Program-made: the position numbers and the translations under genes
Notes under the pieces: generated by a model
Seen by the model: the letters and a program-made list of their open reading frames with translations, nothing else
Database searches by the model: none
Told to the model about the DNA's origin: nothing
Shown here: positions 1 to 64,000 of the stretch, in pieces
Numbering within the stretch: position 1 is the stretch's first letter
How the letters are laid out: each line of letters starts with the position of its first letter
Origin: an uncultured Acidobacteriota bacterium
GTDB lineage: Bacteria; Acidobacteriota; Vicinamibacteria; Vicinamibacterales; 2-12-FULL-66-21
Direction of reading: 5' to 3'
DNA: 64,000 bases
Assembly: GCA_963695655.1 (NCBI GenBank)
Contig: CAVOHG010000009.1
Coordinates: 372,012-436,011, forward strand

Positions 1-830
1 TCGAGCCGGCGCCGCCGCGCCCCGCTGCCGAGAAGAACCAGCCGCACACTGGCGTCGGCACGCAGCCGCGTCGCCGCCTCGACAAGCACGTCGAGATCAT
101 TTGGGCGCCCCATGTTACCCGCGTACTGGACGACGAACGCATCGCCGGTTCCCAGTTCGTGAAGGAGCGCATTGCTGCTCTTCGGCTCCGGCACGATCGA
201 GTCGGTGTCCGCCCAGTTCGGAATCACTTCGATCCGGTGCCAGGTCGCACGGGCCATCTTCCGCTGCGCCAGGATGGCCATGTCACGCCCCAGCACGATG
301 ACGCGATCGACGGTCCGATAGAGCCACCCGTTCAACCGTGAGCCAAGGCGCTCCCAGATCGATCCTGCGCGAATCATACCGGTGGCGACCATGACGTCCG
401 GATAGACGTCGTGAACCAGCAGGACGGAATGAGCGCCGCGAATCCTCGCCGCGAGCACGGTCAGAAAAGGCAGCAGCGGCGGGTTGGTGACGACCAGCAC
501 GACGTCATGGCGCCGGATCTTGCGCAGCGCATTGACGAACATCGATGTGCCGGCGGTGGCGAAGTTGATGAGCCGACCCCACAGCCGGTTCTTATCCAGC
601 GTCGTTCCTGCGCAGCGCCGGACCCTGACGCCGTTGCGCAGCTCGCGCACGGGCGCGCGCGTTCCTCGGGCGGAATAGGTCGGCTGGCCGCAGAGGACGC
701 CGACCTCGAAGTCCTCGGCCAGCGCCTCGGCGATTCGGGTCAGGACGTACCCGGTGGACGTCTCTTCCGGAGCGTACAGTTCTGAGATCACCCAGAGCCG
801 CCGGCGCCGCCCCTGTCGATCCGGGATCAA
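1..830 (-). CDS. Glycosyltransferase, GT4 (GT-B fold), WbuB/WcaI-like; 3' end lies beyond the window
   Basis: The minus-strand frame is open from 830 to the window edge; it is absent from the ORF track because no stop falls in the window. It reads (M)IPDRQGRRRRLWVISELYAPEETSTGYVLTRIAEAL..VVTNPPLLPF..LLVHDVYPDVMV..FVVQYAGNMGRPNDLDVLVEAATRLRADASVRLVLLGSGARRRRL. Start TTG 830 (TTGA overlap with the upstream stop) is preferred; GTG 791 is possible. Confidence 0.75.
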   Translation of the reverse strand, partial: MIPDRQGRRRRLWVISELYAPEETSTGYVLTRIAEALAEDFEVGVLCGQPTYSARGTRAPVRELRNGVRVRRCAGTTLDKNRLWGRLINFATAGTSMFVNALRKIRRHDVVLVVTNPPLLPFLTVLAARIRGAHSVLLVHDVYPDVMVATGMIRAGSIWERLGSRLNGWLYRTVDRVIVLGRDMAILAQRKMARATWHRIEVIPNWADTDSIVPEPKSSNALLHELGTGDAFVVQYAGNMGRPNDLDVLVEAATRLRADASVRLVLLGSGARRRRL

Positions 831-1951
831 TTGCGGGTGCGGTCGTGCCACTCGAGTTCCGCCGCGTCCGGGGGACGGAAGCCGGTCACGATGCGGACCA
901 CGGTCTCGGCAACGAGCGGCGCGAGGTACTCAGGTGGGGCCTGCCACTTCGTTGACGATCCGGTCACCAGCGCCACCGCCCGCACGACATCGTCAGGATT
1001 GCTGCCCGAGAGGATGTTCGAGCCGCACTCGATCGTCTCCGGGCGTTCGGTGACCTCACGGAGGGTGACGTTCGGCACGCCGAAAATGCACGCCTCTTCC
1101 TGCACCGTGCCGCTGTCGGACAGGATGCAGAAGGCGGACTGCTCCAGCCGGACGAAATCGAAGAAACCGAGCGGTTCGATGAACCTGAGGCCTGGATGCT
1201 CGACGTTGACGCCGAACTTCGCCGCCTTCGCACGTGTCCGCGGGTGAAAGGAGCAGACGACCGGAAACCCGTAGCGCTCGTGCAGCTGAACGAATGAGCC
1301 GACGAGCCGTCGGAGTGTGTCCTCGCGGTCGACGTTCTCTGCGCGGTGAATTGTCGTGAGGAAATATCGCTTTTCCTGCAGACTCAGCGTGTCCAGGCAA
1401 CGGCTCGACGTAATCGCCGCGTCGTAGTGCTCGATCACCTGGTGAATCGGATTGCCGGTGACAACGATGCGCTGACCGGGGATGCCTTCGGCGATGAGGT
1501 TTTCGCGGCTTCGCTGCGTATACGGCATGAGCACGGTGCTGCAGTGGTCGATCACACGCCGGTTCACTTCTTCGGGAACGCGGTCGTCGTAGCACCGGTT
1601 GCCCGCTTCCATGTGAAACACCGGGATACCGAGCCGTCGCGCCACGATCGCGGTCAAGCCGCTGTTGGTGTCGCCGAGGACGAGCAGCCGGTCCGGCCGG
1701 TGCTCCAGCAGGATCGCCTCGATGCCGCCGACGATCTGCCCGACCTGCGCGCCGAATCCATCAGCACGGACGTTCATCAGCACGTCCGGCGCACGCACCC
1801 CGAGCTCGCGCAGGAACAATCCGTTCAGCCGTTCGTCGTAGTTCTGGCCGGTATGGACGAGGACGTGCGAGACGTGTGCGTCCAGCAGCGGGATGATCCG
1901 GCTCAACCGAATGATCTCGGGGCGGGTGCCGAGGACCGTCATCACCTTCAT
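827..1951 (-). CDS. wecB: UDP-N-acetylglucosamine 2-epimerase, non-hydrolysing (WecB/FnlC/CapG type)
   Basis: Last 374 codons of ORF 827..3052(-). It carries MKVMTVLGTRPEIIRLSRII, HTGQNYDERL, LVLGDTNSGL and FHMEAGNRCYDDRVPEEVNRRVIDH. ATG 1951 forms an ATGA overlap with the upstream stop. The N-terminal 366 aa of the track ORF are out-of-frame read-through. Confidence 0.92.
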   Translation of the reverse strand: MKVMTVLGTRPEIIRLSRIIPLLDAHVSHVLVHTGQNYDERLNGLFLRELGVRAPDVLMNVRADGFGAQVGQIVGGIEAILLEHRPDRLLVLGDTNSGLTAIVARRLGIPVFHMEAGNRCYDDRVPEEVNRRVIDHCSTVLMPYTQRSRENLIAEGIPGQRIVVTGNPIHQVIEHYDAAITSSRCLDTLSLQEKRYFLTTIHRAENVDREDTLRRLVGSFVQLHERYGFPVVCSFHPRTRAKAAKFGVNVEHPGLRFIEPLGFFDFVRLEQSAFCILSDSGTVQEEACIFGVPNVTLREVTERPETIECGSNILSGSNPDDVVRAVALVTGSSTKWQAPPEYLAPLVAETVVRIVTGFRPPDAAELEWHDRTRN

Positions 1952-3012
1952 CGAAGCACTTCGCCCTTGGCATCGATGACATCGCGCAGCATCAGGTAAC
2001 GGTCGACCAGCAGCTGACGCGTCTGCTCGGGCGACATGACGTCGCGGGCCGAGCTGTATTCGACGTGAACGCTCTGCGGCGCATCGTCGCCGGCGAGGAC
2101 TTCGGGCAGCATCGGGCGAATGGCGTACCAGTTGCCGCGTTCGACTGTGCGGTACGCCTCCTCCTCGCTGACCATGATCTCGTGGATTTTCTCGCCCGGA
2201 CGGATCCCGGTGATCTTCACCGGAATGTTCAGGTCCCCGATGAGCGCGGCGGCGATATCCACCACACGCGCGGACGGTGCGCGAGGGACGTATGTGTCGC
2301 CCGCATGGCCCGTCGTGACAGCCGCAAAGATCGTATCGACGGCATCGTCCAGGCTGAGGAGGAAGCGGGTCATCTCCACGGTGGTGATCGTCACCGGCCC
2401 GCCACGACGGATCTGGTCGTGAAACAACGGGATCACCGAACCACGCGACGCAAGCACGTTCCCGTAGCGCACACATACGAACCGTGTGCCCGGACAGCGC
2501 ATGTTTGCCTGGATGAAGATGCGCTCCTGGATTGCCTTGGTCATGCCCATCGTGTTGACGGGTTTGCACGCCTTGTCGGTCGAGACGCCGACCACGGTGG
2601 AGATCGGCAGGCGATGCTCCTGGATGGCGCGGATGATGTTCTCCGGACCCTCGATGTTGGTTCGGACGGCCTCGTACGGAAAGTATTCGCACGTCGGCAC
2701 CTGCTTGAGAGCCGCGGCATTCACGACAATGTCGGCATCGCGGAGGGCCGCCGCAACGCTGTGGAAATCGCGCACATCGCCGATGCGGAATTCGAGCAGC
2801 CTCTCGAAGTTGTGGTAGATGATTTCGTCCGTCGGCGCCGACCCGCTCTGATACTCGACGCGCATGAAATGCTGCTTGGCTTCGTCGCGCGAGAACACGA
2901 TGACCTTCGCCGGCAACCCCATTTCGCCAGAGAGCAGGCGGCGGACCAGGACTTTGCCGAGCGATCCCGTGCCTCCAGTGATCAGAATCCGGCGATTTTC
3001 GAAGGGCTTCAT
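1948..3012 (-). CDS. UDP-GlcNAc 4,6-dehydratase/5-epimerase, short CapD-family SDR (CapE/FnlA/WbjB type)
   Basis: ORF 1948..3087(-) trimmed to MKPFENRRILITGGTGSLGK (ATG 3012, ATGA overlap). It contains AAALKQVPTCEYFPYEAVRTNI, VSTDKACKPVNTMGMTKA and YGNVLASRGSVIPLF, collinear with S. aureus CapE as I recall it. Confidence 0.88.
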   Translation of the reverse strand: MKPFENRRILITGGTGSLGKVLVRRLLSGEMGLPAKVIVFSRDEAKQHFMRVEYQSGSAPTDEIIYHNFERLLEFRIGDVRDFHSVAAALRDADIVVNAAALKQVPTCEYFPYEAVRTNIEGPENIIRAIQEHRLPISTVVGVSTDKACKPVNTMGMTKAIQERIFIQANMRCPGTRFVCVRYGNVLASRGSVIPLFHDQIRRGGPVTITTVEMTRFLLSLDDAVDTIFAAVTTGHAGDTYVPRAPSARVVDIAAALIGDLNIPVKITGIRPGEKIHEIMVSEEEAYRTVERGNWYAIRPMLPEVLAGDDAPQSVHVEYSSARDVMSPEQTRQLLVDRYLMLRDVIDAKGEVLR

Positions 3013-3905
3013 ACAGACCTCGTCCACTCGTCGTATGGCGTTGCATCTGCACGCAGCGCCGCGATCAGAGCCGGCCACGGCTCGCAATGGTATGCCGCGG
3101 CGGCCTCGAACCGTGTTCCGTTCAGGCTCCGATCACAGAAAAAGGCATCGTCGGCTACAACCTTGACGTCCAGGCCAAACGCTTCGACGATCAACCGCAA
3201 TAAGTCGTATTTCGTGATCGTATCACTTGCGATCTGGTACAGACCGTTGAGAGCCGGCCGTTCCTCGATCAACCGGGCGACCACCGACGCGAGCTCGTTC
3301 GTGGTAACGCCCGAGTAGAAGGCCTTGCGATAGCCGCTGATCGTTCGGCCCTGCTGCGCGAGCACCCAGTCCAGCAGCGACCGGTGCCCGGTCAGCTCAC
3401 GCCCGATCATCGACGTCCGCAACGTAAGTGCGTTCGACTCGGTCACTTCGCCGAGCGCCTTGGTCCGCCCATACAGGTCTTCGGCGTCCGGGAGGTCGTC
3501 CTCCGTATACGCCCCTCGGCGACCATTGAAGACGCAGTCCGTGCTGATGTGCACGAGACGGCCGTTCCAGGGCTGCAGCGCCGCTGCCAAACGGTGAGGC
3601 AACAGCGAATTCACGGTGATGCTGGGAATCGCCGCCTTCGCCTCGCCCCGCTGCTTGACGATGCCGACACAGTTCACGACCACGTCCGGACGGAGGGCTG
3701 CCAGCTGACCATCGAGAGCGCCAAGCGCCATGACATCCATGTTCTCGACGATCCGGGCCGACTCGGTGAACAACGGTATGCGGTCGAGTGGTGAATCCGC
3801 GATACGACCGCGGATTGTGCACCACGTGTCGGGAAATCTCTGTCCGAGCGTCTGGAACATCTTGTGGCCGAGCATTCCCGACCCGCCGAGAACGAGAATC
3901 CGCAC
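3009..3905 (-). CDS. RmlD-fold SDR reductase (probable 4-keto reductase of the L-HexNAc branch; WbvR/FnlB role)
   Basis: ORF 3009..3905(-), 298 aa, GTG start. It has MRILVLGGSGMLG (NAD motif), VVNCVGIVKQ, ISTDCVFNG and YGRTKALGE (YxxxK), the dTDP-4-dehydrorhamnose-reductase family layout. Confidence 0.8.
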   Translation of the reverse strand: MRILVLGGSGMLGHKMFQTLGQRFPDTWCTIRGRIADSPLDRIPLFTESARIVENMDVMALGALDGQLAALRPDVVVNCVGIVKQRGEAKAAIPSITVNSLLPHRLAAALQPWNGRLVHISTDCVFNGRRGAYTEDDLPDAEDLYGRTKALGEVTESNALTLRTSMIGRELTGHRSLLDWVLAQQGRTISGYRKAFYSGVTTNELASVVARLIEERPALNGLYQIASDTITKYDLLRLIVEAFGLDVKVVADDAFFCDRSLNGTRFEAAAAYHCEPWPALIAALRADATPYDEWTRSV

Positions 3906-3906
3906 G

Positions 3907-4833
3907 TTAGACCATCACTCCTCTGGCCCACTGCATGTATTCGGGAAGCCCGGTAGCGAGATCCACAGCGGGCCTGAACCCGAATGCCGCGTTCGCCGCG
4001 GAAATGTCCGCGAGGCTGTGCCGCACGTCGCCCGGCCGGGGCGGCGCGTGCTCGATCGAAACCGCCTCACCGGAGAGTTCCACGATCCTGGCGGCGAGAT
4101 CGTTGATCGTGACGCGGGTCGCGCTCGCGATGTTGAAGGCGCCGGAAACCCCTCGAGACATGCCGGCCTGGTAGTTCGCCATCGCGACGTCGTGCACATT
4201 CACGAAGTCGCGCGTCTGCTCGCCATCGCCGTAGATCACGAGCGGCTGCCGGCGCAGCGCGCGGTGGGCAAAAATGGGAATCACGTTGCCATAGGCGTCA
4301 TAGCGCTGGTGCATGCCGTAGACATTGAAGTAGCGAAGGCACACGCACTCGAGCGGATAGAGCTTGGCGTATGCGAGGCAGAGCTTCTCCGCACCGAGCT
4401 TGGTCGCGCCGTAGGGCGAGTCCGGCTCGACCGCGTGATCCTCGCGAATGGGCAGCGTCTTGAGCTCGCCGAAAATACCTGCCGACGAGGAGAAGACGAC
4501 CTTCCGGACGCCGCCGTGGCGCGCCGCCTCGAGCAGGCGGAGCGTGCCCATGACGTTGATGTCGGCGTCCTCCATCGGATACGCAATCGAGCGGGCATTG
4601 CCGACCGATGCGGCGAGATGAAACACCGCCTCGGCTCCGGCAATACCCCGGGCCAGCGCCTCGGCGTCGCGAACGTCGCCCTCGATCAACTCCACCTGTG
4701 GAATCAGGGCGAGGTTGTCACGGTAGCCGGAGGTCAGGTTGTCGAGCACACTCACGTCGTGTCCATGTTCGACAAGAACTTTGACGAGGTTGGACCCGAT
4801 GAAGCCAGCGCCGCCTGTGACCAGTGCTTTCAA
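3907..4833 (-). CDS. NAD-dependent nucleotide-sugar epimerase (GalE/WbpP-like extended SDR)
   Basis: ORF 3907..5325(-) trimmed to TTG 4833, giving MKALVTGGAGFIGSNLV. It also has SSSAGIFG, YGATKLGAE (YxxxK) and RYFNVYG. There is a TTGA overlap with the upstream stop at 4830. The longer track start would overlap the GT4 gene by about 490 nt. Confidence 0.85.
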   Translation of the reverse strand: MKALVTGGAGFIGSNLVKVLVEHGHDVSVLDNLTSGYRDNLALIPQVELIEGDVRDAEALARGIAGAEAVFHLAASVGNARSIAYPMEDADINVMGTLRLLEAARHGGVRKVVFSSSAGIFGELKTLPIREDHAVEPDSPYGATKLGAEKLCLAYAKLYPLECVCLRYFNVYGMHQRYDAYGNVIPIFAHRALRRQPLVIYGDGEQTRDFVNVHDVAMANYQAGMSRGVSGAFNIASATRVTINDLAARIVELSGEAVSIEHAPPRPGDVRHSLADISAANAAFGFRPAVDLATGLPEYMQWARGVMV

Positions 4834-6062
4834 TGCATACTCCCGTCGGCGGCGACCGGTCGGCCGGCACTCTGCCGGACCGCCGCCCTGCTGAGACCGT
4901 CGCTGATGAATGCGTCCAGGGAGCTGCCCATGGCCCGCTCCGAAAAATGCTCTTCGGCGAACGCACGGCCGTGTTGCCGCAGTCGGTCGCGACATCCTGG
5001 CTGCGTCAGCACACGAACGATCGCCGCCGCGAACGCTTTCGGATCGTCCGCTATCAGCAGGTGCTGCCCATCGGCCGCCTCGATGCCCCGATTGGCGGGC
5101 GTCGAGGCGACCACGGGCGTCCGCAGCGCCATTGCCTGCAGCACCTTCGTTTTCAGTCCCGTGCCGATCCGAATCGGACACGCGAGCACGCCGGCCTGGA
5201 CGAAGTGAGGACGCAGATCGTCGACATAGCCGGTCACCGTGACACGCGGACCGGCAAGTGCGACAACGTCCGCGGCAGGGTTCGCGCCGACGATGCGGAC
5301 CGTGGCGCCGGGGATCTCGGCCCATACTCTCGGCATCACCTCGGTCACGAGAAATTGCACTGCCGACCGGCTGTAATGCGTGCTCATTTCGCCGGCGAAC
5401 AGGATTTCGTTCGCGGTGGCGTTTTCACCGCAGTCGTAATCCAGGCAGTCCTGCACGTGCAGCGGGATCACACGGGGCGGTCGCGCTCCTTTGATGCTTG
5501 CGGCGTCCGCGTCGGAAATGATGCTGACGGCATCGAACTTCCGGACGATGGACTCTTCCCAGGCCGCGAGCCGCCGGCTTTCGGCCCGATCCACTGTGCG
5601 CCACGCGATCTCTCCACCGGATCGAAGTTCGGCCCGTTCACGGTATTGGACCGATAGCGCGTCGCACATGTCGAGCACTTGCGCATACGGCGCATCCTCG
5701 GCCCAGTACTGGGCCATGCGCACGAGGTGAAAGTAGACGATGTCGGTGCCGGCGGTCGTCACGATGCGGTGGAGCTCGGCGGCCATCGCGGCCGAGTCGA
5801 AGTAGCCAGTCTGCAGCGGTCGTCCGCGTAGCCCGGCGCGAACCAGCCCAGAGGCCGCCTCGAATCGCCTGACCGGCACCGATGTGACCTGCAGGCCCTC
5901 CGCACGCAACTGTTCAACGTGTTCCAGTTCCGCGGGCGAGCGAACCAACGTCAGAACCTCGATGTCGTGCGTTCGCGCCAGCCATGCGATCTGCTGGCGG
6001 ACGCGGACGCGATCGCCGGAGACCGGGAATGGCGGCCGGGAGGTGAGAAACATCACTCTCAC
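4830..6062 (-). CDS. Glycosyltransferase, GT4 family
   Basis: ORF 4830..6062(-), 410 aa. It reads MRVMFLTSRPPFPVSGDRVRV.., and the C-terminal half has ILFAGEMSTHYSRSAV and PIRIGTGLKTKVLQAMALRTPVVAS (GT-B nucleotide-sugar binding region). GTG 6062 forms a GTGA overlap; ATG 6053 is the alternative. Confidence 0.85.
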   Translation of the reverse strand: MRVMFLTSRPPFPVSGDRVRVRQQIAWLARTHDIEVLTLVRSPAELEHVEQLRAEGLQVTSVPVRRFEAASGLVRAGLRGRPLQTGYFDSAAMAAELHRIVTTAGTDIVYFHLVRMAQYWAEDAPYAQVLDMCDALSVQYRERAELRSGGEIAWRTVDRAESRRLAAWEESIVRKFDAVSIISDADAASIKGARPPRVIPLHVQDCLDYDCGENATANEILFAGEMSTHYSRSAVQFLVTEVMPRVWAEIPGATVRIVGANPAADVVALAGPRVTVTGYVDDLRPHFVQAGVLACPIRIGTGLKTKVLQAMALRTPVVASTPANRGIEAADGQHLLIADDPKAFAAAIVRVLTQPGCRDRLRQHGRAFAEEHFSERAMGSSLDAFISDGLSRAAVRQSAGRPVAADGSMH

Positions 6063-7522
6063 GCGCGGGAGGACCCGGGCTGCCTGACCGCGAGCAGGAC
6101 TACACCGGCAAAGATCGTATTGGTAATGAAGAGTACCGATCCGAACGAGTTCAACCCCGCCAGCAACCAGCCCATGGGAAGCAGCGCGATAGACGAGTAC
6201 CAGAAAACGACCGACGCGTTGTGTCGCTGGGCCGTGAGGTACTCATCGAGGGCCCGCATCACGAGACCCCAGGCGAAAGCGCCAAGCATCACACCGGGGA
6301 TCCAGGCATTGATGTACATCTCGGAAATAAGCCCGAACTCCGGTGTGATCGTTCGGTCGTATGTCGGCTTGAGGACGTCCATCAGGAATGCCGATGTCTG
6401 TGACGGCTTGCCGGGCATGACGCTTCGCGGAATCGGCTGCAGCAGGAAATCCGTTGCGCTCCGGCCCCAGAGGTAACCCTGTCGCTTCGTCGGGAACTCG
6501 TCGATCGTCCAGACAAGGAAATCGAAGTTGTCGAAACGTGCCGCAAAGCGGTCGAGGAGATCGATCCCGAACGCGTTGCTGATGGCCTCGTCGAGGTAGC
6601 GGTCGTTGGAGAAGCCGGCATTGAAGTCGCGATAGACCCCGTATCCACCCACGAAAACGGCCACGACGAAGCAGATCGGTGTGACGACCGCGAGGCTGAG
6701 CCGCCGCTTCAGCACCGCCATATCGAGCACCCACAGGATCCCGATCAGCGGTCCGAGCACGAACCCGCGCGCCCCAAATGGCAGCGTGAACACGACGAGC
6801 ACGCCGGCGAGAGCGCCGAGCGTGAGCAGTCCCAGTGCCGTGACGCCGTCGGGTGCCCGCCAGGTCAACTCGAGAAAGAAAATGGCCCACATGCTCCAGA
6901 GCAGCAGTCCGCTGATGTAGAACAGTCCTTCCGCCGAGGTGACGGCGCGAAAATCCGTCGGTTGAAGGAATGCGGCTCCGAGGCTCATGCCCGACAGTCG
7001 CAACAGAACGAGATACAACACCACCGACAATGCACCCAGGAGGGCCTGAACGATCAAGACCCGACCTCGTGCCCAGGTGGTCTTGGGTACTGGAAAAAAT
7101 CTCGCGAGGCGCACGCCCCATGGCGCGAGGTGTCCGCTGACAAAGGAGAGGACGAAAGCGAGCACGAGCCCAAGCGCCGGCATGAACAGTTCAGGATTCA
7201 CCCGGTCGGCGATTGACTCGACGTCGCCGCGCAAAGACAGGTACAGCGGCCGAACGCAATACGACAGAACGAACGTGACGATTGCCAGTGACAAGGGAGA
7301 AACGAGCGAGACGTCACGCCGAAGCAGAACGGCGCATGCGCAGACGACGAGAATCAATGCGATCAGGAGGGCCATCATCGGAGCCACGAGCACGGCGCCG
7401 AGGACGGCTGTGGCGACCGCGCCGCCAAGGAGCGCAAACGCCAGACCAGCAGCGTTTCTACGCAGCGTGCGGCGCTCCTCCGCGGGCAATGGGAGCCCGA
7501 CCAGTGCTGCCGCCTCGTTCAT
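6059..7522 (-). CDS. Polytopic membrane protein, probable repeat-unit (O-antigen/EPS) polymerase, Wzy-like
   Basis: ORF 6059..7522(-), 487 aa. It is hydrophobic almost throughout (10 or more helices by eye), with one larger loop near RFAARFDNFDFLVWTIDEFPTKRQGYLWGRS. Assignment rests on topology and on its position between the GTs and the flippase, not on a diagnostic motif. Confidence 0.6.
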   Translation of the reverse strand: MNEAAALVGLPLPAEERRTLRRNAAGLAFALLGGAVATAVLGAVLVAPMMALLIALILVVCACAVLLRRDVSLVSPLSLAIVTFVLSYCVRPLYLSLRGDVESIADRVNPELFMPALGLVLAFVLSFVSGHLAPWGVRLARFFPVPKTTWARGRVLIVQALLGALSVVLYLVLLRLSGMSLGAAFLQPTDFRAVTSAEGLFYISGLLLWSMWAIFFLELTWRAPDGVTALGLLTLGALAGVLVVFTLPFGARGFVLGPLIGILWVLDMAVLKRRLSLAVVTPICFVVAVFVGGYGVYRDFNAGFSNDRYLDEAISNAFGIDLLDRFAARFDNFDFLVWTIDEFPTKRQGYLWGRSATDFLLQPIPRSVMPGKPSQTSAFLMDVLKPTYDRTITPEFGLISEMYINAWIPGVMLGAFAWGLVMRALDEYLTAQRHNASVVFWYSSIALLPMGWLLAGLNSFGSVLFITNTIFAGVVLLAVRQPGSSRA

Positions 7523-8500
7523 CTACGCGCGCCCGTACCGCAGCCGTCGAATGGTCCGTGTGACTTTACTGATCGGGCGGAAGAGCGGCGGGTTCAGCAG
7601 AACGCCCCAGGTGAACCAGTGGTAAGGCGACAACCTGTCCAGCACCAGGGCGCGAAGATCGTACTTGGCAGGCTTGAAGACCGTGCGGTGCGCCTCGAAG
7701 TCGCCATCGACTTCAATCGCGGATTGGTCCATCGTGCCGAATCCGGTTGCGGCCGCAAGGGGGATATGTCGTGCCCTGGCGACGTCGAGGCCGACCAGCC
7801 GCATGGCGGTAGCGTCGAGCGCGACGACGTCCCGGCTGGCGAGCACGAGATCCAGCCTGCGCGGATCTCCGTAACTCGGTCCCATCCCTTCCATCGCGAC
7901 GATGGCGTCCATGATGGCGAAGTGGGGGCGGAGCAGGCGAGGAAGCTCGGCCAGGCATTCGTGGAGGTGTCGATGCATGAAGAACCGGTCGACTCGCGGC
8001 ACGCAGCCCCACATGTTCTTGATCGCGCCGGTGAAATACCCCTGCACGTGCGTCTTGAGTACCGGCATCGAGATGAAGACGTCCGCATCGAGGATTTCGG
8101 CGGGAAGCTCAAAGCCGTCGAATCGCGGCGAGTCGGCGCGCCGCGTCGGCCGCCGCGAGAAGTTCACGAGTTCGAACTTCAGCTCGCGCGCGAGGTCGTA
8201 CAACCCGTTCAACTCGAACGCGTCCTCGGCAGGGCACGTGCGCGGAGGGTTGATCATGTCCGACTCGCCAACCGTGATGTTCGGTGTACGGGTCTGCAGA
8301 ATTCGGATGACCGCGGCCAGCAATTCCATTGACGTGTTCGCCGCCTCGACGCGCTCCGGATCAAGCGAGACCAGGTTGGGCTTGATCACGACACGCGCAC
8401 CAGGCTTGACGACGTCCGTCCACCCACAAGCGTCCATCGCCGATCGGACGACGTCTTCGAGGGCGCCGTGTTTTGTCGATCTGATGGCTACGATTGGCAT
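7523..8500 (-). CDS. DUF362 domain-containing protein
   Basis: ORF 7523..8767(-) trimmed to ATG 8500 (MPIVAIRSTKHG..). It has VVIKPNLVS, ITVGESD, ADVFISMPVLKTHVQGYFTGAIKNMWGCVP and IMDAIVAMEGMGP, which are the DUF362 hallmarks. Its stop TAG abuts the Wzy ATG. Confidence 0.8.
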   Translation of the reverse strand: MPIVAIRSTKHGALEDVVRSAMDACGWTDVVKPGARVVIKPNLVSLDPERVEAANTSMELLAAVIRILQTRTPNITVGESDMINPPRTCPAEDAFELNGLYDLARELKFELVNFSRRPTRRADSPRFDGFELPAEILDADVFISMPVLKTHVQGYFTGAIKNMWGCVPRVDRFFMHRHLHECLAELPRLLRPHFAIMDAIVAMEGMGPSYGDPRRLDLVLASRDVVALDATAMRLVGLDVARARHIPLAAATGFGTMDQSAIEVDGDFEAHRTVFKPAKYDLRALVLDRLSPYHWFTWGVLLNPPLFRPISKVTRTIRRLRYGRA

Positions 8501-8502
8501 CC

Positions 8503-9640
8503 CTAGTCTCCCTTGTCCCCGGAGTGCTGGAACGCCAGCACGAAATCCCTGATGTTGTCTGGCGTGCCGCGTGAGGGCCGAAATGCGGCGCCAATTCCAT
8601 CGAGAACGGCGCGGCGGACGTTCGACGCCTCGTGCAGCGCCGTGTACGCCAGGAACCGTCCAGGGTTGAACGGGTGGTAGGCGCGAATTTCGCTGCGTTT
8701 CGCGAGAACCTCTCGAATGGAGAGGTCCCACTTGAAGAACCGTTGCAGACGCACTAAGTACACCCACATAGCATCGTAGTCGAACTCCACCCGTTCGTAG
8801 AATTCTGGAAACAGGTCGTGCGCAACCAAGACCGCATCAGCGATGAGGTTCGCCTTCAGAGTCACGCCTGGATACAGGGTGGGATGGATTTGGTAGTCAC
8901 CGTACTCACTGACGAACTGATCCTGCACGCGACGGCCGTCGGTCGAGGTTGCTGACCCTCCGTGAGACTTTGGCGAACGGCCATGTGAGGTCACGGCGAA
9001 GCCTGTCTGGAACGCCGAGTCGGCAACCGCCGGAATCGCCGCTGAGAGGAACACGTCGGGCAGTGTCGTGTGGAAGACGCGGCCAGTTCGCCGTCGGATC
9101 AGGTCTGGCAACTCCCGCGCAACGGCCGAGTGATACATACATGGAATGTCATAGTGCTTCCACCCGCCCATCCGCATCATCAGTCGAGCGGCCGCACCAA
9201 GGTCCATGGGCATCGCTGGACCTTCGGAGGCCACATGCGACGTCTGTGCAGCAAGCCCGTCCATCGGCCAGGTGTAAATGTGAGTCGGCCACTTGTAAAC
9301 GGACGCCGGATGGCGCGAATGCAATTCCTTCAGCCGCGTGAGCGCACCGGGCATGACGGCGTCGTCGTCTCCGATATAGGCGATGTAATCGCCGGTCGCG
9401 TGCTCGAGCGCGAACTCCCAGTTGTCGCACATCGACAGCCGACGGTCAGTCCTGACGTCACTTGAGACGCGGATCGGTGACAGCCCGGACGACGTCGGCC
9501 GTTTGTTGCGAACTCAAATTGTCACTGACGATCACCTCGAGATCCGCCATCGGGTCCATCAGGGCGGTTTCGATGGCGTATGCGAGCGTTTCGTGGCGCT
9601 CGCGGGTCGGAATCACCAGTGAGAGAAACGGTCGGCTCAT
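8503..9640 (-). pseudogene. Glycosyltransferase family 2 (GT-A), split by one frameshift
   Basis: ORF 9458..9640(-) reads MSRPFLSLVIPTRERHETLAYAIE..VIVSDNLS..DPRLK*. The adjacent frame continues DVRTDRRLSMCDNWEFALEHATGDYIAYIGDDDAV.. (ORF 8503..9432). Removing one base near 9456-9460 restores ..RLKYVRTDRRLSM.. and a single enzyme of about 378 aa. Confidence 0.85.
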
Positions 9641-11151
9641 TAGAGGCTCACCGCCCGCAGAGACCTGGAATGGCGTGAGAGCCAGGCCCGCGGCAGAGGT
9701 GTCACCAGGGTGGCGGCGATAGTCGCGAGGGCGACGACCCCCGCCAGCATCGCCACCGCACCAGCCCTTCCGAACTCTGCGTCAGGCGATAACATCCACG
9801 CCACCAGTACGGTGACCACTGCGGCGAGTGCGGGCTTACCGACGTCCGTCATATACCACGCCCTCAACTCCCCGGGCAGCAGCCGCCGGTGCAGAATTGT
9901 CATTTCGATCGTGATGTATCCGATATTCAGCACGAGCCAGGCGATTGCGGCAGCGATCGGGCCGAACCGTGGCGTGAGCACGATAAGCGCCGGAACCATT
10001 AACAGCAGCCCAGCCACGTTACAGTACAGAGTGAGATTAGTGCGCCCGTACGCCAGCTGCAGCATGTATGGGATGTTCATCAGTGCGTTCAGCGCCACTC
10101 CAGTCACCAGCACCGAGAGCACCGCGCCGGAGACAGTCGCGACCTTCGCATTTCCGGTCCAGACACGCAGAACCAGCGGCGCAAAAAACGCCAGCACGGC
10201 GGCAATCGGCACGACCAGAACCGTTACCGTCTGTGTAGCCCGGTGGTAGAGAACCGCGGTCCCGGCGCTGTTCCCCGAGGCGGCTTCGCGCGTGAGACCG
10301 GGGAAGGCCGCGGCTGCGACCGGCGCCACAAGGGCATACAAGCTGTTGGCCGCCACCGCCGCGAGGCTGTAGTAGCCGAACATTTCAAGTGAAAGCAGCC
10401 TGCTCAAGACGATCTTATCAATTTGGGTGAGCAATAGCGTTGTCGCGGAGATGGCGCCCATCCCGGCAGTGAACCGCCAGACGCCGGAGAGTGCCGTCGC
10501 CGAAAACCGCGCTTTGCGAGGTTCGCCAACGTAGCGCCAGAGAACCACAGCAGTTAACAGCGCACTCGACGCACTGACCGCGACCTGCCACCAAAAGAAC
10601 GTGCGCAGACTCGCCGAGACCGTCAACAGTACGAGGGCCGCTCCTCCGTAGCGGAGGGTGCTGGTGGCAATCAGCAGCGCGTTGGACATGACCTGCCGTT
10701 CCAACCCCAGCAGACCTCCTGAGTAAAAGCCAAGCGGCCACTGGAACGCGAGCACCAGCGCCATCAGGACAATGGCACGCTGGACTTCGGCCTGGGGTAG
10801 CGTTCGCGCCTGAACCCAGTGCGCCGCTACCCACCCGGACCCGCTCATTATTACGAACGCGGCAATCACGGCCGTCGTCCAGTAGACCGCCTCGAGCGTC
10901 CTGAGCACGTGCCGCGAGTCCGCGCCGGACGCCGACCGCACTGCGAGTTCTCGATTCAATGTCGTCGTGAGCCCGACGTCAATAATTGCGAACGACGCCT
11001 GAAGGGTGGTGTAGAGCGCGATCAGTCCATACGCCTCGGGTCCGAGTGCTCTTAAATAGACGGGGACAAAGGCAAGTGCCATCACGGCCGACCAGCCACG
11101 GCCCACGAGGTTCGCCACCAGATTTCGGCGAAACCTGTGAGATGGGTTCAC
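9640..11151 (-). CDS. wzx: Polysaccharide flippase, MOP/Wzx family
   Basis: ORF 9640..11244(-) trimmed to GTG 11151 (GTGA overlap with the upstream stop). It begins FRRNLVANLVGRGWSAVMALAFVPVYLRALGPEAYGL and has roughly 12-14 hydrophobic helices. Its stop overlaps the GT2 ATG by 1 nt. Confidence 0.85.
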   Translation of the reverse strand: MNPSHRFRRNLVANLVGRGWSAVMALAFVPVYLRALGPEAYGLIALYTTLQASFAIIDVGLTTTLNRELAVRSASGADSRHVLRTLEAVYWTTAVIAAFVIMSGSGWVAAHWVQARTLPQAEVQRAIVLMALVLAFQWPLGFYSGGLLGLERQVMSNALLIATSTLRYGGAALVLLTVSASLRTFFWWQVAVSASSALLTAVVLWRYVGEPRKARFSATALSGVWRFTAGMGAISATTLLLTQIDKIVLSRLLSLEMFGYYSLAAVAANSLYALVAPVAAAAFPGLTREAASGNSAGTAVLYHRATQTVTVLVVPIAAVLAFFAPLVLRVWTGNAKVATVSGAVLSVLVTGVALNALMNIPYMLQLAYGRTNLTLYCNVAGLLLMVPALIVLTPRFGPIAAAIAWLVLNIGYITIEMTILHRRLLPGELRAWYMTDVGKPALAAVVTVLVAWMLSPDAEFGRAGAVAMLAGVVALATIAATLVTPLPRAWLSRHSRSLRAVSL

Positions 11152-11936
11152 GGCCGCTCCGACCCGGTCTGTGCGTCCTTGCGGAGCCACGCGCCCGGCC
11201 AGTGCGTCACAACTTGTGACAGTTCGCTTTCGTTGAACGGCCACCTGGGTGGGGCAAGCTGGAATTGGGGGTGCGAGGCGGCGAAGTCCCGCGCCGCGGC
11301 TTCAGGGTTGTCGACCACCCACTCGGGCCGGCCCCGCGGGATGTCACTGAAGTACATCATGGCGCCGTCAGTCGCAACGATGTACGAGCCGTCGGAAACG
11401 AGTCCATGGTATGCCTCCAGTTCGGCGAGCACGTGCCGCTTCGAGTGGTCGGAGTCGAGCACCACCATGACGCGCTCGTCTGGACGAATCCGCCCGCGGA
11501 CGTCCTCGACCACTGCCGGGTCGACCGAACTGCCTTCGATCAGGGTGATGTACGAGGACAATTCGTGCGTTTCGATGGCCCGCCTGTTCTGCGGCCGAAT
11601 CTCGATATCCACACCAATCACTCTTCCCCGCCCCATCGCCTTGAACAGGCTGGCGTAGAAAATCAGCGAACCGCCGTGGGCAACGCCGGTCTCGACGATG
11701 ACATCCGGCCGAACCGCGTAGATCACTTCCTGCATTCGAACGATGTCTTCCGGGAGCTGGATGATTGGCCGTCCCATCCACGAAAATCCGTAGCCGTATT
11801 TCAAAGACCAGCCAACCCGCACCCACTGGTGCGACAACACCGAAAAGGCATCGGGCGTGTAGAGTCCCATCCTTTTTTGAGTCCCGCCGTCGTCGACGGT
11901 CAAAGACCCGGCCTCGGTGTCAATTTCAATCCGCAT
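11148..11936 (-). CDS. CmcI (cephalosporin hydroxylase)/rhamnosyl O-methyltransferase-family methyltransferase
   Basis: ORF 11148..12137(-) trimmed to ATG 11936 (MRIEIDTEAG..). It has GRPIIQLPEDIVRMQEVIYAVRPDVIVETGVAHGGSLIFYASL, VIGVDIEIRP and VMVVLDSDHSKRHVLAELEAY. Confidence 0.82.
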   Translation of the reverse strand: MRIEIDTEAGSLTVDDGGTQKRMGLYTPDAFSVLSHQWVRVGWSLKYGYGFSWMGRPIIQLPEDIVRMQEVIYAVRPDVIVETGVAHGGSLIFYASLFKAMGRGRVIGVDIEIRPQNRRAIETHELSSYITLIEGSSVDPAVVEDVRGRIRPDERVMVVLDSDHSKRHVLAELEAYHGLVSDGSYIVATDGAMMYFSDIPRGRPEWVVDNPEAAARDFAASHPQFQLAPPRWPFNESELSQVVTHWPGAWLRKDAQTGSERP

Positions 11937-13104
11937 CCAGTTTGCTCCGCATGAGGTCAACGAGCCTGACGTCGAGACCTGCGTCTCGCACGATCGCTGC
12001 GTTTTCGTGGAAATAGTTCGGGTTGGTGAGCACAGCGGTCTTGACATCGAAGGCCGCCATTCCTCGCGGTGCGACGATGGGATGGCCCGTCCCGGGGAGG
12101 TACCGTCCCTGTTTGTTCGGGTTGAGGTCGACCACACAGGCGACGATCTGCTCGTCCGGGTCGGTCAGGCCGGCGAGTGTGACTCCCTTTGCTGCTGCAC
12201 CCCAGATGGCGACGGGCCCGTCGCCGCGCAGCCGCTCGATGAACCCACGAAGCTCGCGCCGCATCTCCGCTTCATGGTGCCCGAATGCGTCAGCCAGGGA
12301 GGCGATTGCGGGATCGCCATGCGCGTCCGCCGGTTCGGCCTTACCAGCGCGTGCTTCTAGCCACAAGTATTGGCCACCGAAGACGTGAGACACCGTGTCC
12401 ACCTCGAAACCGGCGACCTCGAACGCGTACTGCAGCGACGAAGCGCTGAAGTACGAACAGTGTTCGTAGAAGAAATCCCAGATGACTCGGTTTCGCAAGA
12501 TCCACTCGACGCAAGGAGTCTCGAAGAACACGCGTGCCCCAGGCCGCAGCGTTTGCCTGATTACCCGCAGAAATGCCAGCGGCTCGGCCACGTGTTCAAT
12601 CACATGCCGGCACACAACCACTTGTGCTTCGATGCCGCTGCACGAGGCGTCGTAGAACCTTCGCTCGAAGCGGAGACGGCCTTCCAACGCGGTATCCGGG
12701 CCGACGTAGCTGGGATCGAACCCCATACCCTCGCTCTGCGGACTGCGCAGCAACAGGCTGCGAATGAACTCACCTTTGCCGCAGCCAATCTCGATGATCC
12801 GCAGCGCGTCCGACCCTGCCTGCTCCATCAGGCGGTCGGCGAGTCCCTCGACGTATCGCTCGAAGGCGGGCGAGGACGTCTGGGTATTGTCGTAGGCGGC
12901 GCCGTAGCGAAGTCGTTCCAGCTCGAATGCGGCGTTGAAGACAAAGCCGCAGACGTGACAGGCACACACGTCGAGAGTCCCGTTGCCCAGCAGCCGGGCG
13001 GAGGCGCGATCGTCGACCAGAAGGTTCTGGTGAACGGATACGCGATCACGATGCAAGAAAGACGGGCCGCAGGCGGAACCGCACACCGGACATCTCGCGG
13101 TCAC
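11926..13104 (-). CDS. NDP-hexose C-methyltransferase (Zn-ribbon + class I SAM MTase + C-methyltransferase C-terminal domain), copy 1
   Basis: ORF 11926..13140(-) trimmed to GTG 13104 (GTGA overlap). It has CPVCGSAC..CACHVCGFVFN (Zn ribbon), IIEIGCGKGEF (SAM motif I), VVCRHVIEHVAEP and a C-terminal AIWGAAAKGVT..VVDLNPNKQGRYLPGTGHPIV. This is the TylC3/NovU-type architecture. Confidence 0.82.
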   Translation of the reverse strand: MTARCPVCGSACGPSFLHRDRVSVHQNLLVDDRASARLLGNGTLDVCACHVCGFVFNAAFELERLRYGAAYDNTQTSSPAFERYVEGLADRLMEQAGSDALRIIEIGCGKGEFIRSLLLRSPQSEGMGFDPSYVGPDTALEGRLRFERRFYDASCSGIEAQVVVCRHVIEHVAEPLAFLRVIRQTLRPGARVFFETPCVEWILRNRVIWDFFYEHCSYFSASSLQYAFEVAGFEVDTVSHVFGGQYLWLEARAGKAEPADAHGDPAIASLADAFGHHEAEMRRELRGFIERLRGDGPVAIWGAAAKGVTLAGLTDPDEQIVACVVDLNPNKQGRYLPGTGHPIVAPRGMAAFDVKTAVLTNPNYFHENAAIVRDAGLDVRLVDLMRSKLDAD

Positions 13105-14009
13105 GACACAGGCCCTCGCTGTAAATGTGATGACCACCACGAGACCGCTTCCGCCAGCGCGACCTCAAAACTCCGGGAGGGTACCCAGCCGACTTCCTCG
13201 CGCAACCTTTGCACGTTCGCCACCACAAAAGGAGCTTCGCCGGTCGAATTGTCGGTTTCGACGAACTCGGGTCGCCCGAGCTGCGCCGCGACGCCTCGTG
13301 CGAGCGCGCCGGTCACAATCGGGACGCCGGAGCCGATGTTCACCGGGCCGCTCACGTCGCTGTTGAAGAGAGCCACGATCGCGCGGGCGGCGTCGTCCAC
13401 GTGAAGAAAATCGCGAACGGCAGTCGCCGAGCGACAGCGGGCTGGTTTCGACGACAGCAGATCGTTGACCAGAGAGGGCACCAGCCGGCTCGAGTGCTCG
13501 TGCGGTCCGAACAGGAAGAAAAGGCGGGCCCACGCGGCGCTCATGCCCCCCGGATTGCCATACGCCTCTAACACCGAGGCTGTTGCCAGTTTCGCCCTGC
13601 CGTAGAGGGTCGCCGGGCACAAGGGAGTGAAACGCTCGGTGCAGTAACCATAGCGCCAGTCGTACTCTGCGCACGTACCCACAGCGACGACTCTCTTACC
13701 GCCATTCGCGGCGAACGCTTCCAGCAATCCGACCGTCGCGGCGACCCATGACAGGTTGAGGTTCGAGTGCCAGTAATCGGGGGGAGTTGCATGCCAGGCG
13801 AGGTGAACCATGCCGTCCGCCTGAACCGACTCGAGGAGCGATTGGACTTTTAATGGCTGCAGTACATCGGCCTGGTGCCAGGTCGCACGTGGATCGCGCG
13901 GTCCACCCTGGCGCGAACTTACGGCGTGCACGTCGTGTCCGGCCTCGGCCAGAGCCGGCAGCACGTGGCGGCCGACGAAGCCGGTCGCTCCGGTGAGCAG
14001 AACGCGCAT
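13101..14009 (-). CDS. NAD-dependent epimerase/dehydratase-family SDR (probable sugar 4-ketoreductase)
   Basis: ORF 13101..14099(-) trimmed to ATG 14009 (MRVLLTGATGFVGRHV). It has VAVGTCAEYDW and YGRAKLATA (YxxxK). It overlaps the rmlC-like stop by 1 nt. Confidence 0.8.
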   Translation of the reverse strand: MRVLLTGATGFVGRHVLPALAEAGHDVHAVSSRQGGPRDPRATWHQADVLQPLKVQSLLESVQADGMVHLAWHATPPDYWHSNLNLSWVAATVGLLEAFAANGGKRVVAVGTCAEYDWRYGYCTERFTPLCPATLYGRAKLATASVLEAYGNPGGMSAAWARLFFLFGPHEHSSRLVPSLVNDLLSSKPARCRSATAVRDFLHVDDAARAIVALFNSDVSGPVNIGSGVPIVTGALARGVAAQLGRPEFVETDNSTGEAPFVVANVQRLREEVGWVPSRSFEVALAEAVSWWSSHLQRGPVS

Positions 14010-14539
14010 CACAGCACGAAATCCGGATACCCGCGGTCGCGATCCGACATGACAGCCGGTGGCAGTGGCCATTCGATCCCGAAGGCGTGATCGTTCCATC
14101 GGACACCGCGAGCGAGTGCCGGGGCGTACGATTCGGAAATCAGGTACAAGATCTCTGCGTCGTCAGTCAGGGTTTGGAAGCCGTGAGCGACGCCTTCCGG
14201 GATGTAGAGCGAGAGTCGATTCTCCTCGTTCAACACCCACGCGCGCCACTGCCTGAACGTTGGCGAAGCGGGACGCAGATCCAGGAGCACATCGTAAATC
14301 GCGCCGCGCACGCACCGGACCACCTTGGCTTCCTCACGCGGCGCCGCCTGGTAGTGCATCCCGCGAAGCGTGCCTGCCCGCGCATTGAAGGACAGGCTGC
14401 ACTGCGCGAGGGCAACCCGCAAACCTCGAGCAGCAAACTCGTCCGCGGACCAGGTTCTCGCGAAAAAACCACGTTCATCGTGGATCTGCTCGAGGCGAAG
14501 CAGCCATGCGTCTGACAAGTCGAGAGATTCGAAAATCAC
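14009..14539 (-). CDS. rfbC: NDP-4-dehydro-6-deoxyhexose 3,5-epimerase (RmlC-like cupin)
   Basis: ORF 14009..14539(-), 176 aa, GTG start. It has DERGFFARTW, GTLRGMHYQ, KVVRCVRGAIYDVLLDLR, LYIPEGVAHGFQTL and ILYLISESYAP. Confidence 0.9.
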   Translation of the reverse strand: MIFESLDLSDAWLLRLEQIHDERGFFARTWSADEFAARGLRVALAQCSLSFNARAGTLRGMHYQAAPREEAKVVRCVRGAIYDVLLDLRPASPTFRQWRAWVLNEENRLSLYIPEGVAHGFQTLTDDAEILYLISESYAPALARGVRWNDHAFGIEWPLPPAVMSDRDRGYPDFVL

Positions 14540-14543
14540 GGTA

Positions 14544-15779
14544 TCAGGCGACGTGTGGCTGCGGAACAGGAATGATGAATTGACCGCCGCGGCGACGGTA
14601 CTCGGCCTGCTGGTCCAAAATTTCCGCGGCGAAGTTCCAGGTCAGAAGCAGCACGCTTTGTGGCATTTCCTCCAGCAGCGTCTCCACACTTCGAATCGGG
14701 AGGTGCGTCCCCGGCGTGAACAGGCCCTGTTTGACCGTGCTTCGATCGACGACGAAGTCGAGAGTCTCTCGTCCGATCCCGCAGTAATTGAGGAGCGTGC
14801 TGCCCTTTGCCGAAGCACCGTACGCCGCAATCCGTTTGCCATCCGACTTGAGTCGCGAGAGCAGAGCCAGCAGCGCACTGCGGAGATCCTCCACCCGGCG
14901 GGCAAACTCCGTATATGCGGCCCCGTCGGCCAGCCCGTACTCCTGCTCGTCTCGAAGCATGGTTTCAACCGCCGCGCCTCGTGCCCGGGAGCCGTGGGGC
15001 GAAACAAACAGCCGCAGGCTGCCGCCGTGGATCGCGAGACGCTCGACATCGTGAACGATCAGGCCACGCGCGGCAAATAGCCGATCGACGGCGGTCAGCG
15101 AGAAGTAGCACAGGTGCTCGTGGTAGATGGTGTCGAATTCGACGTGGTCCAGCATGTCCCGGACGTACGGCACCTCGATGACTGCCACTCCATCCGGCTT
15201 CAGCACCGTCCTGATCCCGTCGACGAACCCGCCGAGATCGGGGACGTGCGCCAGCACGTTGTTGGCGTGGAGGATGTCCGCGCGGAGGCCGTCGGCAGCC
15301 AATTGGCCCGCGAGGTCGCGCCCGAAGAATTCGCTCACGGTCCGAATGCCGCGTTCTTCCGCTACGACGGCGATGTTCCGTGCCGGCTCGATTCCAAGTA
15401 CGGGAACGCCACGGCACGCGTAGTGCTGGAGGAGATAGCCGTCGTTACTCGCGACCTCCATCGCGAGACTCGACGCCCCCAGCCCGCGCTCCTCGACGAT
15501 GCGTTCGGCGATGGCGCGCGCGCTGGCAACAGCCGTGTCCGAGAACGAGGAAAAGTAGACGTACTCGCGAAAGAGATCGGCCGGCGGGACTGTTTCGGTG
15601 ATCTGCGTCAGCGAACAAGCCGGGCAGAAGACGAGCTCGAGCGGGAACCGGGGCTCCTCCGCCTCACGTTGATCCGCCCGCACGAGCGCGTTGGCGAGCG
15701 GCGTGGTACCGAGCGAGAGCACGGGATCGAGCCTGGCGTGACCGCAGGCGCGGCACACGAAGGGAGGCGATGCCGTCAT
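14544..15779 (-). CDS. NDP-hexose C-methyltransferase, copy 2 (paralog of 11926..13104)
   Basis: ORF 14544..15836(-) trimmed to ATG 15779 ([14 protein letters not shown]..; ATGA overlap). It has a Zn ribbon (CRACG..CPACS), [32 protein letters not shown] and a C-terminal [35 protein letters not shown]. Confidence 0.82.
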
Positions 15780-16789
15780 CCGCGTGCCTGGCCAGCAGCC
15801 TGTCGCTCGTCGGCCGCGAGAAAGCTGCGATACCACGCGATCGTCCGCTCGAGCCCCTGATCGAGCGTGAATAGCGGCGCCCAGCCAAGCTCCCGGCGGG
15901 CACGGTCGGCGCTCAGATACTGATGCCGAATCTCGTGCGTTGCTTCGCCGCGCACATCCGGACGGACCGAGCTGCCCATCTGCGCGAGGATGCGCTCGAC
16001 GAGTTCTGAGACCGTGACCTGGATCTCATTCGAGAAGTTGTAGGCCTGGCCCTGGACGGCAGGGTCGGCGGCCAGCTTCTCGGCCAGCAGCAGATACGCC
16101 GCCGCACCGTCTTCGACATAGAAGTAGTCGCGTACGTAGTTGCCGTCCGAGCGGATGACGACCGGCTGGTCCCTGAGGACGGACCGGATGGTCCCCGGCA
16201 CGATCCGGTTCCAGTTGAGATCGCCACCGCCGTAGAAATTGCCGCAGCGCGTGATCGCGACCGGCACATCGTAGGTCGTCGCATACGTCTGCGCGATCAG
16301 ATCGCCGCATGCCTTGCTCGCATCGTAGGGGTGGCGGGGCCGCAGCGGAGTGTCCTCGTGGTACGGCAGGACCTCCTGGTCGCCGTAGGCCTTGTCGGAC
16401 GAAGCGATGACGACCTGTCGAACCAGCGGACTGCGCCGGCACGCCTCGAGCAACGCCCAGGTGCCAGCGATATTGGATTCGAACGTCGAAACGGGATTGC
16501 GATTCGCTATGCCGACGATGGTCTGAGCGGCAAGATGAAACACGGTGGTGATCTCGTATTCGCCGAGCACGCGCTCGAGCGCAGCCTGGTCTCGAATATC
16601 ACCGCGAACGGTGACTACCCGTCCCAGTAGTCCAGTCCGGATCACGTCCGCCTCGGGAACCCAGTCGCGAACGAGGCATACCACGTGCGCACCCGCGGCC
16701 ACCAGCCGGCGCACCAGCCAGCCGCCAACCAGGCCCGTCGCGCCGGTGACGAGCGTGGGTCTGTCCTGCCAGAATGTTGCAGTTACCAT
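15776..16789 (-). CDS. rfbG: CDP-glucose 4,6-dehydratase
   Basis: ORF 15776..16942(-) trimmed to ATG 16789 ([25 protein letters not shown]). It has [26 protein letters not shown] and [15 protein letters not shown]. It lies directly downstream of rfbF. Confidence 0.82.
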
Positions 16790-17550
16790 AATTTCCAGGG
16801 GGCGCGCTGCTCCGACCACAGCGCTTCCAGGTAGCGCTTGTCCCTCAGCGTGTCCATGCACTGCCAGAAGCTCCCGTGACGGAACGCCACCAGCTGGCGC
16901 TGGCGCGCGAGCTCTTCGAGGGCGTGCGTCTCCAACACACATTCGTCACCCGAGAGATACTCGAAGATCGCGGGCTCCAACACCATGAACCCGCCGTTGA
17001 TCCAGCCCTCGCCCATTTGCGGCTTCTCGGTGAACTCAGCGACGAAATCACCGTCGAACGCGAGTCCGCCAAATCGGGAGGGGGGCCGTACGGCCGTGAT
17101 CGTCGCAATGCGTCCGTGCTGACGGTGGAAGGCGAGCAGCTCGGCGAGGTTCAAATCGGCGACGCCGTCACCGTATGTCAGCATGAAGGGTCCGCCCGTG
17201 AGCCAGGGCTTCAGCCGGGTGACGCGCCCGCCAGTCATCGTGTCCAAGCCGGTGTCCACCAGGTGAATTTTCCAGGCCTCGCAGTCCGCCCCGTGCCGGT
17301 CGATCGTGCCTGCGCCGGTGTCGAGCGTCATGCTGCCGGCGAGCGACGTGTAATCGAGAAAGTACCGCTTGACGACATCCCCTCGATAGCCGAGCGCGAT
17401 GAAGAACTCTGCGAATCCATAGTGCGAGTAGTGCTTCAGGATGTGCCAGAGCAGCGGGCGGCCGCCGACCTCCACCATCGGCTTCGGCTTGACCTCGGTT
17501 TCTTCGGCCAGGCGCGTGCCGAGTCCCCCTGCGAGTATGACCACCTTCAC
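16783..17550 (-). CDS. rfbF: Glucose-1-phosphate cytidylyltransferase
   Basis: ORF 16783..17550(-), 255 aa. It has [70 protein letters not shown] and [11 protein letters not shown]. Confidence 0.93.
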
Positions 17551-17577
17551 AGCGTCCGCATTCTCACGAGATGCCCA

Positions 17578-19413
17578 TCAGGCATCGAGGGTCGCGTGGC
17601 TGCTCGGCACGTATGATGCGACCTGACGGGTAATGAGCATTTCGATTTCCATCCGGTCCCCGGAATGCGCTGCAGCCAGCAGCGCATCGAGCGGCACCGG
17701 CTCGACCGACTGGGGCTCGGCGACACGCATGATGTCGGGGTGTGCCGTTGCGCTGACAACCGCAGAATCCTCCCAGAGCCGCTCCTCCAGTTTTTCACCA
17801 GGGCGCATCCCGGTGAACACGATCGGGATCTCGTCGGGTGCGAAGCCGGACAGGGTCACGAGATCGCGCGCGAGCTGGCTGATTCTGACCGGTTCACCCA
17901 TGTTCAGCACGAACAACTCGCCACCCGAGGCCATCCCTCCCGCCTGGAGCACCAGGTGGACCGCCTCTGGGATGGTCATGAAGAAGCGCGTCATGTCGGG
18001 GTGGGTCAGGGTAATCGGCCCGCCCGCTTCGATCTGCCGCTTGAAATGCGGGACGACGCTGCCGCGGCTGCCGAGCACGTTGCCGAACCGGACGATCGCG
18101 AACGCGCGGCCGGAGCGCTGCGCCGCCTCGAGGACGATGCGCTCGGCGATGCGCTTCGACGCCCCCATCATGCTGCGCGGCTCCACCGCCTTGTCCGTCG
18201 AGACCAGCACGAAGCGCTGCGTACCGGTTGCGGTCGCCGCATCGACGACGGCACTCGTGCCGCCAATATTGTTGGTGACCGCTTCCTCGGGGTTCAGCTC
18301 CATCAACGGCACGTGCTTGTGAGCGGCGGCGTGGAACACGACCGCCGGCCGATACCGCTGGAACACCTGGAGCAGGCGGTCGCGATCGCGAACGTCGACG
18401 ATCGCAGTGGCCAGGTGCACGTCGGGAAAAGCCGTTCGAAGCTGCTGTTCGGCCTCGAAGATGCTGTTTTCGCCGTGACCGAGCAGCACCAGGAGCGACG
18501 GCCGCGCGTGTGCGACCTGGCGGCACAACTCCAGCCCGATCGACCCGCCTGCGCCGGTGACCACTACGCACCGGTCGGCCAGGTAGGTCGCAGCGCCAAT
18601 CGGGCCGATGATCTCTGGACGCCGCAGCAGGTCCGCGATATCGACCTCACGGAGCCGCTGCACACTGACTCGCCCGTCGAGCAGCTCGAACATCCCGGGC
18701 ACCGTTCTCGACGAAACTCCGGCGCCGGCACAGACCTGAGCGACAGCGCGGATCGCCGCGCCGGCGGCGCCAGGCATCGCGATAATCACTTCCTGGATCG
18801 AATACGCCTCGATCGTCCGTGCCAGGTCTTCGACCCGCCCGAGCACGCGCACCCCATAGATGCGCTTCCCCTGCTTGATTGGGTCATCGTCGAGCATGCC
18901 GATCGGTTCGAGCCCGAGGTGGTCGTTTCGCTCCAGTTCACGCAACACCGCAGTACCGGCGTCGCCGGCACCGACGATGAGTACGCTGCGCCGCGGGCCG
19001 GACCGTAACCCGCGACGCCGTCCACGGTGTTCGCTCAGCCACCTGACGCAGAAGCGCAAGCCCCCGACCAGCACCAGCGTGAGCAGCAGATCGATGAGAA
19101 TGACCGACCGCGAGAACTGGGCCAGCGAGCGGGTCGATACCGCGACTGTGATCCCGACGGCGAGCACGGCGGATGCCGAAGACACGGCCGCGGCAATGGC
19201 GACGAGATCGCGCACCGTGGCGTACGCCCAGTAGCGCCGGTACAGGCCGAACACCGAGAACACGAGGGGTTTGACGAGGATGGCGGCGACAAGGAAGGGA
19301 ACGAATTCCCGTCGGTCGCTGAAGAAGAGCCAGTCGAACCGGAGGACGAATGCTCCCAGCACCGAGAGTGCGATGAGGGGTACGTCGAGCAGAAGTACGA
19401 AGCGGTTCCTCAT
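17578..19413 (-). CDS. Membrane-bound polysaccharide biosynthesis protein CapD/PglF/WbpM type (UDP-HexNAc 4,6-dehydratase)
   Basis: ORF 17578..19413(-), 611 aa. It has four N-terminal hydrophobic helices, then VLIVGAGDAG and VVVTGAGGSIG Rossmann motifs, VSTDKAVEPRSMMGASKRIAE and FGNVLGSRGSVVPHF. There is an ATGA overlap with the upstream stop. Confidence 0.9.
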   Translation of the reverse strand: MRNRFVLLLDVPLIALSVLGAFVLRFDWLFFSDRREFVPFLVAAILVKPLVFSVFGLYRRYWAYATVRDLVAIAAAVSSASAVLAVGITVAVSTRSLAQFSRSVILIDLLLTLVLVGGLRFCVRWLSEHRGRRRGLRSGPRRSVLIVGAGDAGTAVLRELERNDHLGLEPIGMLDDDPIKQGKRIYGVRVLGRVEDLARTIEAYSIQEVIIAMPGAAGAAIRAVAQVCAGAGVSSRTVPGMFELLDGRVSVQRLREVDIADLLRRPEIIGPIGAATYLADRCVVVTGAGGSIGLELCRQVAHARPSLLVLLGHGENSIFEAEQQLRTAFPDVHLATAIVDVRDRDRLLQVFQRYRPAVVFHAAAHKHVPLMELNPEEAVTNNIGGTSAVVDAATATGTQRFVLVSTDKAVEPRSMMGASKRIAERIVLEAAQRSGRAFAIVRFGNVLGSRGSVVPHFKRQIEAGGPITLTHPDMTRFFMTIPEAVHLVLQAGGMASGGELFVLNMGEPVRISQLARDLVTLSGFAPDEIPIVFTGMRPGEKLEERLWEDSAVVSATAHPDIMRVAEPQSVEPVPLDALLAAAHSGDRMEIEMLITRQVASYVPSSHATLDA

Positions 19414-20879
19414 GCCGACGCAGGGCCGTGTGAGTGCGAACGCAGTTCCGTCGCGACGAGGCCGATCGCCCCGCAGACGAACCCCAGAAGCAGCCCCAGC
19501 GCACCGAACATAGGGAGCTTCGGCCAGACGGGCGTATCGGGGGCCACAGCCTTGTCCACGAGCTGCAGCGTCGTCGCGCTCGTCACGGCACCGAGCCGAG
19601 CCTCCTCGTATTGCATCGACAGTTCGCCGTGGATCCGGCGCGCGATGTCGACGTCCGTACGACGCCGCGCCGCTTCGAGCTGCTTCTGGTGCAGCTCGGT
19701 GATCTGACCGAGCTCGGCGCCGTCGATCTTGAGCACATCGACGAGTTCCCGCCGGCGACGCTCGAGTCCTGCGAGCTTGGTGCGGGTGGTCGCGATCTCG
19801 TACTGCAAGGTCGAGTAAACGGGATTGACGAGAGGGTTCGACGTATCCACCAACCCGGACTGGTCCGCGGGAGTGGAGAGCGCCGGGTCGCGCCTCGAGC
19901 GCGCATCCCTGTCATTCGGATCCGGGGCCGTCGAATCGGAACCACGCACACGCGTCGTCGCTTGCGTGCCGTCGTCAGCACGCGCTGTCAGCCGGCCTTC
20001 GTCCTGGCGTTCGGCCCGTTCCGCCGATGCGTCGAGCTCCCGACGCGTCGAATCCGCGTTCGCATTCGCCCGCTGGTGGCCGAGCGCCTGCTCAGCGCCG
20101 ACCAGTCGCGGCGCCGCGAGAATTGGTTCGTAGTTCTTGATTTCTGCTTCGGCAGCTCGCAGCCGAGCCTTGTCCGTCTCGATGTCGACGAGCAGCGCGA
20201 CCAGCGCACCCCGCTGTGTCAGGCGCGCGTTCGCGTCTTCCTGGGTCAACTCGACCTGCGCCTTCGCGTTGTAGCCCTCAAAGCGGTCCTCGGCGGTGCG
20301 GAGCTTGTGCTCGGCCTGGGTCAACTGGTCTTTGAGGCTGTCAGCCATGATGACGGCGCTGCCGAGATCGAGCTGTCTCTGCAAGTCGATCAACTTCGTC
20401 GCGAGCGAGTTGCACACCGACGTGGCAACCGCCGGGTCCCCGAGACGCACACGGATGCGGAGCAGATTGGTCCCGCGCACCTCGTCGACCGCGAGGGTGC
20501 GTTCGCGGAAACGCTGGGCACTCAGCCCAAAACGCGGATCGCTGAGGTTGAAGTCCGTCACGATCTGGCTTGCGAGCGCGTTGCTTTCGGCGAGGAGCCT
20601 GAAACGGGTCAGCGGAGGCGCGGCCTGCGCCTCGCGCCTCGGCGGGGTCACCATCACAAGCGCAGACGCTTCGTACTGCTTCGGGAGGACGAGCGCCGCG
20701 ATTACGCCCACCAGCAGTCCTGCGACGGCGAGCCCGAGCAGCCATCGCCAACCCTGGCGCAATCGGAGTCCCGAGCCGCCGAAGATGGACTCCGGCTCAC
20801 CGGCATCTGCGGCAAACGTACGCAGGCGTTCTGAAGGCGGTTCGGCTGATGCCGGACGCAACTGATTCCTTTCAACCAA
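19410..20879 (-). CDS. Polysaccharide chain-length determinant / GumC-like co-polymerase (no tyrosine-kinase domain)
   Basis: ORF 19410..20879(-), 489 aa. It has an N-terminal TM (WRWLLGLAVAGLLVGVIAALVLP), KQYEASALVMV, a long coiled-coil region and a C-terminal TM (LPMFGALGLLLGFVCGAIGLV). No Walker A motif is present. The TTG start is uncertain. Confidence 0.8.
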   Translation of the reverse strand: MVERNQLRPASAEPPSERLRTFAADAGEPESIFGGSGLRLRQGWRWLLGLAVAGLLVGVIAALVLPKQYEASALVMVTPPRREAQAAPPLTRFRLLAESNALASQIVTDFNLSDPRFGLSAQRFRERTLAVDEVRGTNLLRIRVRLGDPAVATSVCNSLATKLIDLQRQLDLGSAVIMADSLKDQLTQAEHKLRTAEDRFEGYNAKAQVELTQEDANARLTQRGALVALLVDIETDKARLRAAEAEIKNYEPILAAPRLVGAEQALGHQRANANADSTRRELDASAERAERQDEGRLTARADDGTQATTRVRGSDSTAPDPNDRDARSRRDPALSTPADQSGLVDTSNPLVNPVYSTLQYEIATTRTKLAGLERRRRELVDVLKIDGAELGQITELHQKQLEAARRRTDVDIARRIHGELSMQYEEARLGAVTSATTLQLVDKAVAPDTPVWPKLPMFGALGLLLGFVCGAIGLVATELRSHSHGPASA

Positions 20880-21054
20880 TCCGACTAGATCTGCTGCCGA
20901 CCCCTGACGGATGAGCCCGCCGACGTCGAGAAAGGCTTGTCATTATATCGGTGCCTCAGAAGAACGCCTAATCCCCAGCCTGTTAGCGGTGGCAGTCAGC
21001 CTCAGGCATACCGCTTGCCTCATCTGGACGCGGGATGCAGGAGGCAGGCACAAA

Positions 21055-24000
21055 ATGGTAAACGCTTTCCGTTCGACCGCAATGGCAGCGCTGGTGGTAT
21101 CACTCGCGTTGCCAACATTGGCTAGCGCGCAGGACATATTTCTCGGAAGCGGCGGGGCCGACGCGACGTACAAAGGCACACAGCCCAACGCCGCCGCCGG
21201 GCTCTCGCTGGATCAGGGCGCCGTTGGCAACGGCGACACCCGTCGCGATCTGATCGTCGGAGCGCCGGGCGGTCCGGCGATCGCCGGGGCGGTGTACGTC
21301 ATCTCTGGTGGCGCACCAAGGACGGGCGACAAACTCCTGTCTGTTGCCGATGTAAAAATCACGAGCTCGGAAGTCGGGAACCTCTTTGGATACGCGACAG
21401 CGGCAGGGCATATCCTGACTCTGGAAAGCGCCGGCGGTTCCGACAATCTGGTCGTCGGCGCTCCCCACGCGAACGGCAATGCCGGGGCGGTTTACCTCTT
21501 CACCGCCGGTTTTGCATCGGGAGCGGCTCTCACCGACGCGAGTGCGGTATTGACGATCACCGGCGCGGCGGGAGATCTGCTCGGCGCTTCGCTGGCGACG
21601 GGCGATCTCGATAACGACGGCCGGCGCGAAATCATCATCGGGGCGCCGGGGCACGGTCGGGTCTATATCATCAAGGGCGCTGCGTTCCCCAGCCACACGA
21701 CGCTGGACCTGGCGGGGGGCACGGCCGCCCCGAACCAGACGATCACCGCGGCGGGTATCGGGAATGTTGTCACCGCCGGCGACGTCACCGGCGATAACGT
21801 CTACGACCTCGTCGTTGGCGACGCCGCGCAGAACGTCGCCTTTTTATATGTGGGCACGACCGGTACGATTCCGACGGTGCCGCTCGGCTCGTTTGCCGGC
21901 GTAAGTCCCGGGGACAGCGCCGGCGCGTCGATGCGCATCCTCGACCTGGACGGAGACGGAAAAAAAGACCTGGCCATCGGCGCCCCCGGGGTGAACGGGC
22001 CAAACGGAGCGGGCTCCGGTGCCGTGTATGTCTTCCTGGGGCCGATCACCCCCGCCGCCATGAGTCTGAGTCAGGCACCCATCGTTTTCTTCGGTGAGGC
22101 AGCCAGCCGCGCCGCGGGTGCCGCGCTCGCGGCCGGCGACATCAATCGGGACGCCCTCAAGAACGATCTTGTGATTTCCGCGCCGGGAGGCGCCGGAGGC
22201 GCAGGCGAGGCCGCGATCTATTACGGCCGGAGCCGTAGTGCCATTGGAGTGCTTCAGCCCGATGGCCGGCGCTTCGTCGATATGGCCGCTTCGGGTCAGA
22301 TCAACCGCCACATTTTCGGCGACCCGGGCATTGGAGCCATTTCGTCCGTCCAGGTCTTCGAGGTCACCGGCGAAGGTGCGCGTGACGTCATCGTCGGCGT
22401 TTCGAGTGCTGAGGCCGGCGCCGGCAAACTCTTTTTCACGATTTCCCCGAAGCTGCGAGTGTCGCCGACGACGGTGTCCATGACAGTCAATCAGGGAGAT
22501 TCGACGACGTCCACAACGATCATAAACGTCACCAATCCCAGCGTCGTTGCTACGGGGTGGACAGCGGCTTTCCCAGGCAACGCCCCGGCGGATGAGCGTT
22601 GGGTTTCCGCCACGCCTTCGGCCGGGACTGCCGACCTGACCCACGCGAACACGTTTCGAGTCATCGCGTCGAGCGCCGGGCTGGCCCCGGGCGTCCACAC
22701 CGCGACGCTGGAGGTGACCTCGACGAGCCCTGATCTCACAATTACTATCCCTATTACCGTGACGCTCAACGTCACCGGCGCAACGATTGCCGTCGATACA
22801 CCCACAGAAGGCGCGACCGTCAGTAACGGGTTCTCGATTTCGGGCTGGGCGATCGACCTCGGCGCCGCAACGGGGACGGGAGTCAGCTCGGTGCAGGCGT
22901 ACGCGTACCGGGCGAGCGGTGCACCGATTTACCTCGGCACCGCGACCTACGGAGCAGCCCGGTCGGACGTGGGCTCCATCTACGGGGCCCGGTTTACCAA
23001 TTCCGGCTACTCGCTGCAGGTACACAACCTCACGCCCGGAGCCAGCTATCAGATCTCGGTCTTCGCAAAGAGCACCGTCACCAACGCGTTCGCGAGTTCG
23101 CATTCGGTCAACGTGGTGGTCGCGAGCAACAGCCCGCCTGCGACGCCCGGTCCAACGGATCCAAACCCGGCGCCGCCACCAAACCCCAACGCGCCTTCAG
23201 GCGGTGGATGCAGCGCGTCGCCAATCCCGACACGCGAGCACGCGCGTCGCGGTCAACAGGACCGGGATGTTCTTCGGCGCCACCAACAACGGGGCGCTCA
23301 AGACAGGGGCGCAACCCGCGACCGTCACGTTCTCGGGCGGCTGTGGCACCTGGACCGTCTCGTCCAACGCCACCTGGCTGGACATCACGTCCGCGTCAGG
23401 CAGCGGCGCGGGCAGCTTCAGCGTCGCGGTGAAGTCGGGTTCCTACCCGGCAGGAACCGCGCTGACGGGGACGATCACGGTAACGGCTCCGGGAGTGGCG
23501 AACTCACCGCTCACGTTCCCGGTGCAGCTGCACGCCTATGCTTCGCCGGGCGCGCCGTTCGGTACGATCGACACCCCGACCAACAACGCGACCGGGGTCG
23601 TCGGCTCGATCGGCGTTACCGGATGGGCGCTCGACGACATCGGGGTATCGCAGGTGACGATCTGGCGCGATCCGCTGCCCGGAGAGACGGCGTCGGCATC
23701 GAACGGAAAGGTGTTCATAGGCAACGCCGTACAGGTCGACGGCGCGCAGACCGGACGTCGACGCGTCGAATTCGCAGCCGTTCGATTTCCAGGCGGGCTG
23801 GGGCTACCTGATGCTGACCAACATGCTCCCGAACCAGGGGAACGGGACCTTCAACCTGTTCGCCTACGCGGATGATGTGGAAGGACACCGAACGCTGCTC
23901 GGCACCAAGACGATCACCTGCGACAACGCTCACGCGACGAAACCCTTCGGCGCCATCGACACGCCCACTCAGGGCGGAACGGTATCGGGCAGCGCGTACG

Positions 24001-24777
24001 TGAACTTTGGCTGGGCACTCACGCCTACCCCGAACACCGTCCCGTTCGACGGGTCGACAGTGATGGTGTACATCGACGGCGTGCCCGTGGGGCATCCGAC
24101 GTACAACCAGTTCCGCAGCGACATCGCCACGTTGTTCCCCGGTCGCACCAACAGCGGCGGCGCCGTCGGGTTCTTTACGATTGACACGACGACGCTGTCA
24201 AACGGAGTGCACACCATCCGTGGGGCGTCACCGACAATGCGGGTAACGCCGGAAGGGCATCGGCAGCCGCTACTTCACCGTCCTGAACAGCGCGGCGGTC
24301 TCTTCGCTCACGGTGGAACGAAGCTCGAGCGTCGAGTCAGCGATGGGACAGGCCCTGGAGGTGCGGCAATCGTCGTCCACCGGTGACGCGACCGGAGAAA
24401 GCGTAGCGTCGCTCGAATCCGTCACAGTCAGCCAGACGCCGGTTTACATGCGAACAGGGTTCGATCAATCTGCGCCGCTGAATATGGTGGACGCGGATGC
24501 CAGGGGTGCGCGGCACGTCAGCGCAGCCCAGGTGACCAGGTTCCAGCTGACGCTCGGTTCGCCGGCGCTGGGTGGCGACGAACGTTACGAGGGCTACGTC
24601 GTCGCGAACGGCGTGCTGCAGGATCTGCCGGCCGGGGCGTTTCTCGACCGAAAGGCCGGTGAGTTCTTCTGGCAGCCAGGTGTCGGATTCGCGGGTGTCT
24701 ACGACATGGTATTCGTCCGGATTTCTGGTGACACGCGGGAGAGGATCCCGGTCAAAGTACACATCACCACCCGCTGA
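21055..24777 (+). pseudogene. Secreted FG-GAP (integrin-alpha-like propeller) repeat protein with BACON-like/Ig-like domains and the shared C-terminal module; frame broken about 6 times
   Basis: ATG 21055 follows AGGAGG (21038-21043). Signal peptide: MVNAFRSTAMAALVVSLALPTLASA. FG-GAP repeats are present (DLIVGAPG..GAVYV; GDLDNDGRREIIIGAPG; LDLDGDGKKDLAIGAPG). Usable frames are ORFs 20911..23811 (to about 23200), 23208..23432, 22787..23875 (about 23246-23745), 23811..24386 (to about 24225) and 24313..24777. Confidence 0.8.
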
Positions 24778-24813
24778 TCGACGATGGGTCAGTAACTTCG
24801 ACGCTCACCGTGA

Positions 24814-24846
24814 GAAAGGGCCGCCCTGCGCGGCCCTTTCTTTTTG
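24814..24846 (+). terminator. Rho-independent terminator after the FG-GAP gene
   Basis: GAAAGGGCCG (24814-24823) pairs with CGGCCCTTTC (24831-24840) across a 7-nt loop and is followed by TTTTTG. It lies 37 nt after the stop codon. Confidence 0.85.
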
Positions 24847-25182
24847 TCGGCGGACCGTCTCCAAGACTGCACCGGAACAGCACACGGCCCGTCAGTGGGC
24901 AATCGAGGCTGTGCCCTTCTCATTGCCCCCAGCGACAAAGCTCACACAAACAGTTGAGTTAAGTCACCTGAACGACGGACATTCCGCCGTCCGCTGACAT
25001 TACCGGTTTGGTGGGTCAGCAATAAAGGTTGCGTAGACAACCAGTTAGGTCGTACAGCTTCAATTGATTCAAGCTCTGCCCTTTGGTGGTCATCTTGCGA
25101 AGGCTGAGGTGAACCTGGCCGACGGCCCACAACAGGGCGTCGTCCTGAAACACGGCACTTCGAGAGATTGCGTACCCCCAAC

Positions 25183-28100
25183 ATGGACCCATTGACCCAC
25201 GTCGCGGCCTTCCGGCGCACCCTCGTTGCCGCAGGGATCGTCCTTGCCATCCTGCTGCTGTCGCGCGGCACGGCGGGCGTCGGCGCCCAGGCGCCGGACC
25301 CGTGTGCGCCGCCCAACGGCAACCCGGTCGTCTGTGAGAACCAGCAGACTGGTGCACCGTCGAGCGAGTGGGACATCAATGGCGGTGGCGCCGGCGACGT
25401 CACAATCCAGGGGTTCTCGACTGACATCAGCGTCAATCGGGGAGATACGATCGATTTCAAGATCGACACGGATGCGACTAGCTACCAGCTCGACATCTAT
25501 CGAATGGGGTATTACGGGGGTTTTGGTGCGCGGAAAGTGGCGACCGTCACCCCCTCCGCAACGCTTCCGCAGGTGCAGCCGGCGTGTTTGAGCGACGTGA
25601 CAACCGGCCTCGTCGACTGCGGCAACTGGGCGGTGTCGGCCTCTTGGGCGGTACCGTCGACAGCCGTGTCGGGCATCTACTTCGCCAAAGTCACGCGCAT
25701 CGATACCGGCGGGGCGAGTCACATCGTCTTCGTCGTGCGTGACGACACCGGGCACTCCGACCTTCTCTTTCAGACCTCCGATACGACGTGGCAGGCCTAC
25801 AACCAGTACGGCGGCAACAGTCTGTATGCCGGCAATCCGGTGGGCCGCGCCTACAAGGTCAGCTACAACCGCCCTCTCACGGTGCGCGGAACGGCGGTAG
25901 AGGACAGCGTCTTCAACGCCGAGTACCCGATGGTGCGGTGGCTCGAAGCGAACGGCTTCAATGTGAGCTACTTCACCGGTATCGACTCGGACCGGCTTGG
26001 AGCCGAACTGCTGGAGCACAAGGCGTTCCTCTCCGTCGGTCACGACGAATACTGGTCGGGCGGCCAGCGCACCAACGTGGAAGCAGCGCGGGCGGCGGGT
26101 GTTCATCTCGCGTTCTTCAGCGGCAACGAAGTGTTCTGGAAGACCCGGTGGGAGACGAGCATCTCGAGCGGCGCGGCGCCTTACCGCACGCTGGTCTCGT
26201 ACAAGGAAACGCACGCCAACGCGAAAATCGATCCGCTTCCGACGGTGTGGACTGGCGCGTGGGAGGATCCCCGTTTCAGCCCGCCGGCCGATGGCGGACG
26301 TCCCGCCAATGCACTCACCGGCACGCTGTTCCGCGTCAATTCCGGAACGGGCGCACTGACGGTTCCGGCCGCCCAAGGCAAGTTGCGCTTCTGGCGCAAC
26401 ACGGCGGCGGCGGCGCTGGCACCAGGAACCAGCCTGTCCCTGACCGACGGCACGCTTGGGTACGAATGGGACGAGGACGTCCCGAACGCATTCCGGCCGG
26501 CCGGTCTGATCCGATTGTCAGACACCACGTTGAACTCGGTCGAGCGGCTGCAGGATTACGGGTCCACTTACGGACTGGCGACAGCAACGCACTCGCTGAC
26601 TCTCTACCGACACTCGAGCGGTGCGCTGGTCTTTGGCGCGGGAACGGTGCAGTGGTCCTGGGGACTCGACAGCAATCACGAACGCGGCTCCGCGGCGCCG
26701 AGCCTGACGATGCAGCAGGCGACGGTGAACCTGTTCGCCGACATGAGCGTCCAGCCATTGACACTCCAGGCGGGACTGATCGCGGCGTCTGAATCTACGG
26801 ACATCGTCAAACCGACATCGACGATCACATCCCCATCGAACGGGGCCGATATCCCGGCGAACACTTACATCACCATTTCCGGCACTGCGAGCGACGGCGA
26901 AGGGGGCGCCGTCGGCGGCGTCGAGGTCTCGGCGGACGGGGGCGCGACGTGGCAACGGGCGCTCGGGCGTGAGACGTGGACGTTCTCGTGGCACAGCGGT
27001 CCGAGCCGCAGCGTCAACTTGCTCAGCCGCGCGGTGGACGACGCGGGGAACCTCGAAATACCCTCGGGCGGCATCACCGTAAATGTCGGCACGGTCCCGC
27101 CGACTTGCCCATGCTCGTTGTGGTCGCCGTCTCAAGCACCCGCGGTGACGGGCGCGAATGATCCAGCTGCGATCGAGGTCGGCACACGGTTCCGTTCGGA
27201 CACCAGCGGTTACGTAACGGCGATCCGCTTTTACAAGGACCCACGAAACAGCGGCGTCCATTCGGGTCACCTGTGGAGCGACTCGGGAGTCCTGCTCTCC
27301 ACGGTGGCGTTCAGCGGCGAGACCGCCTCGGGCTGGCAGCAGGCGACGTTTGGCGCCCCTGTCGCGATCAACGCCAACACGACTTACGTGGTCTCGTATC
27401 ACACGAGCGCAGGGTTCTATTCTGCCGACAGCGGGTATTTTTCCGCCGCGGGCCTGCACAGCGGCACGTTGTACGCGCCGCGGGACACGGAATTCGGCGC
27501 CAATGGTGTCTTCCATTACGGGTCGACGGCATTTCCGAGCGATTCGTTCGCGAGTCAGAACTTCTGGGTCGACGTGGTGTTCGTCCAGTCAGTGGGTCCC
27601 GACACGACGGCACCGGTAGTCAGCGTGGTTGCGCCGGCAAACGGCGCCGCCAACGTTGCGGCTTCGGCTCAGATCTCAGGATCGTTCAGCGAAGGTCTCG
27701 ACCCGGCAACCGTCACTGGCAGCACCTTCGAGCTACGCGATGCCACCAACGCCCTGGTCCCTGCAACCGTCGGATATTTGAATGGAACCGGAACAGCCAC
27801 GCTGACGCCTCTTTCACCACTCGCCTTTTCGACCAGCTACACCGCCACTCTGCAGGGTGGAGCGGGCGGCATCACCGACACGGCAGGGAACCCGCTCGTC
27901 TCGGACTACACGTGGTCCTTTACCACGGCAGGCGTTCCGCCCCCACCGCCGACGGCGGGACCCGGAGGGCCGATCCTCATCGTCTCGAACAGCACGAATC
28001 CCTTCAGTCAGTACTACGCAGAAGTGCTCCGAGCCGAGGGTCTGAACGCGTTTGCGGCACTCGACGTTACCCAGATCACGTCCCAGATCTTGAGTTCGTA

Positions 28101-31100
28101 CGACGTCGTCATCCTGGGTGAAATGGCACTGAGCGCTCCGCAGGTCAGCATGTTCACCGACTGGGTCACTGCGGGCGGAAACCTCGTTGCGATGCGGCCC
28201 GACAAGCAGCTGGCCGGATTACTCGGCCTTGCCGATGCGAGCGCAACTCTTGCGGAAGCCTACCTGCAGGTTGATACGTCAGTCGCGCCTGGGACGGGGA
28301 TTGTCGCCGAGACGATGCAGTATCACGGCACAGCCGACAGGTATACGGCCGCGGGGGCAACGACCATCGCGACGCTGTTTTCGAGCGCGACGACCGGGAC
28401 GACAAACCCCGCGGTTACTCTCAAGAGTGTTGGCGCGGCCATGCGGCGGCATTCACCTACGACCTGGCGAAATCAATCGTGTATACGCGGCAAGGCAATC
28501 CCGCGTGGGCGGGCCAGGAGCGTGACGGGACGACCCCGATCCGATCCGACGACCTGTTCTTTGGCGGTGCTTCGCCCGACTACGTCGATCGCACGAAGAT
28601 AGCGATCCCGCAGGCAGACGAGCAGCAGCGGCTGCTCGCGAACCTGATCATCCACGTTGAGTACGCCTACCCGGCCGTTGCCACGTTTCTGGTACTTCCC
28701 GCGCGGCGAGAAGGCGGTTGTCGTGATGACTGGTGACGATCACGCAAGCAACGGAACCGCCGGTCAGTTCGACTACTTCGTCAGCCAGAGCACGCCAGGG
28801 TGCGACGTGAGCGCATGGGAATGCATTCGTGGGACGTCATACATGTATCCGGCGACGCCGATCGCACCGGCTGATGCCGCTGCGTTTGCTGCTCAGGGGT
28901 TTGAGCTTGGCGTGCACGTGACGACCGACTGCGGCGATTACACGCCTCAGTCACTCGAAGCGAATTTCACGAACAACATCGCGGATTTTTCGTCCTCCTT
29001 CGCAGCCTTGCCGGCGCCGCGGACGAACAGGCTCCACTGCGTCGTGTGGAGTGACTACTCGACCCAACCTCGCGTCGCTCTGGGTCACGGCATTCGCCTC
29101 GACACCACCTACTACTACTGGCCGGCCGCATGGGTGAATGATGTGCCGGGTGTGTTCACCGGCTCGGCGATGCCGATGCGGTTCGCGGATGCGGACGGCA
29201 CGATGATCGACGTCTACCAGGCCCCCACGCAGATGACCGACGAGTCGGACCAGAGCTATCCGCTCAACGCCGACACGTTGCTCGATAGAGCGCTTGGCGT
29301 AGAAGGCTACTACGGTGCCTACGTCGCCAACATGCACACGGATCTTGCGGATCATCCGGGGGCGCACGCAATCGTCGCGTCGGCGAAGGCGCGACACGTC
29401 CCTGTGATTTCGGCGAAGCAGCTGCTCGACTGGGTGGATGGTCGAAACGCCGCCACTTACACCGCGCTCGCCTGGACCGGCAGCACCTTGACGTTCACGG
29501 TCACCGCCGACGCACGCGCCACGGGACTTCAGATGCTGGTTCCGGCTGCACAGGACAGCCACATCGTTACCAGCGTGCTTCGGAATGGCGCTCCGGTTGC
29601 CTTCTCGATTCAACAACTCAAGGGCGTGGCCTACGCGGTGTTCGGTTCAGCGCCGGGTGCCTACACCGTGACGTATGCAGCCGACACCACCGCGCCTGCA
29701 ATCACAGCTGTGGCGGTTACGCCTGACGCAACCACTGCCACGATCACCTGGAACACGAGCGAGGGGGCAACATCCAGCGTCATGTTCGGTACGAATCCGA
29801 ACCTGATGAACGCATCGGTGTCATCGGCCGTGCTCGCCACGAGCCACTCGATCACGCTGAACAGTCTGGCGCCAGGCACGACCTACTACTTCCGCGCGGT
29901 CTCGAGCGACGTTCATCGGGAATACAACGAGCGCACCGGCGCCGCCGGCCGCGCCGCTCAACTTCCGAACGCTGCTGGTGCCAGCGCTTGGTTGCCCGTG
30001 CTCGATCTGGAGCGCCAGCGCGACGCCAGCGATCGCGTCGGCAGCAGACGCCAACGCCATCGAAGTGGGCGTCAAGTTCAAGGCGGCCGCGAACGGGTTC
30101 ATCACGGCACTGCGGTTCTACAAGGGACCCTCGAATGGCGGGATCCACGTGGGTAGTCTGTGGACCAGCGCGGGCGTCCTGCTCGGCAGGGTCACCTTCG
30201 CGAACGAAAGCAGCACCGGCTGGCAGCAGGCTACCCTGCCCCAGCCGGTGGCGCTCACCGCCAACGCGACCTACGTCGTCTCCTACAACTCGAGCAGCGG
30301 CGGGTATTCGGTCGACTCGCAATATTTCAGTGCCGGCGGGGTGACCAACGGCCCGTTACAGGCGCTTGGGGACGGCGTGAGCGGCGTAAACGGCGTCTTC
30401 GCCTACGGTGGAACCACGTTCCCCACGCAGTCGAACGACAGTTCGAACTACTGGGTGGACGTGGTGTTCGTCACGACCGTGCCTCCGTCGGCGCCCGGCC
30501 CCCGTGACCCTGACGGACACGACGGCCGCGGACTTCAACGGCGGCACGGTTGACGCGGGTGCCTACGTCGGCAATTTCGCCGGCGGCGAAATAATTCTGC
30601 TGCCAGCGCTCCACGAAGAGTTCTCCGGAGGAGTAGTTCCGGCAGACTGGACCTCCACGGCGTGGGCAGCTGGCGGCACTACGTCCTTCGCTGGCGGCCA
30701 GGCGACTATCAACGGCGCACTGCTTCACGTCAGACGGGCTGCTGTCGTCTGGGCAAAGCCTCGAGTTCGTGGCTACTTTCTCCGGCGGCGCCGCACAGCA
30801 CGGCGGCTTCGCACTGGACTTCGGTCAAAACCTCTGGGCGATCTTCAGTACGCAAAGTGGCGGCGCATTGTTCGCGCGCACTCACGACGGCATCACGCCC
30901 ACTGATACGCCGCTACCTGGCAACTGGCTGGGCTCCCCCCACGCATTCCGCATCGATTGGGCGAGTGGACTCGTCAAGTTCTACATTGACGGCACCCTCG
31001 TGGCCAGCCATGCACAGTCGATCCCCGATCCGATGCGTCCGGCATTTTCGGAGTTCAGCCCTGGCGCGGATGCGCTTCTTGTTTCGTCTGTTCGACTGGC

Positions 31101-33972
31101 ACCCTACGCAACCGCCGGCACTTTCACGTCACGAATCCTCGATGCCGGCTCTTCGACCGTCTGGGCATCCGCTTCGTCCGTCGCGACCACTCCGGCAGGA
31201 ACCACGCTTGCCCTCAGCGTGCGGTTCGGAGACACGCCGACGCCGGACGCCACGTGGACGTCGTTCAGCAGTGTCGCGCTCGGCAGCGCCGCTCTCACCG
31301 GAACGTCGCGATACGTTCAATATCGGGCGGTCATGACCGGCACTGGCGACACGACACCCGAACTCGCTTCCATCACCCTGTCCGGGACGGCCGTGGCACC
31401 GCTGCCGACCGTGTCGGTCACTGGGGGGAGCATCGTCGAAGGCAATTCCGGTTCTGCCTACGAAGAGTTCACGGTGACGCTCTCCGCACCTAGGTTCAAC
31501 CAGGTGAGCGTGTCTTACTCGACCTCGGACGGCACCGCATCGGCGGGCAGCGATTATCAGGCTTCGTCCGGCACTATCCTCATTCCCGCCGGATCGACAA
31601 CGGCCAGCATCGTGGTTCCGATCACTGGCGACGTCGTCGTTGAAGCCGACGAGACATTCGCATTCACGTTGAGCGCGCCTGTGAACGCCACTCTGGGTCA
31701 GGCTCAGGCGACCGGAACGATCGTCGACGACGATGTGCCGTCGATTTCGATCGCGGATGCCCTCGCGACTGAGGGCGACGGTGGAACTACGAATGCTGTC
31801 TTTGTAGTATCGCTGTCGGTGCCCGCTTTCCACACGGTAACGGTACCGTTTACCACGACCGATGGGACCGCGCTGGCGCCGCAGGACTACACCGCAACGT
31901 CCGGAGTCGTAACGTTCCCCGCGGGAACGACCACGCGCGACATCAACGTGCCAGTGGTTGGGGACAGCCGGCATGAGCTGAGCAAAAACTTCGCAGTAAT
32001 CCTTGGCTCCCCCGTCAATGCTGTCGTCCAGGACGGTAGCGCGACCGGCGTAATCGCGGACAACGACCCAATCCCCGCGGTGACAATCGACGATCTCAGC
32101 ACCACAGAAGGCGATTCCGGCAGCCTCGTGGCAAGCGTGACCGTCAGGCTGTCACGCGCCAGCGACCAGGTGGTGACGCTGTCGTATGCCACGGCTGACG
32201 TCACGGCGGCGAGCCCTGCCGATTTCACGGCGAGTGCGGGCACGCTGACGTTTGCCGCGGGAGAAATCACAAAGACGATTGGCGTGTCGGTGACTGGCGA
32301 TACCGTCGACGAGCCGGATGAAACCTTCGCGGTGAACCTGGGCGCGCCGGTAAACGCGACCATCGCTGACGCCCAGGCGATTGTGACGATCGTCGATAAC
32401 GATCCCCCCGGGCCGAACGAAAACGCGCGCATGGCGGTCGACCGCACCGGCCTCTACTTCGGTGCAACGAACAACGGCGCGATCAAGACGGGCTTGCAAA
32501 CGGCGAACGTCCGGTTCACAAACGGGACGGGCACGTGGTCGGTGACGACAACCGCGCCGTGGATTCAGATCGGTGATGGAACCGGCAGTGGCGCCGGCAC
32601 GTTCCTCGTCGGTGTCAAACCCGGAACCTACCCGTCCGGCACGATCTTGTCTGGAACGGTGACGGTCACAGCCCCAGGCGTGCCAAATTCTCCTCTCGAC
32701 GTCCCGGTGCAGTTCCGCGCCTATGCCGGTACGGCGGTCCCCGACGGCACCGTGGATACCCCGGCTGATAACGCGCAGTCTGTGGTCGGATCGCTCGCGG
32801 TCACCGGTTGGGCGGTTGATGACATCGGCGTATCGCGCGTCAGCATCTGGCGCGATCCTCTGCCGGGCGAACCGACGTCAGGACCTGAACGGGAAGGTAT
32901 TCATCGGCGACGCGGTGCAGGTGGATGGCGCGAGCCCGGACATCGACGCGGCCAGGTCGCAGCCATTCGACTACCAGTCCGGCTGGGGCTACCTGCTGCT
33001 GACCAACATGCTCCCGCGACCAGGGGAACGGCACGTTCAAGCTGTTCGCCTACGCCGACGATCTCGAGGGACATCGACGCGCTGCTCGGGTCGAAGACGA
33101 TCACTTGCGACAATGCGCACTGCGATCCGGCCGTTCGGCGCCATCGACACACCGACCCAGGGCGGCGTCGTGTCCGGGTACGGCATACGTCAACTTCGGA
33201 TGGGTGCTGACGCCGCAGCCGAACACGATCCCGACGGACGGGTCGACGATCATGGTGTACATCGACGGCGTCCCGGTGGGTCACCCGACGTACAACCAGT
33301 TCCGCGGCGACGTCGCGGCACTCTTCCCGGGACTCAACAACAGCGACGGCGCCGTGGGTTACTTCATGATCGACAGGACGACGCTGTCGAACGGGGTGCA
33401 CACCATCTCGTGGGGCGTCACCGACAACGCCGGCAACGCGGAGGGTATCGGCAGCCGCTACTTCACCGTGCTGAACGGAGCGACCGCAATCGTCGGTCAC
33501 GGTCGAGACGAAGCTCGAGCATCGAGTCGGCGATGGGACAGGCGCTCGAGGTGCGGACGTCGGCCGCGATCGGCGATTCGAGCGGGGCAGCTGGCACATC
33601 ACTCGACTTCGCTGCCTGTCAGTCAGACGCCGGTCTATCTGCGAACCGGGTTCGACCAGACCGCGCCGCTCGAATCTCGTGGAGGCAGACGCCAGTGGCG
33701 TGAGGCGCGTCAGCGCCAGCCCAGGTGACCAGGTTCCAGCTGACGCTCGGGTCGCCGGTGGACAGTGGCGGCTGACGATCGTTACGAGGGTTACGTCGTT
33801 GGCGGACGGCGCGCCTGCAGGCCTTCCGGCGGGAGCGCTGCTCGACCGCAGGACCGGCGAGTTCTTCTGGCAGCCCGGCGTCGGGTTCGGCGGGTGTCTA
33901 CGACCTGGTCTTCGTCCGCATCTCGGGTGACACGCGCGAAGGATCCCGGTGAAGGTCACGATCAGCCGCTGA
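25183..33972 (+). pseudogene. Giant secreted multidomain protein (about 2,900 aa): DMFase-beta-like domain, Ig, 2x DUF4082, FN3, LamG/ConA-like, 3x Calx-beta, shared C-terminal module; frame broken 12 or more times
   Basis: The N-terminus is MDPLTHVAAFRRTLVAAGIVLAILLL (signal anchor). The collinear protein is recovered by chaining ORFs 25168..28602, 28479..28736, 28657..30156, 29978..30553, 30408..30905, 30769..33210, 32723..33703, 33105..33728, 33679..33930 and 33765..34052. DUF4082 signatures: AIEVGTRFRSDTSGYVTAIRFYK..GHLW..SGWQQATF and AIEVGVKFKAAANGFITALRFYK..GSLW..TGWQQATL. The Calx-beta units show TSDGTASAGSDYQASSG-type motifs. Confidence 0.75.
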
Positions 33973-33996
33973 TCGATGACGCGCAGGGCCCGGACC

Positions 33997-34025
33997 GAGA
34001 AAGGGCCGCCTCGCGGCCCTTCTGC
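33997..34025. terminator. Hairpin between the convergent giant gene and gmd (paralog of the 24814 terminator)
   Basis: AAGGGCCGC (34001-34009) pairs with GCGGCCCTT (34013-34021) across a 3-nt loop. The T-run is poor on the + strand (TTCTGCTCC), while TTTCTC follows on the - strand, so it may serve both convergent genes. Confidence 0.6.
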
Positions 34026-34061
34026 TCCAGCCTCTGTATCCCCGAGGGATGACGCGACGAA

Positions 34062-35168
<1,107 letters not shown>

Positions 35169-35357
35169 TCACTGTCGTTTTTACCCGACTTCCTGGCAGC
35201 CCTGCAATTCTTGCGCGGTTTCTGTAAGAGCGCGCAGGCACGTGCACACTTCCGCTTCCCTCGATCCCTCTTTTCAGGCCTGTTTTTGCTCAGCTCGCCG
35301 GCTTTCAGCTCTGGCATATGCGTTGCCTTTGACGAAGACGACTCGTCAAGGAGCCTT

Positions 35358-37181
35358 ATGCTGAAACCACGCCTCGGCGTTGCCGTGCTTTTGACCGTTC
35401 TGCTGTCTGCCGCACCGCGAATGCCGCCGCGATTTCCCTGACCTGGGATCGCAACGCGGAATCCACGGTGACTGGCTACGTGGTGCAAGTCGGCAGCACT
35501 CCTGGCGGCACGGACCAGGCCATTGACATCGGCAACCAGATCTCGTGGACGTTCGGGTCGGCAGTTGCCGGCAAGACGTATTACTTTCGCGTCCTGGCGT
35601 ACAACGCCGCCGGCGCGAGCAGCCTCCCGTCGAACGAGGTCTCGGGCGCGGCTCCGGTTCCGACCAACGTGCCGCCGTTCGGGAGTTTCGATACGCCGAC
35701 CAACAACGCGACGGGGCTGACGGGATCGGTGGCGGTGACTGGTTGGGCGCTCGACGACAACGGGGTCACGCGTGTCCGGATCCTTCGTGCGACCCGTGGC
35801 GGGCGAGACGCCAGGAACGCTGGTCTACATCGGCGACGCGTCACGCGTGCCCGGTGCCCGTCCGGACATCGCCGCGAAGCTAACCCGACCGCTGCTCAGA
35901 AGGACCGCGCTGGATGGGGCTACCTGTTGCTCTCGCTGTTCCTTCCGAACCTCGGGCAACGGCACGTTCACGCTCTATGCCTATGCAGACGACGGCGACG
36001 GACATTCGACGCTTGCTCGGCACCAAGACGATCACGTGCGCCAACTGCGAGCTTCGATCACTCCCGTTCGGCGCGATCGATACGCCGGGCCAGGGCGAGG
36101 TCGTCAGCGGAGTCGTCAATAACTTCGGCTGGGTGCTGGCGCCGGGAAACTCGCCGCGCCGATCCGACCCCGGCGGCGGAACCGTGCGGGTCGTCATCGA
36201 CGGTGTCGCCTGTCGGAAGTCCCGACCGGTTGGACCACCCGCACCGATCTCACGAGCCTCTTTCCCCGTCGCGAGCTACAAAGGGATCGCCACCGCACTC
36301 GGCGTGTTCACGTTCGACAGCCGCACCCTGACGAACGGCATCCATACGATTGCCTGGGCCGTGACCGACAACATGGGAGGCACGTGCCGGCGTCGGCAGC
36401 CGGTACTTCACGGTCGCGAACGCGTCGGCTTCTACCGCGGCGTCGACCGCGGCAAGCACGGCGTCGGAGAGCGCGGCAACCGCTGCCGTCGCGCAGGTGG
36501 CACGACGCCGCTCGTCGGACGTCACGGCTACGACCTCGATGCGCCCTGGCGCAATTACCGCGCGAACTCGGCCGGCGTCGTCGTCGTCCAGTCCGAGGAG
36601 CTCGATCGAATCGAGCTGTATACGCAGGCAACGAGCGGGTCGCTCGTGACCGCAAACGGTCTGCGCCATCTGCCGATCGGCGCCAGCCTCGATGGCGGCG
36701 TGTTCACGTGGCAGCCGGGTGCAGGTTTCGTCGGCTCTTACGACTTCCTGTTCACCGGGCCCGCCGGTGATCGCCAGGTGCGCATCGTCCTGAACCCGAA
36801 GGGTAGTGGACGGGTCGGACCGCAGGTGGTCATCGACACGCCGTCACGCAGCACGAAGGGCCTGGTCGCGGCCGACCAGCCGTTCGTCATCGCCGGGTGG
36901 GCCGCCGATCTCGGACTCGACGGTCGATGGCGGAGTGGACGCCGTCCACATCTGGGCGTATCCGCGCAAGCGGCGGCGACCCCATCTTCCTCGGACAGGC
37001 GTCGCTCGGAGGCATGCGCCCCGACGTGGCCGCGGTCTACGGCAACCGGTTCCTGATGAGTGGCTACGGCGGCACGGCCGCCGGGCTGCCCGCAGGCGAC
37101 TACGACATCGCGGTGTTCGGCTGGAGCACCGTCCTGCAAGGCTGGGCGCCGGCGAGCACGGTCACGATTCGAGTGCGCTAA
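35358..37181 (+). pseudogene. Secreted FN3-domain protein carrying the Ig-like part of the shared C-terminal module (third paralog); many frame breaks
   Basis: AAGGAG (35348-35353) precedes ATG 35358. Signal peptide: MLKPRLGVAVLLTVLLSAA. The frame shifts by about 35420 to ANAAAISLTWDRNAESTVTGYVVQVGSTPGG..KTYYFRVLAYNAAGAS (FN3), then PPFGSFDTPTNNATGLTGSVAVTGWALDD. Fragments are ORFs 35468..36331, 35772..36122, 35914..37056 and 36897..37181 (stop TAA 37179-37181). Confidence 0.7.
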
Positions 37182-37186
37182 CGATC

Positions 37187-37360
37187 ACAGGTTCTACAGG
37201 GTTCTACGAGGTTCTCACAGGGTTCTACAGGTTCGGCGGGTTCTACAGGTTCGGCGGGTTCTACAGGTTCGGCGAGGTTCTGCAGAACCGAACCAAGTAG
37301 AACCCGTAGAACCGAACCAGGTAGAACCCCGTGAGAACCCGGTAGAACCTCGTAGAACCC
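37187..37360. repeat. Long imperfect palindrome built from GGTTCTAC / GTAGAACC units
   Basis: The left arm has GGTTCTAC-type units at 37190, 37200, 37210 and 37221, then the 18-mer AGGTTCGGCGGGTTCTAC three times (37229-37282). The centre is the perfect 14-nt palindrome GGTTCTGCAGAACC (37276-37289). The right arm carries GTAGAACC/GAACC units to 37360. Confidence 0.9.
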
Positions 37361-37366
37361 TATAAT
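37361..37366 (+). promoter_or_regulatory. Candidate -10 box (TATAAT), 6 nt upstream of the lhgO GTG
   Basis: A perfect TATAAT sits in otherwise GC-rich DNA. Six bases (CTCCGA) separate it from GTG 37373 and there is no room for an SD sequence, so a leaderless transcript is possible. No convincing -35 element was found. Confidence 0.25.
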
Positions 37367-37372
37367 CTCCGA

Positions 37373-38472
37373 GTGGAAGAAATAGACGTTCTCGTTGTCG
37401 GCGCTGGTGTCGTCGGGCTCGCGTGCGCTGCGGAAATCGGTCTCTCGGGTCTGACGGTCTGTCTCGTCGAGCGCCATCCGCGCGCGGGGATGGAGACAAG
37501 CACCCACAACAGCGGTGTCCTTCACGCTGGTATCTACTATCCCCCCAACAGTTTGAAAGCGTTGCTCTGCGTCGAGGGGCAGCGTCTGCTCTATGAGTTC
37601 AGTGCCAGGTACGGGGTTCCTCACCAGCGCTGCGGAAAGCTGATCACTGCGTCGGCATCCTCACGAGATCGGCGCGCTCGAAGCCCTCATGGCGCGAGGG
37701 AATGCGAATGGTGCGGACTCACTTCAGATGATCGATCGAGCGGAGACGCTCAGGCGTGAGCCAAACGTTGCCGCGGTTGCTGCCATCTGGTCGCCCGGTA
37801 CCGGGATCATCGAGCCGGAGGCGCTGGTACGAACGCTGCGCGATCTCTGCACCGCACGCGATGTCGTATTCCTGCCGGGAACGACTGTGCTGAGAGCGGA
37901 ACCGGCCGCGGACGCACTGGACGTTTACACGGGCTCGGAAACGATTCGCGCCCGCACCGTGATCAATGCCGCTGGTCTCTACGCCGACGAGGTGTCGGAG
38001 GCATGCGGAGGCGAGACGTTCAGGATCTATCCGGTGCGGGGCGAGTACGCGGAGCTCGTGCCGGCAAGACGATCACTCGTCAACGGCTTGATCTACCCGT
38101 TGCCCCACGCCTCCGGGCCACGGCCTCGGAGTCCACGTCACCAAAACCACCTGGGGAGGCGTCCTGTTTGGACCGACGGCGGCATACCAGGAACGGAAGG
38201 ACGACTACGAGGGCAATCGCATTCCCGTCGAAGCCTTCGTCGAGCCCGCGCGGGAATTGCTGCCGGGCATCCAGCTCGAGGACCTTCGACCGGGCGGAAC
38301 CGGCATCCGGCCGAAGTTGCATCCGCCCGAAGACTCGTTTGCAGACTTCATGATCCGACGCGACTCGCGCATACCCGCGCTGATCCAGGCCGCTGGAATC
38401 GAATCGCCAGGGTTGACGGCTTGCCTCGCAATTGCGAGGCGTGTTGGGGCGCTGGTTCAGGAGAGCGCGTAG
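37373..38472 (+). pseudogene. lhgO: L-2-hydroxyglutarate oxidase / FAD-dependent oxidoreductase (LhgO family), 2 or more frame breaks
   Basis: It begins (GTG)[21 protein letters not shown] and has [22 protein letters not shown]. It continues in ORF 37689..38624 (..[23 protein letters not shown]) and ends in ORF 38257..38472 (..[25 protein letters not shown]). Confidence 0.75.
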
Positions 38473-38490
38473 AGGCGTTCGCGTCCGAAC

Positions 38491-39330
38491 TCATGGGCGG
38501 GCGACATGTCGCTCGAGCGCGTTCTGCCATGTCGGCATCGCGATCCCTGCGAGCCGCAGCTTCTCGTTCGAAAGCGCACAGTATTTGGGTCGCTTCGCCC
38601 GAAGCACCACGTCATCGAAGCTGACCCGATCGAGCACCGGCTCGCAGCCCAAGATGCGAGCCGCTTCCTCGGCCATGCCGGCCCATGTCGTCACGCCGGT
38701 GTTGACGCAGTGATACAGCCCGGAGCGGCGGGCGCTTTTCGACGCAGCGCGACCGTCGCCTCTGCCACGTCATCGACGTAGCTCGGAGTGACCGTGCGAT
38801 CGACGAAGACGCGTACGGGCTCACCGCGGCGGATGCCATCGAGAATTCGGTCGACGCTGCTCTTCGCCCGCTCGCCGCCGAACAGGCTCTCGACGCGCAG
38901 GACGTAGTGGTCCGGCGCCTCGGTGGCGAACCACTCACCCAGTAACTTCGAGAGACCGTAGTTACTCGACGGCGCCGGCGTGTCCGACTCTGTATAGGGT
39001 TGGTGGGCCCTGCCGTCGAACACGAAGTCCGTACCGTAATGAACCAGCGTCGCGCCGGTCTGACGCGCGGCTCTCGCCAGCGAGAGCACGCCAAAGGCAT
39101 TCGCGTCGAGCGCCTCCAGCGGCTGTTCTTCCGCCTGATCGACAGCGTTGTATGCGGAGCAATTGACGATAACGTCCGGCCCGAAGCTCGCCGCCACTCG
39201 CAGGACGTCATTCTCGACCGTGATGTCGAGGTCCTTTCGCGTCATCGCACTCACGTCGGCGAATCCGTGAGAATCGACGGACGATCGCGCGCCCGAGCTG
39301 GCCCGCCGCGCCGGCAACAAGAACGCGCAT
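38491..39330 (-). pseudogene. dTDP-4-dehydrorhamnose reductase-like SDR (RmlD family), 2 or more frame breaks
   Basis: ATG 39330 gives MRVLVAGAAGQLGRAIV. The frame shifts by about 39265 into ORF 38691..39320 (..DLDITVENDVLRVAASFGPDVIVNCSAYNAVD..YGLSKLLGE), and the C-terminus is in ORF 38491..38694. It overlaps the degT stop by 1 nt. Confidence 0.75.
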
Positions 39331-40466
39331 CACGCCGTGATTGCGGCGTGCATCGCGGTCACAACGGCCTCCTGCTGGCCGGCCGTGAGCTCACCGTAGA
39401 TCGGCAGCGCGAGCGTGCTGTCCGCCGCCGCTTCTGCCCGCGGGAAATCTCCCCGCACGTAGCCAAGACCGGCGAAGCACTCCTGCAGATGGAACGGCAC
39501 GGGGTAATACACCTCGGTGCCGATCACCGCGCTCAGCCATGAACGCGCGCACGCGGTCGCGGTCCGGCACCCTGACGACGTACTGGTTGAAGATGTGCGC
39601 ACAGCCGGACGGGATCACCGGCCGCGAGACCTGGCTCGCCAGCCCACTGGATGCGATGAGCGCATCGTAGCGGGCGGCATTTTCCCGGCGCATCGCCGTC
39701 CATTGCGGCAGGTGCGGAAGCTTGACCCGCAGGACTGCCGCCTGCAGCGCGTCCATCCGGAAGTTCGCGCCGATGCGCTTGTGGAAGTACTTGGGCTCGG
39801 CGCCGTGATTGCGCAGCAGCCGGAGCTCGTGAGCCAGCCCGGGATCGTTCGTCGTAATCAGCCCGGCATCGCCGAAGGCGCCGAGGTTCTTGCTGGGAAA
39901 GAATGAGAAGCACCCGGCGACTCCCATCGAACCCGCCTGCCTCCCGTGGTAGGTCGCGCCAATGGCCTGGCAGGCGTCTTCAATCACCGCAATGCCCGGC
40001 TTTCGCGGCCGCCTCGAGAACGGGATCCATGTCGGCGCACAACCCGTACAGGTGCACCGGCATGATGGCGCGGGTCCGCTCGGTCAGCGCGGCTCCAACC
40101 GACGCGGGATCGAGGTTGTATGTCGCTGGGTCGATGTCGACGAGCACAGGCGTCGCGCCGACGCGGACGATGCACCCGGCAGTGGCGAAAAACGAGTACG
40201 TGCTGGTGATGACTTCATCGCCCGGACCGATGCCGAGCGCCATCAGCACCGCGAGGATTGCGTCTGTCCCCGAGGAGACGGCCACCGCCTCGGCAGACTC
40301 CGAGCTCGATCGCGAGCTCCCCCTCGAGCGCCTCGATCTCCGGCCCCATGATGAACCGCTGGCTGTCGCACACGCGGGTGATCGCGGCGAGCAGCTCGTC
40401 GCGCAACGGCCGATACTGCGCCTCGAGATCGAGGAGCGGCACGGCGGCGCGCGTGGCCGATGTCAT
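39330..40466 (-). pseudogene. DegT/DnrJ/EryC1/StrS-family sugar aminotransferase, about 4 frame breaks
   Basis: ATG 40466 gives [48 protein letters not shown]. It continues in ORFs 39980..40285 ([23 protein letters not shown]), 39391..39987 ([26 protein letters not shown]) and 39330..39602 ([14 protein letters not shown]). Confidence 0.8.
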
Positions 40467-41018
40467 CGAACGACGATCTCTGGCGAACCCCACAGCGCGA
40501 GATCGTTGTCCTGGTTGTTGCCCTTGTTCGGCTCGCTCGCGTTCGTGTTCAGGATCAGCGCGACCTGCTCCCCGGCATAGGCTGACAGGTCGATCTTGAG
40601 CGGCGTCCACTTGCGATCCGACGGGTTGTTGTACGGATCGACGTGTTGCGTGAACAGCTGCTCGTACGCGCGACCGTCTGACACTCCGCCGTGGAACTTG
40701 ACGCCGTCGCCCAGGCTTCTCCCACGCCTCCGGCTTGAGCGCCACCCACACCCACAGCCACCCGTCGTCCGGAACCGTGACGTTCCAGGTCAGGCGGGTA
40801 CCGGCGGTGGGCGCAATCGCGATCGCCTTCCGCGTTTCGCCGTTCAGGTTCGCGTCGGTGACGGTGAACAGGTCGGGTGACGGTTGCTTCTTCGCCGATT
40901 CGAACTGGGCCACGAGATCGATGGAATGCGCGGCTTCCCCGCGCCTGAAGAGCCACCAGCCGACGACGATGAGCACGAGAACGACGACGATCGTGAGAGT
41001 CGTTCGATTTGCTTTCAT
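40463..41018 (-). pseudogene. Hypothetical N-terminally anchored protein, one frame break
   Basis: The N-terminus is MKANRTTLTIVVVLVLIVVGWWLF (TM helix), then ..TRLTWNVTVPDDGWLWVWVALKPEAWEKPG. The frame changes near 40700 into ORF 40463..40684 (..VSDGRAYEQLFTQHVDPYNN..ALWGSPEIVVR). I recognise no family. Confidence 0.5.
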
Positions 41019-41080
41019 GAAATTCAGCTGCCTCCGCTAAGACAAACGACTCAATTTATCATGCCACCCGGCACCGATGC

Positions 41081-41563
41081 CTATCGGACGCGCTCCTTCA
41101 CGGCTGCGCGTGTCTCGCGTTCGGCATCCCGCTTCTTGACCGTCTCGCGCTTGTCGTGCGCCTGCTTGCCCTTCGCCAGCCCAATCGCGACCTTCACGTG
41201 CCCGTTCTTGAAATACATCCGCGTCGGCACGAGCGTCATGCCCTTCTCCACCGTCCGGCCGATCAGTTTCCGGATCTCCTGGCGGCGCAGCAGCAGCTTG
41301 CGCCGGCGCGTCGGCTCGTGGTCGGCGTAGCCCCGGTGGCTGTAGGGATTGATGTGCACGTTCAGGATCCACACCTCGCCGTCTTCGACACTCGCGTAGC
41401 TGTCGCGGAGGTTCACGTTCCCTTCGCGAATGGCCTTGACCTCGGTGCCAAGCAGCGCGACGCCGGCCTCGAAGGTTTCGAGGATGTGGTAGTCGTGGAA
41501 GGCCTTGCGGTTCTCCGCAATGCTCTTCTGCGCCTGCTCGCGTTCGCTTTTCACCGTCGTCAC
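41081..41563 (-). CDS. smpB: SsrA-binding protein SmpB
   Basis: ORF 41081..41563(-), 160 aa, GTG start. It has IAENRKAFHDYHILETFEAGVALLGTEVKAIREG, WILNVHINPY and RRRKLLLRRQEIRKL. Confidence 0.93.
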   Translation of the reverse strand: MTTVKSEREQAQKSIAENRKAFHDYHILETFEAGVALLGTEVKAIREGNVNLRDSYASVEDGEVWILNVHINPYSHRGYADHEPTRRRKLLLRRQEIRKLIGRTVEKGMTLVPTRMYFKNGHVKVAIGLAKGKQAHDKRETVKKRDAERETRAAVKERVR

Positions 41564-43252
41564 CGTTCCCAGAACTGAAGAGTCATCCGTCCGTGCAGCT
41601 GCGTCCGCCGTTTCGTGAACGGAGCGAAGTCAACCGGGGTATCGCTCCAGCGGCTCACGACCAGCAGCGAGCCGAGATGTTGCGCCGCCAGCCGCGCGCC
41701 AAGCTGTTGCGGATCGCTCCGGCGTGTCGGCCAGTAGAAGAATTCTGCGGTAATACAACGGCAGGAGCAACTGGGCCGTGAACTCGTCGTCGGCAACGAC
41801 GATCCGCTCACCCGAATCGACCACGGCGCGCAGGCCTTTCACGTCCATGCGGTTGCGCGCGACATACGCGGGGATCGAGCCGAACGCATGAATCGCAATC
41901 GCGATGAGACCAGTGCGACGCCCGCGATCCCAACGTACTTGTCGAGAACCGTTGGCGCGCGAAGATACGCCTGGATCGCAAGCAGGGCGCTGGCAGCGAG
42001 AAGCGGGAGGAGGGGAAGAAGCAGCCGGGGGCCGAGCGACTTCCCGCCGGTGGTATCGACGCCCGCCAGGGCGATCACGAGATAAGCGGCCGCAGCAATA
42101 AGGATCGCCCGGCGCAGCCACCCGGACGTGGCTGAGCGAGTCCGACCGGCGAACGGCAAGAAGCGCGAAGACCAGGTAAGGACTGCCCCGCAACAGCCCG
42201 GCAACCCACTTCGGCGCCATGACGACGTCCTGCAGATCAATCGCCGCCAGCGCGACGATGCCGGCCAGCCACAGCGAGCAAGGCGAGGGACGACTTGCCG
42301 AGCCGCTGCAGAGCGAGAGCCAGAACAAGTCCAGCCGGCACCGAGCGCGATCAGCCAGTCATTCCCGTAACCGAGAAGCCAGTATTGGACGACCGTTTCG
42401 TACCGATCGCGCATCGTCAACGGCACGAGCACGGGACATCGGGGTTGGCCGCGTCGGTCAGATGCGCCGCTCGCTGCACGAGGTGCACGGCGTGCCGCAG
42501 ATGCGCCGCGGCAGGGCGCTGAAACCAGAGGACCTCGACGGCGGCCGCAGCCGACGAGCGGCACCAGCATCGCACCAACGGCGGCGACAGTCGTGCGAAC
42601 TGTCCGCGTTTGCCACCAGAGGACGAGCAGCACGCCGGGAAGGAGCAGCAGCGACTTCGTCACGCAGGACTGCGCCGGCGCCTAGAAGCGCGCCGGCAGT
42701 CGCGGCCGCACGCACGCCCCGCCCGCCGAACCGACAGTGCGAACGCGGCGGTGCCGAGGGCCACGGCGGGTGCATGCTCCCAGCCGCTCACACCGTAGAA
42801 CCACAGCGGGCTGCCGATTCCAAGCGCGACGAGCAGCGCCGCCCGTGCCCCCGCGGGGACGAGCAACAGAGGCCGCCCAGAGGGTGGCGACCGCCCCGAC
42901 AATGGACAGCACGATCAGTCCGCGCATCCCCGCCAGGCCAACGACCAGGCCTGGACACAGCCGAGAGCGGTGAGAAGATCGCCTGCATCGTCCCGGCCGT
43001 CGACATGAGGAAGGGCGGGCGCATCGGCAGGAACTCTCCGTCCGGATCGAGGAACGCTCCCGGGTACGGAATGTCCATGCTCGCGAACCGATGCAGTCCG
43101 AGCGCGCGCGCCTGCACGTACTTCACCCCGATGTCCCCCGAGTAGACCGCCTCCGGTGCGAGCACCAACAGACCCAGGACTGCATAGAAGAGAGCGAAGG
43201 CACTCAGCACGACGCGCGGTCGGCTGGTAATCCAGGCGAGCGCGCTAGGCAT
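41560..43252 (-). pseudogene. Polytopic membrane protein of unknown function (GT-C-like topology), several frame breaks
   Basis: It is assembled from ORFs 42788..43252 ([33 protein letters not shown]..), 42660..42902, 41839..42663, 41630..42328 and 41560..41811. The last frame ends with a stop that forms a GTGA overlap with the smpB start, which supports the 3' end. The family assignment is weak. Confidence 0.45.
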
Positions 43253-44144
43253 TCACCCGCGTTCCCGAGGCCAGCCGTGCCGCCAGCCGGATTGCCTCGA
43301 TCATGCTCGACGGATCCGCGACGCCCTGCCGGGCAATATCGAACGCGGTTCCGTGGTCGACCGAGGTCCGGATGATCGGCAGCCCGAGCGTGACATTCAC
43401 GGCTTTGCCGAACGCGACGAGCTTGACCGGGATCAATCCCTGATCGTGATAACACGCGACGACCGCATCGAACTCGCCGCGCATCGCCCGGACGAAGACC
43501 GTGTCTGCGGGAAACGGACCGCCGATCTCGACTCCTCGCGGCTCGGCACGCCCGAACCGCGGGCGCCAGCACTTCGTCGTCTTCCCGGCCCATCAGGCCG
43601 TGCTCGCCTGCGTGCGGATTCAGCCCGGCGAGCGCCAGTCGCGGGGCGGCAAAACCGAATCGAGGCAATTCGCTCGCGGCAAGAGTGATGATCGATTCCA
43701 CCGCGGCTTGCGTCAGCGCGCCGGGCACCTCGGAGAGGGGAATGTGCACCGTCGCCAGGACGACGCGAAGCGACTCCGCGTAAAACATCATCGCGACCTG
43801 GCGAGCGCCAGTGAGATGGGCGAGCAGATCCGTGTGGCCTCTCCACGGCAGGCCGGCGGCGGCGAACGCTTCCTTGTTGATCGGCGCAGTCGCGACCGCG
43901 TCGATCTTGCGACTTCGCGCGTCGTCGACGGCACTGCACGACGGCGTCGTACGCAGCACGGCCAGCCTCGGCCGAGATCCGCCCACACGCGAAGGCGCGC
44001 AATCTCGTCTGGCTCATGAGGTCCATACAGAACAATGTCGCAGGCTTCTGCCAGGCTGGGATCCGCCGCAGCCTTCATCGCGATCTCTGGACCGATACCC
44101 GCAGGATCGCCCACGGTGACGCCGATTCGTGGCCGACCGCTCAT
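43245..44144 (-). pseudogene. pdxA: 4-hydroxythreonine-4-phosphate dehydrogenase PdxA, several frame breaks
   Basis: It reads MSGRPRIGVTVGDPAGIGPEI (ATG 44144, ATGA overlap with the ricT stop), DAVATAPINKEAFAAAGLPWRGHTDLLA, LAGLNPHAGEHG, and [33 protein letters not shown] (ORF 43245..43484). Confidence 0.85.
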
Positions 44145-44976
44145 CCGCACGTTCCACAGCTGCCTGAGGTGCAGGACCCGCAGCCCGTGCTCCCTTCACC
44201 CGGCCCGCGTCGGGTTGCCGCAGGAACCGCAGCCTCCTTCGTCGGCGCAGCCGCCGTGCTGTCACGCCTTTCCCGTTCGGGAGCTCGTAGCGCAGGCAGC
44301 ACTTCAACCGGCCGCACATCCCCGAGAGCTTCGACGGATTGAGGCTCAGGTTCTGCTGCTTGGCCATCTTGATCGACACCGGCTCGAAGGTGTTCAGGAA
44401 AGTCGTGCAGCAGAGCGGACGCCCGCACGAACCGTAGCCCCCGAGCATCTTGGCCTCGTCGCGGACGCCAATCTGGCGCATCTCGATCCGGATGCGGAAG
44501 TGCGCGGCCAGGTCGCGCACGAGCTCACGGAAGTCGACCCGCCCTTCCGCCGTGTAATAGAAGATCAGGCGCGATCCATCGAACAGCTGTTCCACCCGGG
44601 CGAGCTTCATCGCCAGCCCGCGTTCTCGAATCTTCATCAGGCAGATGCGCTGGGCTTCCTGCTCCCGATGCTGCTGCTTGAGCCGCGTGACGACGTCGTC
44701 GCGCGTCGCGCGCCGGACGACCTGCAGCTCTGAATCCGGAGGAGGGGCCTTCCGTGCGGCGAGTGCCGGCAACCTGCGGGTGACGGTCCCGAGCGCCGTC
44801 CCTTCGGCGGTGTTGACGACGACGGCATCGCCGGGAGCGAGCGGTTCCGGTGCGGGCCGCGCATCCGCGTAGTCGCCGTTTGCATCGAGCGCAAGCTCCG
44901 GCAGCAGGAACGAAAACGTCCGGCCGACCGGCGAGAACTTGACGCTGATGAACGGGCGCGGGGGCCCGGAGCTCAT
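44141..44976 (-). pseudogene. PSP1 domain protein (RicT/YaaT-like), one frame break near the 3' end
   Basis: ORF 44014..44976(-) has RVDFRELVRDLAAHFRIRIEMRQIGVRDEAKMLGGYGSCGRPLCCTTFL..MCGRLKCCLRYE. After about 44290 the authentic frame is ORF 44141..44428, ending in the typical Cys/Gly tail GCGSCTSGSCGTCG*. Confidence 0.8.
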
Positions 44977-45009
44977 GGCGACGGCCTCTATAGCGGGGGA
45001 CCCGGGACG

Positions 45010-45034
45010 GCGGCGTTCGAACGACGAACGCCGC
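45010..45034. other. Perfect 10-bp stem / 5-nt loop hairpin between holB and ricT
   Basis: GCGGCGTTCG-AACGA-CGAACGCCGC. There is no flanking T/A run on either strand. Confidence 0.7.
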
Positions 45035-45039
45035 AGACG

Positions 45040-46077
45040 CTAGATCTGGAAAGCGAGCCAGTCGGCGACGATCTTCGGGCTCGCGTTCCGCTCGAGCGCC
45101 GAAAGCGCCCGGTCGACCGCTGAAAACGCACGAAGAGCACGTTCGCCGTCGAACGACCGCTGGAGCCGCTCGAGCAGCGGCCGGAGGTCGGCGTTGGCGA
45201 GCGCGTGCTCGTCCGCACGGGAAAGCAGGACCCCGAGGTCACGCAGAATCGACGACAGCGCGTGCAGCCGGCGCGCCAGTTCATCCCGATCGCTGCCTCC
45301 GCGCACGGCTCCAGTCAGCGCCTTCGCGCCTTCGAGCCTGCGCCGCGGATCGTTCGACGTGGCCACGCTGTCCAGCAGCCCGGCGGCTGCCTCACGCGCG
45401 TCCACGAAGCCTTCGACGCCTCCTTCGAGGGCCGCGCCGATGCTGCCGTCCGACAACGACGCGGCCGCATGCGCGTCCGCCTCGCTGTAATCATGGCTCG
45501 ACATCAGCACCGCCGCGACATCCGCCGGGGCGAGCCGCCCAAAGCGGAGGCGGTGACATCGCGAACGCACCGTCGGCAGCAGCACATCCGGACGCGACGT
45601 CACCAGGACGAAGACCGACGCCGGAGGCGGCTCCTCCAGGGTCTTGAGCAGCGCGTCCTGCGCCCGGATCATCAAGGCATCCGCCTCGTCGATGACGACG
45701 ACGCGTCGCCGACCCTCGAACGGCCTGTAGGCGGTCCGCTCGATCGCCTCACGCACCTGATCGACCTTGATCGCCCCGGTATCGCCGGGAGCAACCTGCA
45801 GCACGTCCGCGTGCACGCCGCGCGCGATCCGCTTGCACGATGCGCAGACGCCGCAGGCATCAACAGCATGACCGCCGGGTTCAGCAGAGGCGCCGTCGAC
45901 ATTGGATTGAACGGGAGTAAGGCAGTTCAGGAGCTGGGCCAGCGCGATGGCGGTCATGCGCTTTCCGACACCTTCCGGACCGGCAAAAATCAGGCTGGGG
46001 GGCAGCGACTCGCGGGCAGCGGCTCGTGCCAGCAATTCGTTGACGTGTGCGTGCCCTTTGATGTCTCTGAACGGCAT
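45040..46077 (-). CDS. holB: DNA polymerase III subunit delta'
   Basis: ORF 45040..46077(-), 345 aa. It has SLIFAGPEGVGKRMTAIALAQLLNC, CGVCASCKRIARGVHADV, VVVIDEADALMIRAQDALLKTLEEPP and LLPTVRSRC. Confidence 0.9.
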   Translation of the reverse strand: MPFRDIKGHAHVNELLARAAARESLPPSLIFAGPEGVGKRMTAIALAQLLNCLTPVQSNVDGASAEPGGHAVDACGVCASCKRIARGVHADVLQVAPGDTGAIKVDQVREAIERTAYRPFEGRRRVVVIDEADALMIRAQDALLKTLEEPPPASVFVLVTSRPDVLLPTVRSRCHRLRFGRLAPADVAAVLMSSHDYSEADAHAAASLSDGSIGAALEGGVEGFVDAREAAAGLLDSVATSNDPRRRLEGAKALTGAVRGGSDRDELARRLHALSSILRDLGVLLSRADEHALANADLRPLLERLQRSFDGERALRAFSAVDRALSALERNASPKIVADWLAFQI

Positions 46078-46137
46078 GGTGGCAACCGACCGAATCGTAT
46101 CATGCGCAGCTGAGCCGGAAGGGTACCGGTACTTTCG

Positions 46138-48513
46138 TTACTGGTCTGACTTCTTCTTGTCCTCCTTCTTTTTGTCGTCGTCTCCCTTGTCCTTCTTTCC
46201 GAAGACCTTCGACCAGAATCCGCGTTTCTTGGGCTGTTCGTCGGTCGCCGTTCCGCCGTGGATCTCGTCGGACGCCGCCGCCGTCGGCGGGTGGTCCGAC
46301 GCACCTGTCGTGCCCCGGTGCTCCGGAACCGGCACCCCGGCCTGCTCGGGCGGAACCGGCGGTTCCGAATGCGCGCCGAACAGCCCCGCGAGCTTGTCCA
46401 TCAGGGATGACGATGGGTGCAGCGGGCACACGTCCGTTGGCTGCGTCCCGGTGACGAAGTACTCGGTGTAGATCATCGACCGCGATTCGGTGCCGCCATC
46501 GCGATTGACCACTTCGACGCTGTTGCAGCCCTCGTTGGGGAGCTTCCCCGACACGCGGCAGACGTTGACGCCGATCACATTCGACGGACGGTCGAACCAC
46601 TCGGGTTTATCCCCTTTGGTCGCAACCTTCATGAAGCTCGCCCATAGCGGCACCGCGATATCGCCGGCGTAGCCATTCGACGTGATCGTGGACGGCTGAT
46701 CGAAGCCGACCCACACCCCGGTCACGAGGTGAGGCGTGTACCCGATAAACCAGGCATCGACATAGTCGTTGGTCGTGCCGGTCTTCCCCGCCGCCGGCAG
46801 CGTGAAGCCGGCCTGCCGCGCACGATTGGCCGTGCCGGCATTGATCACGTCGGCGAGCATGCTCGACATCAGAAACGCCGTCGCTTCGCTTACGGCCCGG
46901 TGCGACTTCGCCTGGTCGGTGTACAGGACGTTACCGTCACTGTCCTCGACCTTCCGGATGAGGAGCGGCTGCCGGACGATGCCGGTGTCGGCGAAGGCGC
47001 CGTAGGCGGCGGTGAGCGAGATGAGCGTGACTTCGCTGGCACCGAGCGCAAGGGACGGGACGCTCGGCGGCGTTCCGACGTTGAGCTTCTGTGCGTAGGA
47101 GACCGCCTTCGGAATCCCGACCGTGTTGAGCATCTGGACCGCGGCGCGGTTACTCGAGGTCCGCAATGCCGTGCGGATCGTCATCGAGTCGGCGGTCGAG
47201 TGCTCGTCCTCGGGGACCCAGTCGCCCTGTGGCGTCGCAATCGGGTCGTCCAGGTTCGTAATCAGCGACGCCGGGGTATACCCTGCTTCCAGCGCCGCAG
47301 CATAGACGAACGGCTTGAACGCCGACCCCGCCTGCCGCTTCGCCTGCACCGCACGGTTGAAGTGACTCTCGCCGAAGTCGCGCCCGCCAACCATGGCGCG
47401 GACGTACCCTGTCGCAGGGTCCATCGCGACCAGCGCGCCCTGCAGGTACTGCGCGAGTTCGCCTTCCTTTGCCGGGGGCTGCTTCGCCCGGGGCACGTGT
47501 GGAAAGCGCGGACGGCGCTCGATGTCGACGAGTGCCTTTTCGACCAGCTTCTCTGCTTCCTGCTGGAGGTCGGGGTCGAGCGTGGTGAACACACGCAGTC
47601 CGCCGCGATAGACGCGCTGCCAGCCGAATCGCTCAACCAGCTCACGCCGGACCTGCTCCTTGAAATAGAGGCCGAACGTCTCCTTGATCTCGAGCGCGTT
47701 CTTCAGATGGACACGGGTCTGTCTTCGCCCGCTCGGCCGTCGCCTGATCGATCGCCCCCGACACGACCATCGTCTGCAGCACGACGTTGCGGCGCGCGAT
47801 GGCGCGCTCGAGATTCACCGTCGGCGCATAGCTCGAAGGCGACTGGATCAATCCGGCGATGAGGGCTGCCTCATCGACCGTGAGATCGCTTGACGATTTG
47901 CCGAGGTACCCTCGCGACGCGGCTTCGACGCCGTAAAGACCGTCACCCAGGTACACCTTGTTCGAGATACAGCTCGAGGATGTCCTTCTTGCCGTACATC
48001 TTTTCGATATACGCGGCGAGGATCACTTCCTTGAGCTTTCGCCGATAGGTCTTGCCGCGGCTGAGGAAACTCTGGCGCGCGAGCTGCTGCGTGATGGTGC
48101 TGCCGCCTTCGCTCCGTCGTCCGGTCTCGAGATTCTTGATGACCGCGCCGATCACGCGAATCCCATCGACCCCACCGTGCTCGTAGAACCGCTGATCCTC
48201 CACCGAGATGACCGCCTTGATCAGGTTCGGTGAGATCTTGTCGAGCGGCACTTCGATCCGCTGTTCCTTGAAGATCGTGAAAACGGGCTTGTCGGCCACG
48301 TCGAGGAGCGTCGTCGATTGCGCCATGTCGCCAAGGCCGCGCAGCGCGGTGCGGTCGGGCAATCCGGTGGTCAGATCGTGGCTGAACCATGCCACCCAGC
48401 CGGCACGCGAGGAAAACGATAATGGCCAGGGCCGCAACGGTAGCCGTCAGGGTGCGCGGACGGCCCGCGAACGCTTTATGGATGAAGTCGAACCGGGGAG
48501 CTCGTAGTCGCAT
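46138..48513 (-). pseudogene. mrcA: Penicillin-binding protein 1A (bifunctional transglycosylase/transpeptidase), about 4 frame breaks
   Basis: ATG 48513 gives MRLRAPRFDFIHKAF.. plus a TM helix. ORF 47943..48437 has ISVEDQRFYEHGGVD and GGSTITQQLAR. ORF 47642..47956 has YLGDGLYGVEAASRGYLGK. ORF 46138..47592 has SAFKPFVYAAAL (SxxK), TSSN and KTGTTND, followed by a Lys-rich tail. Confidence 0.88.
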
Positions 48514-48746
48514 CGAAAGCTCTTCGCACGCAAAACCAGGGCCTGCGGCCGAGTCTCGCGCCCGCTCCGGCTCCTACTCCTTACCCTAGCAGGACGAATG
48601 CGGAAACGCGGGCAAATTCCGCGGTTGTCGCAACAACCCTGCTCCTTCGGTCGGTTGACGGGGTCAACAACCGGAAAGGACCGCCGCCGGAGCATGGCGT
48701 GTCGGGATGCCGTGTCAGCCGAAGGTCTGTTACACTCCGGCGCATT

Positions 48747-49379
48747 ATGAGCACCCTTTTGCGCGTTTCCTCTCTGCTTTTTGTCCTCGGATTTCAGGCC
48801 GCCCCGACCGAACCTGGCTGGACGAGCCTTTTCAACGGAAAGGATTTGACCGGCTGGAAAGTCGTCACGCCGGCGTCATGGACCGTCAAGGACGGCGCGA
48901 TCGTGGCGAATGGCATGGCCGGCCATGTTTATTACGACGGCGAGTTCAAGAACCACATGTTCCGCAACTTCGAGCTCAAGGTGGACGTGATGGCGAAGGC
49001 GAATTCAAACGGCGGCGTCTATGTCCTGACCGAATACCAGGACACCGGATTCCCCAAGAAGGGATTCGAGATCCAGGTGAACAACACCTATAACCGCGAC
49101 CCTGTGAAGACGGGCAGCCTGTATCACGTGCAGGACGTCACCGAAGCGCTGCCGAAAGACGACGAGTGGTTCACCGAACACATCATCGTCAAGGGCAACA
49201 ACATCACCGTCAAGGTGAACGACAAGCAGGTGGTGGACTGGACGCAGCCCGCGGACTGGAACGGCGGCAAGGAGGGTCCAGGGCGCGCGATCAGTGGCCC
49301 GGGAACCATTGCGTTGCAGGCTCACGACCCGAACAGCACGGTGTACTACAAGAACATCCGGATCAAACCGCTCGACTGA
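48747..49379 (+). CDS. DUF1080 (3-keto-disaccharide hydrolase-like) domain protein, secreted
   Basis: ORF 48699..49379(+) trimmed to ATG 48747 (MSTLLRVSSLLFVLGFQA signal). It has WTSLFNGKDLTGWK, WTVKDGAIV, FRNFELKVDV, NSNGGVYV, FEIQVNN, KTGSLY and IALQAHDPNSTVYYKNIRIKPL. Confidence 0.85.
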   Translation: MSTLLRVSSLLFVLGFQAAPTEPGWTSLFNGKDLTGWKVVTPASWTVKDGAIVANGMAGHVYYDGEFKNHMFRNFELKVDVMAKANSNGGVYVLTEYQDTGFPKKGFEIQVNNTYNRDPVKTGSLYHVQDVTEALPKDDEWFTEHIIVKGNNITVKVNDKQVVDWTQPADWNGGKEGPGRAISGPGTIALQAHDPNSTVYYKNIRIKPLD

Positions 49380-50921
49380 CGGCCGACGGGAGAGGCGGAG
49401 CCGGCGTGCTCCGTCCCTCCCCCTTCTCGACGTACTGCCGCTCCGTCGCGCGGATCGCCTTGTACCTGGCGAATACCGCACGCGCATCCTCGAGACCAAT
49501 CGCCGACCGCCACGTACTGCCGCGGAAGGTATGGGCCATCATCCGTGCACCGTTCTTCAGCACGAACCCCGGATAGTGCCTCACGACCGAAGGAAGGTGG
49601 CGCACCTTCATCCAACGCTCGGCCCGCCATCTCGAGAACTCGATATCGTCGGCGGAGAGATGACGGCTCTTGACGACTGCTGTCGTCCCGTCGTACTCCT
49701 CGACCCGCTCACTCACGATCAGCCCGCGTTCGCGAAAGTCCTTCGTCATCGGAGTGCCGGGGTAGGGGGTCGGATGCTGGATGTACGGCCAGTCGACGAA
49801 ACGGCTCGCAAACCGCAGGTTCGTGTCGATCGACTCCTGCGTGTCATCGGGATTGCCGACGATGATGCCGCCGACGACGTACATGCCGGCACGGTGGATC
49901 CGATCGATGGCTGAGAGGGTCGCGTTGCCTGTCCTCCTGCCTCCCTCACGCTGGGCGTTCTTGGCGCTCGCCTTGAGGAACTCGAGGTCATCGTCGAGCA
50001 CATTCTCGATCCCCAGGAACACGTAGCGGAACCCGGCCGCGTGCATCAGCGGCGCGAGCGTCTCGCCATGATTGGCGATCGACGAGGTCATCGCCTGGAC
50101 GATGTAGTGGATGTCGTTGAAGCCGGCGGCGATGATCGCCCTGCACATCGCCTCGAACCGGGCGACGTTCAGCGTGATGTTGTCGTCGACGATGAAAATC
50201 GCGCGCGCGCCTCTCGCCCGTGCGTCGGCAATGTCGGCCAGGACTCGTTCGAACCCGAACGTGTGGAAGTTTCGACCGCGCATCTCGATGATCGAACAGA
50301 AGCTGCAGTCGAAGGTGCAGCCGCGCGAGGTTTCCACGATGTCAATCGGGCGGCCGAGAAAGGTGTACCCGTCGAGCACGCGCGAGCCGCGGTCAGGGAG
50401 CGCAATCGAGCCATCGTCCAGTCCGCTGACCGGTCGCGGCGGGTGGTGAACGAACCGGTTGCCGTCGTGGATCGACAGTCCCGCGAATCGCGTCAACCGG
50501 CTGGCCGCCGTTCCAGGCAGCGGAGCAGATCACGAAAGGTGAGGTCCCCTTCGCCGCGGACGATGAAGTCCACGCCCGACCCCGGTTCCTCGTAGGCTTC
50601 GGGCGCGAGGCTGGGGTCGTACCCGCCGGCCACGACCGTCACGCCCGGCTTGATCGCGCGAATCAGGCGGACGAGTTCGAGTGCGGTCTTGCGCTGGAAC
50701 GTCATCACCGAGAGGCCGACGACGTCAGGATCGCCGTCACGCATCAGGCGCTCGACCACGGATCGCACCTGCGCCTGGACGAGGACGAGATCGGCAACCG
50801 AGACGCGATGGTGCCGGTCGACATTGCCGGCGAGCGACGCCAGTGCTCCGTTCGGCATCCGCATCGTGAGTGCAGGCGTGTGCTCGAATGAGTCCGGCAT
50901 CGAGAGGAGCAGTACTCGCAT
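49363..50921 (-). pseudogene. B12-binding-domain radical SAM protein, one frame break near 50495
   Basis: ORF 50493..50921(-) reads MRVLLLSMPD..DVVGLSVMTFQ..VVAGGYDPS..IVRGEGDLTF (B12-binding domain). ORF 49363..50496(-) has IVETSRGCTFDCSFCSI (CxxxCxxC), IFIVDDNITLN and FLGIENV. Its 3' end overlaps the DUF1080 gene by 17 nt (convergent). Confidence 0.82.
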
Positions 50922-50948
50922 CGCAACCTCGTGTGGAAGCTTCGCCTC

Positions 50949-51155
50949 CAGCTGTCAGCTATCAGTTTTCAGCTATCAGCTATCAGCTTCAGTCAGCTCT
51001 GGCCATCGGCTTTTAACTTCAGCATCCGGATCATGGGATCCAGGAACTCGTTTCAGCCCTCAAGACTGCAACGTGCAGCTGATATCAGGTCTTTTCACCA
51101 ATAACTGATAGCTGATAGCTGACAGCTGATAACTGACAGGCGACAGCTGACAGCT
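50949..51155. repeat. Inverted arrays of the heptamer CAGCTAT flanking a core of about 100 bp
   Basis: Left arm (50949-50998): CAGCTGT CAGCTAT CAGTTTT CAGCTAT CAGCTAT CAGCTTC .. CAGCT. Right arm (51103-51155): AACTGAT AGCTGAT AGCTGAC AGCTGAT AACTGAC AGGCGAC AGCTGAC AGCT, which is the reverse complement. It fills the spacer between the LLM stop and the rSAM start. Confidence 0.9.
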
Positions 51156-51156
51156 C

Positions 51157-52224
51157 CTATGCCGCCGTCATCCGGTCCCGCACTTCCGCGACGATTTCGA
51201 AGGTTCTCAGCCGTGCGATGTGATCGAACACCTGCGCGGTCAGGATCAACTCGTCGGCTGAGGTCGCCGCGATGAGGGTGGTCAGTCGAGCCGCAACGGT
51301 GTCCGGAGATCCGATTGCCGCGTAAGCCATCGCATGTTCCACACCAGCCTGCTCGAACGGCGTCCATCGCCCCTCCATGCTGTCGACCGGCGGCTGCAGC
51401 GGTCCAGGCGTCCCCCTCCGGAGATTCACCCACTGCTGCTGGAGCGAGGTGGCGAGGCGCTCAGCTTCGGCGTCCGTGTCTGCCGCGACGACGCTGACAC
51501 CGACCATCGCATACGGCCGCTGGAGCTGCTCCGACGGTCTGAACTGGCGTCTGTAGATGTCGAGCGCCTGCATCAGGTAATCGGGAGCGAAGTGTGACGC
51601 GAACGCGAATGGCATCCCGAGCGCCGCGGCCAGTTGGGCGCTGAAGAGGCTGGAACCAAGCAGCCAGATCGGCACTCGTAGTCCTGCGCCCGGAATCGCA
51701 CGGACAACCTGGCCCGGCTGCACCGGTGCAAGATACGCGCGCAGTTCCTGCACATCGCGAGCGAAGTTCTCTTCGGTGGCTGAAAAATCGCGGCGGAGTG
51801 CGCGCGCGGTCGTCTGGTCGGTGCCCGGGGCGCGGCCGATGCCCAGATCGATGCGCTCAGGATAGAGCGATTCGAGAGTGCCGAACTGTTCGGCGATGAC
51901 GAGTGGCGCATGATTCGGCAGCATGACGCCACCGGAACCTACGCGAATCGTGCTCGTTCCACCGGCGACGTGCCCGATGACGACGGCCGTCGCGGCGCTG
52001 GCGATCCCCGGCATGTTGTGGTGTTCGGCGAGCCAGTAGCGGTGGTAATCCCAACGCTCTGCGTGCCGGGCCAGGTCGAGCGTGTTGCCGAGCGCCTGCG
52101 CGGCAGACCCGCCTTCGATGATGGGCGAAAGATCGAGCACCGAAAACGGGATCGTTGGGCATTGCTCTGGTGCGCCCCCGACATGGGGACACTCAACTGT
52201 ACGGTAAGCCGCCGGTCCGTTCAA
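51157..52224 (-). CDS. LLM-class flavin-dependent oxidoreductase (luciferase-like monooxygenase family)
   Basis: ORF 51157..52224(-), 355 aa. It has [91 protein letters not shown]. The start is uncertain (TTG 52224 or GTG 52140). Confidence 0.85.
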
Positions 52225-52253
52225 AAAACAAATGCGGGCTCATCCGATACGTG

Positions 52254-52352
52254 CGGGACTGCGGGATCGGGCTCGGGATCGGGGATCAGGGATTCAGGGA
52301 TTAAGGATCGGGAGATCGATTGGGAACTGGTCGACTGGCGACTGGTTGCAAC
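52254..52352 (+). repeat. G-tract / GATC-rich tandem array ending in the palindrome GGTTGCAACC
   Basis: Nine G3-4 tracts fall in about 70 nt (52255, 52263, 52269, 52275, 52281, 52289, 52297, 52310, 52322), mostly as GGGATC units. There are five GATC sites (52265, 52277, 52284, 52306, 52314). ACTGGTCG/ACTGGCG/ACTGGTTG repeats follow, then GGTTGCAACC at 52343-52352. Confidence 0.85.
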
Positions 52353-52361
52353 CGATATCAC

Positions 52362-53033
52362 CTAACTGAGGCACTCCAGGACTGCCGCATCGAACGCTCC
52401 CGCGACCTCCATCAGCGAACGGTTGCCGTCAATGGCGCGGAATGTCGGGCCTTTCCGATACCACTCGACGAGCGGCGCGGTGTTCTCGACGTATTCCGCG
52501 ACCCGGCGCTTGATCACCTCCACGTGATCGTCAGCGCGCTTGACGAAGGAGCCGCCGCAGGACGCGCAATATTCGGTCGTCGGTGCCCCGGTGTCGGCCT
52601 GGCCGCAGCTTTCGCAGATTCGCCTGGAGAGAATGCGGTTGATGATGACGTCAGGGCTGACGTCGAGGTAGATGACAATCAGCGCGCCCCGCCCGCTCAT
52701 GACGCGATCGAGCGCGAGCGCCTGGGGCAGCGTGCGCGGAAAACCGTCGAGCACGAAACCAGCGGCGGTATCCGGAAGCTGTAGCCGGTCTTCGACCACC
52801 CTGATGATCAGGTCGTCAGGGACGAGGCCGCCCGCGGCCAGTGTCGCCTCGACTTCACGGCCGAGCGCGGTTCCGCGGGCGACAGCGTCGCGAAGCATGT
52901 CACCGGTCGAAATCTTGGGGATGCGGTGGCGACGCGCAAACTGCGCGCCCTGAGTCCCTTTACCGGAACCTGGCAGCCCGACGACGACGATATTACGGGG
53001 CCCGGATCCGGCCTTTCGCCGTTCCTCGTTCAC
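52362..53033 (-). CDS. adk: Adenylate kinase (Zn-lid type)
   Basis: 3' part of ORF 52362..54563(-). It has NIVVVGLPGSGKGTQGAQFARRHRIPKISTGDMLR, GFVLDGFPRT, the lid CESCG..CASCGG, and RADD. The start is assigned to GTG 53033 (VNEERRKAGSGPRNIVVVG) and is uncertain. Confidence 0.85.
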   Translation of the reverse strand: MNEERRKAGSGPRNIVVVGLPGSGKGTQGAQFARRHRIPKISTGDMLRDAVARGTALGREVEATLAAGGLVPDDLIIRVVEDRLQLPDTAAGFVLDGFPRTLPQALALDRVMSGRGALIVIYLDVSPDVIINRILSRRICESCGQADTGAPTTEYCASCGGSFVKRADDHVEVIKRRVAEYVENTAPLVEWYRKGPTFRAIDGNRSLMEVAGAFDAAVLECLS

Positions 53034-54275
53034 CGGCCGCGTCTCAGACACCGGACGATCTCCTTGGCGCAGGCGATGGAAAGCGAGCGCCCGCCGGACG
53101 GCGGGCGGGGTTGAAGCCGCATCGAACCGAGAGCGTACCACAGGACCTGTTGAGGCAGGAGCGGCTAGACTTCCGACCGGCTGAGCGTCCAATCGCGTCC
53201 GGAGCCACCAACCCGGGCGACTTCTGGCTCGATCGCAGCGCCACGCCGACGTCTGCCATCGCCGCAAGGGCCACCACAGTGTTCCGAGCACCGCAACCCA
53301 GGCGGCGACAGACGGCAGGTGCAGAACCCATCCTGTCCTGAAACCCACGAGCCACGCCGCGGTGACCATCGCGCAGGCTCCCGCCGTGGTCCAGCGGCGT
53401 GCTCCTTCGTTGTGGCTCGACAAGAAAGCCGCGTGGATCGCGACCGCCAGAGGAACGCTGACGACCACGTCCATCAGCCAGTGGGATCCCTCGGGACTGA
53501 GGACCGCCCACATGGTGAGCAGGACGAAGGCACGCAGTGCGCGTCTCGCCGGGACGGCGACTCCGCGCGCGCTGAACCAGATCAGCAGCGCCCAGATGGT
53601 GTGGAGAGAAGGCATACCGTTGCGTGGCGCGCCGCCAACAGCCATCAGCAACGTGGAATGGAGAGGCACCGTCGGCAACGTGTCCGGATAGTAAGGACCG
53701 AAAGAGACGACGGGGCCGACAACCGGGCACACGAAATAGAGCGCGAATCCGCAGGCCCCGGAGATGAGGACCGCGTTGAGCACCTCCTGTTCGCGGCCGC
53801 GCTCCCGCTGCCCCGCCGCGACGACCGCAATCGCAATCGCCACCAGGTTGTAGCAGGCGGTTGCCACCGCACTGAGCGGGGTCAGAATCCCGTAGGCCTG
53901 GGCGCTCCACAGCGAGAACTTCACGCCGAGAAGCTCCTCGAAGGCATAGATTCGAGGGTCGTACACCGGATTGACCCGGAAGGTCGCCCACAACCCGTAC
54001 GACACCATTGACGCACCCAGCGGCAAGAGGAGCGCGTCCATCAGACTGCCGACGTAGTCCGCCCTCGTGTCGCGATCCGTGGACAAGGACGCCGCGACCA
54101 CGAATCCCACGACCCCCAGAACACCGAGCGCGAAGAGCATGTCGAGCCAGAGCAGCACCGGGGGCGCTGCCTGGCCCTCGATTGCCAGCGCCGCGAGCCA
54201 GGTCAGAGGTGTGAGATAGACAATCCAGCGCCGGGTGCGTCCACGGAGGTCGCGTATGAAGTAGCGGCAGAACAC
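53034..54275 (-). CDS. PAP2-superfamily (Aur1/IPC-synthase-like) integral membrane protein; both ends uncertain
   Basis: 5' part of ORF 52362..54563(-). It has multiple TM helices, ..APRNGMPSLHTIWALLIWF.. and ..SHWLMDVVVSVPLAV.. (PAP2 C2/C3-like motifs). No in-frame stop occurs before adk. The first plausible start after the upstream gene's stop is GTG 54275. Confidence 0.5.
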
Positions 54276-54456
54276 GGTTGCTGCCGCGATGGCGGCAAAC
54301 GGATTTCGAACGAGCGCGACTGCCGGGCCCGGCGCCCCACTTCGCGCGGCGAGATATTCAACGATCGGTAGCCGCGGCGAGCAGCGTGAGGAACAGCCAG
54401 CGTCGCTCGACGAAGTCGCGAAGGCGGAAAGGCGCGACCAGGCTGGAGGACAGCAA

Positions 54457-55903
54457 CTATTCCGACTCCAGGCGACGCACCGTGCGGTCCGCCACCACCG
54501 AAGCCGTGGGTCTGGCGAAGACCGACCATCCGCCTTCGCCGGACGTGGCCTGCCACCCGTCACGCTCGAGCGCGTTCGCGAGCGGTGAATCGCGCGTGGT
54601 CAACGCGCACCCGATGTCATAGCGGGCGAACATCGGTTGGAACTCCCCCGATCGTTCGAGCTCGATGTGGCGCCGCACCATGTCCTGCGGATACGGATCC
54701 TGGCGGCTGTCGATGAAGACCTTCTTGTCCCTGGCAAACCAGATCAGGTAGCCGCCATCGTCGTACCGGTTGTAGAGTCGGCCAGGACAATTCGTAACCG
54801 CTCGACGGAGATCGTCGGCGACCGGCGTCCAGCCAAGACGCGGCAGCGGCTCGGTCCAGGCTGCCCCCACGGCAAATACGCCAAGGACGACGGCCACTGC
54901 GAGCACGATCGCATTGAACGCGGGCCGCTCCGGCGCGGACTGTGGCGAAGGCACGTGTTCGCGCTTCAGCAACGTGCCGAGCAATGGTACGGCGCAGAGC
55001 GTGAACGGAGGAATGTTCCGCCGCGTACCGAGCGCGAGCACAAGGAACATCAGCGTCGCAGCACTCAGGAACGCGACGGTCGTCGAGGTGCGCAGCTGAG
55101 ACCGGTGGATGACCAAGGTCACCACGACCGCGAGTGAAGCGATCCAGAACGGCAGGTCCACCAACTGCCAGGCCAGGTCGCTGCCACTCCATGACGCCGT
55201 AGTCGTGCAGCCGCGCGAGCGACATCGGGACCTCTGCCCAGAGAGTGAATCCAAGCGGCGTCGCCGCAGTGCAGAGCAGGCCGGCGGCGGCAACGATGGC
55301 CATCCTTCGAAACTCACTCGGGCGGACGATCAGCGTCGAGACCAGCGCCGCCGCGAGCAGGACTACTCCAAGCGAGACGCCACCATGAAGATTTGCCCAG
55401 ACGACGAACACGGGCGCGAGCGTCCAGAGACGCCGTCGGTCGACGATGATCCACAGAGTGATCGCGACCAGCGCGAGGGTGAATACCTGCGGCCGGAGCG
55501 ACCAGGCCGGACTCGTCATCACAGCTCCGGCGCCGAGCAGCACGAGTCGAACGCCTCTCGGTGCCGGCGTCAGGCTGGCGACTACGGCCCAGCAGACGGT
55601 GACGACCGCGGCGCACAGAGCCGTCAGCAGCGGCAGACCGCCGGCCTTGTACGCGGCATAGAACAGGACCTGCGCCAGCCACTCGTGGTTCGGCCAGTAA
55701 CCGCCGCTGACCGTGTGGGAGAACTCGTCGCGCAGCATGACGTGATGCGATTGCCACATCACCTCGCCCGCACGCAGCTGCCACCATGTGTCGGTCTGGG
55801 CCGGCATCAGGCAGGCGGTGAGCGTCAGGACAAGAAGCAGGAGCGCGGTCGAAAACCGCTCGAACGTCAGCGGGTTCGCGCGGCTGGCCAGGAACGCGGA
55901 CAT
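54457..55903 (-). pseudogene. Polytopic membrane protein of unknown function, one frame break near 55170
   Basis: ORF 54617..55903(-) reads MSAFLASRANPLTFERFSTALLLLVLTLTA..TDTWWQLRAGEVMW..FSHTVSGGYWPNHEWLAQVLFY.. It continues in ORF 54457..55317 (..LPFWIASLAVVVTLV..NRYDDGGYLIWFARDKKVFIDSRQDPYP..). Confidence 0.5.
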
Positions 55904-56068
55904 CGGTGTCGTGGCCGGTGCAAGACCCGAACCGCGTGAAATGACAACAGTTCCGGCTGCTGCCTGCGCTTCCGGCGCACCGGACCGAAAGGACTTACCC
56001 GATCGTAATTACATCGACAGTTTTGTGACTGACCATCGAAACGGCCACGAGTGGAGAGTGGCTGGCCG

Positions 56069-58515
56069 CTATTCGAGTCGCAGCGCCTCGACCGGGTTGA
56101 CGGAGGCTGCGCGCCGGGCCGGGACATAGCTGGCGACCAGCGTGGAAGCGGCGAGCGCTCCGGCGACGGTCGCAATCGTCGACACATCGTACGTGCGGAC
56201 GCTGAACAACAGCGTTCGCAGGGTGGTGGCGGCCGCGATCGAGGTCACGATACCGATGCCCAGGCCGAAGGCCACAAGGCTGGACGTCTCGCCGAGAATG
56301 AGCTTGTACACCGCACCGCGCTCGGCCCCGAGCGCCATGCGGACGCCGATTTCGCGCGTCCGCTGACTCACCGAGTACGCAACGACGCCGTACAGGCCGA
56401 CGACCCCGAGCACCCACGCCACCGCCGCGAATGCCGCGACGAGCGCCGCCGCCGATCGACGGAGGTACGCCGCCTCGGAGTCGTTGATGATCGACGACAT
56501 CGTCGTGCCGCGAGATGTCGACAGTCGCGGATCGAGCTGATTGATGGCGGCCGCCATGGCTGGAAGCAGTGACCGCTCCGCCTGCGAGGTGCGTGCGAAG
56601 ACGGCAAAGCCGCTTGTCGGGTCCTGCGCAAACGCCACGTACATCGTCGGCCGCGTCGCCGCATCGAGCGGCCCTTCCTTGATGTCGTCGACGATGCCGA
56701 CGATCTGCATCGCGGGCTGAGTCGTGGTCGGCGCGTACCAGCAACTGTTTGCCGAGCGGGTCTTCACCGGGGAAGTACTGCCTGACCAGCGCCTGGTTGA
56801 TGATCGTGACGGGCGGCTTCGACGGGAGATCGTCGTCGGTGAAGTCGCGTCCTCGTAAGAGGCGCGCCCGCAGGGTTGAAAAGTAGCCCTGGCTCACCTC
56901 GCGGTACTGCACCTCGTTGTGCTCACCGTGATAGGGGCGGCCCTCGACCCTGATCCACATCGTGTTGCCGCCGAAGACCGGCGGCGTGCTGGAGGTGCCG
57001 ACCGACTGCACACCCGGCAGCATCGCGATGCGGTTCGCGATCTGCCGCTCGAGCGCGGCTTGCTGCTCGTTGGTCGAGTAACCGTCCTGCGGCGCATTGA
57101 CGGTGAGCGTCGCGAGGTGATCCACCTGCATCCCGGTGTCCACGCGCAGCAGGCGGTAGAAGCTCTTGCCCAGCGAGTCCGGCGCCGACGAGCAGCACCA
57201 TCGCGGTCGCAAGTTCGAGGACGACGAGCTTCGGGCCGATGCGCCGCCACGTGTTGCCGGCGGAGCCACGGCTGCCCGACGCCAGACGCTCCCCCACGTC
57301 CGCGGTCGACATCTGCAGCATCGGAGTGATTGCGAAGAGTGCGGCGGCCGCAACCGCCAGCGCACTCGCAAATGCGGCGACCCGCGGGCGTCATCCCGAG
57401 GTCGCGGAGAAACGGCATTCCGGCCATGATGTCCGCTGGAACCAGGCTGCTCAGCAGCTGAACCGCCCAGTACGCCGACACCAGCGCGAGCACCGTCCCG
57501 AGCGCGACAAGCACAATCGCCTCGGTCACGAACTGGCGAATGACGCGCACCGTGGACGCGCCAAGCGCCGTGCGGATCGCCACTTCACGCCTTCGACTTT
57601 CGGAGCGGACGAGCAGCAGGCTGGCGACGTTCACGGCAGCAATCACCAGAAGGAGTCCGGCGCCGCTCAGCAGCACGATCAACATCGGCCGAATCATCGC
57701 CGACGATCACGTCCTGGAGCGGCAGGACGGCTGCACCCTGTCCCCGATTCGAATCGGGATACGCCTTCTCGAGCTGCTGCGCAACGGCGGTCATTTCGGC
57801 CGCCGCCGACTCGATCGACGACACCGTCCTTGAGCCGGGCGACGCCGAAAAGATTGTGGCAGCTCCGCCGGAGGTCGCATGGGTTCGACGCGTGGAGAGT
57901 GACCCAGAAGTCTGCTGGTTCAGCCGGTGCGAAGTGGAAATGGCGCGGCAGCACGCCGACGATGACGTGCGGGGCGCCGTTGAGTGTCACCGATTCTCCG
58001 AGCACGTTGGCGCGCCGCCATAGCGCGCCTGCCACGCGGCGTAGCTCAAGAGCACGGTGCGCGGCGGCGGAGGGCAGGTCTTCCCCCGCACGAAAATCGC
58101 GCCCGACGAACGGGGGTGACTCCGAGCGTCCGAAAGAAATCGTCGCTGACCCGTGCGGAAGGAACCCGCTGGGCCCCTGCAGCGGCGGTAAGTGTCATCC
58201 CCGACCGCTGGTACGCTGACAGCGAATCGAAGGAGCGGTTGAGAGTTTTCCAGTCGCGATAGTCGGCGTACGACAGGTTCGACTGCGGGAACATCGGGAC
58301 CGACTCGTAGACCCCCACCAGTCTGCGAGGGATTGGCGTAAGGCAGGGGTCTGAGGAGCGCCGCGTCGACGAACGCGAAAGATGGCAACGCTGGCACACA
58401 GGCCGAGCGCGAGCGTCAGCACCGCGGTGCAGGTGAAACCGGGATTCTTGCGCAGCTGCCGCAGCGTGAAGCGTCCGTCCTGCAGCAGGTCGCCGGCCAG
58501 TGTCAGTGCGCGCAC
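56069..58515 (-). pseudogene. ADOP-family ABC permease (duplicated MacB/FtsX-type permease), many frame breaks
   Basis: GTG 58515 gives [42 protein letters not shown], the ADOP N-terminal signature. Fragments are ORFs 58195..58515, 58046..58399, 57694..58035, 56894..57697, 55995..57371 and 56069..56767, the last ending ..YVPARRAASVNPVEALRLE*. Confidence 0.8.
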
Positions 58516-58661
58516 GAAGGCCTCGGTCCTGCGCGGACTCGCCGGTCGACGCCTTTCGGACTATTCCAATCAGTCGCCGGCCAGATATCCCCGCGCGACA
58601 GTTCGACGGCCGCGGCCGGCGAATGGTTCCGTCCCGCGGAGAGGAGAAGAACTTTGCGCCC

Positions 58662-61332
58662 TCACCAGCCTCGCGATTCGCTGCTCGTCCCGCCCGCCGC
58701 CGGGATGTAGGCGTTGGTCACGTAGTCCATCACCATCCGGTCGGCGCTGAAGCGCCAGCCCAGGCTGTGAATGGCACGTTTCATTCGCGCAATCCATTCG
58801 CGCGGCAGGCCGTCGCGGTCGCGGGCGTAGTACATCGGGATCACCTGCTCGCGCAAGCACGCTGACGAGTGCCTGCGCGTCGCGCGCGTCGTGAACGGCC
58901 GGCGACGAGTGAGTCCGGCCGCCGCCGATCGCGAAGCCGTTCAGGCCGTCGTAGGCCTCGGCCCACCATCCGTCGAGGACCGAAAGGTTCAGCCCGCCGT
59001 TGAGGACCACTTTCTGCCCGCTCGTTCCGCACGCTTCGAGCGGCCGGCGCGGGTTGTTCAACCACACGTCGACGCCCTGGACCAGGTGCCGTCCGACATC
59101 GATGTCGTAGTTCTCGATGAACAGGACCCTGCCGGCGAACCGCGGGTCGCGCATGAGCTGCGCGATTTCCTTGAGGATCTCCTTGCCCGGGAAGTCCTGC
59201 GGGTGGGCCTTGCCGGCGAACACGAACTGCACCGGCATCCTCGCATCCGCCAGAAGCGAGACGATCGCCTCCATGTCCTGGAGGATGAGATTGGCGCGCT
59301 TGTAGGTGGCAAACCGGCGGGCAAAGCCAATCGTGAGCGCGTCGAATGCAAGGGCAGTGCGCGCCTGGGCGACGGCCTCGACCGATTCGCCGCGTGCCTC
59401 CGCCTGATCGGCGGCGCGGCGGCGCGCAACCTCGATCAGCTGACGCTTCAGTGCCTGGTGGGTTTCCCAGAGCTCGCCGTCGTTCACTGCGTCGATCGCT
59501 TCCCAGAACCCCGGGGCATGACAGCGCGCCGGCCAGTCGGGACCAAGGTGCCGGTTATAGACCTGTCGCATCTGCGGCGCGAGCCACGACTGGACGTGCA
59601 CGCCGTTGGTGATGTGCCCGACCGGCACCTGGTCTTCCGCCGCCCCTGGATAGAGCGACGTCCACATCGTCCTGGACACTTCACCGTGGAGCGAGGACAC
59701 CGCGTTCGCACGTCGACAGAGCTTCAGGGCCAGGACGGTCATGCAGAACGTCTCGGCTCCGTCGCCCGGGTTGATGCGCCCGAGGTCCATCAGTCCCTCG
59801 GGGCTGAGCGTCATCGCGTCGCGCAGCGGACCGAGGTGCTCCTCTACCAGTTGTGCGGTGAACCGGTCGTGTCCGGCAGGAACGGGTGTGTGAGTGGTGA
59901 AGACGACCTGCGACGACGTTCGCCGGATTGCCTCGTGGATGCCGACGCCCTCGTCCTCCATCCGGCGCCGCACGAGCTCCAGCACCGCAAAGGCGCTGTG
60001 CCCCTCGTTCAGGTGCACCACACCGGGCGCAATCCCCATCGCGGCGAGCGCGCGAACGCCGCCGACGCCGAGCAGGAGTTCCTGGCGGATGCGCACGCGG
60101 GTATCGCCGCCGTAGAGCCGAGCTGTCAGCTGGCGATCTTCGGGCTGATTGCCGTCGACATTCGAGTCGAGCAGCAGCAGCGTATTGCGCCCGACGGCAA
60201 GGGTCCAGACGCGAGCGAAGATCGTGCCTGTTCGCGTCTCGATCTCGATCACGATCGGCACGCCATTGTTGACCGCAAGCTCGATCGGGAGACGACGGCT
60301 GTCGACGGTCAGGTAGTCCTCGTGCTGCCAGCCGTCGCGATCGAGACGCTGGGTGAAGTAGCCCTGGTCGTAGTAGAGGCCGACCCCGACGAGCGGAATC
60401 CCGAGGTCGGATGCGCTCTTGATGTGATCGCCGGCGAGGATCCCCAGGCCTCCGGAGTAGATCGGCAGCGATTCGTGCAACCCGAACTCCGCCGAGAAGT
60501 ACGCGACCGGGCGCGCGCGCAGCACGCCGGCGTGGCGGCCGCCCCACGTGTGCCGCGCCTGGAGATACTCCTGCAGTCGGCGATACGCGTAGTTGATGCG
60601 GCTGTGCAGCACGAGCTCGGACGTGCGCGCCTCGATCGTGTCCGGCGGAATCTCCTGCAGCAGCGCGACCGGGTTATGACCGGTCCGATGCCAGAGGACC
60701 GGATCGAGCTCGCGGAAGAGGCTGGTCGTTTCGTGGTCCCAGCACCACCACAGGTTATGCGCGAGGGCGGAGAGGCGCTGATGCGCCGGTGCAGTGAAAT
60801 GGCCGACCGTGCGCGCCTCGTCGACAATGGGCGCGAGCTGCGCACCGGCAGAGGCCAGCCGCTCGATCGCTTCCTGTCCGAATTCTCTCGCCTCGATCGT
60901 CTGAACGACGAGCACGCCGAGCAGCACGCCGGAATGGAACAGGGGCACGCCAAGGAAGGACCGGTACGAATCTTCGCCGGCTTCGCTGAAGTACTTGAAC
61001 CGGGGGTGCAGCATCGCGTCGGCGACAGCCGCGGGCTGCTGGCGCTGGGCGACGAGGCCGGCGAGACCCTCGCTGAGGCGCATGCGTACCCGGCCGACGC
61101 TCTCGGGGCGGAGACCGACGGTGGCGGCGAGCACCAGGTTCGCGCGGTCCGGTTCGAGCAGGTAGACCGAGCAGACGTCGGTGTCGAAGCGCCGCTGGAT
61201 TTCGTGAACGATGTTGGTGAGCGTCTCCGACGGATTTCTCTTCGCCGATATCAACCGGCTGATCTGATCGAGGTTCCAGGACACCGACGATTTGAGACCC
61301 CCGATGGGGGCTTCTCGAACGCTCACGCACAC
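58662..61332 (-). pseudogene. glgP: Alpha-glucan phosphorylase (GT35, GlgP family) with N-terminal PtsP-type GAF domain; one frame break near 58865
   Basis: ORF 58570..61332(-). GAF domain: DVCSVYLLEPDRANLVLAATVGLRPE..SEGLAGLVA..HPRFKYFSEAGEDSYRSFLGVPL..LGVLVVQT. Phosphorylase core: YFSAEFGLHESLPIYSGGLGILAGDHIKSASDLG, HLNEGHSAF, TTHTPVPAGHD, FARRFATYKR and EACGTSGQKVVLNGGLN. The true C-terminus is in ORF 58662..58856 (EQVIPMYYARDRDGLP..). Confidence 0.85.
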
Positions 61333-61618
61333 CTCCGGAAACGCTGGCCGCCGACGGGGATCCGCCAGGTTTGTTGCACTTGCAAGAAGCTGCCCCGCGG
61401 AAATCCTGTGGATTTCGACGATCGCGCACCTCGCTCAGGCACCATTTGCGACGTAAATGTCGGCTGCACTGAAGACCACGAACAAAATGCGCTGTCGTCA
61501 ATGCGCGCTGCGACACGAGTGCTCCGCGACACTGCGGCCGCGCGCCAGACTGTTCGCATCAGCGAGCGTTGATTTCCTGGACATTCGAAAGACGAACCTC
61601 ACCCGGCCGTGGCGAGCA

Positions 61619-61906
61619 ATGCCCGTCCGCACTCCCGCGCAAATCATCAACGCGTGGCGCGAAGCTTGCTCTGATGTTCGGCAACTCACGGAGGTTCTCA
61701 TGCATGGTTACGGCGAATGTTCCGTCCCGGCAGAGCAGCTCACGGCGCAGTTCATGGAGCTGCCCGGCCTGCGGTTGACACTGCACCAGGCGGCGCGACT
61801 TCTCCACATCGACCGGGTCATGTCGGAAGACGTCGATCGACATGCTGCTCGACGCCGCATTCCTCCGGCGAATGCCGGACGGCAGCGTGGTGCGAGCGGA
61901 CCAATG
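61619..61906 (+). pseudogene. Small hypothetical protein (about 95 aa), one frame break near 61835
   Basis: ATG 61619 lies inside ORF 61457..61939: MPVRTPAQIINAWREACSDVRQLTEVLMHGYGECSVPAEQLTAQFMELPGLRLTLHQAARLLHIDRVMSEDV. The next frame gives IDMLLDAAFLRRMPDGSVVRADQ* (stop 61904-61906). I recognise no family. Confidence 0.3.
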
Positions 61907-62009
61907 AAATGTCGGTTCCAGGCGCCTGAAGTGACATAATTGTAGTCGGACGATCGCATTGTGCGATCGTGTCGCGGACGAATCGTCCGTATCGAAAGGA
62001 GTTCGAGTA

Positions 62010-62216
62010 GTGCCATCGCGCGCAGTACAACCCCGCAAGGCAACCCCACCCCGCAAACGAAAGGCCGCCGTCTCGCCAGACGCGCGCCAGATCACCGCGA
62101 CCGATATCTCGCGTCGTGCCTATGAGCTCTACGAGGCTCGCGGCACCAGCGGCGGCGATCCACTCGAGGATTGGCTTCGAGCAGAGCGTGAGCTCTCGGA
62201 ATCAGCAGGGGCGTAA
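62010..62216 (+). CDS. DUF2934 domain-containing small protein
   Basis: ORF 61959..62216(+) trimmed to GTG 62010, which is preceded by AAGGAG (61996-62001). The Lys/Arg/Pro-rich N-terminus is followed by ISRRAYELYEARGTSGGDPLEDWLRAEREL, the DUF2934 core. Confidence 0.75.
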   Translation: MPSRAVQPRKATPPRKRKAAVSPDARQITATDISRRAYELYEARGTSGGDPLEDWLRAERELSESAGA

Positions 62217-62340
62217 ATCCACGAGACGACGCGCTCGAGGTTTTACGTTTTAGGTTTACGCGTTCTACGCCAGGTTTTACGTTCCAGGTTTCAGGTCTTG
62301 GTCGCGCGATCGGGGCTCGGGCGCTGGAACGTAAACCGCC
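62209..62340. repeat. GGTTTTACG-type tandem array with an inverted partner, between convergent genes
   Basis: Units are GGTTTTACG (62239), GGTTTACG (62253), CGTTCTACG (62261), GGTTTTACG (62273) and GGTTTCAGG (62287). GGTTTTACGTTCCAG (62273-62287) is complementary to CTGGAACGTAAACC (62324-62337). GCGTAAATCC, which spans the DUF2934 stop codon, is a further inverted copy. Confidence 0.8.
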
Positions 62341-62388
62341 GCGCGCGCTCAGGCTCGCCTCGCGCAGGGTCGAAGTTCCACGGCGGGG

Positions 62389-63471
62389 TCAGGCAACCGG
62401 CAGAGTGAAGTAGAACGTGCTTCCGTTGCCCGGGCTGCTTTCCGCCCAGATCCTGCCGCCGTGGCCCTGGACGATGCACTTCGAGATATACAAGCCGAGT
62501 CCCACGCCGCGCCGGTCGTTCGATTTCACCTGCACGAAGCGGCCGAACACCGCATCGAGCTTGTCTGCCGGAATCCCGACGCCCGTGTCGCTCACCGCGA
62601 ATCGCAGGTCGTCACCAGCCTGTTCGACACAGACGACCACACGCCCGCCCCTCGGCGTGAACTTGATCGCGTTGCTGAGGAGATTCGTGACGACCTGAAG
62701 GATCCGCGCGGCATCGAACCGGCCGGAGTATGTCGCTTGACCCGTCTCCGCGATCAAGGTGATCCCGTTCGCCTTCGCCTGCGCCTCGAACGTCTCCACC
62801 GCCTCGTTCACAATCGCGCCGGGGTCGGCGCGCTCACACGTGACCGCAAGCGCTCCGGTCTCGATCGTCGCGACATCGACGAGGTCACCGACCAGTCGAT
62901 TCATTCGCGCCGACGCCCGGCCGATCCGCTGGGCATGAAGCAGGACGGCGTCAACGTGATTGTCGCGCCGCACTTCGAGCGCAATGAGGCCGGCGGAGCC
63001 GCTGATCGCGTTCAGCATGTTTCGGAGATCGTGACCGACCATCCCCAGGAACTCGTCCCTCGTCTTCAGGACGTCATCGGACTTCGCACGTTCGCTCAGG
63101 AGGTCCTTGTCCGTTTCGCCGCGCTCGATCGATAACAGCCCCGCCTGCTCGGCCCGTTCGAGCCGGAGCGTTTCGTCGGCGTCGGCGCGCTCGTCCCGCA
63201 GCGTTTCGTCCGCAACCACCCGCTCGCTCTTGATCAGCGTCCGCGATTGCGCCGTCGCGCCGGCGGCGGCCGCCTGCCGGTCGGTGTGCTCCCGGGTTTC
63301 GGCCAGCACTTCGTCCGCCCGGGTGCGGGCACGGCTGATCACGGCATCGGCGGTCTCGTCGATCGCCGCGAGCTGCTCTTCGAGGGCATGGTCCGCCTTC
63401 TCACGTTCGAGGCGAAGGCTCTCGTCGGTCTGTGCCCGATCCTCGGCGTAACGACGGTTCTCAGGCGGCAT
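62389..63471 (-). CDS. Cytoplasmic sensor histidine kinase (HisKA + HATPase_c) with a repeat-rich coiled-coil N-terminus
   Basis: ORF 62389..63483(-); ATG 63471 is preferred over GTG 63483. It has the H-box FLGMVGHDLRNMLNAI, the N-box QVVTNLLSNAIKFTPRGG, G1 VSDTGVGIP and G2 GVGLGLYISKCIVQGHGGRIWAES. No TM helices are present. Confidence 0.88.
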   Translation of the reverse strand: MPPENRRYAEDRAQTDESLRLEREKADHALEEQLAAIDETADAVISRARTRADEVLAETREHTDRQAAAAGATAQSRTLIKSERVVADETLRDERADADETLRLERAEQAGLLSIERGETDKDLLSERAKSDDVLKTRDEFLGMVGHDLRNMLNAISGSAGLIALEVRRDNHVDAVLLHAQRIGRASARMNRLVGDLVDVATIETGALAVTCERADPGAIVNEAVETFEAQAKANGITLIAETGQATYSGRFDAARILQVVTNLLSNAIKFTPRGGRVVVCVEQAGDDLRFAVSDTGVGIPADKLDAVFGRFVQVKSNDRRGVGLGLYISKCIVQGHGGRIWAESSPGNGSTFYFTLPVA

Positions 63472-63668
63472 GGAGCCTCGCACTGTACCACTGACTGGGG
63501 AGCGGTTCGCACCTTGCTACCCGCCGGCGGCTCAACTCTGGCGGGCACAGCGGTGGCATTCTAGGGTGCAGACCTCGCACCGACCTGGTGCAAGGGGCAA
63601 CGTGTCCGACGAACGCCGCCATACGGCCGCAAACAGGGAACCGCCTGGCCCTGAAGCAGTTGCCGTGA

Positions 63669-64000
63669 TCAGTCGAAGAGCGGGTACTCGCTCCCCACCT
63701 GACCGCGCTGGAGCTGTGGTCGGGTGAGATGAGGAGAACGCGCAGCCCGGGCCTCTCGAATCGAGAGCGCCGGAGCGGCATGCACGGCGGGCTGAGCGGC
63801 GCGTTCCGTGCTCCTGAGCGCGCCAAACGCGGTCATCACAGGCGAATGATCCGAGGCCGCCGCAGCATCGACCACCCGACCGGTTGCGGTCGACATGTGC
63901 TTCCCGAAAATCCAGTCGATCGGCTGACGCTCTCCCTGCGACGTCGGCCCGCGGCCTTGCGCGTCGCCGAGCGCGTCGACGAACGAGGCCCGCGCGAGCG
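63669..64000 (-). CDS. Endonuclease/exonuclease/phosphatase (EEP) family protein, C-terminal part only (5' end beyond the window)
   Basis: The minus-strand frame is open to the window end: ..RQPIDWIFGKHMSTATGRVVDAAAASDHSPVMTAF.. (the terminal SDHxPV catalytic motif of EEP enzymes). The stop is at 63669. Confidence 0.6.
   Translation of the reverse strand, partial: LARASFVDALGDAQGRGPTSQGERQPIDWIFGKHMSTATGRVVDAAAASDHSPVMTAFGALRSTERAAQPAVHAAPALSIREARAARSPHLTRPQLQRGQVGSEYPLFD

Follow-up and report, generated by a model that had tools for sequence, protein, structure and literature searches.

A widespread CDP-sugar cassette with two distantly paralogous TcaB9-fold methyltransferases and a predicted vinelose-type product

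Introduction

CDP-vinelose of Azotobacter vinelandii, reportedly described by Okuda, Suzuki and Suzuki in the Journal of Biological Chemistry in 1967/1968, is CDP-6-deoxy-3-C-methyl-2-O-methyl-L-talose. It contains a single C-methyl and a single O-methyl group, and methionine is the source of both; no genes are known to have been assigned to it. In the dTDP-L-mycarose, dTDP-D-mycarose and tetronitrose systems (TylC3, MtmC, TcaB9 and KijD1), which serve antibiotics, an NDP-4-keto sugar is methylated, epimerized at C-5 and then reduced at C-4. The dTDP-L-noviose pathway (NovV/T/W/U/S plus the 4-O-methyltransferase NovP) places its methyl group at C-5, not C-3, and NovP, a TylF-type and not a CmcI-type enzyme, acts after glycosyl transfer.

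Comparable gene sets have been linked to bacterial surfaces. In Synechocystis PCC 6803, slr0983-slr0985 and slr1610 are presented as rfbF-rfbG-rfbC-"C-3 methyltransferase" beside Wzm/Wzt and linked to surface polysaccharide export, and deletion of slr1610 is stated to alter the EPS (PMC3769361). The same article refers to an rfbFGC cluster that Hausman reported in 1998 for A. vinelandii. Separately, an rfbG mutant of this species is described as having a surface phenotype. For virenose (6-deoxy-3-C-methyl-D-gulose) of the Coxiella burnetii LPS, the accounts point to a proposed TylC3-like methyltransferase (PMC3539893, PMC3204966). Here, we analyze a related locus of an uncultured Acidobacteriota bacterium and compare it with these systems.

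Results

The window, by which we mean the whole stretch of 64,000 nucleotides analyzed, carries seven translationally coupled genes on its minus strand at 11148-17550, with wzx directly after them. Pfam and NCBIfam profile matches confirmed all seven genes named in a preliminary description, essentially at the coordinates given there. From the first to the last gene of the unit, they and wzx are as follows:

16783..17550, minus strand: rfbF, glucose-1-phosphate cytidylyltransferase, 255 aa, GTG start (TIGR02623, PF00483)
15776..16789, minus strand: rfbG-type NDP-glucose 4,6-dehydratase, 337 aa (TIGR02622 as best NCBIfam match, below cutoff; PDB 1rkx, 1wvg)
14544..15779, minus strand: MT1, canonical NDP-4-keto-hexose 3-C-methyltransferase by homology, 411 aa (Methyltransf_13/_23/_14; MtmC, KijD1, TcaB9)
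14009..14539, minus strand: RmlC-type 4-keto-6-deoxyhexose epimerase, 176 aa (PF00908, TIGR01221)
13101..14009, minus strand: SDR, predicted 4-ketoreductase, 302 aa (PF01370)
11926..13104, minus strand: MT2, divergent TcaB9-fold SAM methyltransferase, 392 aa, GTG start (Methyltransf_23, KijD1/TcaB9, AlphaFold)
11148..11936, minus strand: CmcI/rhamnosyl-O-methyltransferase-type methyltransferase, 262 aa (PF04989)
9640..11151, minus strand: Wzx-type MOP flippase (PF13440, PF01943, NF007773)

Every junction from rfbF to wzx is an overlap or a gap of at most 4 nt (ATGA, GTGA, TGATG and similar). The rfbF stop overlaps the rfbG start, the ATGA start of MT1 overlaps the rfbG stop, the GTG start of MT2 overlaps the SDR stop, the CmcI-type gene and MT2 overlap by 11 nt, and wzx is translationally coupled to the cassette via a GTGA overlap. 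The seven genes and wzx therefore form one coupled unit. The PF13440 and PF01943 matches uphold the Wzx half of the previously proposed Wzx/Wzy operon, but the candidate Wzy at 6059-7522 gave no significant family match (E = 0.84). That one Wzx-coupled operon encodes a C-methyltransferase of the TylC3/TcaB9 type, an epimerase of the RmlC type, a reductase and a methyltransferase of the CmcI type likewise stands.

Next, we looked into the carrier of the sugar. RfbF matched TIGR02623 at 355 bits (cutoff, 300; coverage, 1-255/255) and also matched PF00483. The dehydratase scored 224.6 bits against TIGR02622 (CDP_4_6_dhtase), under the cutoff of 278; its closest solved structures are the CDP-glucose 4,6-dehydratases 1rkx (176 bits) and 1wvg, the dTDP enzymes reaching no more than 140 bits, and its homologues in window-type loci share 71-75% identity. 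Judged by these relatives, the dehydratase is probably specific for CDP-glucose. Because RfbF lies above its equivalog cutoff and the dehydratase is nearest to CDP-glucose 4,6-dehydratases, we take the sugar to be CDP activated, as the preliminary description had it.

MT1 matched Methyltransf_13 (76.8 bits), Methyltransf_23 and Methyltransf_14 (195 bits over 2-160/160). It scored 337 bits against MtmC (E = 2e-99) and 270-281 bits against KijD1 and TcaB9, and in the alignment it conserves the equivalents of all five TcaB9 active-site residues (Y76, H181, Y222, E224 and H225). The RmlC-like protein matched PF00908 (204 bits), TIGR01221 (163.7 bits, exceeding the cutoff of 155.75) and, in the PDB, RmlC 3ryk (146 bits) and NovW (120 bits); by eye, in comparison with RmlC, a His (RGMHYQ), a Lys (EAKVV), a Tyr and an Asp (SDRD) are its candidate catalytic residues. 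The SDR matched PF01370 (146 bits) but had no close characterized relative, its best PDB match being UXS1 (81 bits), so that the product may be either talo or manno at C-4. The CmcI-type protein matched PF04989 (231 bits) and CmcI 2bm8 (E = 4e-9) and reached 84.7 bits against NF045824, a rhamnosyl O-methyltransferase model with a cutoff of 400; its homologues in related loci share 56-66% identity nearly throughout and 39-47% in a few.

Starting from glucose-1-phosphate, these enzymes would build a vinelose-type sugar, a CDP-activated 6-deoxy-L-hexose that is O-methylated and bears a methyl branch at C-3. RfbF would make CDP-D-glucose, the dehydratase would turn it into CDP-4-keto-6-deoxy-D-glucose, and MT1 would add a methyl group at C-3 via the 3,4-enolate. 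The RmlC-type enzyme, restricted to C-5 because the methylated C-3 is now quaternary, would invert that carbon to give the L series, the SDR would reduce the 4-ketone, and the CmcI-type enzyme would O-methylate. Its most likely target is O-2, the position methylated in vinelose and, on rhamnose, by the mycobacterial relative of the enzyme. We infer this order of steps, with its regiochemistry and stereochemistry, from the enzyme families. Six of the seven enzymes (RfbF, RfbG, MT1, RmlC, SDR and CmcI) would account exactly for vinelose, with MT2 as the extra one. That the cassette makes a CDP-3-C-methyl-6-deoxyhexose is, in our judgment, highly probable.

The gene block had been implied to be rare, which its distribution does not support. 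Relatives of MT2 occur in 409 species genomes, and among the 63 loci with enough flanking sequence to be assessed, 52, from many phyla, hold the complete seven-gene cassette. Only two main gene orders are found; SDR-MT2-CmcI is almost invariant, and the gene directly preceding MT2 is nearly always the SDR. Wzx adjoins the cassette in loci of the Acidobacteriota and Gemmatimonadota type, and a homologous Wzx (41-49% identity) directly follows CmcI in L020, L033, L039, L059, L061 and L079. The cassette often recurs beside flagellin genes: in Azotobacter and many Betaproteobacteria it lies within flagellar loci, beside TPR-GT41 glycosyltransferases and flagellin. Azotobacter chroococcum and A. 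paspali carry the cassette, and an MT1-type protein was found in A. salinestris. The cassette is thus widespread, portable and uncharacterized, and the block in the window is one instance of it.

Four variant cassettes contain MT2 and lack MT1 (L026, L040, L046 and L064), so each methyltransferase is apparently workable alone. This would suit a cassette that makes two different sugars, an MT1 branch and an MT2 branch, with RfbF, RfbG, RmlC and SDR in common. We regard such a division as very unlikely, given the single epimerase, reductase and CmcI genes, the translational coupling of all the genes, the strict co-inheritance of the seven across most assessable loci and the lack of any sign that each such sugar has a transferase of its own.

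We then considered what MT2 adds. In Pfam, it matched Methyltransf_23 (91 bits) and part of Methyltransf_14 (50.9 bits, 45-132/160), with no significant match to Methyltransf_13; its residues 13-358 align with KijD1 and TcaB9 (E = 1e-19). The only whole-chain PDB matches of its AlphaFold model (pLDDT, 92.8) are MtmC, KijD1 and TcaB9 (TM, 0.79-0.82; 21-24% identity). MT1 and MT2 are only distant paralogues, with 25% of residues identical across 296 alignment columns (E = 7e-19), a refinement of the earlier view of two paralogous C-methyltransferases. The MT2 family (1,604 clusters at E ≤ 1e-30) has as invariants four Cys (CxxC...CxxC), an E-x-GCG SAM motif and the equivalents of Y76, H181, E224 and H225, with an invariant Phe at the Y222 equivalent. 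By homology to TcaB9 and KijD1, the C-terminal domain is probably the nucleotide-binding one; the KijD1 structure 5t64 was solved with TDP. Natural SDR-MT2 fusions (P0385, P0386, P0387 and P0461) tie MT2 to the reduction step.

We propose that MT2 would place the third methyl group on a hydroxyl, most simply the 4-OH that its neighbor and occasional fusion partner, the SDR, would just have created. The end product would be CDP-6-deoxy-3-C-methyl-di-O-methyl-L-hexose, which in the window would be destined for a Wzx-dependent surface polysaccharide. It is above all this choice of O- over C-methylation that we infer, and an O-methyltransferase derived from a C-methyltransferase fold is a tentative assignment, to which we give slightly less than an even chance. 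To our knowledge, all enzymes of the TcaB9/TylC3 fold characterized so far C-methylate NDP-4-keto sugars, and the four active-site residues kept in MT2, the Glu-His base pair included, would be compatible with that chemistry; both points count against O-methylation.

Alternatively, MT2 might carry out a second, NovU-like C-methylation of the CDP-4-keto intermediate, at C-5, the sole other carbon alpha to the ketone. The product, before O-methylation by CmcI, would be a 3,5-di-C-methyl (C-5 gem-dimethyl) 6-deoxyhexose, the doubly C-methylated sugar previously suggested. The three domains that MT2 shares with sugar C-methyltransferases of known structure and the four conserved active-site residues point this way, the SDR-MT2 fusions would suit an enzyme acting right before reduction, and the variants without MT1 reproduce the five-enzyme noviose set, L026 and L040 exactly, which fits MT2 as a C-methyltransferase there. 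After C-3 methylation, however, an epimerase is useful only if C-5 keeps its hydrogen; with both carbons quaternary it would be idle, yet RmlC is kept in 61/63 loci, with the candidate catalytic residues in the window copy. This retention argues against a C-5-methylating MT2 and fits 5-epimerization of the vinelose or mycarose type. The invariant Phe also speaks against C-5 methylation, as does vinelose, the sole CDP-branched sugar known from a cassette-bearing genus, which has a hydrogen at C-5. Since, moreover, we know of no 3,5-di-C-methyl sugar from any source, we consider this reading unlikely.

MT2 could also leave the ring alone at the nucleotide stage and act on a substituent such as an O-acyl group (an O-methylglycolyl ester has been reported on CDP-vinelose), after transfer to polymer or protein, or on another NDP-sugar of the same locus. 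An MT2-CmcI pair occurs without the rest of the cassette in L019, L042, L057 and L085, in L019 beside a TPR-GT41 glycosyltransferase; MT2 is fused to a cytidylyltransferase-like domain in P0394; tandem MT2-like proteins exist; and UDP-HexNAc enzymes resembling FnlABC and PglF are encoded elsewhere in the window. The MT2-CmcI pairing is equally in line with the vinelose-type reading. Against these observations, MT2 retains the putative nucleotide-binding domain, lies inside the CDP cassette whether the setting is polysaccharide or flagellar, whatever other sugar genes lie nearby, and belongs to a conserved cassette without an acyltransferase. We therefore find such a role quite improbable.

For the vinelose-type pathway as a whole, with O-methylation by MT2, our confidence is modest but leans in its favor. 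The Azotobacter occurrences of the cassette, the rfbF-rfbG-rfbC order reported for A. vinelandii and the phenotype of its rfbG mutant speak for it. The below-cutoff score of the dehydratase against the CDP-specific equivalog weighs against it, as does the fact that vinelose needs only two methyl transfers.

Discussion

Among surface-associated systems, the first four Synechocystis genes have the order of the proteobacterial cassette type; export there is by an ABC transporter, whereas the window has Wzx, and the cluster as described in PMC3769361 includes no SDR-MT2-CmcI genes. The reported A. vinelandii cluster shares the rfbF-rfbG-rfbC order of the cassette (PMC3769361). Virenose resembles the predicted product in being a 3-C-methyl-6-deoxyhexose of a bacterial surface polysaccharide, but in the accounts cited above it is proposed to be GDP linked, mannose derived, of the D series and free of O-methylation.

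The likeness drawn earlier to the enzyme logic of noviose and mycarose is a fair one. MT1 is clearly homologous to the mycarose and tetronitrose enzymes, and the cassette would follow the same sequence of methylation, epimerization and reduction. It differs in using CDP instead of dTDP, in having no 2-deoxygenation or amination and in serving a surface polysaccharide or flagellin glycan. With noviose it shares a nucleotidylyltransferase, a 4,6-dehydratase, an RmlC-like epimerase, a TylC3-family C-methyltransferase, a reductase and subsequent O-methylation, the carrier again being CDP in place of dTDP.

The preliminary description knew of no CDP-linked branched sugar, and CDP-vinelose is one. 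The cassette goes beyond the needs of vinelose by one methyltransferase, MT2, its third, and the predicted likeness does not extend to the configuration at C-3 and C-4. What the predicted sugar and CDP-vinelose would have in common is CDP activation, a 6-deoxy sugar of the L series, a SAM-derived 3-C-methyl branch and one O-methyl group.

Organization of the locus

The minus strand of the window carries an unbroken series of genes that starts at about 20.9 kb and ends at 0.8 kb and includes a cassette of seven genes at 11148-17550. Two of these genes encode methyltransferases, referred to here as MT1 (the canonical copy) and MT2 (the divergent copy). Start codons were re-derived from domain boundaries and homologue lengths.

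Genes of the minus-strand series, from its upstream end, with their best family matches
19410-20879, Wzz/GNVR protein, upstream of rfbF, with a match to its family
17578-19413, minus strand, PglF/CapD-like membrane dehydratase, upstream of rfbF
16783-17550, minus strand, RfbF, full-length match to TIGR02623 (355 bits; cutoff, 300.25)
15776-16789, minus strand, RfbG-type 4,6-dehydratase, best family TIGR02622 (224.6 bits, below the cutoff of 278.45)
14544-15779, minus strand, MT1, Pfam Methyltransf_13, Methyltransf_23 and Methyltransf_14
14009-14539, minus strand, RmlC-type epimerase, TIGR01221 (163.7 bits, above the cutoff of 155.75) and PF00908 (204 bits)
13101-14009, minus strand, short-chain reductase (SDR)
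11926-13104, minus strand, MT2, partial match to Methyltransf_14
11148-11936, minus strand, CmcI-type methyltransferase, PF04989 (231 bits over positions 2-205 of 206) and CmcI structure 2bm8 (E 4e-9)
9640-11151, minus strand, Wzx, after the CmcI-type gene
8503-9640, minus strand, family-2 glycosyltransferase (GT2), just downstream of wzx
7523-8767, minus strand, DUF362 protein (176 bits), flanked by the GT2 and candidate Wzy genes
6059-7522, multi-pass membrane protein, candidate Wzy
Further downstream of wzx, a GT1-family glycosyltransferase and an epimerase
827-3905, minus strand, FnlC/FnlA/FnlB-like trio (UDP-GlcNAc 2-epimerase, CapE/FnlA-type dehydratase and RmlD-like reductase)

The closest solved relatives of the 4,6-dehydratase are the CDP-glucose 4,6-dehydratases 1rkx and 1wvg, and the dTDP-glucose dehydratases rank behind them. 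The epimerase carries candidate RmlC-type catalytic residues (His, Lys, Tyr and Asp), picked by eye in the translation. For the SDR, comparison with the structure database returned no close characterized relative. The CmcI-type enzyme scored 84.7 bits against NF045824, the mycobacterial rhamnosyl 2-O-methyltransferase model (cutoff, 400), and by these scores is a member of the CmcI/rhamnosyl O-methyltransferase family but no orthologue of the mycobacterial enzyme.

Read in order from rfbF to wzx, the junctions are ATGGTAA, ATGA, a 4-nt spacer, TGATG, GTGA, an 11-nt overlap and GTGA. At each junction, the two genes overlap or lie at most 4 nt apart, and the seven genes and wzx therefore form one translationally coupled unit. 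Together with family matches for all seven genes, these junctions bear out the block proposed in the preliminary description. Of the Wzx/Wzy operon in which it placed the block, Wzx was identified by family matches (as was Wzz/GNVR), and the candidate Wzy at 6059-7522 had no significant family match (PF14296, E 0.84). A Wzx-dependent heteropolysaccharide locus is a reasonable assignment, with Wzy putative. Given the flanking FnlC/FnlA/FnlB-like trio and the PglF/CapD-like dehydratase, the polysaccharide probably also has 6-deoxy-HexNAc residues.

The GT2 gene is broken by a frameshift near 9435-9450, with the N-terminal 60 residues in one frame and the rest in another; the joined frame scored 70 bits against PF00535 from profile position 1, versus 27.8 bits for the truncated open reading frame (ORF). 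The frameshift is either a sequencing error or the mark of a pseudogene. On the plus strand, an FG-GAP repeat protein (20911-24386) apparently continues through three frames (ORFs 20911-23811, 22787-23875 and 23811-24386), the tails of which read as out-of-frame sequence. Taken together, the breaks in the FG-GAP and GT2 genes suggest either decaying genes or an assembly with indel errors; all seven cassette genes are full length. Beyond the FG-GAP gene, a 1,144-residue protein (25168-28602, plus strand) with a DMFA2_C domain (337 bits), DUF4082 and Big_5/Big_7 Ig-like domains is probably secreted or on the surface. AT skew is strongly positive (0.23-0.26) in the 2-kb bins 6001-8000, 42001-44000 and 54001-56000 and about 0-0.1 elsewhere in the window.

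Two methyltransferases of one fold

The preliminary description had assigned two C-methyltransferases to the block. When both proteins were compared with the Pfam models Methyltransf_13 (PF08421, the zinc ribbon) and Methyltransf_14 (PF08484), MT1 matched both (76.8 bits, and 195 bits over positions 2-160 of 160), and MT2 gave only a partial match to the second (50.9 bits), with no significant PF08421 match for the window copy. MT1 aligned with the solved enzymes MtmC (337 bits) and KijD1 and TcaB9 (270-281 bits). In the alignment with MtmC, it retained all five equivalents of the TcaB9 active-site residues Y76, H181, Y222, E224 and H225, which according to the PDB titles are those mutated in entries 4e2w-4e31. 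By these features, MT1 has the profile of a textbook sugar 3-C-methyltransferase.

MT2 is 25% identical to MT1 (E 7e-19) and aligns with KijD1 and TcaB9 over residues 13 to 358, the ribbon region included; precomputed PF08421 matches exist for some of its homologues. Among 42 family members, the cysteines C5, C8, C49 and C52, the E-x-GCG SAM motif and four of the five active-site equivalents (Y71, H171, E214 and H215) are invariant or nearly so, and the position of Y222 is taken by Phe, with Tyr as the next residue, both of them invariant. An AlphaFold model of MT2 built on 42 homologues had a mean pLDDT of 92.8. Its sole whole-chain matches in the PDB were MtmC, KijD1 and TcaB9 (TM 0.79-0.82 over approximately 405 columns, 21-24% identity), and the next matches covered the SAM domain only, at a TM of about 0.35. 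The three-domain fold of sugar C-methyltransferases was thus found in both proteins, for MT1 through Pfam and for MT2 in the predicted model. On the strength of the whole-chain matches and the family-invariant residues, we regard MT2 as a genuine and probably active member of the TcaB9-type fold.

Two other views of MT2 were considered. A degenerate, noncatalytic protein was rejected because neither the Glu-His pair nor the SAM motif nor the zinc cysteines vary within the family. Action on a nonsugar substrate was judged unlikely, given that the PF08484 domain, taken as nucleotide binding from the solved TcaB9 and KijD1 complexes, is kept and that MT2 is embedded in the CDP cassette at most of the loci compared below.

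MT2 belongs to a separate clade of 1,604 clusters at 50% identity (E≤1e-30), whose members are annotated in the source databases merely as "class I SAM-dependent methyltransferase". Natural fusions of SDR and MT2 occur (P0385, P0386, P0387 and P0461, about 690-720 residues), as do tandem MT2-like halves (P0384 and P0389, about 815-820 residues) and a fusion of MT2 to a cytidylyltransferase-like domain (P0394).

The cassette across bacterial genomes

In a scan of about 185,000 species, with one genome per species, relatives of MT2 were found in 409, and on long contigs the same genes flank the MT2 homologues. We compared the window proteins by tblastn with the best 80 of these loci, 63 of which had enough flanking DNA. 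All seven genes were present in 52 of the 63; the window order, rfbF-rfbG-MT1-RmlC-SDR-MT2-CmcI, occurred in 24 and the order rfbF-rfbG-RmlC-MT1-SDR-MT2-CmcI in 19. The trio SDR-MT2-CmcI was nearly invariant, and RmlC was kept in 61 of the 63. Variants were MT2 without MT1 (L026, L040, L046 and L064), no SDR between MT1 and MT2 (L056), no RmlC (L076), and MT2 with CmcI alone, beside a TPR-GT41 transferase (L019). The hosts comprise Acidobacteriota, Gemmatimonadota, Planctomycetota, Chloroflexota, Cyanobacteria (Microcoleus, Trichodesmium and Okeania, with Thermosynechococcus from a separate homologue search), many Betaproteobacteria, Paenibacillus, Rhizobium, Azospirillum and Azotobacter. The scan and the locus comparison rule out a feature peculiar to the present genome. 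We found no description of the seven-gene cassette in the literature searched, and papers on Accumulibacter glycans and on enterobacterial flagellin islands did not mention it.

Two genomic settings recur. In window-type loci (L020, L033, L039, L059, L061 and L079), a homologous Wzx gene directly follows CmcI. Elsewhere the cassette lies among flagellar genes, as in Azotobacter chroococcum DSM 2286 (L055, 31-20235), where fliA, a PilZ/HD protein and UDP-glucose dehydrogenase precede it, in this order, and a 1,209-residue TPR-GT41-GT2 protein, flagellin and motA/motB follow; this setting suggests that the CDP-sugar is used for flagellin glycosylation. At least 12 loci have a flagellin gene no more than 10 kb away, and about 20 have a TPR-GT41 protein at such a distance. 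Many betaproteobacterial loci and that of Paenibacillus whitsoniae (L070) likewise have flagellin or TPR-GT41 genes next to the cassette, and locus L004 adjoins fliT, fliK and an flhB-like gene. The recurrence of both contexts thus marks the cassette as a portable sugar-donor module, which serves Wzx-dependent polysaccharides or apparent flagellin glycosylation islands. In two Gallionellales loci (L002 and L003, 12005-20554), the cassette is followed immediately by two B12-binding radical SAM genes, a sulfotransferase, a GFO/IDH/MocA oxidoreductase and a class III aminotransferase, which may encode further glycan tailoring.

Proposed pathway

In the pathway that we propose, RfbF would form CDP-glucose, the dehydratase would convert it to CDP-4-keto-6-deoxyglucose, MT1 would methylate C-3 via an enolate, and the RmlC-type enzyme would then act as epimerase, inverting C-5. 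These steps, from CDP-glucose to epimerization, are deduced from the established chemistry of the enzyme families concerned. After MT1 has acted, C-3 is quaternary, so that the epimerase is left with C-5 inversion only, as in the L-mycarose pathway. The SDR is the sole candidate for 4-ketoreduction, and the CmcI-type enzyme would supply the O-methylation step of a vinelose-type sugar.

The coupled genes include a full set sufficient for a CDP-6-deoxy-3-C-methyl-2-O-methyl-L-hexose, made up of those for RfbF, the dehydratase, MT1, RmlC, the SDR and CmcI; judged by family membership, these six enzymes would be exactly those needed for the L-talose form or its manno epimer. CDP-6-deoxy-3-C-methyl-2-O-methyl-L-talose is CDP-vinelose, which was obtained in the 1960s from Azotobacter vinelandii. 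The preliminary description had read the block as a CDP-linked branched deoxysugar pathway with no described precedent; the vinelose-type enzyme set agrees with the first part, and the second is wrong, because CDP-vinelose is a CDP-linked branched sugar.

Role of MT2

With the six other enzymes accounted for, we considered what MT2 might add. Our tentative preference, held at a little under an even chance, is that MT2 is an O-methyltransferase evolved from a C-methyltransferase scaffold and acting on the reduced CDP-sugar. Its simplest target would be the 4-OH made by the neighboring SDR; such a target would account for the SDR-MT2 fusions as well, and the product would be a trimethylated sugar with one C-methyl and two O-methyl groups.

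The same fusions can also be cited for a second C-methylation by MT2, which would be possible only at C-5, as performed by NovU. MT2 has the fold of the sugar C-methyltransferases and retains the Glu-His base with Tyr and His residues, and the cassettes with MT2 and without MT1 mimic the noviose enzyme set. However, if MT1 fixes C-3 and MT2 makes C-5 quaternary, the epimerase is useless, yet it is almost always kept; the equivalent of Y222 is Phe throughout the clade; MT2 always accompanies CmcI downstream of the reductase, and the two stand alone together beside a TPR-GT41 gene in L019; and vinelose bears a hydrogen at C-5. We consider C-5 methylation unlikely. In particular, we infer that the conservation of RmlC together with MT1 speaks against methylation of another ring carbon. 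The retained RmlC, the Phe in place of Y222, the pairing of MT2 with CmcI and the hydrogen at C-5 of vinelose are the reasons for which we favor O-methylation.

The probability left by these two readings goes to those in which MT2 modifies a substituent, works after the transfer step or uses a different sugar. For CDP-vinelose, a 4-O-(O-methylglycolyl) ester is reported as well and would offer another methyl acceptor, but the conserved cassette has no acyltransferase.

A broader claim would be that MT2 founds a large, uncharacterized clade of NDP-hexose methyltransferases with a new regiochemistry, in its strongest form a C-5 C-methyltransferase; we give this a small chance. If MT2 did act at C-5, the cassette would make a CDP-linked 3,5-di-C-methyl, O-methylated 6-deoxyhexose, a type of sugar of which we know no description, and hundreds of bacterial species would put it in flagellin glycans and exopolysaccharides.

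Significance and relation to known systems

For the dTDP-linked sugars of antibiotics, the pathways to branched-chain deoxysugars are well understood; to our knowledge, those for CDP-linked cell surface sugars are almost unstudied. The cassette is common (soil Acidobacteriota, Cyanobacteria, Betaproteobacteria and Azotobacter) and modular, serving in Wzx polysaccharide loci or flagellin glycosylation islands, and it brings with it a clade of TcaB9-fold methyltransferases without a known activity. The novelty is this clade and a product yet to be assigned, not CDP-linked branching as such.

The cassette is also a concrete gene candidate for CDP-vinelose, for which no genes and no biological destination are known to have been identified. 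In Azotobacter, the flagellar setting of the cassette suggests flagellin as the destination of this sugar. The case is ordinary as an instance; its use is as a lead, because direct tests are possible for what MT2 does, for the vinelose genes and for a possible destination of vinelose on flagellin.

The literature searched contained no paper on vinelose. Besides A. chroococcum, the cassette was found in Azotobacter paspali (L065), and an MT1-type protein was found in Azotobacter salinestris. A. vinelandii was not among the named top matches to the A. chroococcum MT2 and MT1 queries, where most entries are nameless, so that its absence is not implied. In A. vinelandii, the reported gene arrangement is rfbF-rfbG-rfbC (Hausman et al. 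1998, as cited in PMC3769361), and an rfbG mutant of that species is described as agglutinating (Gavini et al. 1997, as cited in PMC5335844). For Synechocystis, PMC3769361 places a "C-3 methyltransferase", slr1610, after rfbF-rfbG-rfbC and states that deletion of slr1610 alters the exopolysaccharide. The link to vinelose is drawn from these points together: the cassette in Azotobacter species, the gene order and rfbG mutant phenotype of A. vinelandii, and slr1610 of Synechocystis. The block belongs to a widespread and apparently uncharacterized type of cassette for a CDP-linked, vinelose-type branched sugar. The proteobacterial gene order of the cassette is that of rfbF-rfbG-rfbC in A. vinelandii, and, compared with the needs of CDP-vinelose, the cassette carries one surplus methyltransferase, MT2.

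Follow-up and report, generated by a model that had tools for sequence, protein, structure and literature searches.

A foldback-type octamer array in an intergenic spacer of a Vicinamibacterales bacterium belongs to a dispersed and apparently undescribed palindromic repeat family

The arms of the Drosophila Foldback element FB are built from 10-bp outer units, which pass into longer compound units toward the inside. In Galileo, the subrepeats hold additional binding sites for the transposase (PMC4079207). In bacteria, the REP, BIME, and REPIN sequences are dispersed and intergenic, lie mostly downstream of genes, contain GTAG as a motif, and produce no target duplication; the roles proposed for REP sequences are the protection of mRNA 3′-ends and the attenuation of transcription (PMC3733652). 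Bacterial heptamer arrays such as TAACTGA, which occur in Beggiatoaceae, Cyanobacteria, and Bacteroidetes, are direct repeats, with a single inverted set among 170 (PMC4679880).

The window, by which the whole analyzed stretch of 64,000 nucleotides is meant, harbors an element between two co-directional genes that is one member of a dispersed family of non-coding palindromic repeats, lineage-specific to the Vicinamibacterales. The explanation preferred overall, to which a probability of about 0.6 is assigned, is a bacterial “foldback” family whose copies would have arrived by insertion at the DNA level and would later have taken on a role at RNA 3′-ends, in protein binding, or in both. The parts of the element and its immediate neighbors are the following:

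37179–37181, plus strand: TAA stop codon of the upstream gene, outside the element; the gene is the last of three tandem paralogs, and its C-terminus can be aligned to the homologue in locus L124
37186–37361, no strand assigned: the whole gained segment of 176 nt, i.e., the foldback element with short terminal linkers; boundaries ±1 nt, from the alignment to the empty site of L124
37190–37229, plus strand: left outer arm with the four phased units GGTTCTACAG, GGTTCTACGA, GGTTCTCACAG, and GGTTCTACA, from the sequence and an arm profile
37230–37275, plus strand: left inner compound units GGTTCGGCG and GGTTCTACA, with an 18-nt period and three perfect copies phased from 37221
37276–37289, no strand assigned: central perfect palindrome GGTTCTGCAGAACC, the hairpin tip; the centre is unconserved in other family members
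37290–37320, minus strand: right inner units GAACC, GTAGAACC (twice), and GAACC
37321–37359, minus strand: right outer arm with four phased units, a mirror image of the left outer arm (inverted repeat of 39 nt, 87%; arm profile)
37361–37366, plus strand: −10 box TATAAT, which belongs to the downstream gene, stands 6 nt ahead of the GTG, and is outside the element
37373–38624, plus strand: gene of a DAO-family FAD-dependent oxidoreductase (L-2-hydroxyglutarate-oxidase-like), with a GTG start at 37373; split over two frames in the assembly

The window contains the octamer GGTTCTAC 14 times, with 0.67 occurrences being expected. Ten of the 14 perfect octamers lie inside the element, five on the plus strand (37190–37264) and five on the minus strand (37297–37359). 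The 8-nt units are separated by linkers of 1–2 nt and are mirrored in orientation from one arm to the other, with the variant unit GGTTCTCAC on the left being faced by GTGAGAACC on the right. A first-pass annotation of 37187–37360 had described these octamer units, the perfect palindrome in the center, and an imperfect collinearity of the arms; all three are found in the sequence, the right inner units matching the left inner units only imperfectly. Its count of three perfect 18-mers is right for another phase, in which GGTTCTACAGGTTCGGCG occurs three times, while the phase named there, AGGTTCGGCGGGTTCTAC, occurs twice. That the element is no coding repeat follows from its position between a stop and a start codon and from the GTAGAACC units, which give TAG in all three frames.

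The element is predicted to fold into an interrupted stem of ~80 bp, which begins 8 nt past the upstream stop codon. As RNA, the plus strand reaches −112.9 kcal/mol (z −11.5) and the minus strand −123.0 kcal/mol (z −13.8), and as DNA the element reaches −61.7 kcal/mol (z −12.7); none of 200 shuffles was equally stable in any of the three cases. The long bulged hairpin that had been proposed from the letters alone is thereby borne out on both strands. The GGTTCTRCNN units are without self-complementarity, and pairing arises solely between the opposed arrays. Because the linkers of the two arms are not complementary, the stem is not optimized. Furthermore, the antisense strand is the better folder in eight of the nine co-directional copies of the family, which fits poorly with selection on a hairpin in the sense RNA.

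The gain of the element is documented by a comparison with 67 metagenome loci, each of which encodes a relative of the downstream oxidoreductase. The element is absent from all 67 orthologous loci. In L124 the synteny is kept, with two tandem homologues of the window's upstream gene being followed by the oxidoreductase gene. The junction in L124 reads GTC CGG TAA CGAT AGAATCTCCAG GTG (also given as TAACGATAGAATCTCCAGGTG), and that of the window reads CGC TAA CGAT, 176 nt, ATAATCTCCGA, GTG. When 37186–37361 is deleted, the window aligns to L124 without a gap through stop codon, spacer, −10 box, and start codon. Given this alignment and the shared synteny, the element represents a clean gain in a 15-nt spacer. 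At most 1 nt is duplicated at the window/L124 junction, and no consistent direct repeat that would represent a target-site duplication is found at 15 other copies. In L141, a small hairpin of 8 bp occupies the same place as the window element.

The element adjoins the TATAAT box, as had been noted in the first-pass annotation. The box belongs to the conserved promoter of the downstream gene and not to the element. It stands at the same distance in element-free orthologs, as TAGAAT in L124, TATGAT in L141, TATAAT in L172 and L137, and in others. A start codon is present at the projected position in 27 orthologs. Nine of these carry a hexamer that agrees with TATAAT at five or six positions and is located 6–11 nt ahead of the start, with no such hexamer at any other place in the 45 nt upstream; eight of the nine fall among the 11 orthologs that start with GTG. 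The spacing between box and start suggests that the oxidoreductase transcript is probably leaderless, which would place the element where any upstream promoter contacts would be. A sigma-70 promoter scan of 36900–37700 yielded no full promoter. In the downstream gene, the Pfam DAO profile is matched at its positions 1–114 in 37373–37756 and at its positions 109–248 in 37689–38150. Many genes of the window are frameshifted, the DAO gene with its two frames being one example.

Related elements were sought in 185,579 species genomes with a pattern of three octamers within short gaps, which matched at least 117 loci; ~35 Acidobacteriota/Vicinamibacterales loci are among the matches listed. The architecture is found in at least 12 Vicinamibacterales/Acidobacteriota assemblies, with several occurrences per genome; these assemblies are derived from Illumina as well as nanopore data. 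Independent Illumina assemblies with this architecture include JBPYFA01 k127, JAMQPK01 k141, MELC01, and JGI and ENA contigs. In CAVRYD01, CAVTIL01, CAWADF01, and JBPYFA01, the three-octamer pattern is found at no fewer than 5–7 loci per genome. One scanned Vicinamibacterales MAG is 72–76% identical to the window over 4.7 kb. The first-pass annotation had named a unique element without a stable fold as the outcome that would speak against it, and had suggested a search of other genomes; this search uncovered a dispersed family, and the fold is significant. Literature searches (the octamer; repeats or palindromes of Acidobacteria and Vicinamibacter; prokaryotic MITEs with tandem-repeat ends) returned no description, with incomplete coverage that leaves room for an earlier one. 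The family, which consists of bacterial intergenic palindromic repeats with foldback architecture, is thus apparently undescribed.

Several other matches were put aside. Those in Streptomyces, Bdellovibrio, Bacteroidota, and others run in a single orientation with periods of 9, 12, 15, 18, or 21, and are probably coding or unrelated repeats. The long one-directional arrays of L013, L042, L053, and L117 were treated likewise. Viral contigs contain only two GGTTCTGC arrays, which are one-directional and of different architecture.

The family copies take up 100–290 nt in total and follow a common arm grammar, in which (GGTTCTRCNN)x4 is followed by GGTTCG(G)TTC, variable inner compound units, an unconserved center, and the mirror image of the whole. 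The arms are ordered from forward to reverse in 19 of 19 two-armed copies, and the center holds no conserved sequence or gene. In the window, as in the JBPYFA, CAVTIL, CAWDSI, and CAVOPH genomes, each of the two arms has four decamers with a subsequent GGTTCG(G)TTC; the window arms contain one 11-nt unit, which is mirrored in both. Composite arms of ~45–55 nt are conserved across loci and genomes, i.e., terminal inverted repeats are present. A profile built from the arms of other genomes, with the window left out, matches the right arm of the window element at 37359–37308 (E = 5e-12) and the left arm at 37190–37235 (E = 9e-11), with no further match in the window and none in 262 kb of related metagenome loci.

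In the unit logo of 23 arms in register, positions 1–6 and 8 are near-invariant, position 7 takes A or G, and position 10 takes a purine, with position 9 being random, although the logo is partly biased by the octamer pattern with which the loci were found. Of 30 outer arms, 23 keep the strict 10-nt register. As for the fifth unit, its form is common to the copies of one genome. It is GGTTCGGTTC in 14/14 JBPYFA arms, a form that is also found in the JBPYFA copy at a site shared with other genomes (the radical-SAM/FAD oxidoreductase site, see below), and GGTTCGTTC in the CAVTIL arms; one-base differences in nanopore assemblies are a caveat to this comparison. The genome-specific fifth unit suggests either that the copies evolve in concert or that some factor co-evolves with them. 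Between the arms, mirrored unit lengths of a non-standard kind number 18, a number reached by 0 of 5000 permutations in a test that is partly confounded by genome-specific subfamilies.

The history of single copies can be followed at orthologous sites. The spacer that separates a radical-SAM gene from an FAD oxidoreductase gene was sampled in 11 genomes. Six members of one clade have the element there, with ~135–245 nt, and retain its octamers, while linkers, inner units, and lengths vary; the octamers are kept though the flanks of orthologous copies are only 78–81% identical. One further member of this clade has an array of CAGCTTC heptamers instead. In the sister clade, the site is empty in two genomes, is occupied by a mini GGTTC..GGTTC..GAACC in one, and by a mirrored GGTGCCR hairpin in one. 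A full copy in L041 corresponds to an ortholog in L075 that has the four left units only. The window itself contains an element-free counterpart of an occupied site:

46078–46137, minus strand: element-free site in the window; the orthologous spacer of L101 has a GGTTCTAC element of 199 nt

These 60 nt include a small palindrome, and the flanks are conserved between the window and L101; the pair differs by a replacement of 32 nt and not by a simple interruption. The sequence comparisons show that copies elsewhere have been inherited vertically for long periods, during which the octamer is retained, as is the number of four outer units, and the linkers, inner units, and total length drift. The copies are also open to loss, halving, or replacement.

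The copies are found in different gene contexts, here based on crude, frame-based gene calls, with ~9 copies lying between co-directional, ~3 between convergent, and two between divergent genes. In ~15 cases in which a gene reads toward a copy, the distance from its stop codon to the first unit is −1 to 15 nt. For the two copies between divergent genes, a role at a 3′-end is impossible. No transposase stands beside the one-armed arrays, whose neighbors are ordinary genes such as enolase, and neither an autonomous partner nor a cognate IS with the same ends was found in ~360 kb of Vicinamibacterales DNA.

According to the preferred foldback explanation, the element would have arrived as a DNA insertion without target duplication, either by a single-stranded, hairpin-type transposition or by templated copying from another copy. 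After arrival, slippage of units and correction from arm to arm would shape it. The resident element would be co-transcribed with the upstream gene, giving an interrupted RNA helix of ~80 bp. This helix would shield the 3′-end of the upstream mRNA and hinder read-through into the adjacent promoter in a REP/BIME-like manner. With its start 8 nt after the stop codon, the stem would lie inside the ribosome footprint. As reported by Liang, Rudd and Deutscher (2015), a gene is translated less when a REP hairpin lies within ~15 nt of its stop codon. That the octamers may also be read on duplex DNA by a protein, which could be transposase-like or regulatory, is suggested by the free linkers, by the near-invariance of the octamer, and by the 10-bp phasing. 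The element may thus function as a 3′-end or intercistronic RNA hairpin, as a phased protein-binding array, or as both.

Reading by a protein could also be the primary property of the family. The (GGTTCTACNN)4-type arrangement, with 4 + 4 octamers spaced by one helical turn, would then be bound cooperatively by a putative regulator, nucleoid protein, or transposase-like factor, and the hairpin would be a by-product. Such an array would account for the near-invariant octamer with free positions 9–10 and strict register, the constant number of four outer units, the persistence of octamers between diverged flanks, the fifth unit that is shared by all copies of a genome, and the position of copies beside promoters and between divergent genes. 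The mirrored non-standard unit lengths, however, favor pairing of strands over independent sites, the logo is partly an effect of ascertainment, and the 9-nt period in L052, L082, and L027 breaks the helical phasing, which leaves this explanation doubtful, if worth keeping in view. Local origin without mobility is rated somewhat lower and is considered unlikely. A small terminator-type hairpin would have grown by replication slippage, template switching at the quasi-palindrome would have copied the gains to the other arm, and the same runaway would have taken place at many spacers. Possible starting points are the small hairpin of L141, the mini array, which is that of L192, and the empty-site sequence CGATAGAATCTC, which is similar to unit plus linker CGTAGAACCTC. 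Mirrored arrays of the same architecture made of other units (window 50949–51155, L115 5458–5734, L053 6868–6992), as well as one in L193 at the radical-SAM/FAD oxidoreductase site, indicate that a local generating process may suffice; the 11 identical 9-mers of L052 are clear recent slippage, and short non-triplet arrays are ~3x denser in these genomes than in controls. What is not expected from independent growth is that the same octamer, the four outer decamers, and the fifth unit recur at unrelated loci and in different genomes. Moreover, linkers differ between neighboring units, so that most units are no recent slippage products.

An oversized Rho-independent terminator of the upstream paralog would be compatible with a stable hairpin that starts 8 nt past the stop codon, and with the gene end that lies within 15 nt on at least one side of most copies. 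This explanation is very unlikely, since a T-tract 3′ of the stem is absent in 9/9 co-directional copies, a terminator scan of 36900–37700 found no terminator-like site, some copies lie between divergent genes, and the L124 relative has no hairpin at the site at all; the stem of ~80 bp is, as had been stated from the outset, well beyond the dimensions of a normal terminator. The chances are equally poor for a REP/REPIN-type element of the GTAG superfamily that is mobilized by a RAYT tyrosine transposase. All units contain CTAC/GTAG, and the copies are dispersed, intergenic, hairpin-forming, mostly downstream of genes, and without target duplication, yet the 8–10-nt unit is no palindrome by itself, the GTAG lies within the paired stem and not in an unpaired tail, and no RAYT gene was seen in the 8-kb loci examined. 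Finally, the element could be thought to stem from the long-read metagenome assembly, as the many frameshifted genes imply that unit counts are possibly slightly off. The same architecture in independent Illumina assemblies and at the orthologous sites of several genomes excludes an artefact at the level of the family and makes it extremely improbable for this copy; the element is real.

The GGTTCTRC family is not the only mirrored array of the window, which contains a second element of the same class:

50949–51155, no strand assigned: CAGCTRT heptamers at 50949–50988 that are mirrored by CTGAYAG heptamers at 51101–51155, with ~120 nt in between

This element (z −6.2) occupies the spacer of two co-directional minus-strand genes. 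In 361 kb of Vicinamibacterales-type DNA, 110 arrays with a period of 6–12 were counted, and 62 of these have a mirrored partner within 300 nt; the mirrored arrays comprise at least five unit families besides GGTTCTRC. Arrays of period 7, 8, 10, or 11 without GGTTC reach 11.6 per 100 kb, compared with 3.5 per 100 kb in the unrelated genomes that the same scan had matched. The unit vocabulary that was seen includes GGTTCTRCNN, CAGCTRT, GATTGNG/CAATCAG, GGTGCCR, GAATTGGT, and others. Tentatively, and with the odds against it, a class of “mirror arrays” may be proposed for the Vicinamibacterales, in which spacers are filled by foldback hairpins whose arms consist of tandem 7–10-nt units from a limited vocabulary. 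The arrays could be produced or maintained by unit-specific proteins or by a dedicated process of amplification and palindromization, and GGTTCTRC would be the best-structured member, each arm having four phased sites, with co-evolution of these sites inside a genome. If true, the class would represent the counterpart of Foldback elements in bacteria and would add a new layer to genome organization or regulation.

The Vicinamibacterales rank with the most abundant bacteria of soil, and to our knowledge their non-coding DNA is essentially unexplored. Elements that fill whole spacers, begin no farther than a ribosome footprint from stop codons, adjoin leaderless-type promoters, and carry a conserved, strictly phased octamer offer a handle on the termination, insulation, and coupling of transcription in this group. 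The family also bears on the origin of short-unit arrays in bacteria, among them the heptamer repeats of cyanobacteria. A cognate protein or a mobilizing enzyme, if one exists, would be new. For the assembly, gene calling, and strain typing of Vicinamibacterales MAGs, the family is both a hazard and a marker.

Among the known classes, a CRISPR array, with direct repeats of 24–48 nt and unique spacers that are about as long, does not apply to 8-nt units that are mirrored and joined by linkers of 1–2 nt; the first-pass annotation had already set it aside for want of spacers, and linkers of 2 nt are indeed none. The attC sites of integrons, which follow each cassette in a co-directional array of cassettes, are defined by R″/L″–L′/R′ core sites with the consensus RYYYAAC ... 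GTTRRRY. No such consensus is present at the ends of the element, and the neighbors of family members are housekeeping genes, for example enolase, or, at another site, a radical-SAM gene on one side and an FAD oxidoreductase gene on the other. Rfam gave no match at gathering score in the whole window, and at the E-value threshold only a chance match to mir-318 in 37100–37450 (19 bits compared with 70 required, E 0.36). A tRNA/tmRNA scan found none.

The heptamer arrays, namely the cyanobacterial STRR and TAACTGA repeats, share with the family the short, non-triplet tandem units that are located in spacers near start or stop codons and recur at many loci. They are direct repeats, whereas two mirrored arms with a fixed grammar are the rule in the GGTTCTRC family. 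Heptamer arrays also occur in the window and in related genomes. MITEs are likewise short, non-coding, and dispersed, with terminal inverted repeats, but they carry unique internal sequence and target-site duplications and have a cognate IS. None of these was found for the window family, which, with no target duplication and with no cognate IS in ~360 kb of Vicinamibacterales DNA, does not fit the definition of a MITE. With REP sequences, the family shares the hairpin that forms from inverted pairs, the dispersed and intergenic location, the GTAG motif, and the missing target duplication, and the many intergenic copies per genome that are typical of REP sequences are found as well (at least 5–7 loci). 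A REP sequence is an imperfect palindrome of 20–40 bp with an unpaired GTAG tail; the unit of the family, in contrast, is a tandem unit of 8 + 2 nt. As this unit is not self-complementary and its GTAG is paired, the family is not REP.

The closest architecture is that of the eukaryotic Foldback transposons (Drosophila FB, Galileo, Tetris). In both, nearly the whole element consists of two long inverted arms of tandem subrepeats with little or no central sequence and a variable number of units, and the FB layout of 10-bp outer and compound inner units resembles the arms of the window element. The Foldback transposons are eukaryotic and kilobase-sized, produce target duplications of 8–10 bp, and carry transposase genes in some copies, whereas the window family is bacterial, measures 100–290 nt, leaves no visible duplication, and occurs without a transposase in the DNA searched.

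The orthologous spacer that measures 60 nt in the window (46078-46137), where it lacks an element, holds a 199-nt GGTTCTAC element in L101 (2333-2549), one of the L-numbered loci from other genomes or metagenomes that were compared with the window. The flanks GAATCGTATCA and TCGTTACTGG are kept in both, and the window spacer contains the small palindrome GTACCGGTAC.

The family members, which are copies with a forward and then a reverse arm of phased GGTTCTRCNN units, were also compared at their termini. GATC lies no more than about 10 nt from roughly 12 of 30 family-member ends, frequently as GATCA immediately 5' of the first GGTTC. Examples are found at window 37183-37186 and in L016, L029, L048, L064, L094, L012, and L085. 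The GATC of the window is a product of the junction, as the empty site of the syntenic relative L124 reads CGATAG. GATC near element ends may mark preferred target sites, belong to the element termini, or be coincidental. In eight of nine co-directional family members, including the window copy (37190-37359), the antisense strand relative to the flanking genes forms the more stable fold, by 5-32 kcal/mol. This advantage could reflect a strand-biased choice of A or G at unit position 7. L187 (1160-1200, GACACCTAATCTGA twice) and L029 (4780-4803, TGATCTCAA twice on the gene strand) have short direct duplications in the stretch that separates the element from the start codon downstream.

Upstream of the element, the window encodes three paralogous genes in tandem (30769-37181) with large, secreted-type products. 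The first harbors three Calx-beta domains and the third fn3/Big_7, while the C-terminal domain common to the paralogs has no Pfam match. The same tandem paralogs precede the oxidoreductase gene of L124. A TAnAAT box is positioned 6-9 nt 5' of the start codon in the GTG-start DAO-family (L-2-hydroxyglutarate-oxidase-like) orthologs of the window (37361-37372) and of L124, L131, L137, L141, L161, L172, and L177, and no Shine-Dalgarno sequence is present in these eight orthologs. Judged from sequence, this spacing and the absent Shine-Dalgarno sequence suggest leaderless transcripts in this lineage. Two-frame splits are common among the window genes (35914-37181, 37373-38624, and also 30769-33728). 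The DAO profile matches of the oxidoreductase gene (37373-38624) are spread over two frames, positions 1-114 in one and 109-248 in the other, and the paralog next to the element is broken into 35914..37056 and 36897..37181. Such genes fit either indel errors of long-read metagenome assembly or pseudogenes; because of possible assembly indels, the exact unit lengths in the element (37186-37361) have to be read with caution.

Repeat arrays of other units were found in the window and in related genomes:

Window 50949-51155, mirrored array, CAGCTRT heptamers (50949-50988) facing CTGAYAG heptamers (51101-51155)
Window 52262-52313, GGGATC(A/G/T) heptamer array, about seven copies in a single direction
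L193 1072-1200; L115 5458-5734; L053 6868-6992; L064 5130-5200; L009 5696-5794; L070 1954-2024; L117 5338-5462, mirrored hairpin arrays of other units

The CAGCTRT/CTGAYAG array, the second mirrored array of the window, has a non-repeat center of about 120 nt and a fold z (stability relative to shuffled sequence) of -6.2. The minus-strand ORF 51157..52224 has its stop codon 2 nt ahead of this array, and 27 nt separate the end of the array from the start of 50493..50921. The CAGCTRT unit also forms arrays in L193 (3056-3122) and in L034 (6639-6672), the latter exactly between two convergent stop codons. The GGGATC(A/G/T) array (52262-52313) forms no hairpin (fold z 0.2), and akin units (CCGGGAT, CGGATCC, ATCCCGA) recur in L028, L006, and L108. 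A 270-nt spacer in L191 (2951-3221) is full of compound repeats of about 28-30 nt each, based on ACACGGAA, with a mirrored TCCGTGTT part at the 3' end.

The mirrored arrays of the seven related loci are built from GGTGCCR, GATTGNG/CAATC, GAATTGGT/CCAATTC, TGCTGAA/TTCAGCA, and GGGCATT/GTGCCCA, and the one in L193 fills the same spacer that carries the GGTTCTAC element in other lineages.

Follow-up and report, generated by a model that had tools for sequence, protein, structure and literature searches.

Intergenic short-unit arrays of an uncultured Acidobacteriota bacterium as probable long simple-sequence repeats with shared words

Introduction

Four intergenic spacers in a 64,000-nt stretch of DNA from an uncultured Acidobacteriota bacterium (GCA_963695655.1 CAVOHG010000009.1:372012-436011; hereafter the window) raise the question of whether each is filled by a short tandem word of its own, and of what such arrays might be. 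The spacers lie between a surface-protein-like gene and an FAD oxidoreductase gene (S1), between the luciferase-like monooxygenase (LLM) and B12-binding/radical-SAM (B12-rSAM) genes (S2), between the adenylate kinase (ADK) and LLM genes (S3), and between convergent DUF2934-like and histidine-kinase genes (S4). An earlier reading, made from the sequence alone, had proposed a locally generated class of hairpin-forming elements with private words, a pattern of which it knew no description.

Results

The four spacer sequences were found where the sequence-only reading had placed them, and Tandem Repeats Finder (TRF) identified genuine short-unit arrays in S1, S2 and S3 (Table 1), with periods of 7, 9 and 10 and 3.9-8.1 copies. 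Counting arrays with a TRF score of at least 40, at least 3.5 copies and a period of 5-12, five were observed, versus none in 300 dinucleotide-shuffled spacers and none in 30 whole-window shuffles, and the word counts at the spacers far exceeded those of the shuffles; a chance origin of the arrays is excluded. No array was called by TRF in positions 1-37000, in agreement with the claim that the 20.9-kb operon and the surface-protein block lack them.

S1 and S2 form the longest inverted repeats of the window. S1, for which TRF gave periods of 9/10/18, carries five exact copies of GGTTCTAC on the + strand and five on the - strand, and its 39-nt arms are 87% complementary, with a whole-spacer fold of -110.7 kcal/mol (z -11.7). 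In S2, CAGCTAT-type heptamers (6.4 copies) and their reverse complement (7.3 copies) surround the centre (TRF; fold z -8.9), and the start-proximal arm ends 27 nt ahead of the B12-rSAM start codon (ATG 50921). S3 lies 15 nt past the ADK stop (52362-52364) and consists of 7.6 copies of GGGATYN at period 7 and three ACTGG-type units (TRF); the units are mostly GGGATCN, with C rather than T at position 6. At least six G3 tracts spaced 7 nt lie on its + strand; on the C-rich mRNA strand, C accounts for 43% of the bases and G for 17%. Neither an inverted partner nor structure was found for S3 (fold z +0.1). The proposed succession of an array and its reverse complement in three cases held for two, S1 and S2. 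Homology placed the LLM start at ATG 52162 and not at TTG 52224, which gives the S3 spacer a true extent of 52163-52361. The location directly after a stop codon applied to all four spacers, but it is not discriminating, because S1-S3 also extend through their spacers as far as the following start codon.

Table 1. Positions of the array, hairpin and flanking features, counted from the first nucleotide of the window.
Spacer	Feature	Position	Strand	Remarks
S1	TAA stop of upstream frameshifted surface-protein-like gene	37179-37181	+	8 nt ahead of S1
S1	Whole array (TRF)	37190-37359
S1	Left arm	37190-37282	+	~9 units GGTTCTACNN / GGTTCGGCG; period 9-10; 18-nt double unit x3
S1	Tip palindrome GGTTCTGCAGAACC	37276-37289	+	unchanged across four alleles
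S1	Right arm	37283-37359	+	left-arm units in reverse complement (NNGTAGAACC)
S1	TATAAT (37361-37366) and GTG start (37373) of FAD oxidoreductase (Pfam DAO) gene	37361-37375	+	directly after S1
S2	Whole array (TRF)	50949-51155
S2	Start-proximal arm	50949-50992	-	mRNA strand purine-rich (ARCTGAN)x6
S2	Centre, ~108 nt between arms	50993-51100	-	kept in L005; L001 has a different ~40-nt centre
S2	Promoter-distal arm	51101-51155	-	mRNA strand (CAGCTRT / CAGTTAT)x7; begins 2 nt past LLM stop 51157-51159
S3	Direct array (TRF)	52262-52346	-	+ strand (GGGATYN)x7.6, then (TCGAYTGG/ACTGG)x3
S4	Flanks (convergent genes)			DUF2934-like stop 62214-62216; histidine-kinase stop 62389-62391
S4	34-nt insertion, arm re-duplicated	62250-62283		GGTTTACG.. 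/ GTTCTACG.. / GGTTTTACGTT
S4	Core hairpin, conserved	62276-62335		arms 62276-62287 / 62324-62335

The claim of arrays in four spacers was borne out at S1-S3 but was weak at S4, where the proposed word GGTTTTACG occurs just twice, TRF called no array, the fold z was -0.6 and the sequence does not qualify as a long simple-sequence repeat (SSR). S4 is made up of a perfect 12-nt inverted repeat together with loosely related GGTTT-ACG pieces, and its 34-nt insertion is specific to the window, being absent from the L001 orthologue upon direct comparison (L001 2461-2576). The conserved small hairpin with one re-duplicated arm fits the suggested "slippage-expanded terminator".

Known elements were not recognized in these spacers. 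Rfam returned 0 matches in the window at gathering score and only sub-threshold chance matches on the spacers at E<=1, no tRNA or tmRNA was found, and a promoter and terminator consensus scan gave no match at the spacers. Nor was an intrinsic terminator apparent, as none of the hairpins precedes a U-tract, no T run follows S1 or S2 and no terminator-like match was obtained at S1-S3. CRISPR arrays are composed of identical 23-50-nt repeats and unique spacers of similar length; this candidate was ruled out by the contiguous 7-10-nt units that TRF reported.

Unit number varied at orthologous spacers, as the sequence-only reading would expect. Each of the four related contigs compared (the window, L210, L211 and L233) contains the S1 array, as four different alleles between near-identical flanks, and the TATAAT and GTG after S1 are kept in L210, L211 and L233; in more distant relatives, the gene order there differs. 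Five states of the S2 spacer were found across L005, L001, L003, L086 and L087, in which unit number, word (TAGCTGA, GAAGTCG and GCCGGAA in close relatives) and the presence of a hairpin vary, the LLM protein identity of the relatives being 87-99%. A purine-rich heptamer array at the start-proximal site of S2 was also seen in L005, L001, L003 and L086. The hairpin was not kept: the arrays of L003 and L086 are all direct (z +0.3 and -1.2, respectively) and L087 has none, so that structure is not what is maintained there. In L001, the ADK-LLM spacer is filled by CCCCAGT, a word also found in L104. The motif TTGAAC-17-TACAGT downstream of S3 is kept in L001 and L005.

Whether the arrays could have arisen from errors of assembly or sequencing, or could be low-complexity sequence formed by chance, was considered in view of the several frameshift-like gene breaks in the window, which are typical of long-read consensus errors. 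The window and three comparison contigs resemble indel-prone long-read assemblies, so some single-base differences between arrays may be errors. However, long-read indel errors could not produce differences in unit number of this size, and arrays occupy the same spacers of relatives in assemblies made independently from other samples on other platforms (the short-read-style contigs L001, L003 and L005 of JGI and ENA; ENA long contigs L210, L211 and L233). Related spacers with different units, variants and words but near-identical flanks indicate that the arrays are real and hypermutable. Together with the shuffle results, these observations refute an artefact or chance reading for S1-S3, and overall it is left with a very small probability.

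The claim of private words did not survive a wider search. A metagenome contig scan recovered a decamer family, GGTTCTRCNR, comprising 48 arms, 46 flank contexts and 18 two-arm clusters on carrier contigs of 58-67% GC, and S1 is one copy of this family with 10-nt spacing. GGTTCTAC arrays of the same architecture thus occur in ~46 unrelated flank contexts, and the S3 word was found again as an inverted pair in L187. A spacing of 10 was observed in 181 of the 241 unit steps. The core is strict (GGTTC, and C at position 8), the linkers are nearly free and position 9 is near random; the unit is not self-complementary, and pairing takes place only between the two arrays of an inverted pair. L201 is the one typed carrier, with a TrpE (anthranilate synthase I) closest to Acidobacteria and Vicinamibacterales MAGs, and tblastx of the carrier contigs against the window clade gave no close orthologues. 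Literature searches on the decamer word or on Vicinamibacteria repeats found nothing relevant. Template switching, which would make the arms exact inverted copies, was only weakly supported, as the two arms had just 48% identity at linker positions.

Simple slippage leaves unexplained both the recurrence of the 8-nt core in dozens of loci and the shared extras, namely that 18 of the 48 arms contain an inner GGTTCGTTC unit and that GATC stands just outside 10 of the 48, against ~1 expected. These are the features that a REP/BIME- or MITE-like dispersed element would account for, an unlikely reading that would cover the GGTTCTAC arrays (S1 and perhaps the S4 ancestor): a trans-acting enzyme would spread the copies, slippage would remodel them, and the architecture would be inherited from a master copy instead of arising locally. 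It agrees with the fixed core and 10-nt spacing in so many unrelated contexts, with the two copies on each of the contigs L162 and L197, with four clusters located no more than 15 nt from the end of their contig, as expected for high-copy repeats, and with the GTAG contained in the decamer unit, which is the conserved head of REPs. Like MITEs, the two-arm elements have inverted arms, but the flank matches of 13 such elements were no better than at random positions, giving no target-site duplication. The family also lacks a conserved full-length consensus, the linker identity of the two arms is only 48%, many copies are single direct arrays, and the units are not self-palindromic, unlike those of REPs. 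No transposase was found beside any copy, the 21 matches to the decamer array in 2.9 million viral contigs included no family member, and no empty site was found at the one comparable locus; the contig L234 begins 2.9 kb upstream of trpE and so does not reach the site orthologous to the L201 hairpin.

The carrier contigs hold other arrays, mostly heptamers, often in inverted pairs and non-coding, at a density of ~9 elements per 100 kb versus 2.7 arrays per 100 kb, mostly coding, in a 1.39-Mb control of unrelated genomes; the control consisted of genome contigs from an LLM protein search and represents distant taxa (best 75% identity among the matches listed). The LLM of the window shared 92% identity with a protein of an Acidobacteriota MAG. 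One control locus, from Luteimonas, contained GGTGATT inverted pairs. Heptamer arrays were distributed over co-directional, convergent and divergent spacers at 20:1:1, and among all arrays unit lengths of 7, 8, 9, 10 and 11 were found. The genes adjoining the arrays share no functional theme.

The strict core, the near-free linkers and the 10-nt phasing of the decamers, as well as the arrays in divergent (promoter) spacers, would also suit multi-site platforms for a sequence-specific protein that fixes the word and regulates transcription or translation of the neighbour, acting on DNA through decamers phased by one helical turn or on RNA through purine-rich heptamers just before the start codon. 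We regard this as improbable. The purine-rich sense heptamers of the S2 spacer, 25-40 nt before the rSAM start, are kept in five relatives even where the hairpin is lost, and the same proposal has been made for TAACTGA repeats (PMC4679880). Nevertheless, one cognate protein is hard to reconcile with S2-spacer words that are wholly replaced between close relatives; helical phasing is not general, as all unit lengths from 7 to 11 occur; and neither a theme among the neighbouring genes nor a candidate protein was found.

Discussion

The view that this pattern had not been described is contradicted by three published repeat classes. Long SSRs with 5-11-nt units exceed chance length, are mainly non-coding and show sporadic, lineage-specific abundance; heptamers dominate among them (Mrazek, Guo and Shah 2007, as summarised in PMC4679880 and PMC4692102), and their excess was ascribed to polymerase slippage (Mrazek 2007, via PMC4679880). 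The arrays of S1-S3 agree with them in head-to-tail units and beyond-chance length, and those of S1 and S2 also in copy-number instability between close relatives. As far as these summaries of the survey go, Acidobacteria are not reported among the rich genomes, and neither a fixed-core decamer family nor a long hairpin arrangement appears.

The heptamer repeats of Xanthomonas, GGGAATC / (GGGANTN)n, and of Nostoc, GGGGAYT, are intergenic and near an ORF end (Rehm et al. 2015, PMC4692102). Four or more G3 tracts, which confer G-quadruplex potential, belong to their definition. Those of Xanthomonas lie mostly in co-directional spacers, either alone or in convergent inverted pairs, of which each genome has 70-75, are mostly transcribed, and keep their locus in related species while their length varies (PMC4692102). 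The window arrays are likewise intergenic, single or in a convergent inverted pair, and variable in length at a conserved locus, and the GGGATYN of S3 is nearly the same word, with G3 every 7 nt; its units GGGATTC and GGGATTA match (GGGANTN)n. In contrast, one word dominates per Xanthomonas genome, whereas several occur here within 64 kb and the word of one spacer can be swapped between close relatives; S1 further differs by its 10-nt unit and its arms of 75-95 nt.

TAACTGA direct repeats upstream of start codons occur in Beggiatoaceae, cyanobacteria and Bacteroidetes (MacGregor 2015, PMC4679880), with only one indirect repeat among the 170 TAACTGA sets of a Beggiatoa genome (PMC4679880). S2 is similar in its CTGA core and in the placement of an array within a few tens of nt before a start. 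The S2 word is a CTGA-type heptamer one base off the published one: the sense units TAGCTGA, AAACTGA and CAGCTGA each differ by one base, and exact copies occur in the antisense arm only (51102 and 51130), with none on the sense strand. S2 differs by its inverted partner array, its phylum and its GC content.

In 1990, Mazel and colleagues, in work cited by PMC4692102 (its ref. 39), reportedly described cyanobacterial STRR tandem heptamers (CCCCAGT etc.) in spacers, with several words per genome. Tandem spacer heptamers, multiple words and CCCCAGT itself are common to both systems, but the phylum differs and no link to heterocystous cyanobacteria exists. Overall, the window arrays appear to be an acidobacterial version of a repeat class known from cyanobacteria, Xanthomonas and Beggiatoa. 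REP/BIME, ERIC and Correia elements are dispersed non-coding hairpin elements with a conserved full-length consensus; each REP unit is an imperfect palindrome of ~20-40 nt, and Correia and other MITEs carry target duplications. The arrays share with them an intergenic, cistron-end location, hairpins and a plausible effect on transcript ends, whereas they differ from these elements in a tandem 8-nt core, free linkers, a variable copy number and no target duplication.

We therefore consider it probable, though far from certain, that the spacers are long simple-sequence repeats of 7-10-nt units that are rebuilt in place, draw on shared words and may serve as transcript punctuation. The source lineage would be rich in such arrays, as only some bacterial lineages are, and the arrays would be rebuilt through gain, loss and mutation of units, presumably by strand slippage or unequal exchange, at a pace far outrunning change in the neighbouring genes. 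The words would come from a limited shared repertoire, with the GGTTCTRCNR decamer at S1, a CTGA-type heptamer at S2 and a GGGATC-type word at S3; S4 would be a small conserved hairpin only, with one arm re-duplicated. Of the locally generated hairpin class proposed earlier, the hairpins of S1 and S2 and the local gain and loss of units stand, but the words are shared.

The inverted array pairs of S1 and S2 are predicted to fold, as RNA or unwound DNA, into imperfect hairpins of 170-230 nt, in which helices of 8-10 bp would be separated by mismatches of 1-2 nt. By analogy with what is described for REP/BIME and ERIC, the arrays would most likely punctuate transcription units: where the upstream cistron ends, the hairpins would be obstacles to read-through and to 3' exonucleases, and the unstructured, C-rich S3 may be a Rho entry site before a conserved promoter-like motif. 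The TATAAT and GTG after S1, the TTGAAC-17-TACAGT by S3 and the co-directional excess of heptamer arrays point in this direction. A pure terminator does not fit, because 6 of the 16 GGTTCTAC arrays that could be scored (rough gene calls) have divergent genes on either side, and many copies may be merely tolerated mutational by-products. It is also conceivable, if doubtful, that the GGTTCTRCNR arrays, as phased decamers with an invariant 8-nt core, an inner GGTTCGTTC unit and ends marked by GATC, represent a type of dispersed element not described before, proper to Vicinamibacterales-like Acidobacteria and kept by a dedicated sequence-specific protein. This putative nuclease/transposase or DNA-binding factor would seed or maintain arrays at gene boundaries, which would explain how one word comes to be present in dozens of unrelated spacers even though its copy number and linkers are free to drift; the system would be comparable to REP/BIME, but with tandem words replacing palindromic units.

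Collectively, the main gain is that a known repeat class is now found in a new phylum, and the notion of a word invented anew by every spacer is corrected. Hypervariable even where the strains share 90-94% identity elsewhere, the arrays offer ready-made strain markers, and they likely cause contig breaks in soil metagenome assemblies. Should the GGTTCTAC family turn out to depend on a protein, the few bacterial dispersed-repeat systems would gain a new type. For the organisms themselves, the arrays are candidates for transcription-unit punctuation in a phylum with uncharacterised terminators.

Short-motif arrays in the spacers of the window

The sequence-only reading had described four intergenic spacers (S1-S4) as filled with short-motif arrays, followed in three of them by the inverted copy; good arrays were found in S1, S2 and S3, and the inverted arrangement held for S1 and S2. 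S1 contains about nine units of GGTTCTACNN/GGTTCGGCG followed by their reverse complement, with 5 + 5 copies of GGTTCTAC vs 0.9 expected for GGTTYTAC across the whole window (GC ~64%), and folds into a single imperfect hairpin of -110.7 kcal/mol (fold z -11.7). In S2 (fold z -8.9), a ~108-nt centre separates CAGCTAT-type heptamers (x6.4) from their complement (x7.3); no inverted repeats in the window are longer than those of S1 and S2. S3, composed of (GGGATYN)x7.6 and three ACTGG-type units, lacks an inverted half and is unstructured (fold z +0.1), with 43% C and 17% G on the mRNA strand. S4 is a weak case (fold z -0.6), in which GGTTTTACG occurs only twice, no array was reported by Tandem Repeats Finder, and a perfect 12-nt inverted repeat is present. 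The arrays are not a product of chance, being absent from shuffled spacer sequence (5 vs 0 in 300 dinucleotide shuffles), and shuffles of the whole window gave the same 5 vs 0. The arrays are real because they are present in independent assemblies, and artefact or chance as the source of S1-S3 was excluded on both grounds.

The nearest relatives of the window genes are Acidobacteriota MAG proteins. Single-base indels seem to break or fuse several of these genes (Table), in the same style as in the related ENA long contigs L088, L210 and L211, and are probably long-read consensus errors rather than pseudogenes. In S3, the strand opposite the genes carries six or more G3 tracts at 4-nt spacing; this is the pattern expected of a G-quadruplex, which has also been discussed for the Xanthomonas repeats.

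Table. Positions and properties of arrays and neighbouring features (LLM, luciferase-like monooxygenase; rSAM, B12-binding/radical-SAM; DAO, Pfam FAD oxidoreductase; ADK, adenylate kinase; L numbers, comparison loci)
Feature	Position	Description
S1	37182-37372	between TAA stop (37179-37181) of surface-protein-like gene and GTG start (37373) of DAO gene
S2	50922-51156	between LLM stop and rSAM ATG, both genes (-)
LLM gene	51157-52162 (-)	92% identity to 'Acidobacteriota bacterium' MAG protein
Surface-protein-like gene	35977-37181	frame shift near 36890
DAO gene	37373-38624	two pieces, 37373-37759 / 37689-38624
rSAM gene	49363-50921	split; single 517-aa gene in relatives
LLM gene start	52150-52162	extra A right behind ATG
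PAP2_3 + ADK	52362-54563	one 733-aa ORF; separate genes in relatives
TATAAT at S1	37361-37375	perfect; six bases ahead of DAO GTG
G3 tracts in S3	52262-52302 (+)
TTGAAC-17-TACAGT/hairpin region	window ~52165-52240 (-); L001 9930-10000; L005 30-113; L086 1195-1225; L088 11070-11093; L089 11080-11108
Unalignable stretch	33965-34055	~90 nt
LLM-rSAM spacer, L005		LLM 99%; S2 hairpin, (AAAACTG)4 expansion in one arm only; fold z -4.1
LLM-rSAM spacer, L001		LLM 94%; short version, other centre; fold z -4.1
LLM-rSAM spacer, L003		LLM 92%; (GCCGGAA)x11; fold z +0.3
LLM-rSAM spacer, L086		LLM 90%; (GAAGTCG/GAAGCTG)x~14; fold z -1.2
LLM-rSAM spacer, L087		LLM 87%; no repeat; fold z -0.4
Non-coding arrays, L119		ATTGCTG/CAATCAG
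Non-coding arrays, L120		TCAATGT/CATTGAG; GAATCCCC/GATTCGG
Array with S3 word, L187		CGGGATC/CGGATCC
GGTGATT pairs, L085	4477-5208; 12184-12303; 18872-18899	Luteimonas suaedae
TGGCAC/GTGCCA arrays	L089 6299-6418; L150 1-43, 9429-9486, 12006-12047	(TGGCACCC)x15, GGCACCCCT, GTGCCAAGA, GGGTGCCAA
Self-complementary units	L003 5095-5175; L001 9865-9885; L003 2718-2733	GGAGCTnnAGCTCC x3 and CCGCCTAAAGGCGG-type

Remodelling among relatives

S1 was also found in three more contigs (L210, L211 and L233) with 90-94% identity to the window across 13 kb. Among these alleles there is little or no difference in the flanks, in the tip palindrome GGTTCTGCAGAACC, in the TATAAT or in the start codon, whereas unit number and linker bases differ in every one, the window's allele having an additional 18-nt double unit. 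Metagenome contigs with an LLM of 87-99% identity keep the gene order near this gene, and their LLM-rSAM spacers range from an S2 hairpin to none (Table), the inverted partner array being absent from L003 and L086. In L001, the ADK-LLM spacer carries (CCCCAGT)x5 where S3 has GGGATC-type units, and the S4 orthologue, flanked by the same convergent pair of genes, consists of a plain hairpin, GGTTTACGTTCCAG...CTGGAACGTAAAACC; compared with it, the window has a 34-nt insertion re-duplicating arm sequence. The proposed comparison of orthologous spacers thus bore out remodelling in place: copy number and words vary among relatives, and the arrays evolve much faster than their surroundings, in steps of a unit's length.

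Several further features were observed in these contigs. The TATAAT directly 3′ of the S1 hairpin, conserved in L210, L211 and L233, may start a leaderless transcript. The L210 and L211 alignments are interrupted by an unalignable stretch amid 86-94% identity, which may be a further fast-evolving spacer. The LLM gene is preceded by a conserved promoter-like TTGAAC-17-TACAGT and, after that, by a short hairpin motif, GAGTGTCCCCAT..CGGGG; the hairpin motif adjoins this gene also in remoter relatives without the rSAM gene. The small self-complementary units of L001 and L003 are possibly a distinct REP-like family.

The GGTTCTAC decamer family

Words private to each spacer had been proposed; this was wrong, as the S3 word recurs in L187 and the S1 word in many other contigs. 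A metagenome scan with two adjacent GGTTCTAC words matched at least 120 stretches, and the 56 contigs of 58-67% GC among the matches listed were analysed. Among the matches listed, at least 53 clusters occupied at least 46 distinct flank contexts, with two copies apiece on two contigs and four clusters no further than 15 nt from the end of a contig; both arms were present, as in S1, in 18 of the 53, the others being one arm or scattered cores. At least 48 arms with four or more cores, again among the matches listed, had the unit G-G-T-T-C-T-(A/G)-C-N-(G/A) at 10-nt spacing in 181 of 241 steps, an inner GGTTCGTTC unit (18/48) and GATC at most 8 nt outward of the first unit (10/48). Within an element, the two arms agree in the core but at just 48% of linker positions. 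The TrpE (anthranilate synthase I) encoded on L201, one of the carrier contigs, is closest among named sequences to those of Acidobacteria and Vicinamibacterales MAGs.

The many contexts, the shared inner unit and the GATC ends would suit a mobile, REP/MITE-like origin, but this is unlikely given the numerous single-arm copies and the failure to find target duplication, a full-length consensus or a transposase with the copies; a search of the viral collection yielded no member. That the arrays serve as a platform for protein binding is still less probable: an invariant core with free linkers and 10-nt phasing are in its favour, whereas words turn over in the S2 spacer and unit lengths span a range.

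Other arrays and published precedents

The GGTTCTAC carrier contigs contain many further non-coding arrays, mostly heptamers and often inverted pairs (Table), at ~9 elements per 100 kb (17 in ~180 kb of L090-L169, the ascertained GGTTCTAC family left out) vs 2.7 arrays per 100 kb in 1.39 Mb of unrelated control genomes. The clear control cases were one Xanthomonas locus and one of its relative Luteimonas suaedae, with an S2-like architecture in a different word, GGTGATT, in at least three inverted pairs within 21 kb.

CAG/CTG, often as CAGT/ACTG, was counted by eye and post hoc in ~12 of 22 heptamer words of the clade, vs roughly 25% expected (window S2 and S3; L001, L005, L100, L104, L109, L119, L150, L155 and L187), and also occurs in the published words CCCCAGT and TAACTGA; this is a lead only, perhaps to a primase or nicking-site bias. 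Some arrays of 8-9-nt units contain TGGCAC/GTGCCA, similar to the sigma-54 -24 element.

The pattern had been thought undescribed, yet precedents exist. As summarised in PMC4679880 and PMC4692102, Mrazek et al. 2007 defined long simple-sequence repeats (LSSRs) with 1-11-nt units, heptamers being commonest, and proposed polymerase slippage as their origin. The (GGGANTN)n repeats of Xanthomonas (Rehm et al. 2015, PMC4692102) are 89-93% intergenic, near the end of a neighbouring ORF, mostly transcribed, and include 70-75 convergent inverted pairs in each genome; 83% occupy the same locus in a sister species, with length changed and single-or-paired type kept. TAACTGA repeats lie directly 5′ of start codons, and a translational regulator was suggested for them (MacGregor 2015, PMC4679880). 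The sense-strand units of S2 are one base away from TAACTGA. The arrays are probably of LSSR type, remodelled by slippage and drawn from shared word families; slippage or unequal exchange would work on 7-11-nt units.

Possible function

Against a strict terminator role, the hairpins have no U-tract, L003 and L086 have lost the one in S2, and, by rough gene calls, 6 of 16 GGTTCTAC arrays lie between divergent genes. Location, unit-step hypermutability, S1/S2 hairpin potential and a common word repertoire are observed. If the arrays have a function, punctuation of transcription units is the favoured though tentative one, on indirect evidence: a conserved TATAAT adjoins S1, six bases ahead of the start codon that follows, the unstructured C-rich S3 tract precedes a conserved TTGAAC-17-TACAGT motif, S4 has a hairpin where two genes converge, and heptamer arrays are almost confined to co-directional spacers (20:1:1). 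No publication was found on the GGTTCTAC word or on such arrays in Acidobacteria, and the new element here is the decamer hairpin family of Vicinamibacterales-like Acidobacteria.

Follow-up and report, generated by a model that had tools for sequence, protein, structure and literature searches.

Opposed heptanucleotide arrays with a predicted long RNA stem in the spacer between a luciferase-like monooxygenase gene and a radical-SAM gene of an uncultured Acidobacteriota bacterium

The element discussed here lies in a 64-kb stretch of DNA (the window), within the spacer that separates two genes read from the minus strand. The features of the locus, in the order in which a transcript would contain them, are the following.

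51157..52162, minus strand: upstream gene, an LLM-class flavin oxidoreductase (Pfam Bac_luciferase), luciferase-like monooxygenase
51157..51159, minus strand: LLM stop codon, TAG
50949-51155, minus-strand spacer: the heptamer element, from the LLM stop codon to the ribosome-binding site of the B12-rSAM gene
51101..51155, minus strand: 5' arm in the transcript, with roughly 7-8 UCAGCUN-type heptamers, starting 1 nt past the LLM stop
50999..51100, minus strand: nonrepetitive core of about 102 nt, the loop of the long hairpin
51066..51078, minus strand: small hairpin CTGCA-ACG-TGCAG within the core, not kept in the relative L006
50949..50998, minus strand: 3' arm in the transcript, with roughly 6-7 NAGCUGA-type heptamers, ending 27 nt upstream of the rSAM AUG
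50919..50930, minus strand: rSAM start signals, a GAGG Shine-Dalgarno-like motif (50927-50930) and the ATG (50919-50921), outside the long stem
49363..50921, minus strand: downstream gene, a B12-binding radical-SAM (rSAM) enzyme

Because the element extends from 1 nt past the LLM stop to 27 nt before the rSAM ATG, it fills the whole intercistronic spacer. Relative to its relatives, the LLM gene of the window carries a 1-nt indel after the fourth codon, and the rSAM gene is split into ORFs of 142 and 377 aa, compared with a single product of 517-518 aa in the relatives. The nearest LLM homologues are sequences of soil metagenomes and of Acidobacteriota-labelled MAGs, and the gene order PAP2-ADK-LLM-rSAM-(3-keto-disaccharide hydrolase)-PBP-holB-PSP1-pdxA-smpB is conserved in relatives. 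A scan of positions 50850-52400, which include the spacer, predicted no sigma-70-like promoters and no intrinsic terminators; a TTGAAC-N17-TACAGT block upstream of LLM is conserved, scores below the threshold of the promoter scan and is promoter-like only. No Rfam family matched anywhere in the window at the gathering score, and relaxing the search to E values up to 10 for positions 50800-51300 returned two chance-level matches only.

On the plus strand, the arm next to the rSAM gene (50949-50998) reads CAGCTGT CAGCTAT CAGTTTT CAGCTAT CAGCTAT CAGCTTC AGTCAGC, and the arm next to LLM (51101-51155) reads A TAACTGA TAGCTGA TAGCTGA CAGCTGA TAACTGA CAGGCGA CAGCTGA CAGCT. On the mRNA, the 3' arm becomes ..GAAGCUGA UAGCUGA UAGCUGA AAACUGA UAGCUGA CAGCUGG, which will be referred to as the forward orientation and which places UGA or UAG stops in every frame. 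The consensus of the unit is NNNCTGA and mostly YAGCTGA (TAGCTGA or CAGCTGA), which is one base apart from TAACTGA; exact TAACTGA occurs in only two units, at 51102-51108 and 51130-51136. Tandem Repeats Finder (TRF) reported period 7 for both arms, with 6.4 copies of CAGCTAT at 50949-50992 and 7.3 copies at 51105-51155, as well as rows of period 14 and period 28 that start at 51101. Counted by eye, each arm holds six to eight units, varying with how many degenerate ones are included; the tandem arrays described in the initial annotation are therefore real, although its figure of eight heptamers per arm was slightly generous. The same annotation correctly let the right arm end 1 nt before the LLM stop (51155 against 51157-51159), and it recognized the small CTGCA-ACG-TGCAG hairpin, which it placed one base to the right of its position at 51066-51078.

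The repeat is confined almost entirely to this spacer: the 14-mer CAGCTATCAGCTAT, allowing at most 2 mismatches, has 10 matches in the window, 9 of them inside the element, where shuffled sequence leads one to expect 0.06. The GC content over the element is 0.48-0.53, compared with about 0.65 in the flanks, and the sequence CAGCTGATATCAG is located at 51076-51088. Since the units run head to tail in at least three copies according to TRF and sit in intergenic DNA close to the two gene ends, the element belongs among the heptanucleotide simple-sequence repeats (SSRs), a class that Mrazek 2007, as summarised in PMC4679880, found to outnumber the other long SSRs in most prokaryotic genomes of that survey. 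CRISPR, iteron and attC readings were ruled out on anatomy, given 7-nt units without spacers and no conserved core sites. A 13-codon ORF in the core (MIRMLKLKADGQS) was also dropped as a candidate, its ATG being replaced in L006. Homologous arrays occupy this locus in independent short-read contigs (L006, L007 and L001/L002) and in a further long-read contig (L144), so the structure is not an assembly artefact.

The two arms are complementary to each other. The best inverted pairing joins 50949-50988 with 51110-51149, over 40 nt at 88% complementarity and with 121 nt between, and the mRNA-sense (minus) strand folds at -115.7 kcal/mol (z = -8.8), a stability that was reached by 0 of 200 shuffled sequences; for the plus strand the values are -95.2 kcal/mol and z = -6.3. 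Both the stem of about 45 bp enclosing the core that the initial annotation expected on the transcript, and the stable fold that it proposed as a check, are thus borne out by prediction, with about 45-49 inter-arm pairs. A long stem is likewise predicted for all two-arm alleles of the locus (z -3.0 to -10.3), and when 1-4 units are added or removed in silico 33-54 inter-arm pairs remain. Of the seven positions of the unit, six are constant or palindromic, and any register can therefore pair. A second palindrome of the window, at 37187-37360, is built of tandem 9/10-mers of an unrelated unit (z -10.5) and fills another stop-to-start spacer.

The relatives, ranked by the nucleotide identity of their LLM gene to that of the window, show how quickly the spacer changes. 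The same core is found in L144 (LLM 97%), L006 (96%) and L007 (96%), with core identities of 90%, 81% and 85%, respectively; the core thus diverges by 10-19% while the flanking gene differs by 3-4%, that is, faster than the flanking coding DNA. The arms of these three alleles have been rebuilt, with 4-6 TCAGnnn units on the left and 6-13 nnnCTGA units on the right, very unequally in L144 (5 versus 13), and some runs are unique to one allele, for example AAACTGA in four perfect copies in L006, TTGCTGA/TTGCTAA in L007 and TCGCTAA in L144. Altogether, four alleles with 96-97% identical flanks differ in unit count and in unit variants. These comparisons show that, among strains with a flanking gene of 96-97% identity, 7-nt units are gained, lost and mutated as wholes, and the locus is on the same grounds a hypervariable tandem repeat that changes by whole units, and not an insertion with defined ends.

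At larger distances the element becomes simpler. In L001/L002 (LLM 86%), each arm is down to 3-4 units, the loop, from which most of the core is missing, measures about 35 nt, and the predicted stem about 30 bp. In L142 (LLM 80%), a 130-nt spacer holds about 15 units, in forward orientation only (AGTCGGA, AGGCTGA, CAGCTGA) and extending up to the ribosome-binding site, and L003/L004 (LLM 81%) have AGCCGGA units and AGCTGAG remnants without a reverse arm. The most distant relative, L008 (LLM 79%), has a 91-nt spacer with no repeats, and in L005 and L143 the rSAM gene is missing. An array in reverse orientation past the LLM stop is thus confined to the closer clade, and this distribution shows the stop-codon-rich, purine-richer forward array next to the rSAM start to be the older part, with the reverse arm a later addition.

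If the complete stem had been maintained, the two arms would be expected to change together. However, unit order is mirrored between the arms no more than permutation would give, the arms of one locus have no more variable triplets in common (0.25) than arms of different loci (0.22), and the correlation between the lengths of the arms is weak (Spearman 0.13, p 0.35). The arms therefore do not coevolve, and selection for the full stem is weak at best; with these tests negative or weak, a maintained palindrome or a recent inverted duplication was dropped as an explanation.

The same unit and architecture occur in many other bacteria. An exact scan of one genome per species for the pattern AGCTGAYAGCTGAYAGCTGA ((AGCTGAY)3) gave at least 119 arrays; among the matches listed, going by their record titles, about 33 belong to Acidobacteriota, 26 to Cyanobacteria, 15 to Bacteroidota, 9 to Chloroflexota, about 7 to Planctomycetota, 7 to Gemmatimonadota, 5 to Gammaproteobacteria (mostly Vibrionaceae), 4 to Myxococcota and a few to others, and several MAGs contribute more than one locus. 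A symmetric detector, requiring CTGA or TCAG at a 7-nt period in at least 3 units, was then used to determine how neighboring arrays are oriented. Among the matches listed, adjacent arrays at most 150 nt apart were arranged as 5'-(TCAGnnn)n..(nnnCTGA)n-3' in 44 cases, in the opposite way in 1 case and co-oriented in 10 (binomial p 3e-12), and an inverted pair was present within 150 nt at 40 loci and within 400 nt at 44 loci of the at least 119 listed. On either strand, the element of the window agrees with the majority polarity. Inspection and crude ORF calls, which make these distances rough and which concern loci selected for three perfect units, place the arms at a median of 22-25 nt from gene ends; by the same rough gene calls many left arms begin directly with the stop codon (TAGCTnTCAGCT...), and right arms stop short of an ATG by 1-30 nt. 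Within one related genome, the loops bear no relation to each other from locus to locus, and some measure only 6-10 nt; one cross-phylum example (L024, from Geothrix alkalitolerans SG263) holds a canonical GC hairpin with a T-run in its loop. This species and Moorena are cultured and rich in such repeats.

A further case is found in the related MAG Holy_63, which also hosts the 81% orthologue L003. One of its contigs (L073) carries rpmJ-rpsM-rpsK-rpsD-rpoA-rplQ, with Pfam matches to S13, S11, S4, RpoA and L17 for the called genes and the rpmJ product recognized by eye only. All five spacers between rpmJ and rplQ contain a hairpin with heptamer arms, which starts at the stop codon and leaves 10-25 nt free ahead of the following ATG; three of them use TCAGCTN/NAGCTGA and two use CTTCCAG/CTGGCAG, with fold z values of -2.4 to -5.1, and a canonical terminator follows rplQ. 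The presence of such hairpins in every spacer indicates that they are tolerated, or used, inside a highly expressed cluster of essential genes, and it favors a role in intercistronic RNA over one in termination. Heptamers of unrelated sequence occur in further spacers of this lineage, for example TCCCCAG, CCCCGAA, GGGATCN and CTTCCAG. Two general rules that might have explained the polarity fail for these other families and were rejected: stops in all frames (CTTCCAG/CTGGAAG has no stops, TCCCTGA has one) and C-rich, rut-like sequence after stop codons.

Several known systems resemble the element in part. The closest are the TAACTGA arrays that MacGregor 2015 described forward of start codons, including those of ribosomal-protein operons, in Beggiatoaceae, Cyanobacteria and Bacteroidetes, as 169 direct sets and one indirect repeat and with no mechanism found (PMC4679880). 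Here, too, the 7-nt units end in CTGA and two of them are literally TAACTGA; the arrays are intergenic, differ between strains by indels in 7-nt steps, occur patchily in phyla that include Cyanobacteria and Bacteroidota, and enter ribosomal-protein operons (in Holy_63). The stop-containing forward orientation likewise faces the downstream start, as (NAGCUGA)n upstream of the rSAM ribosome-binding site, and forward units are the only ones present in L142 and L003. On the other hand, the unit here is mostly not TAACTGA itself, and its dominant form, YAGCTGA, is not repeated in the Beggiatoa genome (PMC4679880, Table 3); inverted pairs are common for it, as the 40 loci within 150 nt among the at least 119 listed indicate; and its hosts include Acidobacteriota and several phyla not in MacGregor 2015.

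A second parallel is the hairpin formed by cyanobacterial STRR sequences (short tandemly repeated repetitive, 7-bp) between hupS and hupL, for which a role in transcript stability or translational coupling was suggested and whose function is unknown (PMC2670836). Both cases consist of heptamer repeats in an intercistronic spacer that can form a hairpin, but the unit sequences and the phylum differ, and the element of the window has two separate opposed arrays around a 102-nt core. In the orthologous neighborhood of L001, an adjoining spacer has the unit TCCCCAG, which matches the STRR1 consensus CCCCAGT. A further intergenic heptamer SSR class is represented by the G-quadruplex-type GGGNATC repeats of Xanthomonas and Nostoc, which lie preferentially between co-oriented ORFs and near gene ends (Rehm 2015, PMC4692102). 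The ADK-LLM spacer of the window contains GGGATCN heptamers; the comparison concerns this neighboring spacer and not the element, which has another unit and for which the proposed structure is not a G4.

The functional precedent comes from Haemophilus influenzae, in which the (ATCTTTC)n repeats of the hmw1A/hmw2A 5'-UTR form a hairpin that is cleaved by RNase III, with the repeat number setting expression, as shown experimentally (PMC12721329). The likeness lies in a heptanucleotide SSR of variable repeat number ahead of a start codon, which, by prediction in the present case, contributes one side of a long hairpin. The partner arm in hmw is a G-rich nonrepeat region, the setting is the monocistronic leader of a phase-variable adhesin in a pathogen, and the evidence there is experimental, whereas the element here is known from sequence and prediction. 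As to the YAGCTGA hairpins themselves, no description was found in the literature on the unit or on intercistronic heptamer hairpins.

Taken together, the element is a hypervariable pair of heptanucleotide arrays, arranged as a hairpin and of the TAACTGA/STRR kind, a class that is known but has been little explained. The reading that we prefer, with a probability of roughly 0.55, is that slippage generates heptamer arrays that fold into a register-tolerant intercistronic mRNA stem, which probably affects the processing or coupling of the downstream gene. Replication slippage, helped by the self-complementary AGCT/CAGCTG core of the unit, would create and resize the arrays, and beside a start codon no strand but the purine-richer one, which contains GAGAG and is rich in stops, would be viable. 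On a presumed LLM-rSAM cotranscript, the two arms would zip into a long stem in any register; a complementary array behind the upstream stop would let the expanded spacer fold away, with the untranslated RNA becoming double-stranded, and the stem would keep the LLM stop and the rSAM ribosome-binding site close to each other. At about 45 bp, the stem resembles the substrates that RNase III cuts. The stem probably serves as an RNase III substrate, as a coupling or stability element, or as both, so that the number of units would tune rSAM expression. Unfolding driven by the ribosome is an established model of coupling (PMC12548453), and the foot of the stem abuts the LLM stop codon. Simple sequestration of the ribosome-binding site does not apply here, since the rSAM Shine-Dalgarno motif lies outside the stem. 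In this model, cotranscription of LLM and rSAM, the stem in vivo and its effect on rSAM are inferred.

That position of the Shine-Dalgarno motif, together with the relatives whose spacers have only one arm or neither, makes a purely tolerated, nonfunctional repeat the main rival. According to this alternative, which deserves to be taken seriously but is on the whole doubtful, slippage-prone arrays without any cis function expand faster than they decay, only harmless orientations survive at gene ends, and the hairpin is incidental. The independent evolution of the arms agrees with it, as do the drift of the core, the absence of arms in relatives and the unrelated heptamers (TCCCCAG, CCCCGAA, GGGATCN, CTTCCAG) in other spacers of the lineage. 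However, the 44:1 polarity of the inverted pairs is hard to obtain from drift, and a near-invariant CTGA, a flush placement from stop codon to ribosome-binding site and a hairpin in five of five spacers of an essential ribosomal-protein cluster are not what harmless debris would lead one to expect; forward arrays have also been kept at the locus down to 80% flank identity despite the fast turnover of units.

Slippage alone, even if it acts as the preferred reading proposes, does not explain why CTGA is near-invariant while the other three positions vary, nor why one and the same unit turns up in distant phyla and is concentrated in certain genomes. The polarity of the inverted pairs is near-absolute, although both arrangements would give the same duplex. 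These three features (polarity, CTGA invariance and cross-phylum recurrence) are compatible with, and leave room for, a heptad-reading protein or a novel propagation process. A bolder and rather improbable proposal follows, namely that inverted NNNCTGA arrays constitute a cross-phylum class of polar stop-to-start "zipper" hairpins kept by a dedicated mechanism, perhaps such a protein, perhaps a foldback-type process that propagates itself and places the unit at many boundaries between genes. If true, it would account for the 44:1 polarity, the invariant CTGA, the clustering in genomes and the filled rpmJ-rplQ spacers.

The protein can also be considered in its own right, with the heptads as sites for a sequence-specific RNA- or DNA-binding partner and with the arrays, not the stem, as the functional part. 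There are precedents on both nucleic acids: HutP reads UAG triplets spaced every 7 nt on RNA, TRAP is an RNA-acting analogue of such a reader, and the omega repressor binds 7-bp heptad arrays on DNA, either direct or inverted. CTGA/TCAG held at a strict 7-nt period between variable positions would suit such a protein, as would the occurrence of one unit in many phyla, clustered in particular genomes, and its fixed polarity relative to gene ends; a post-transcriptional regulator was in fact proposed by MacGregor for TAACTGA (PMC4679880). Yet no candidate protein emerged from the present analysis or from the TAACTGA literature, the unit has numerous variants, and quite different heptamers with the same architecture in other spacers of the lineage argue against one sequence-specific partner, all of which makes this explanation unlikely.

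A mobile origin, as a MITE or foldback element whose terminal inverted repeats are made of tandem heptads, is very unlikely. MITEs, REP/BIME/REPIN sequences and Correia elements each consist of a single sequence that a transposase or a RAYT has copied to many places, and MITEs carry target-site duplications (TSDs); REP hairpins can, in addition, stabilize upstream mRNA. The element shares with these families that it is short, intergenic, hairpin-forming and located at gene ends, as they often are, and it differs from them in being locus-specific, in having tandem arrays as arms and in changing by gain and loss of units. Its 40-nt, 88% complementary ends do qualify as terminal inverted repeats, each of them itself a tandem array, and the abundance of arrays in particular genomes, together with a cross-phylum polarity that is fixed relative to the interior like that of transposon ends, would also fit. 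The MITE-like architecture suggested by the initial annotation nevertheless does not hold, and the reservations that it expressed (tandem arms, no TSD, no transposase next to the element) were justified. The flanks (...cgcctc|CAGCTG and CAGCT|cctatg) show no TSD, the only direct repeat being the palindromic AGCT of the unit itself. The search that it recommended for other copies of the core found none in the 64-kb window, where high-copy, near-identical palindromic units of 20-40 nt, as in REP/BIME/REPIN, are likewise absent; in a metagenome collection, the most conserved 18-mer of the core (GCTGAAACGAGTTCCTGG) gave 14 matches in an exact-match search of limited sensitivity, all by chance or in unrelated contexts. 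Its proposed comparison of filled and empty sites revealed no such dichotomy: orthologous spacers change gradually, heptamer by heptamer, a single arm can occur by itself once the reverse arm is missing in distant relatives, and loops within one genome are unrelated. On this evidence the element is a local simple-sequence repeat and not a mobile element, as far as can be read from the DNA.

Least probable of all is a transcription terminator or attenuator separating LLM from rSAM: a very stable stem directly past the stop codon and the hairpin with T-run in the loop of L024 speak for it, but the stem is followed by GGAGGCGAAGC and not by the U-tract that a GC-rich terminator stem requires, the scan of 50850-52400 returned 0 terminator sites, no rSAM promoter is predicted in or after the element, and the rpsM-rplQ cluster, which contains the same architecture, ends in a canonical terminator of its own after rplQ.

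The locus offers a natural series, from no array through a forward array only and a paired hairpin to hypervariable alleles. In practical terms, heptamer elements of this sort break assemblies and yield spurious ORFs. Taken as a single locus, its importance is moderate; it connects the TAACTGA phenomenon of Beggiatoa and Cyanobacteria with soil Acidobacteria and several other phyla. The cross-phylum polarity of the inverted pairs and the saturation of a ribosomal-protein cluster are most worth following, as they bear on whether such repeats act in translational coupling or in mRNA processing, or are the mark of a new mutational or propagation process.

The arrangement of opposed arrays is not tied to one locus, and its orientation is close to uniform. 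In many phyla, the inverted NNNCTGA arrays among the matches listed from other loci (contigs L023-L141) have the near-constant polarity 5'-(TCAGnnn)n..(nnnCTGA)n-3', with 44 cases against one of opposite orientation when arrays within 150 nt of each other are counted. Arms of heptamers also recur in the ribosomal-protein cluster of MAG Holy_63, which is the source of the LLM-locus orthologue L003 as well.

L073 3750-7570: rpmJ-rpsM-rpsK-rpsD-rpoA-rplQ

Each intercistronic spacer of this cluster carries a heptamer-arm hairpin, built of TCAGCTN/NAGCTGA or CTTCCAG/CTGGCAG units, that extends from the stop codon to shortly ahead of the next start, and rplQ is followed by a canonical terminator and an additional TCAGCCA array.

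The window itself holds a second element with the same architecture as the one studied here, but with an unrelated unit of period 9-10.

37187-37360: second long palindrome of tandem repeats

It fills the intergenic stretch that separates the end of one gene at 37181 from the start, at 37373, of a FAD-oxidoreductase-like ORF with a GxGxxG motif, and its RNA fold reaches -114.1 kcal/mol (z -10.5). The opposing arms consist of GGTTCTACAG/GGTTCGGCG units and CTGTAGAACC-type units, with no loop.

Repeats of other types occupy the spacer between the adenylate kinase (ADK) and luciferase-like monooxygenase (LLM) genes, here and in relatives' contigs, followed by a conserved block.

52262-52346, plus strand: GGGATCG/GGGATCA/GGGATTCA heptamers
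L001 9776-9812: TCCCCAG heptamers
L007 151-217: CCCCGAA and CCCTAAT heptamers
L144 3790-3900: CCAGTAA plus TCCCnGA heptamers
about 52185-52230, minus strand: conserved block TTTTTTGAAC-N17-TACAGT
L007 240-290, L001 9925-9975, L144 3940-3990: the block at orthologous positions

The window heptamers, C-rich on the mRNA strand and a short distance past the ADK stop codon, are similar to the GGGNATC repeat class described in 2015 by Rehm (PMC4692102), and the heptamer type differs between the window and these orthologues. The block, placed after the ADK-side repeats and before the LLM start, is promoter-like yet under the promoter-scan threshold; it suggests that LLM has a promoter of its own.

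The B12-binding radical-SAM (rSAM) gene downstream of LLM is missing from two relatives (LLM protein identity 84-87%), in which the convergent 3-keto-disaccharide hydrolase gene comes directly after LLM, so the downstream neighbour of the repeat spacer also varies in its presence.

L005 11006-11093, L143 5009-5036: LLM downstream region without the rSAM gene

Several window genes appear frameshifted relative to those of relatives (52150-52165; 50493-50496; 36897-37181; 37373-37759/37689-38624). LLM has one extra base following ATGCCCAAC, rSAM is broken into ORFs of 142 and 377 aa (517-518 aa in relatives), and both genes beside the 37.2-kb palindrome are likewise split. These genes could be in decay, or else the window is, as is probable, an error-prone long-read assembly; L144, which comes from a "contig_" style ENA assembly, has its genes fragmented in like manner.

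One TCAG..CTGA pair in Geothrix alkalitolerans has a canonical hairpin and T-run within its loop, and thus the arrays bracket a terminator at some loci.

L024 4268-4296: GC-rich canonical hairpin then T-run, GGGCGCCGATGGCGCCCGCTGTTTTGT
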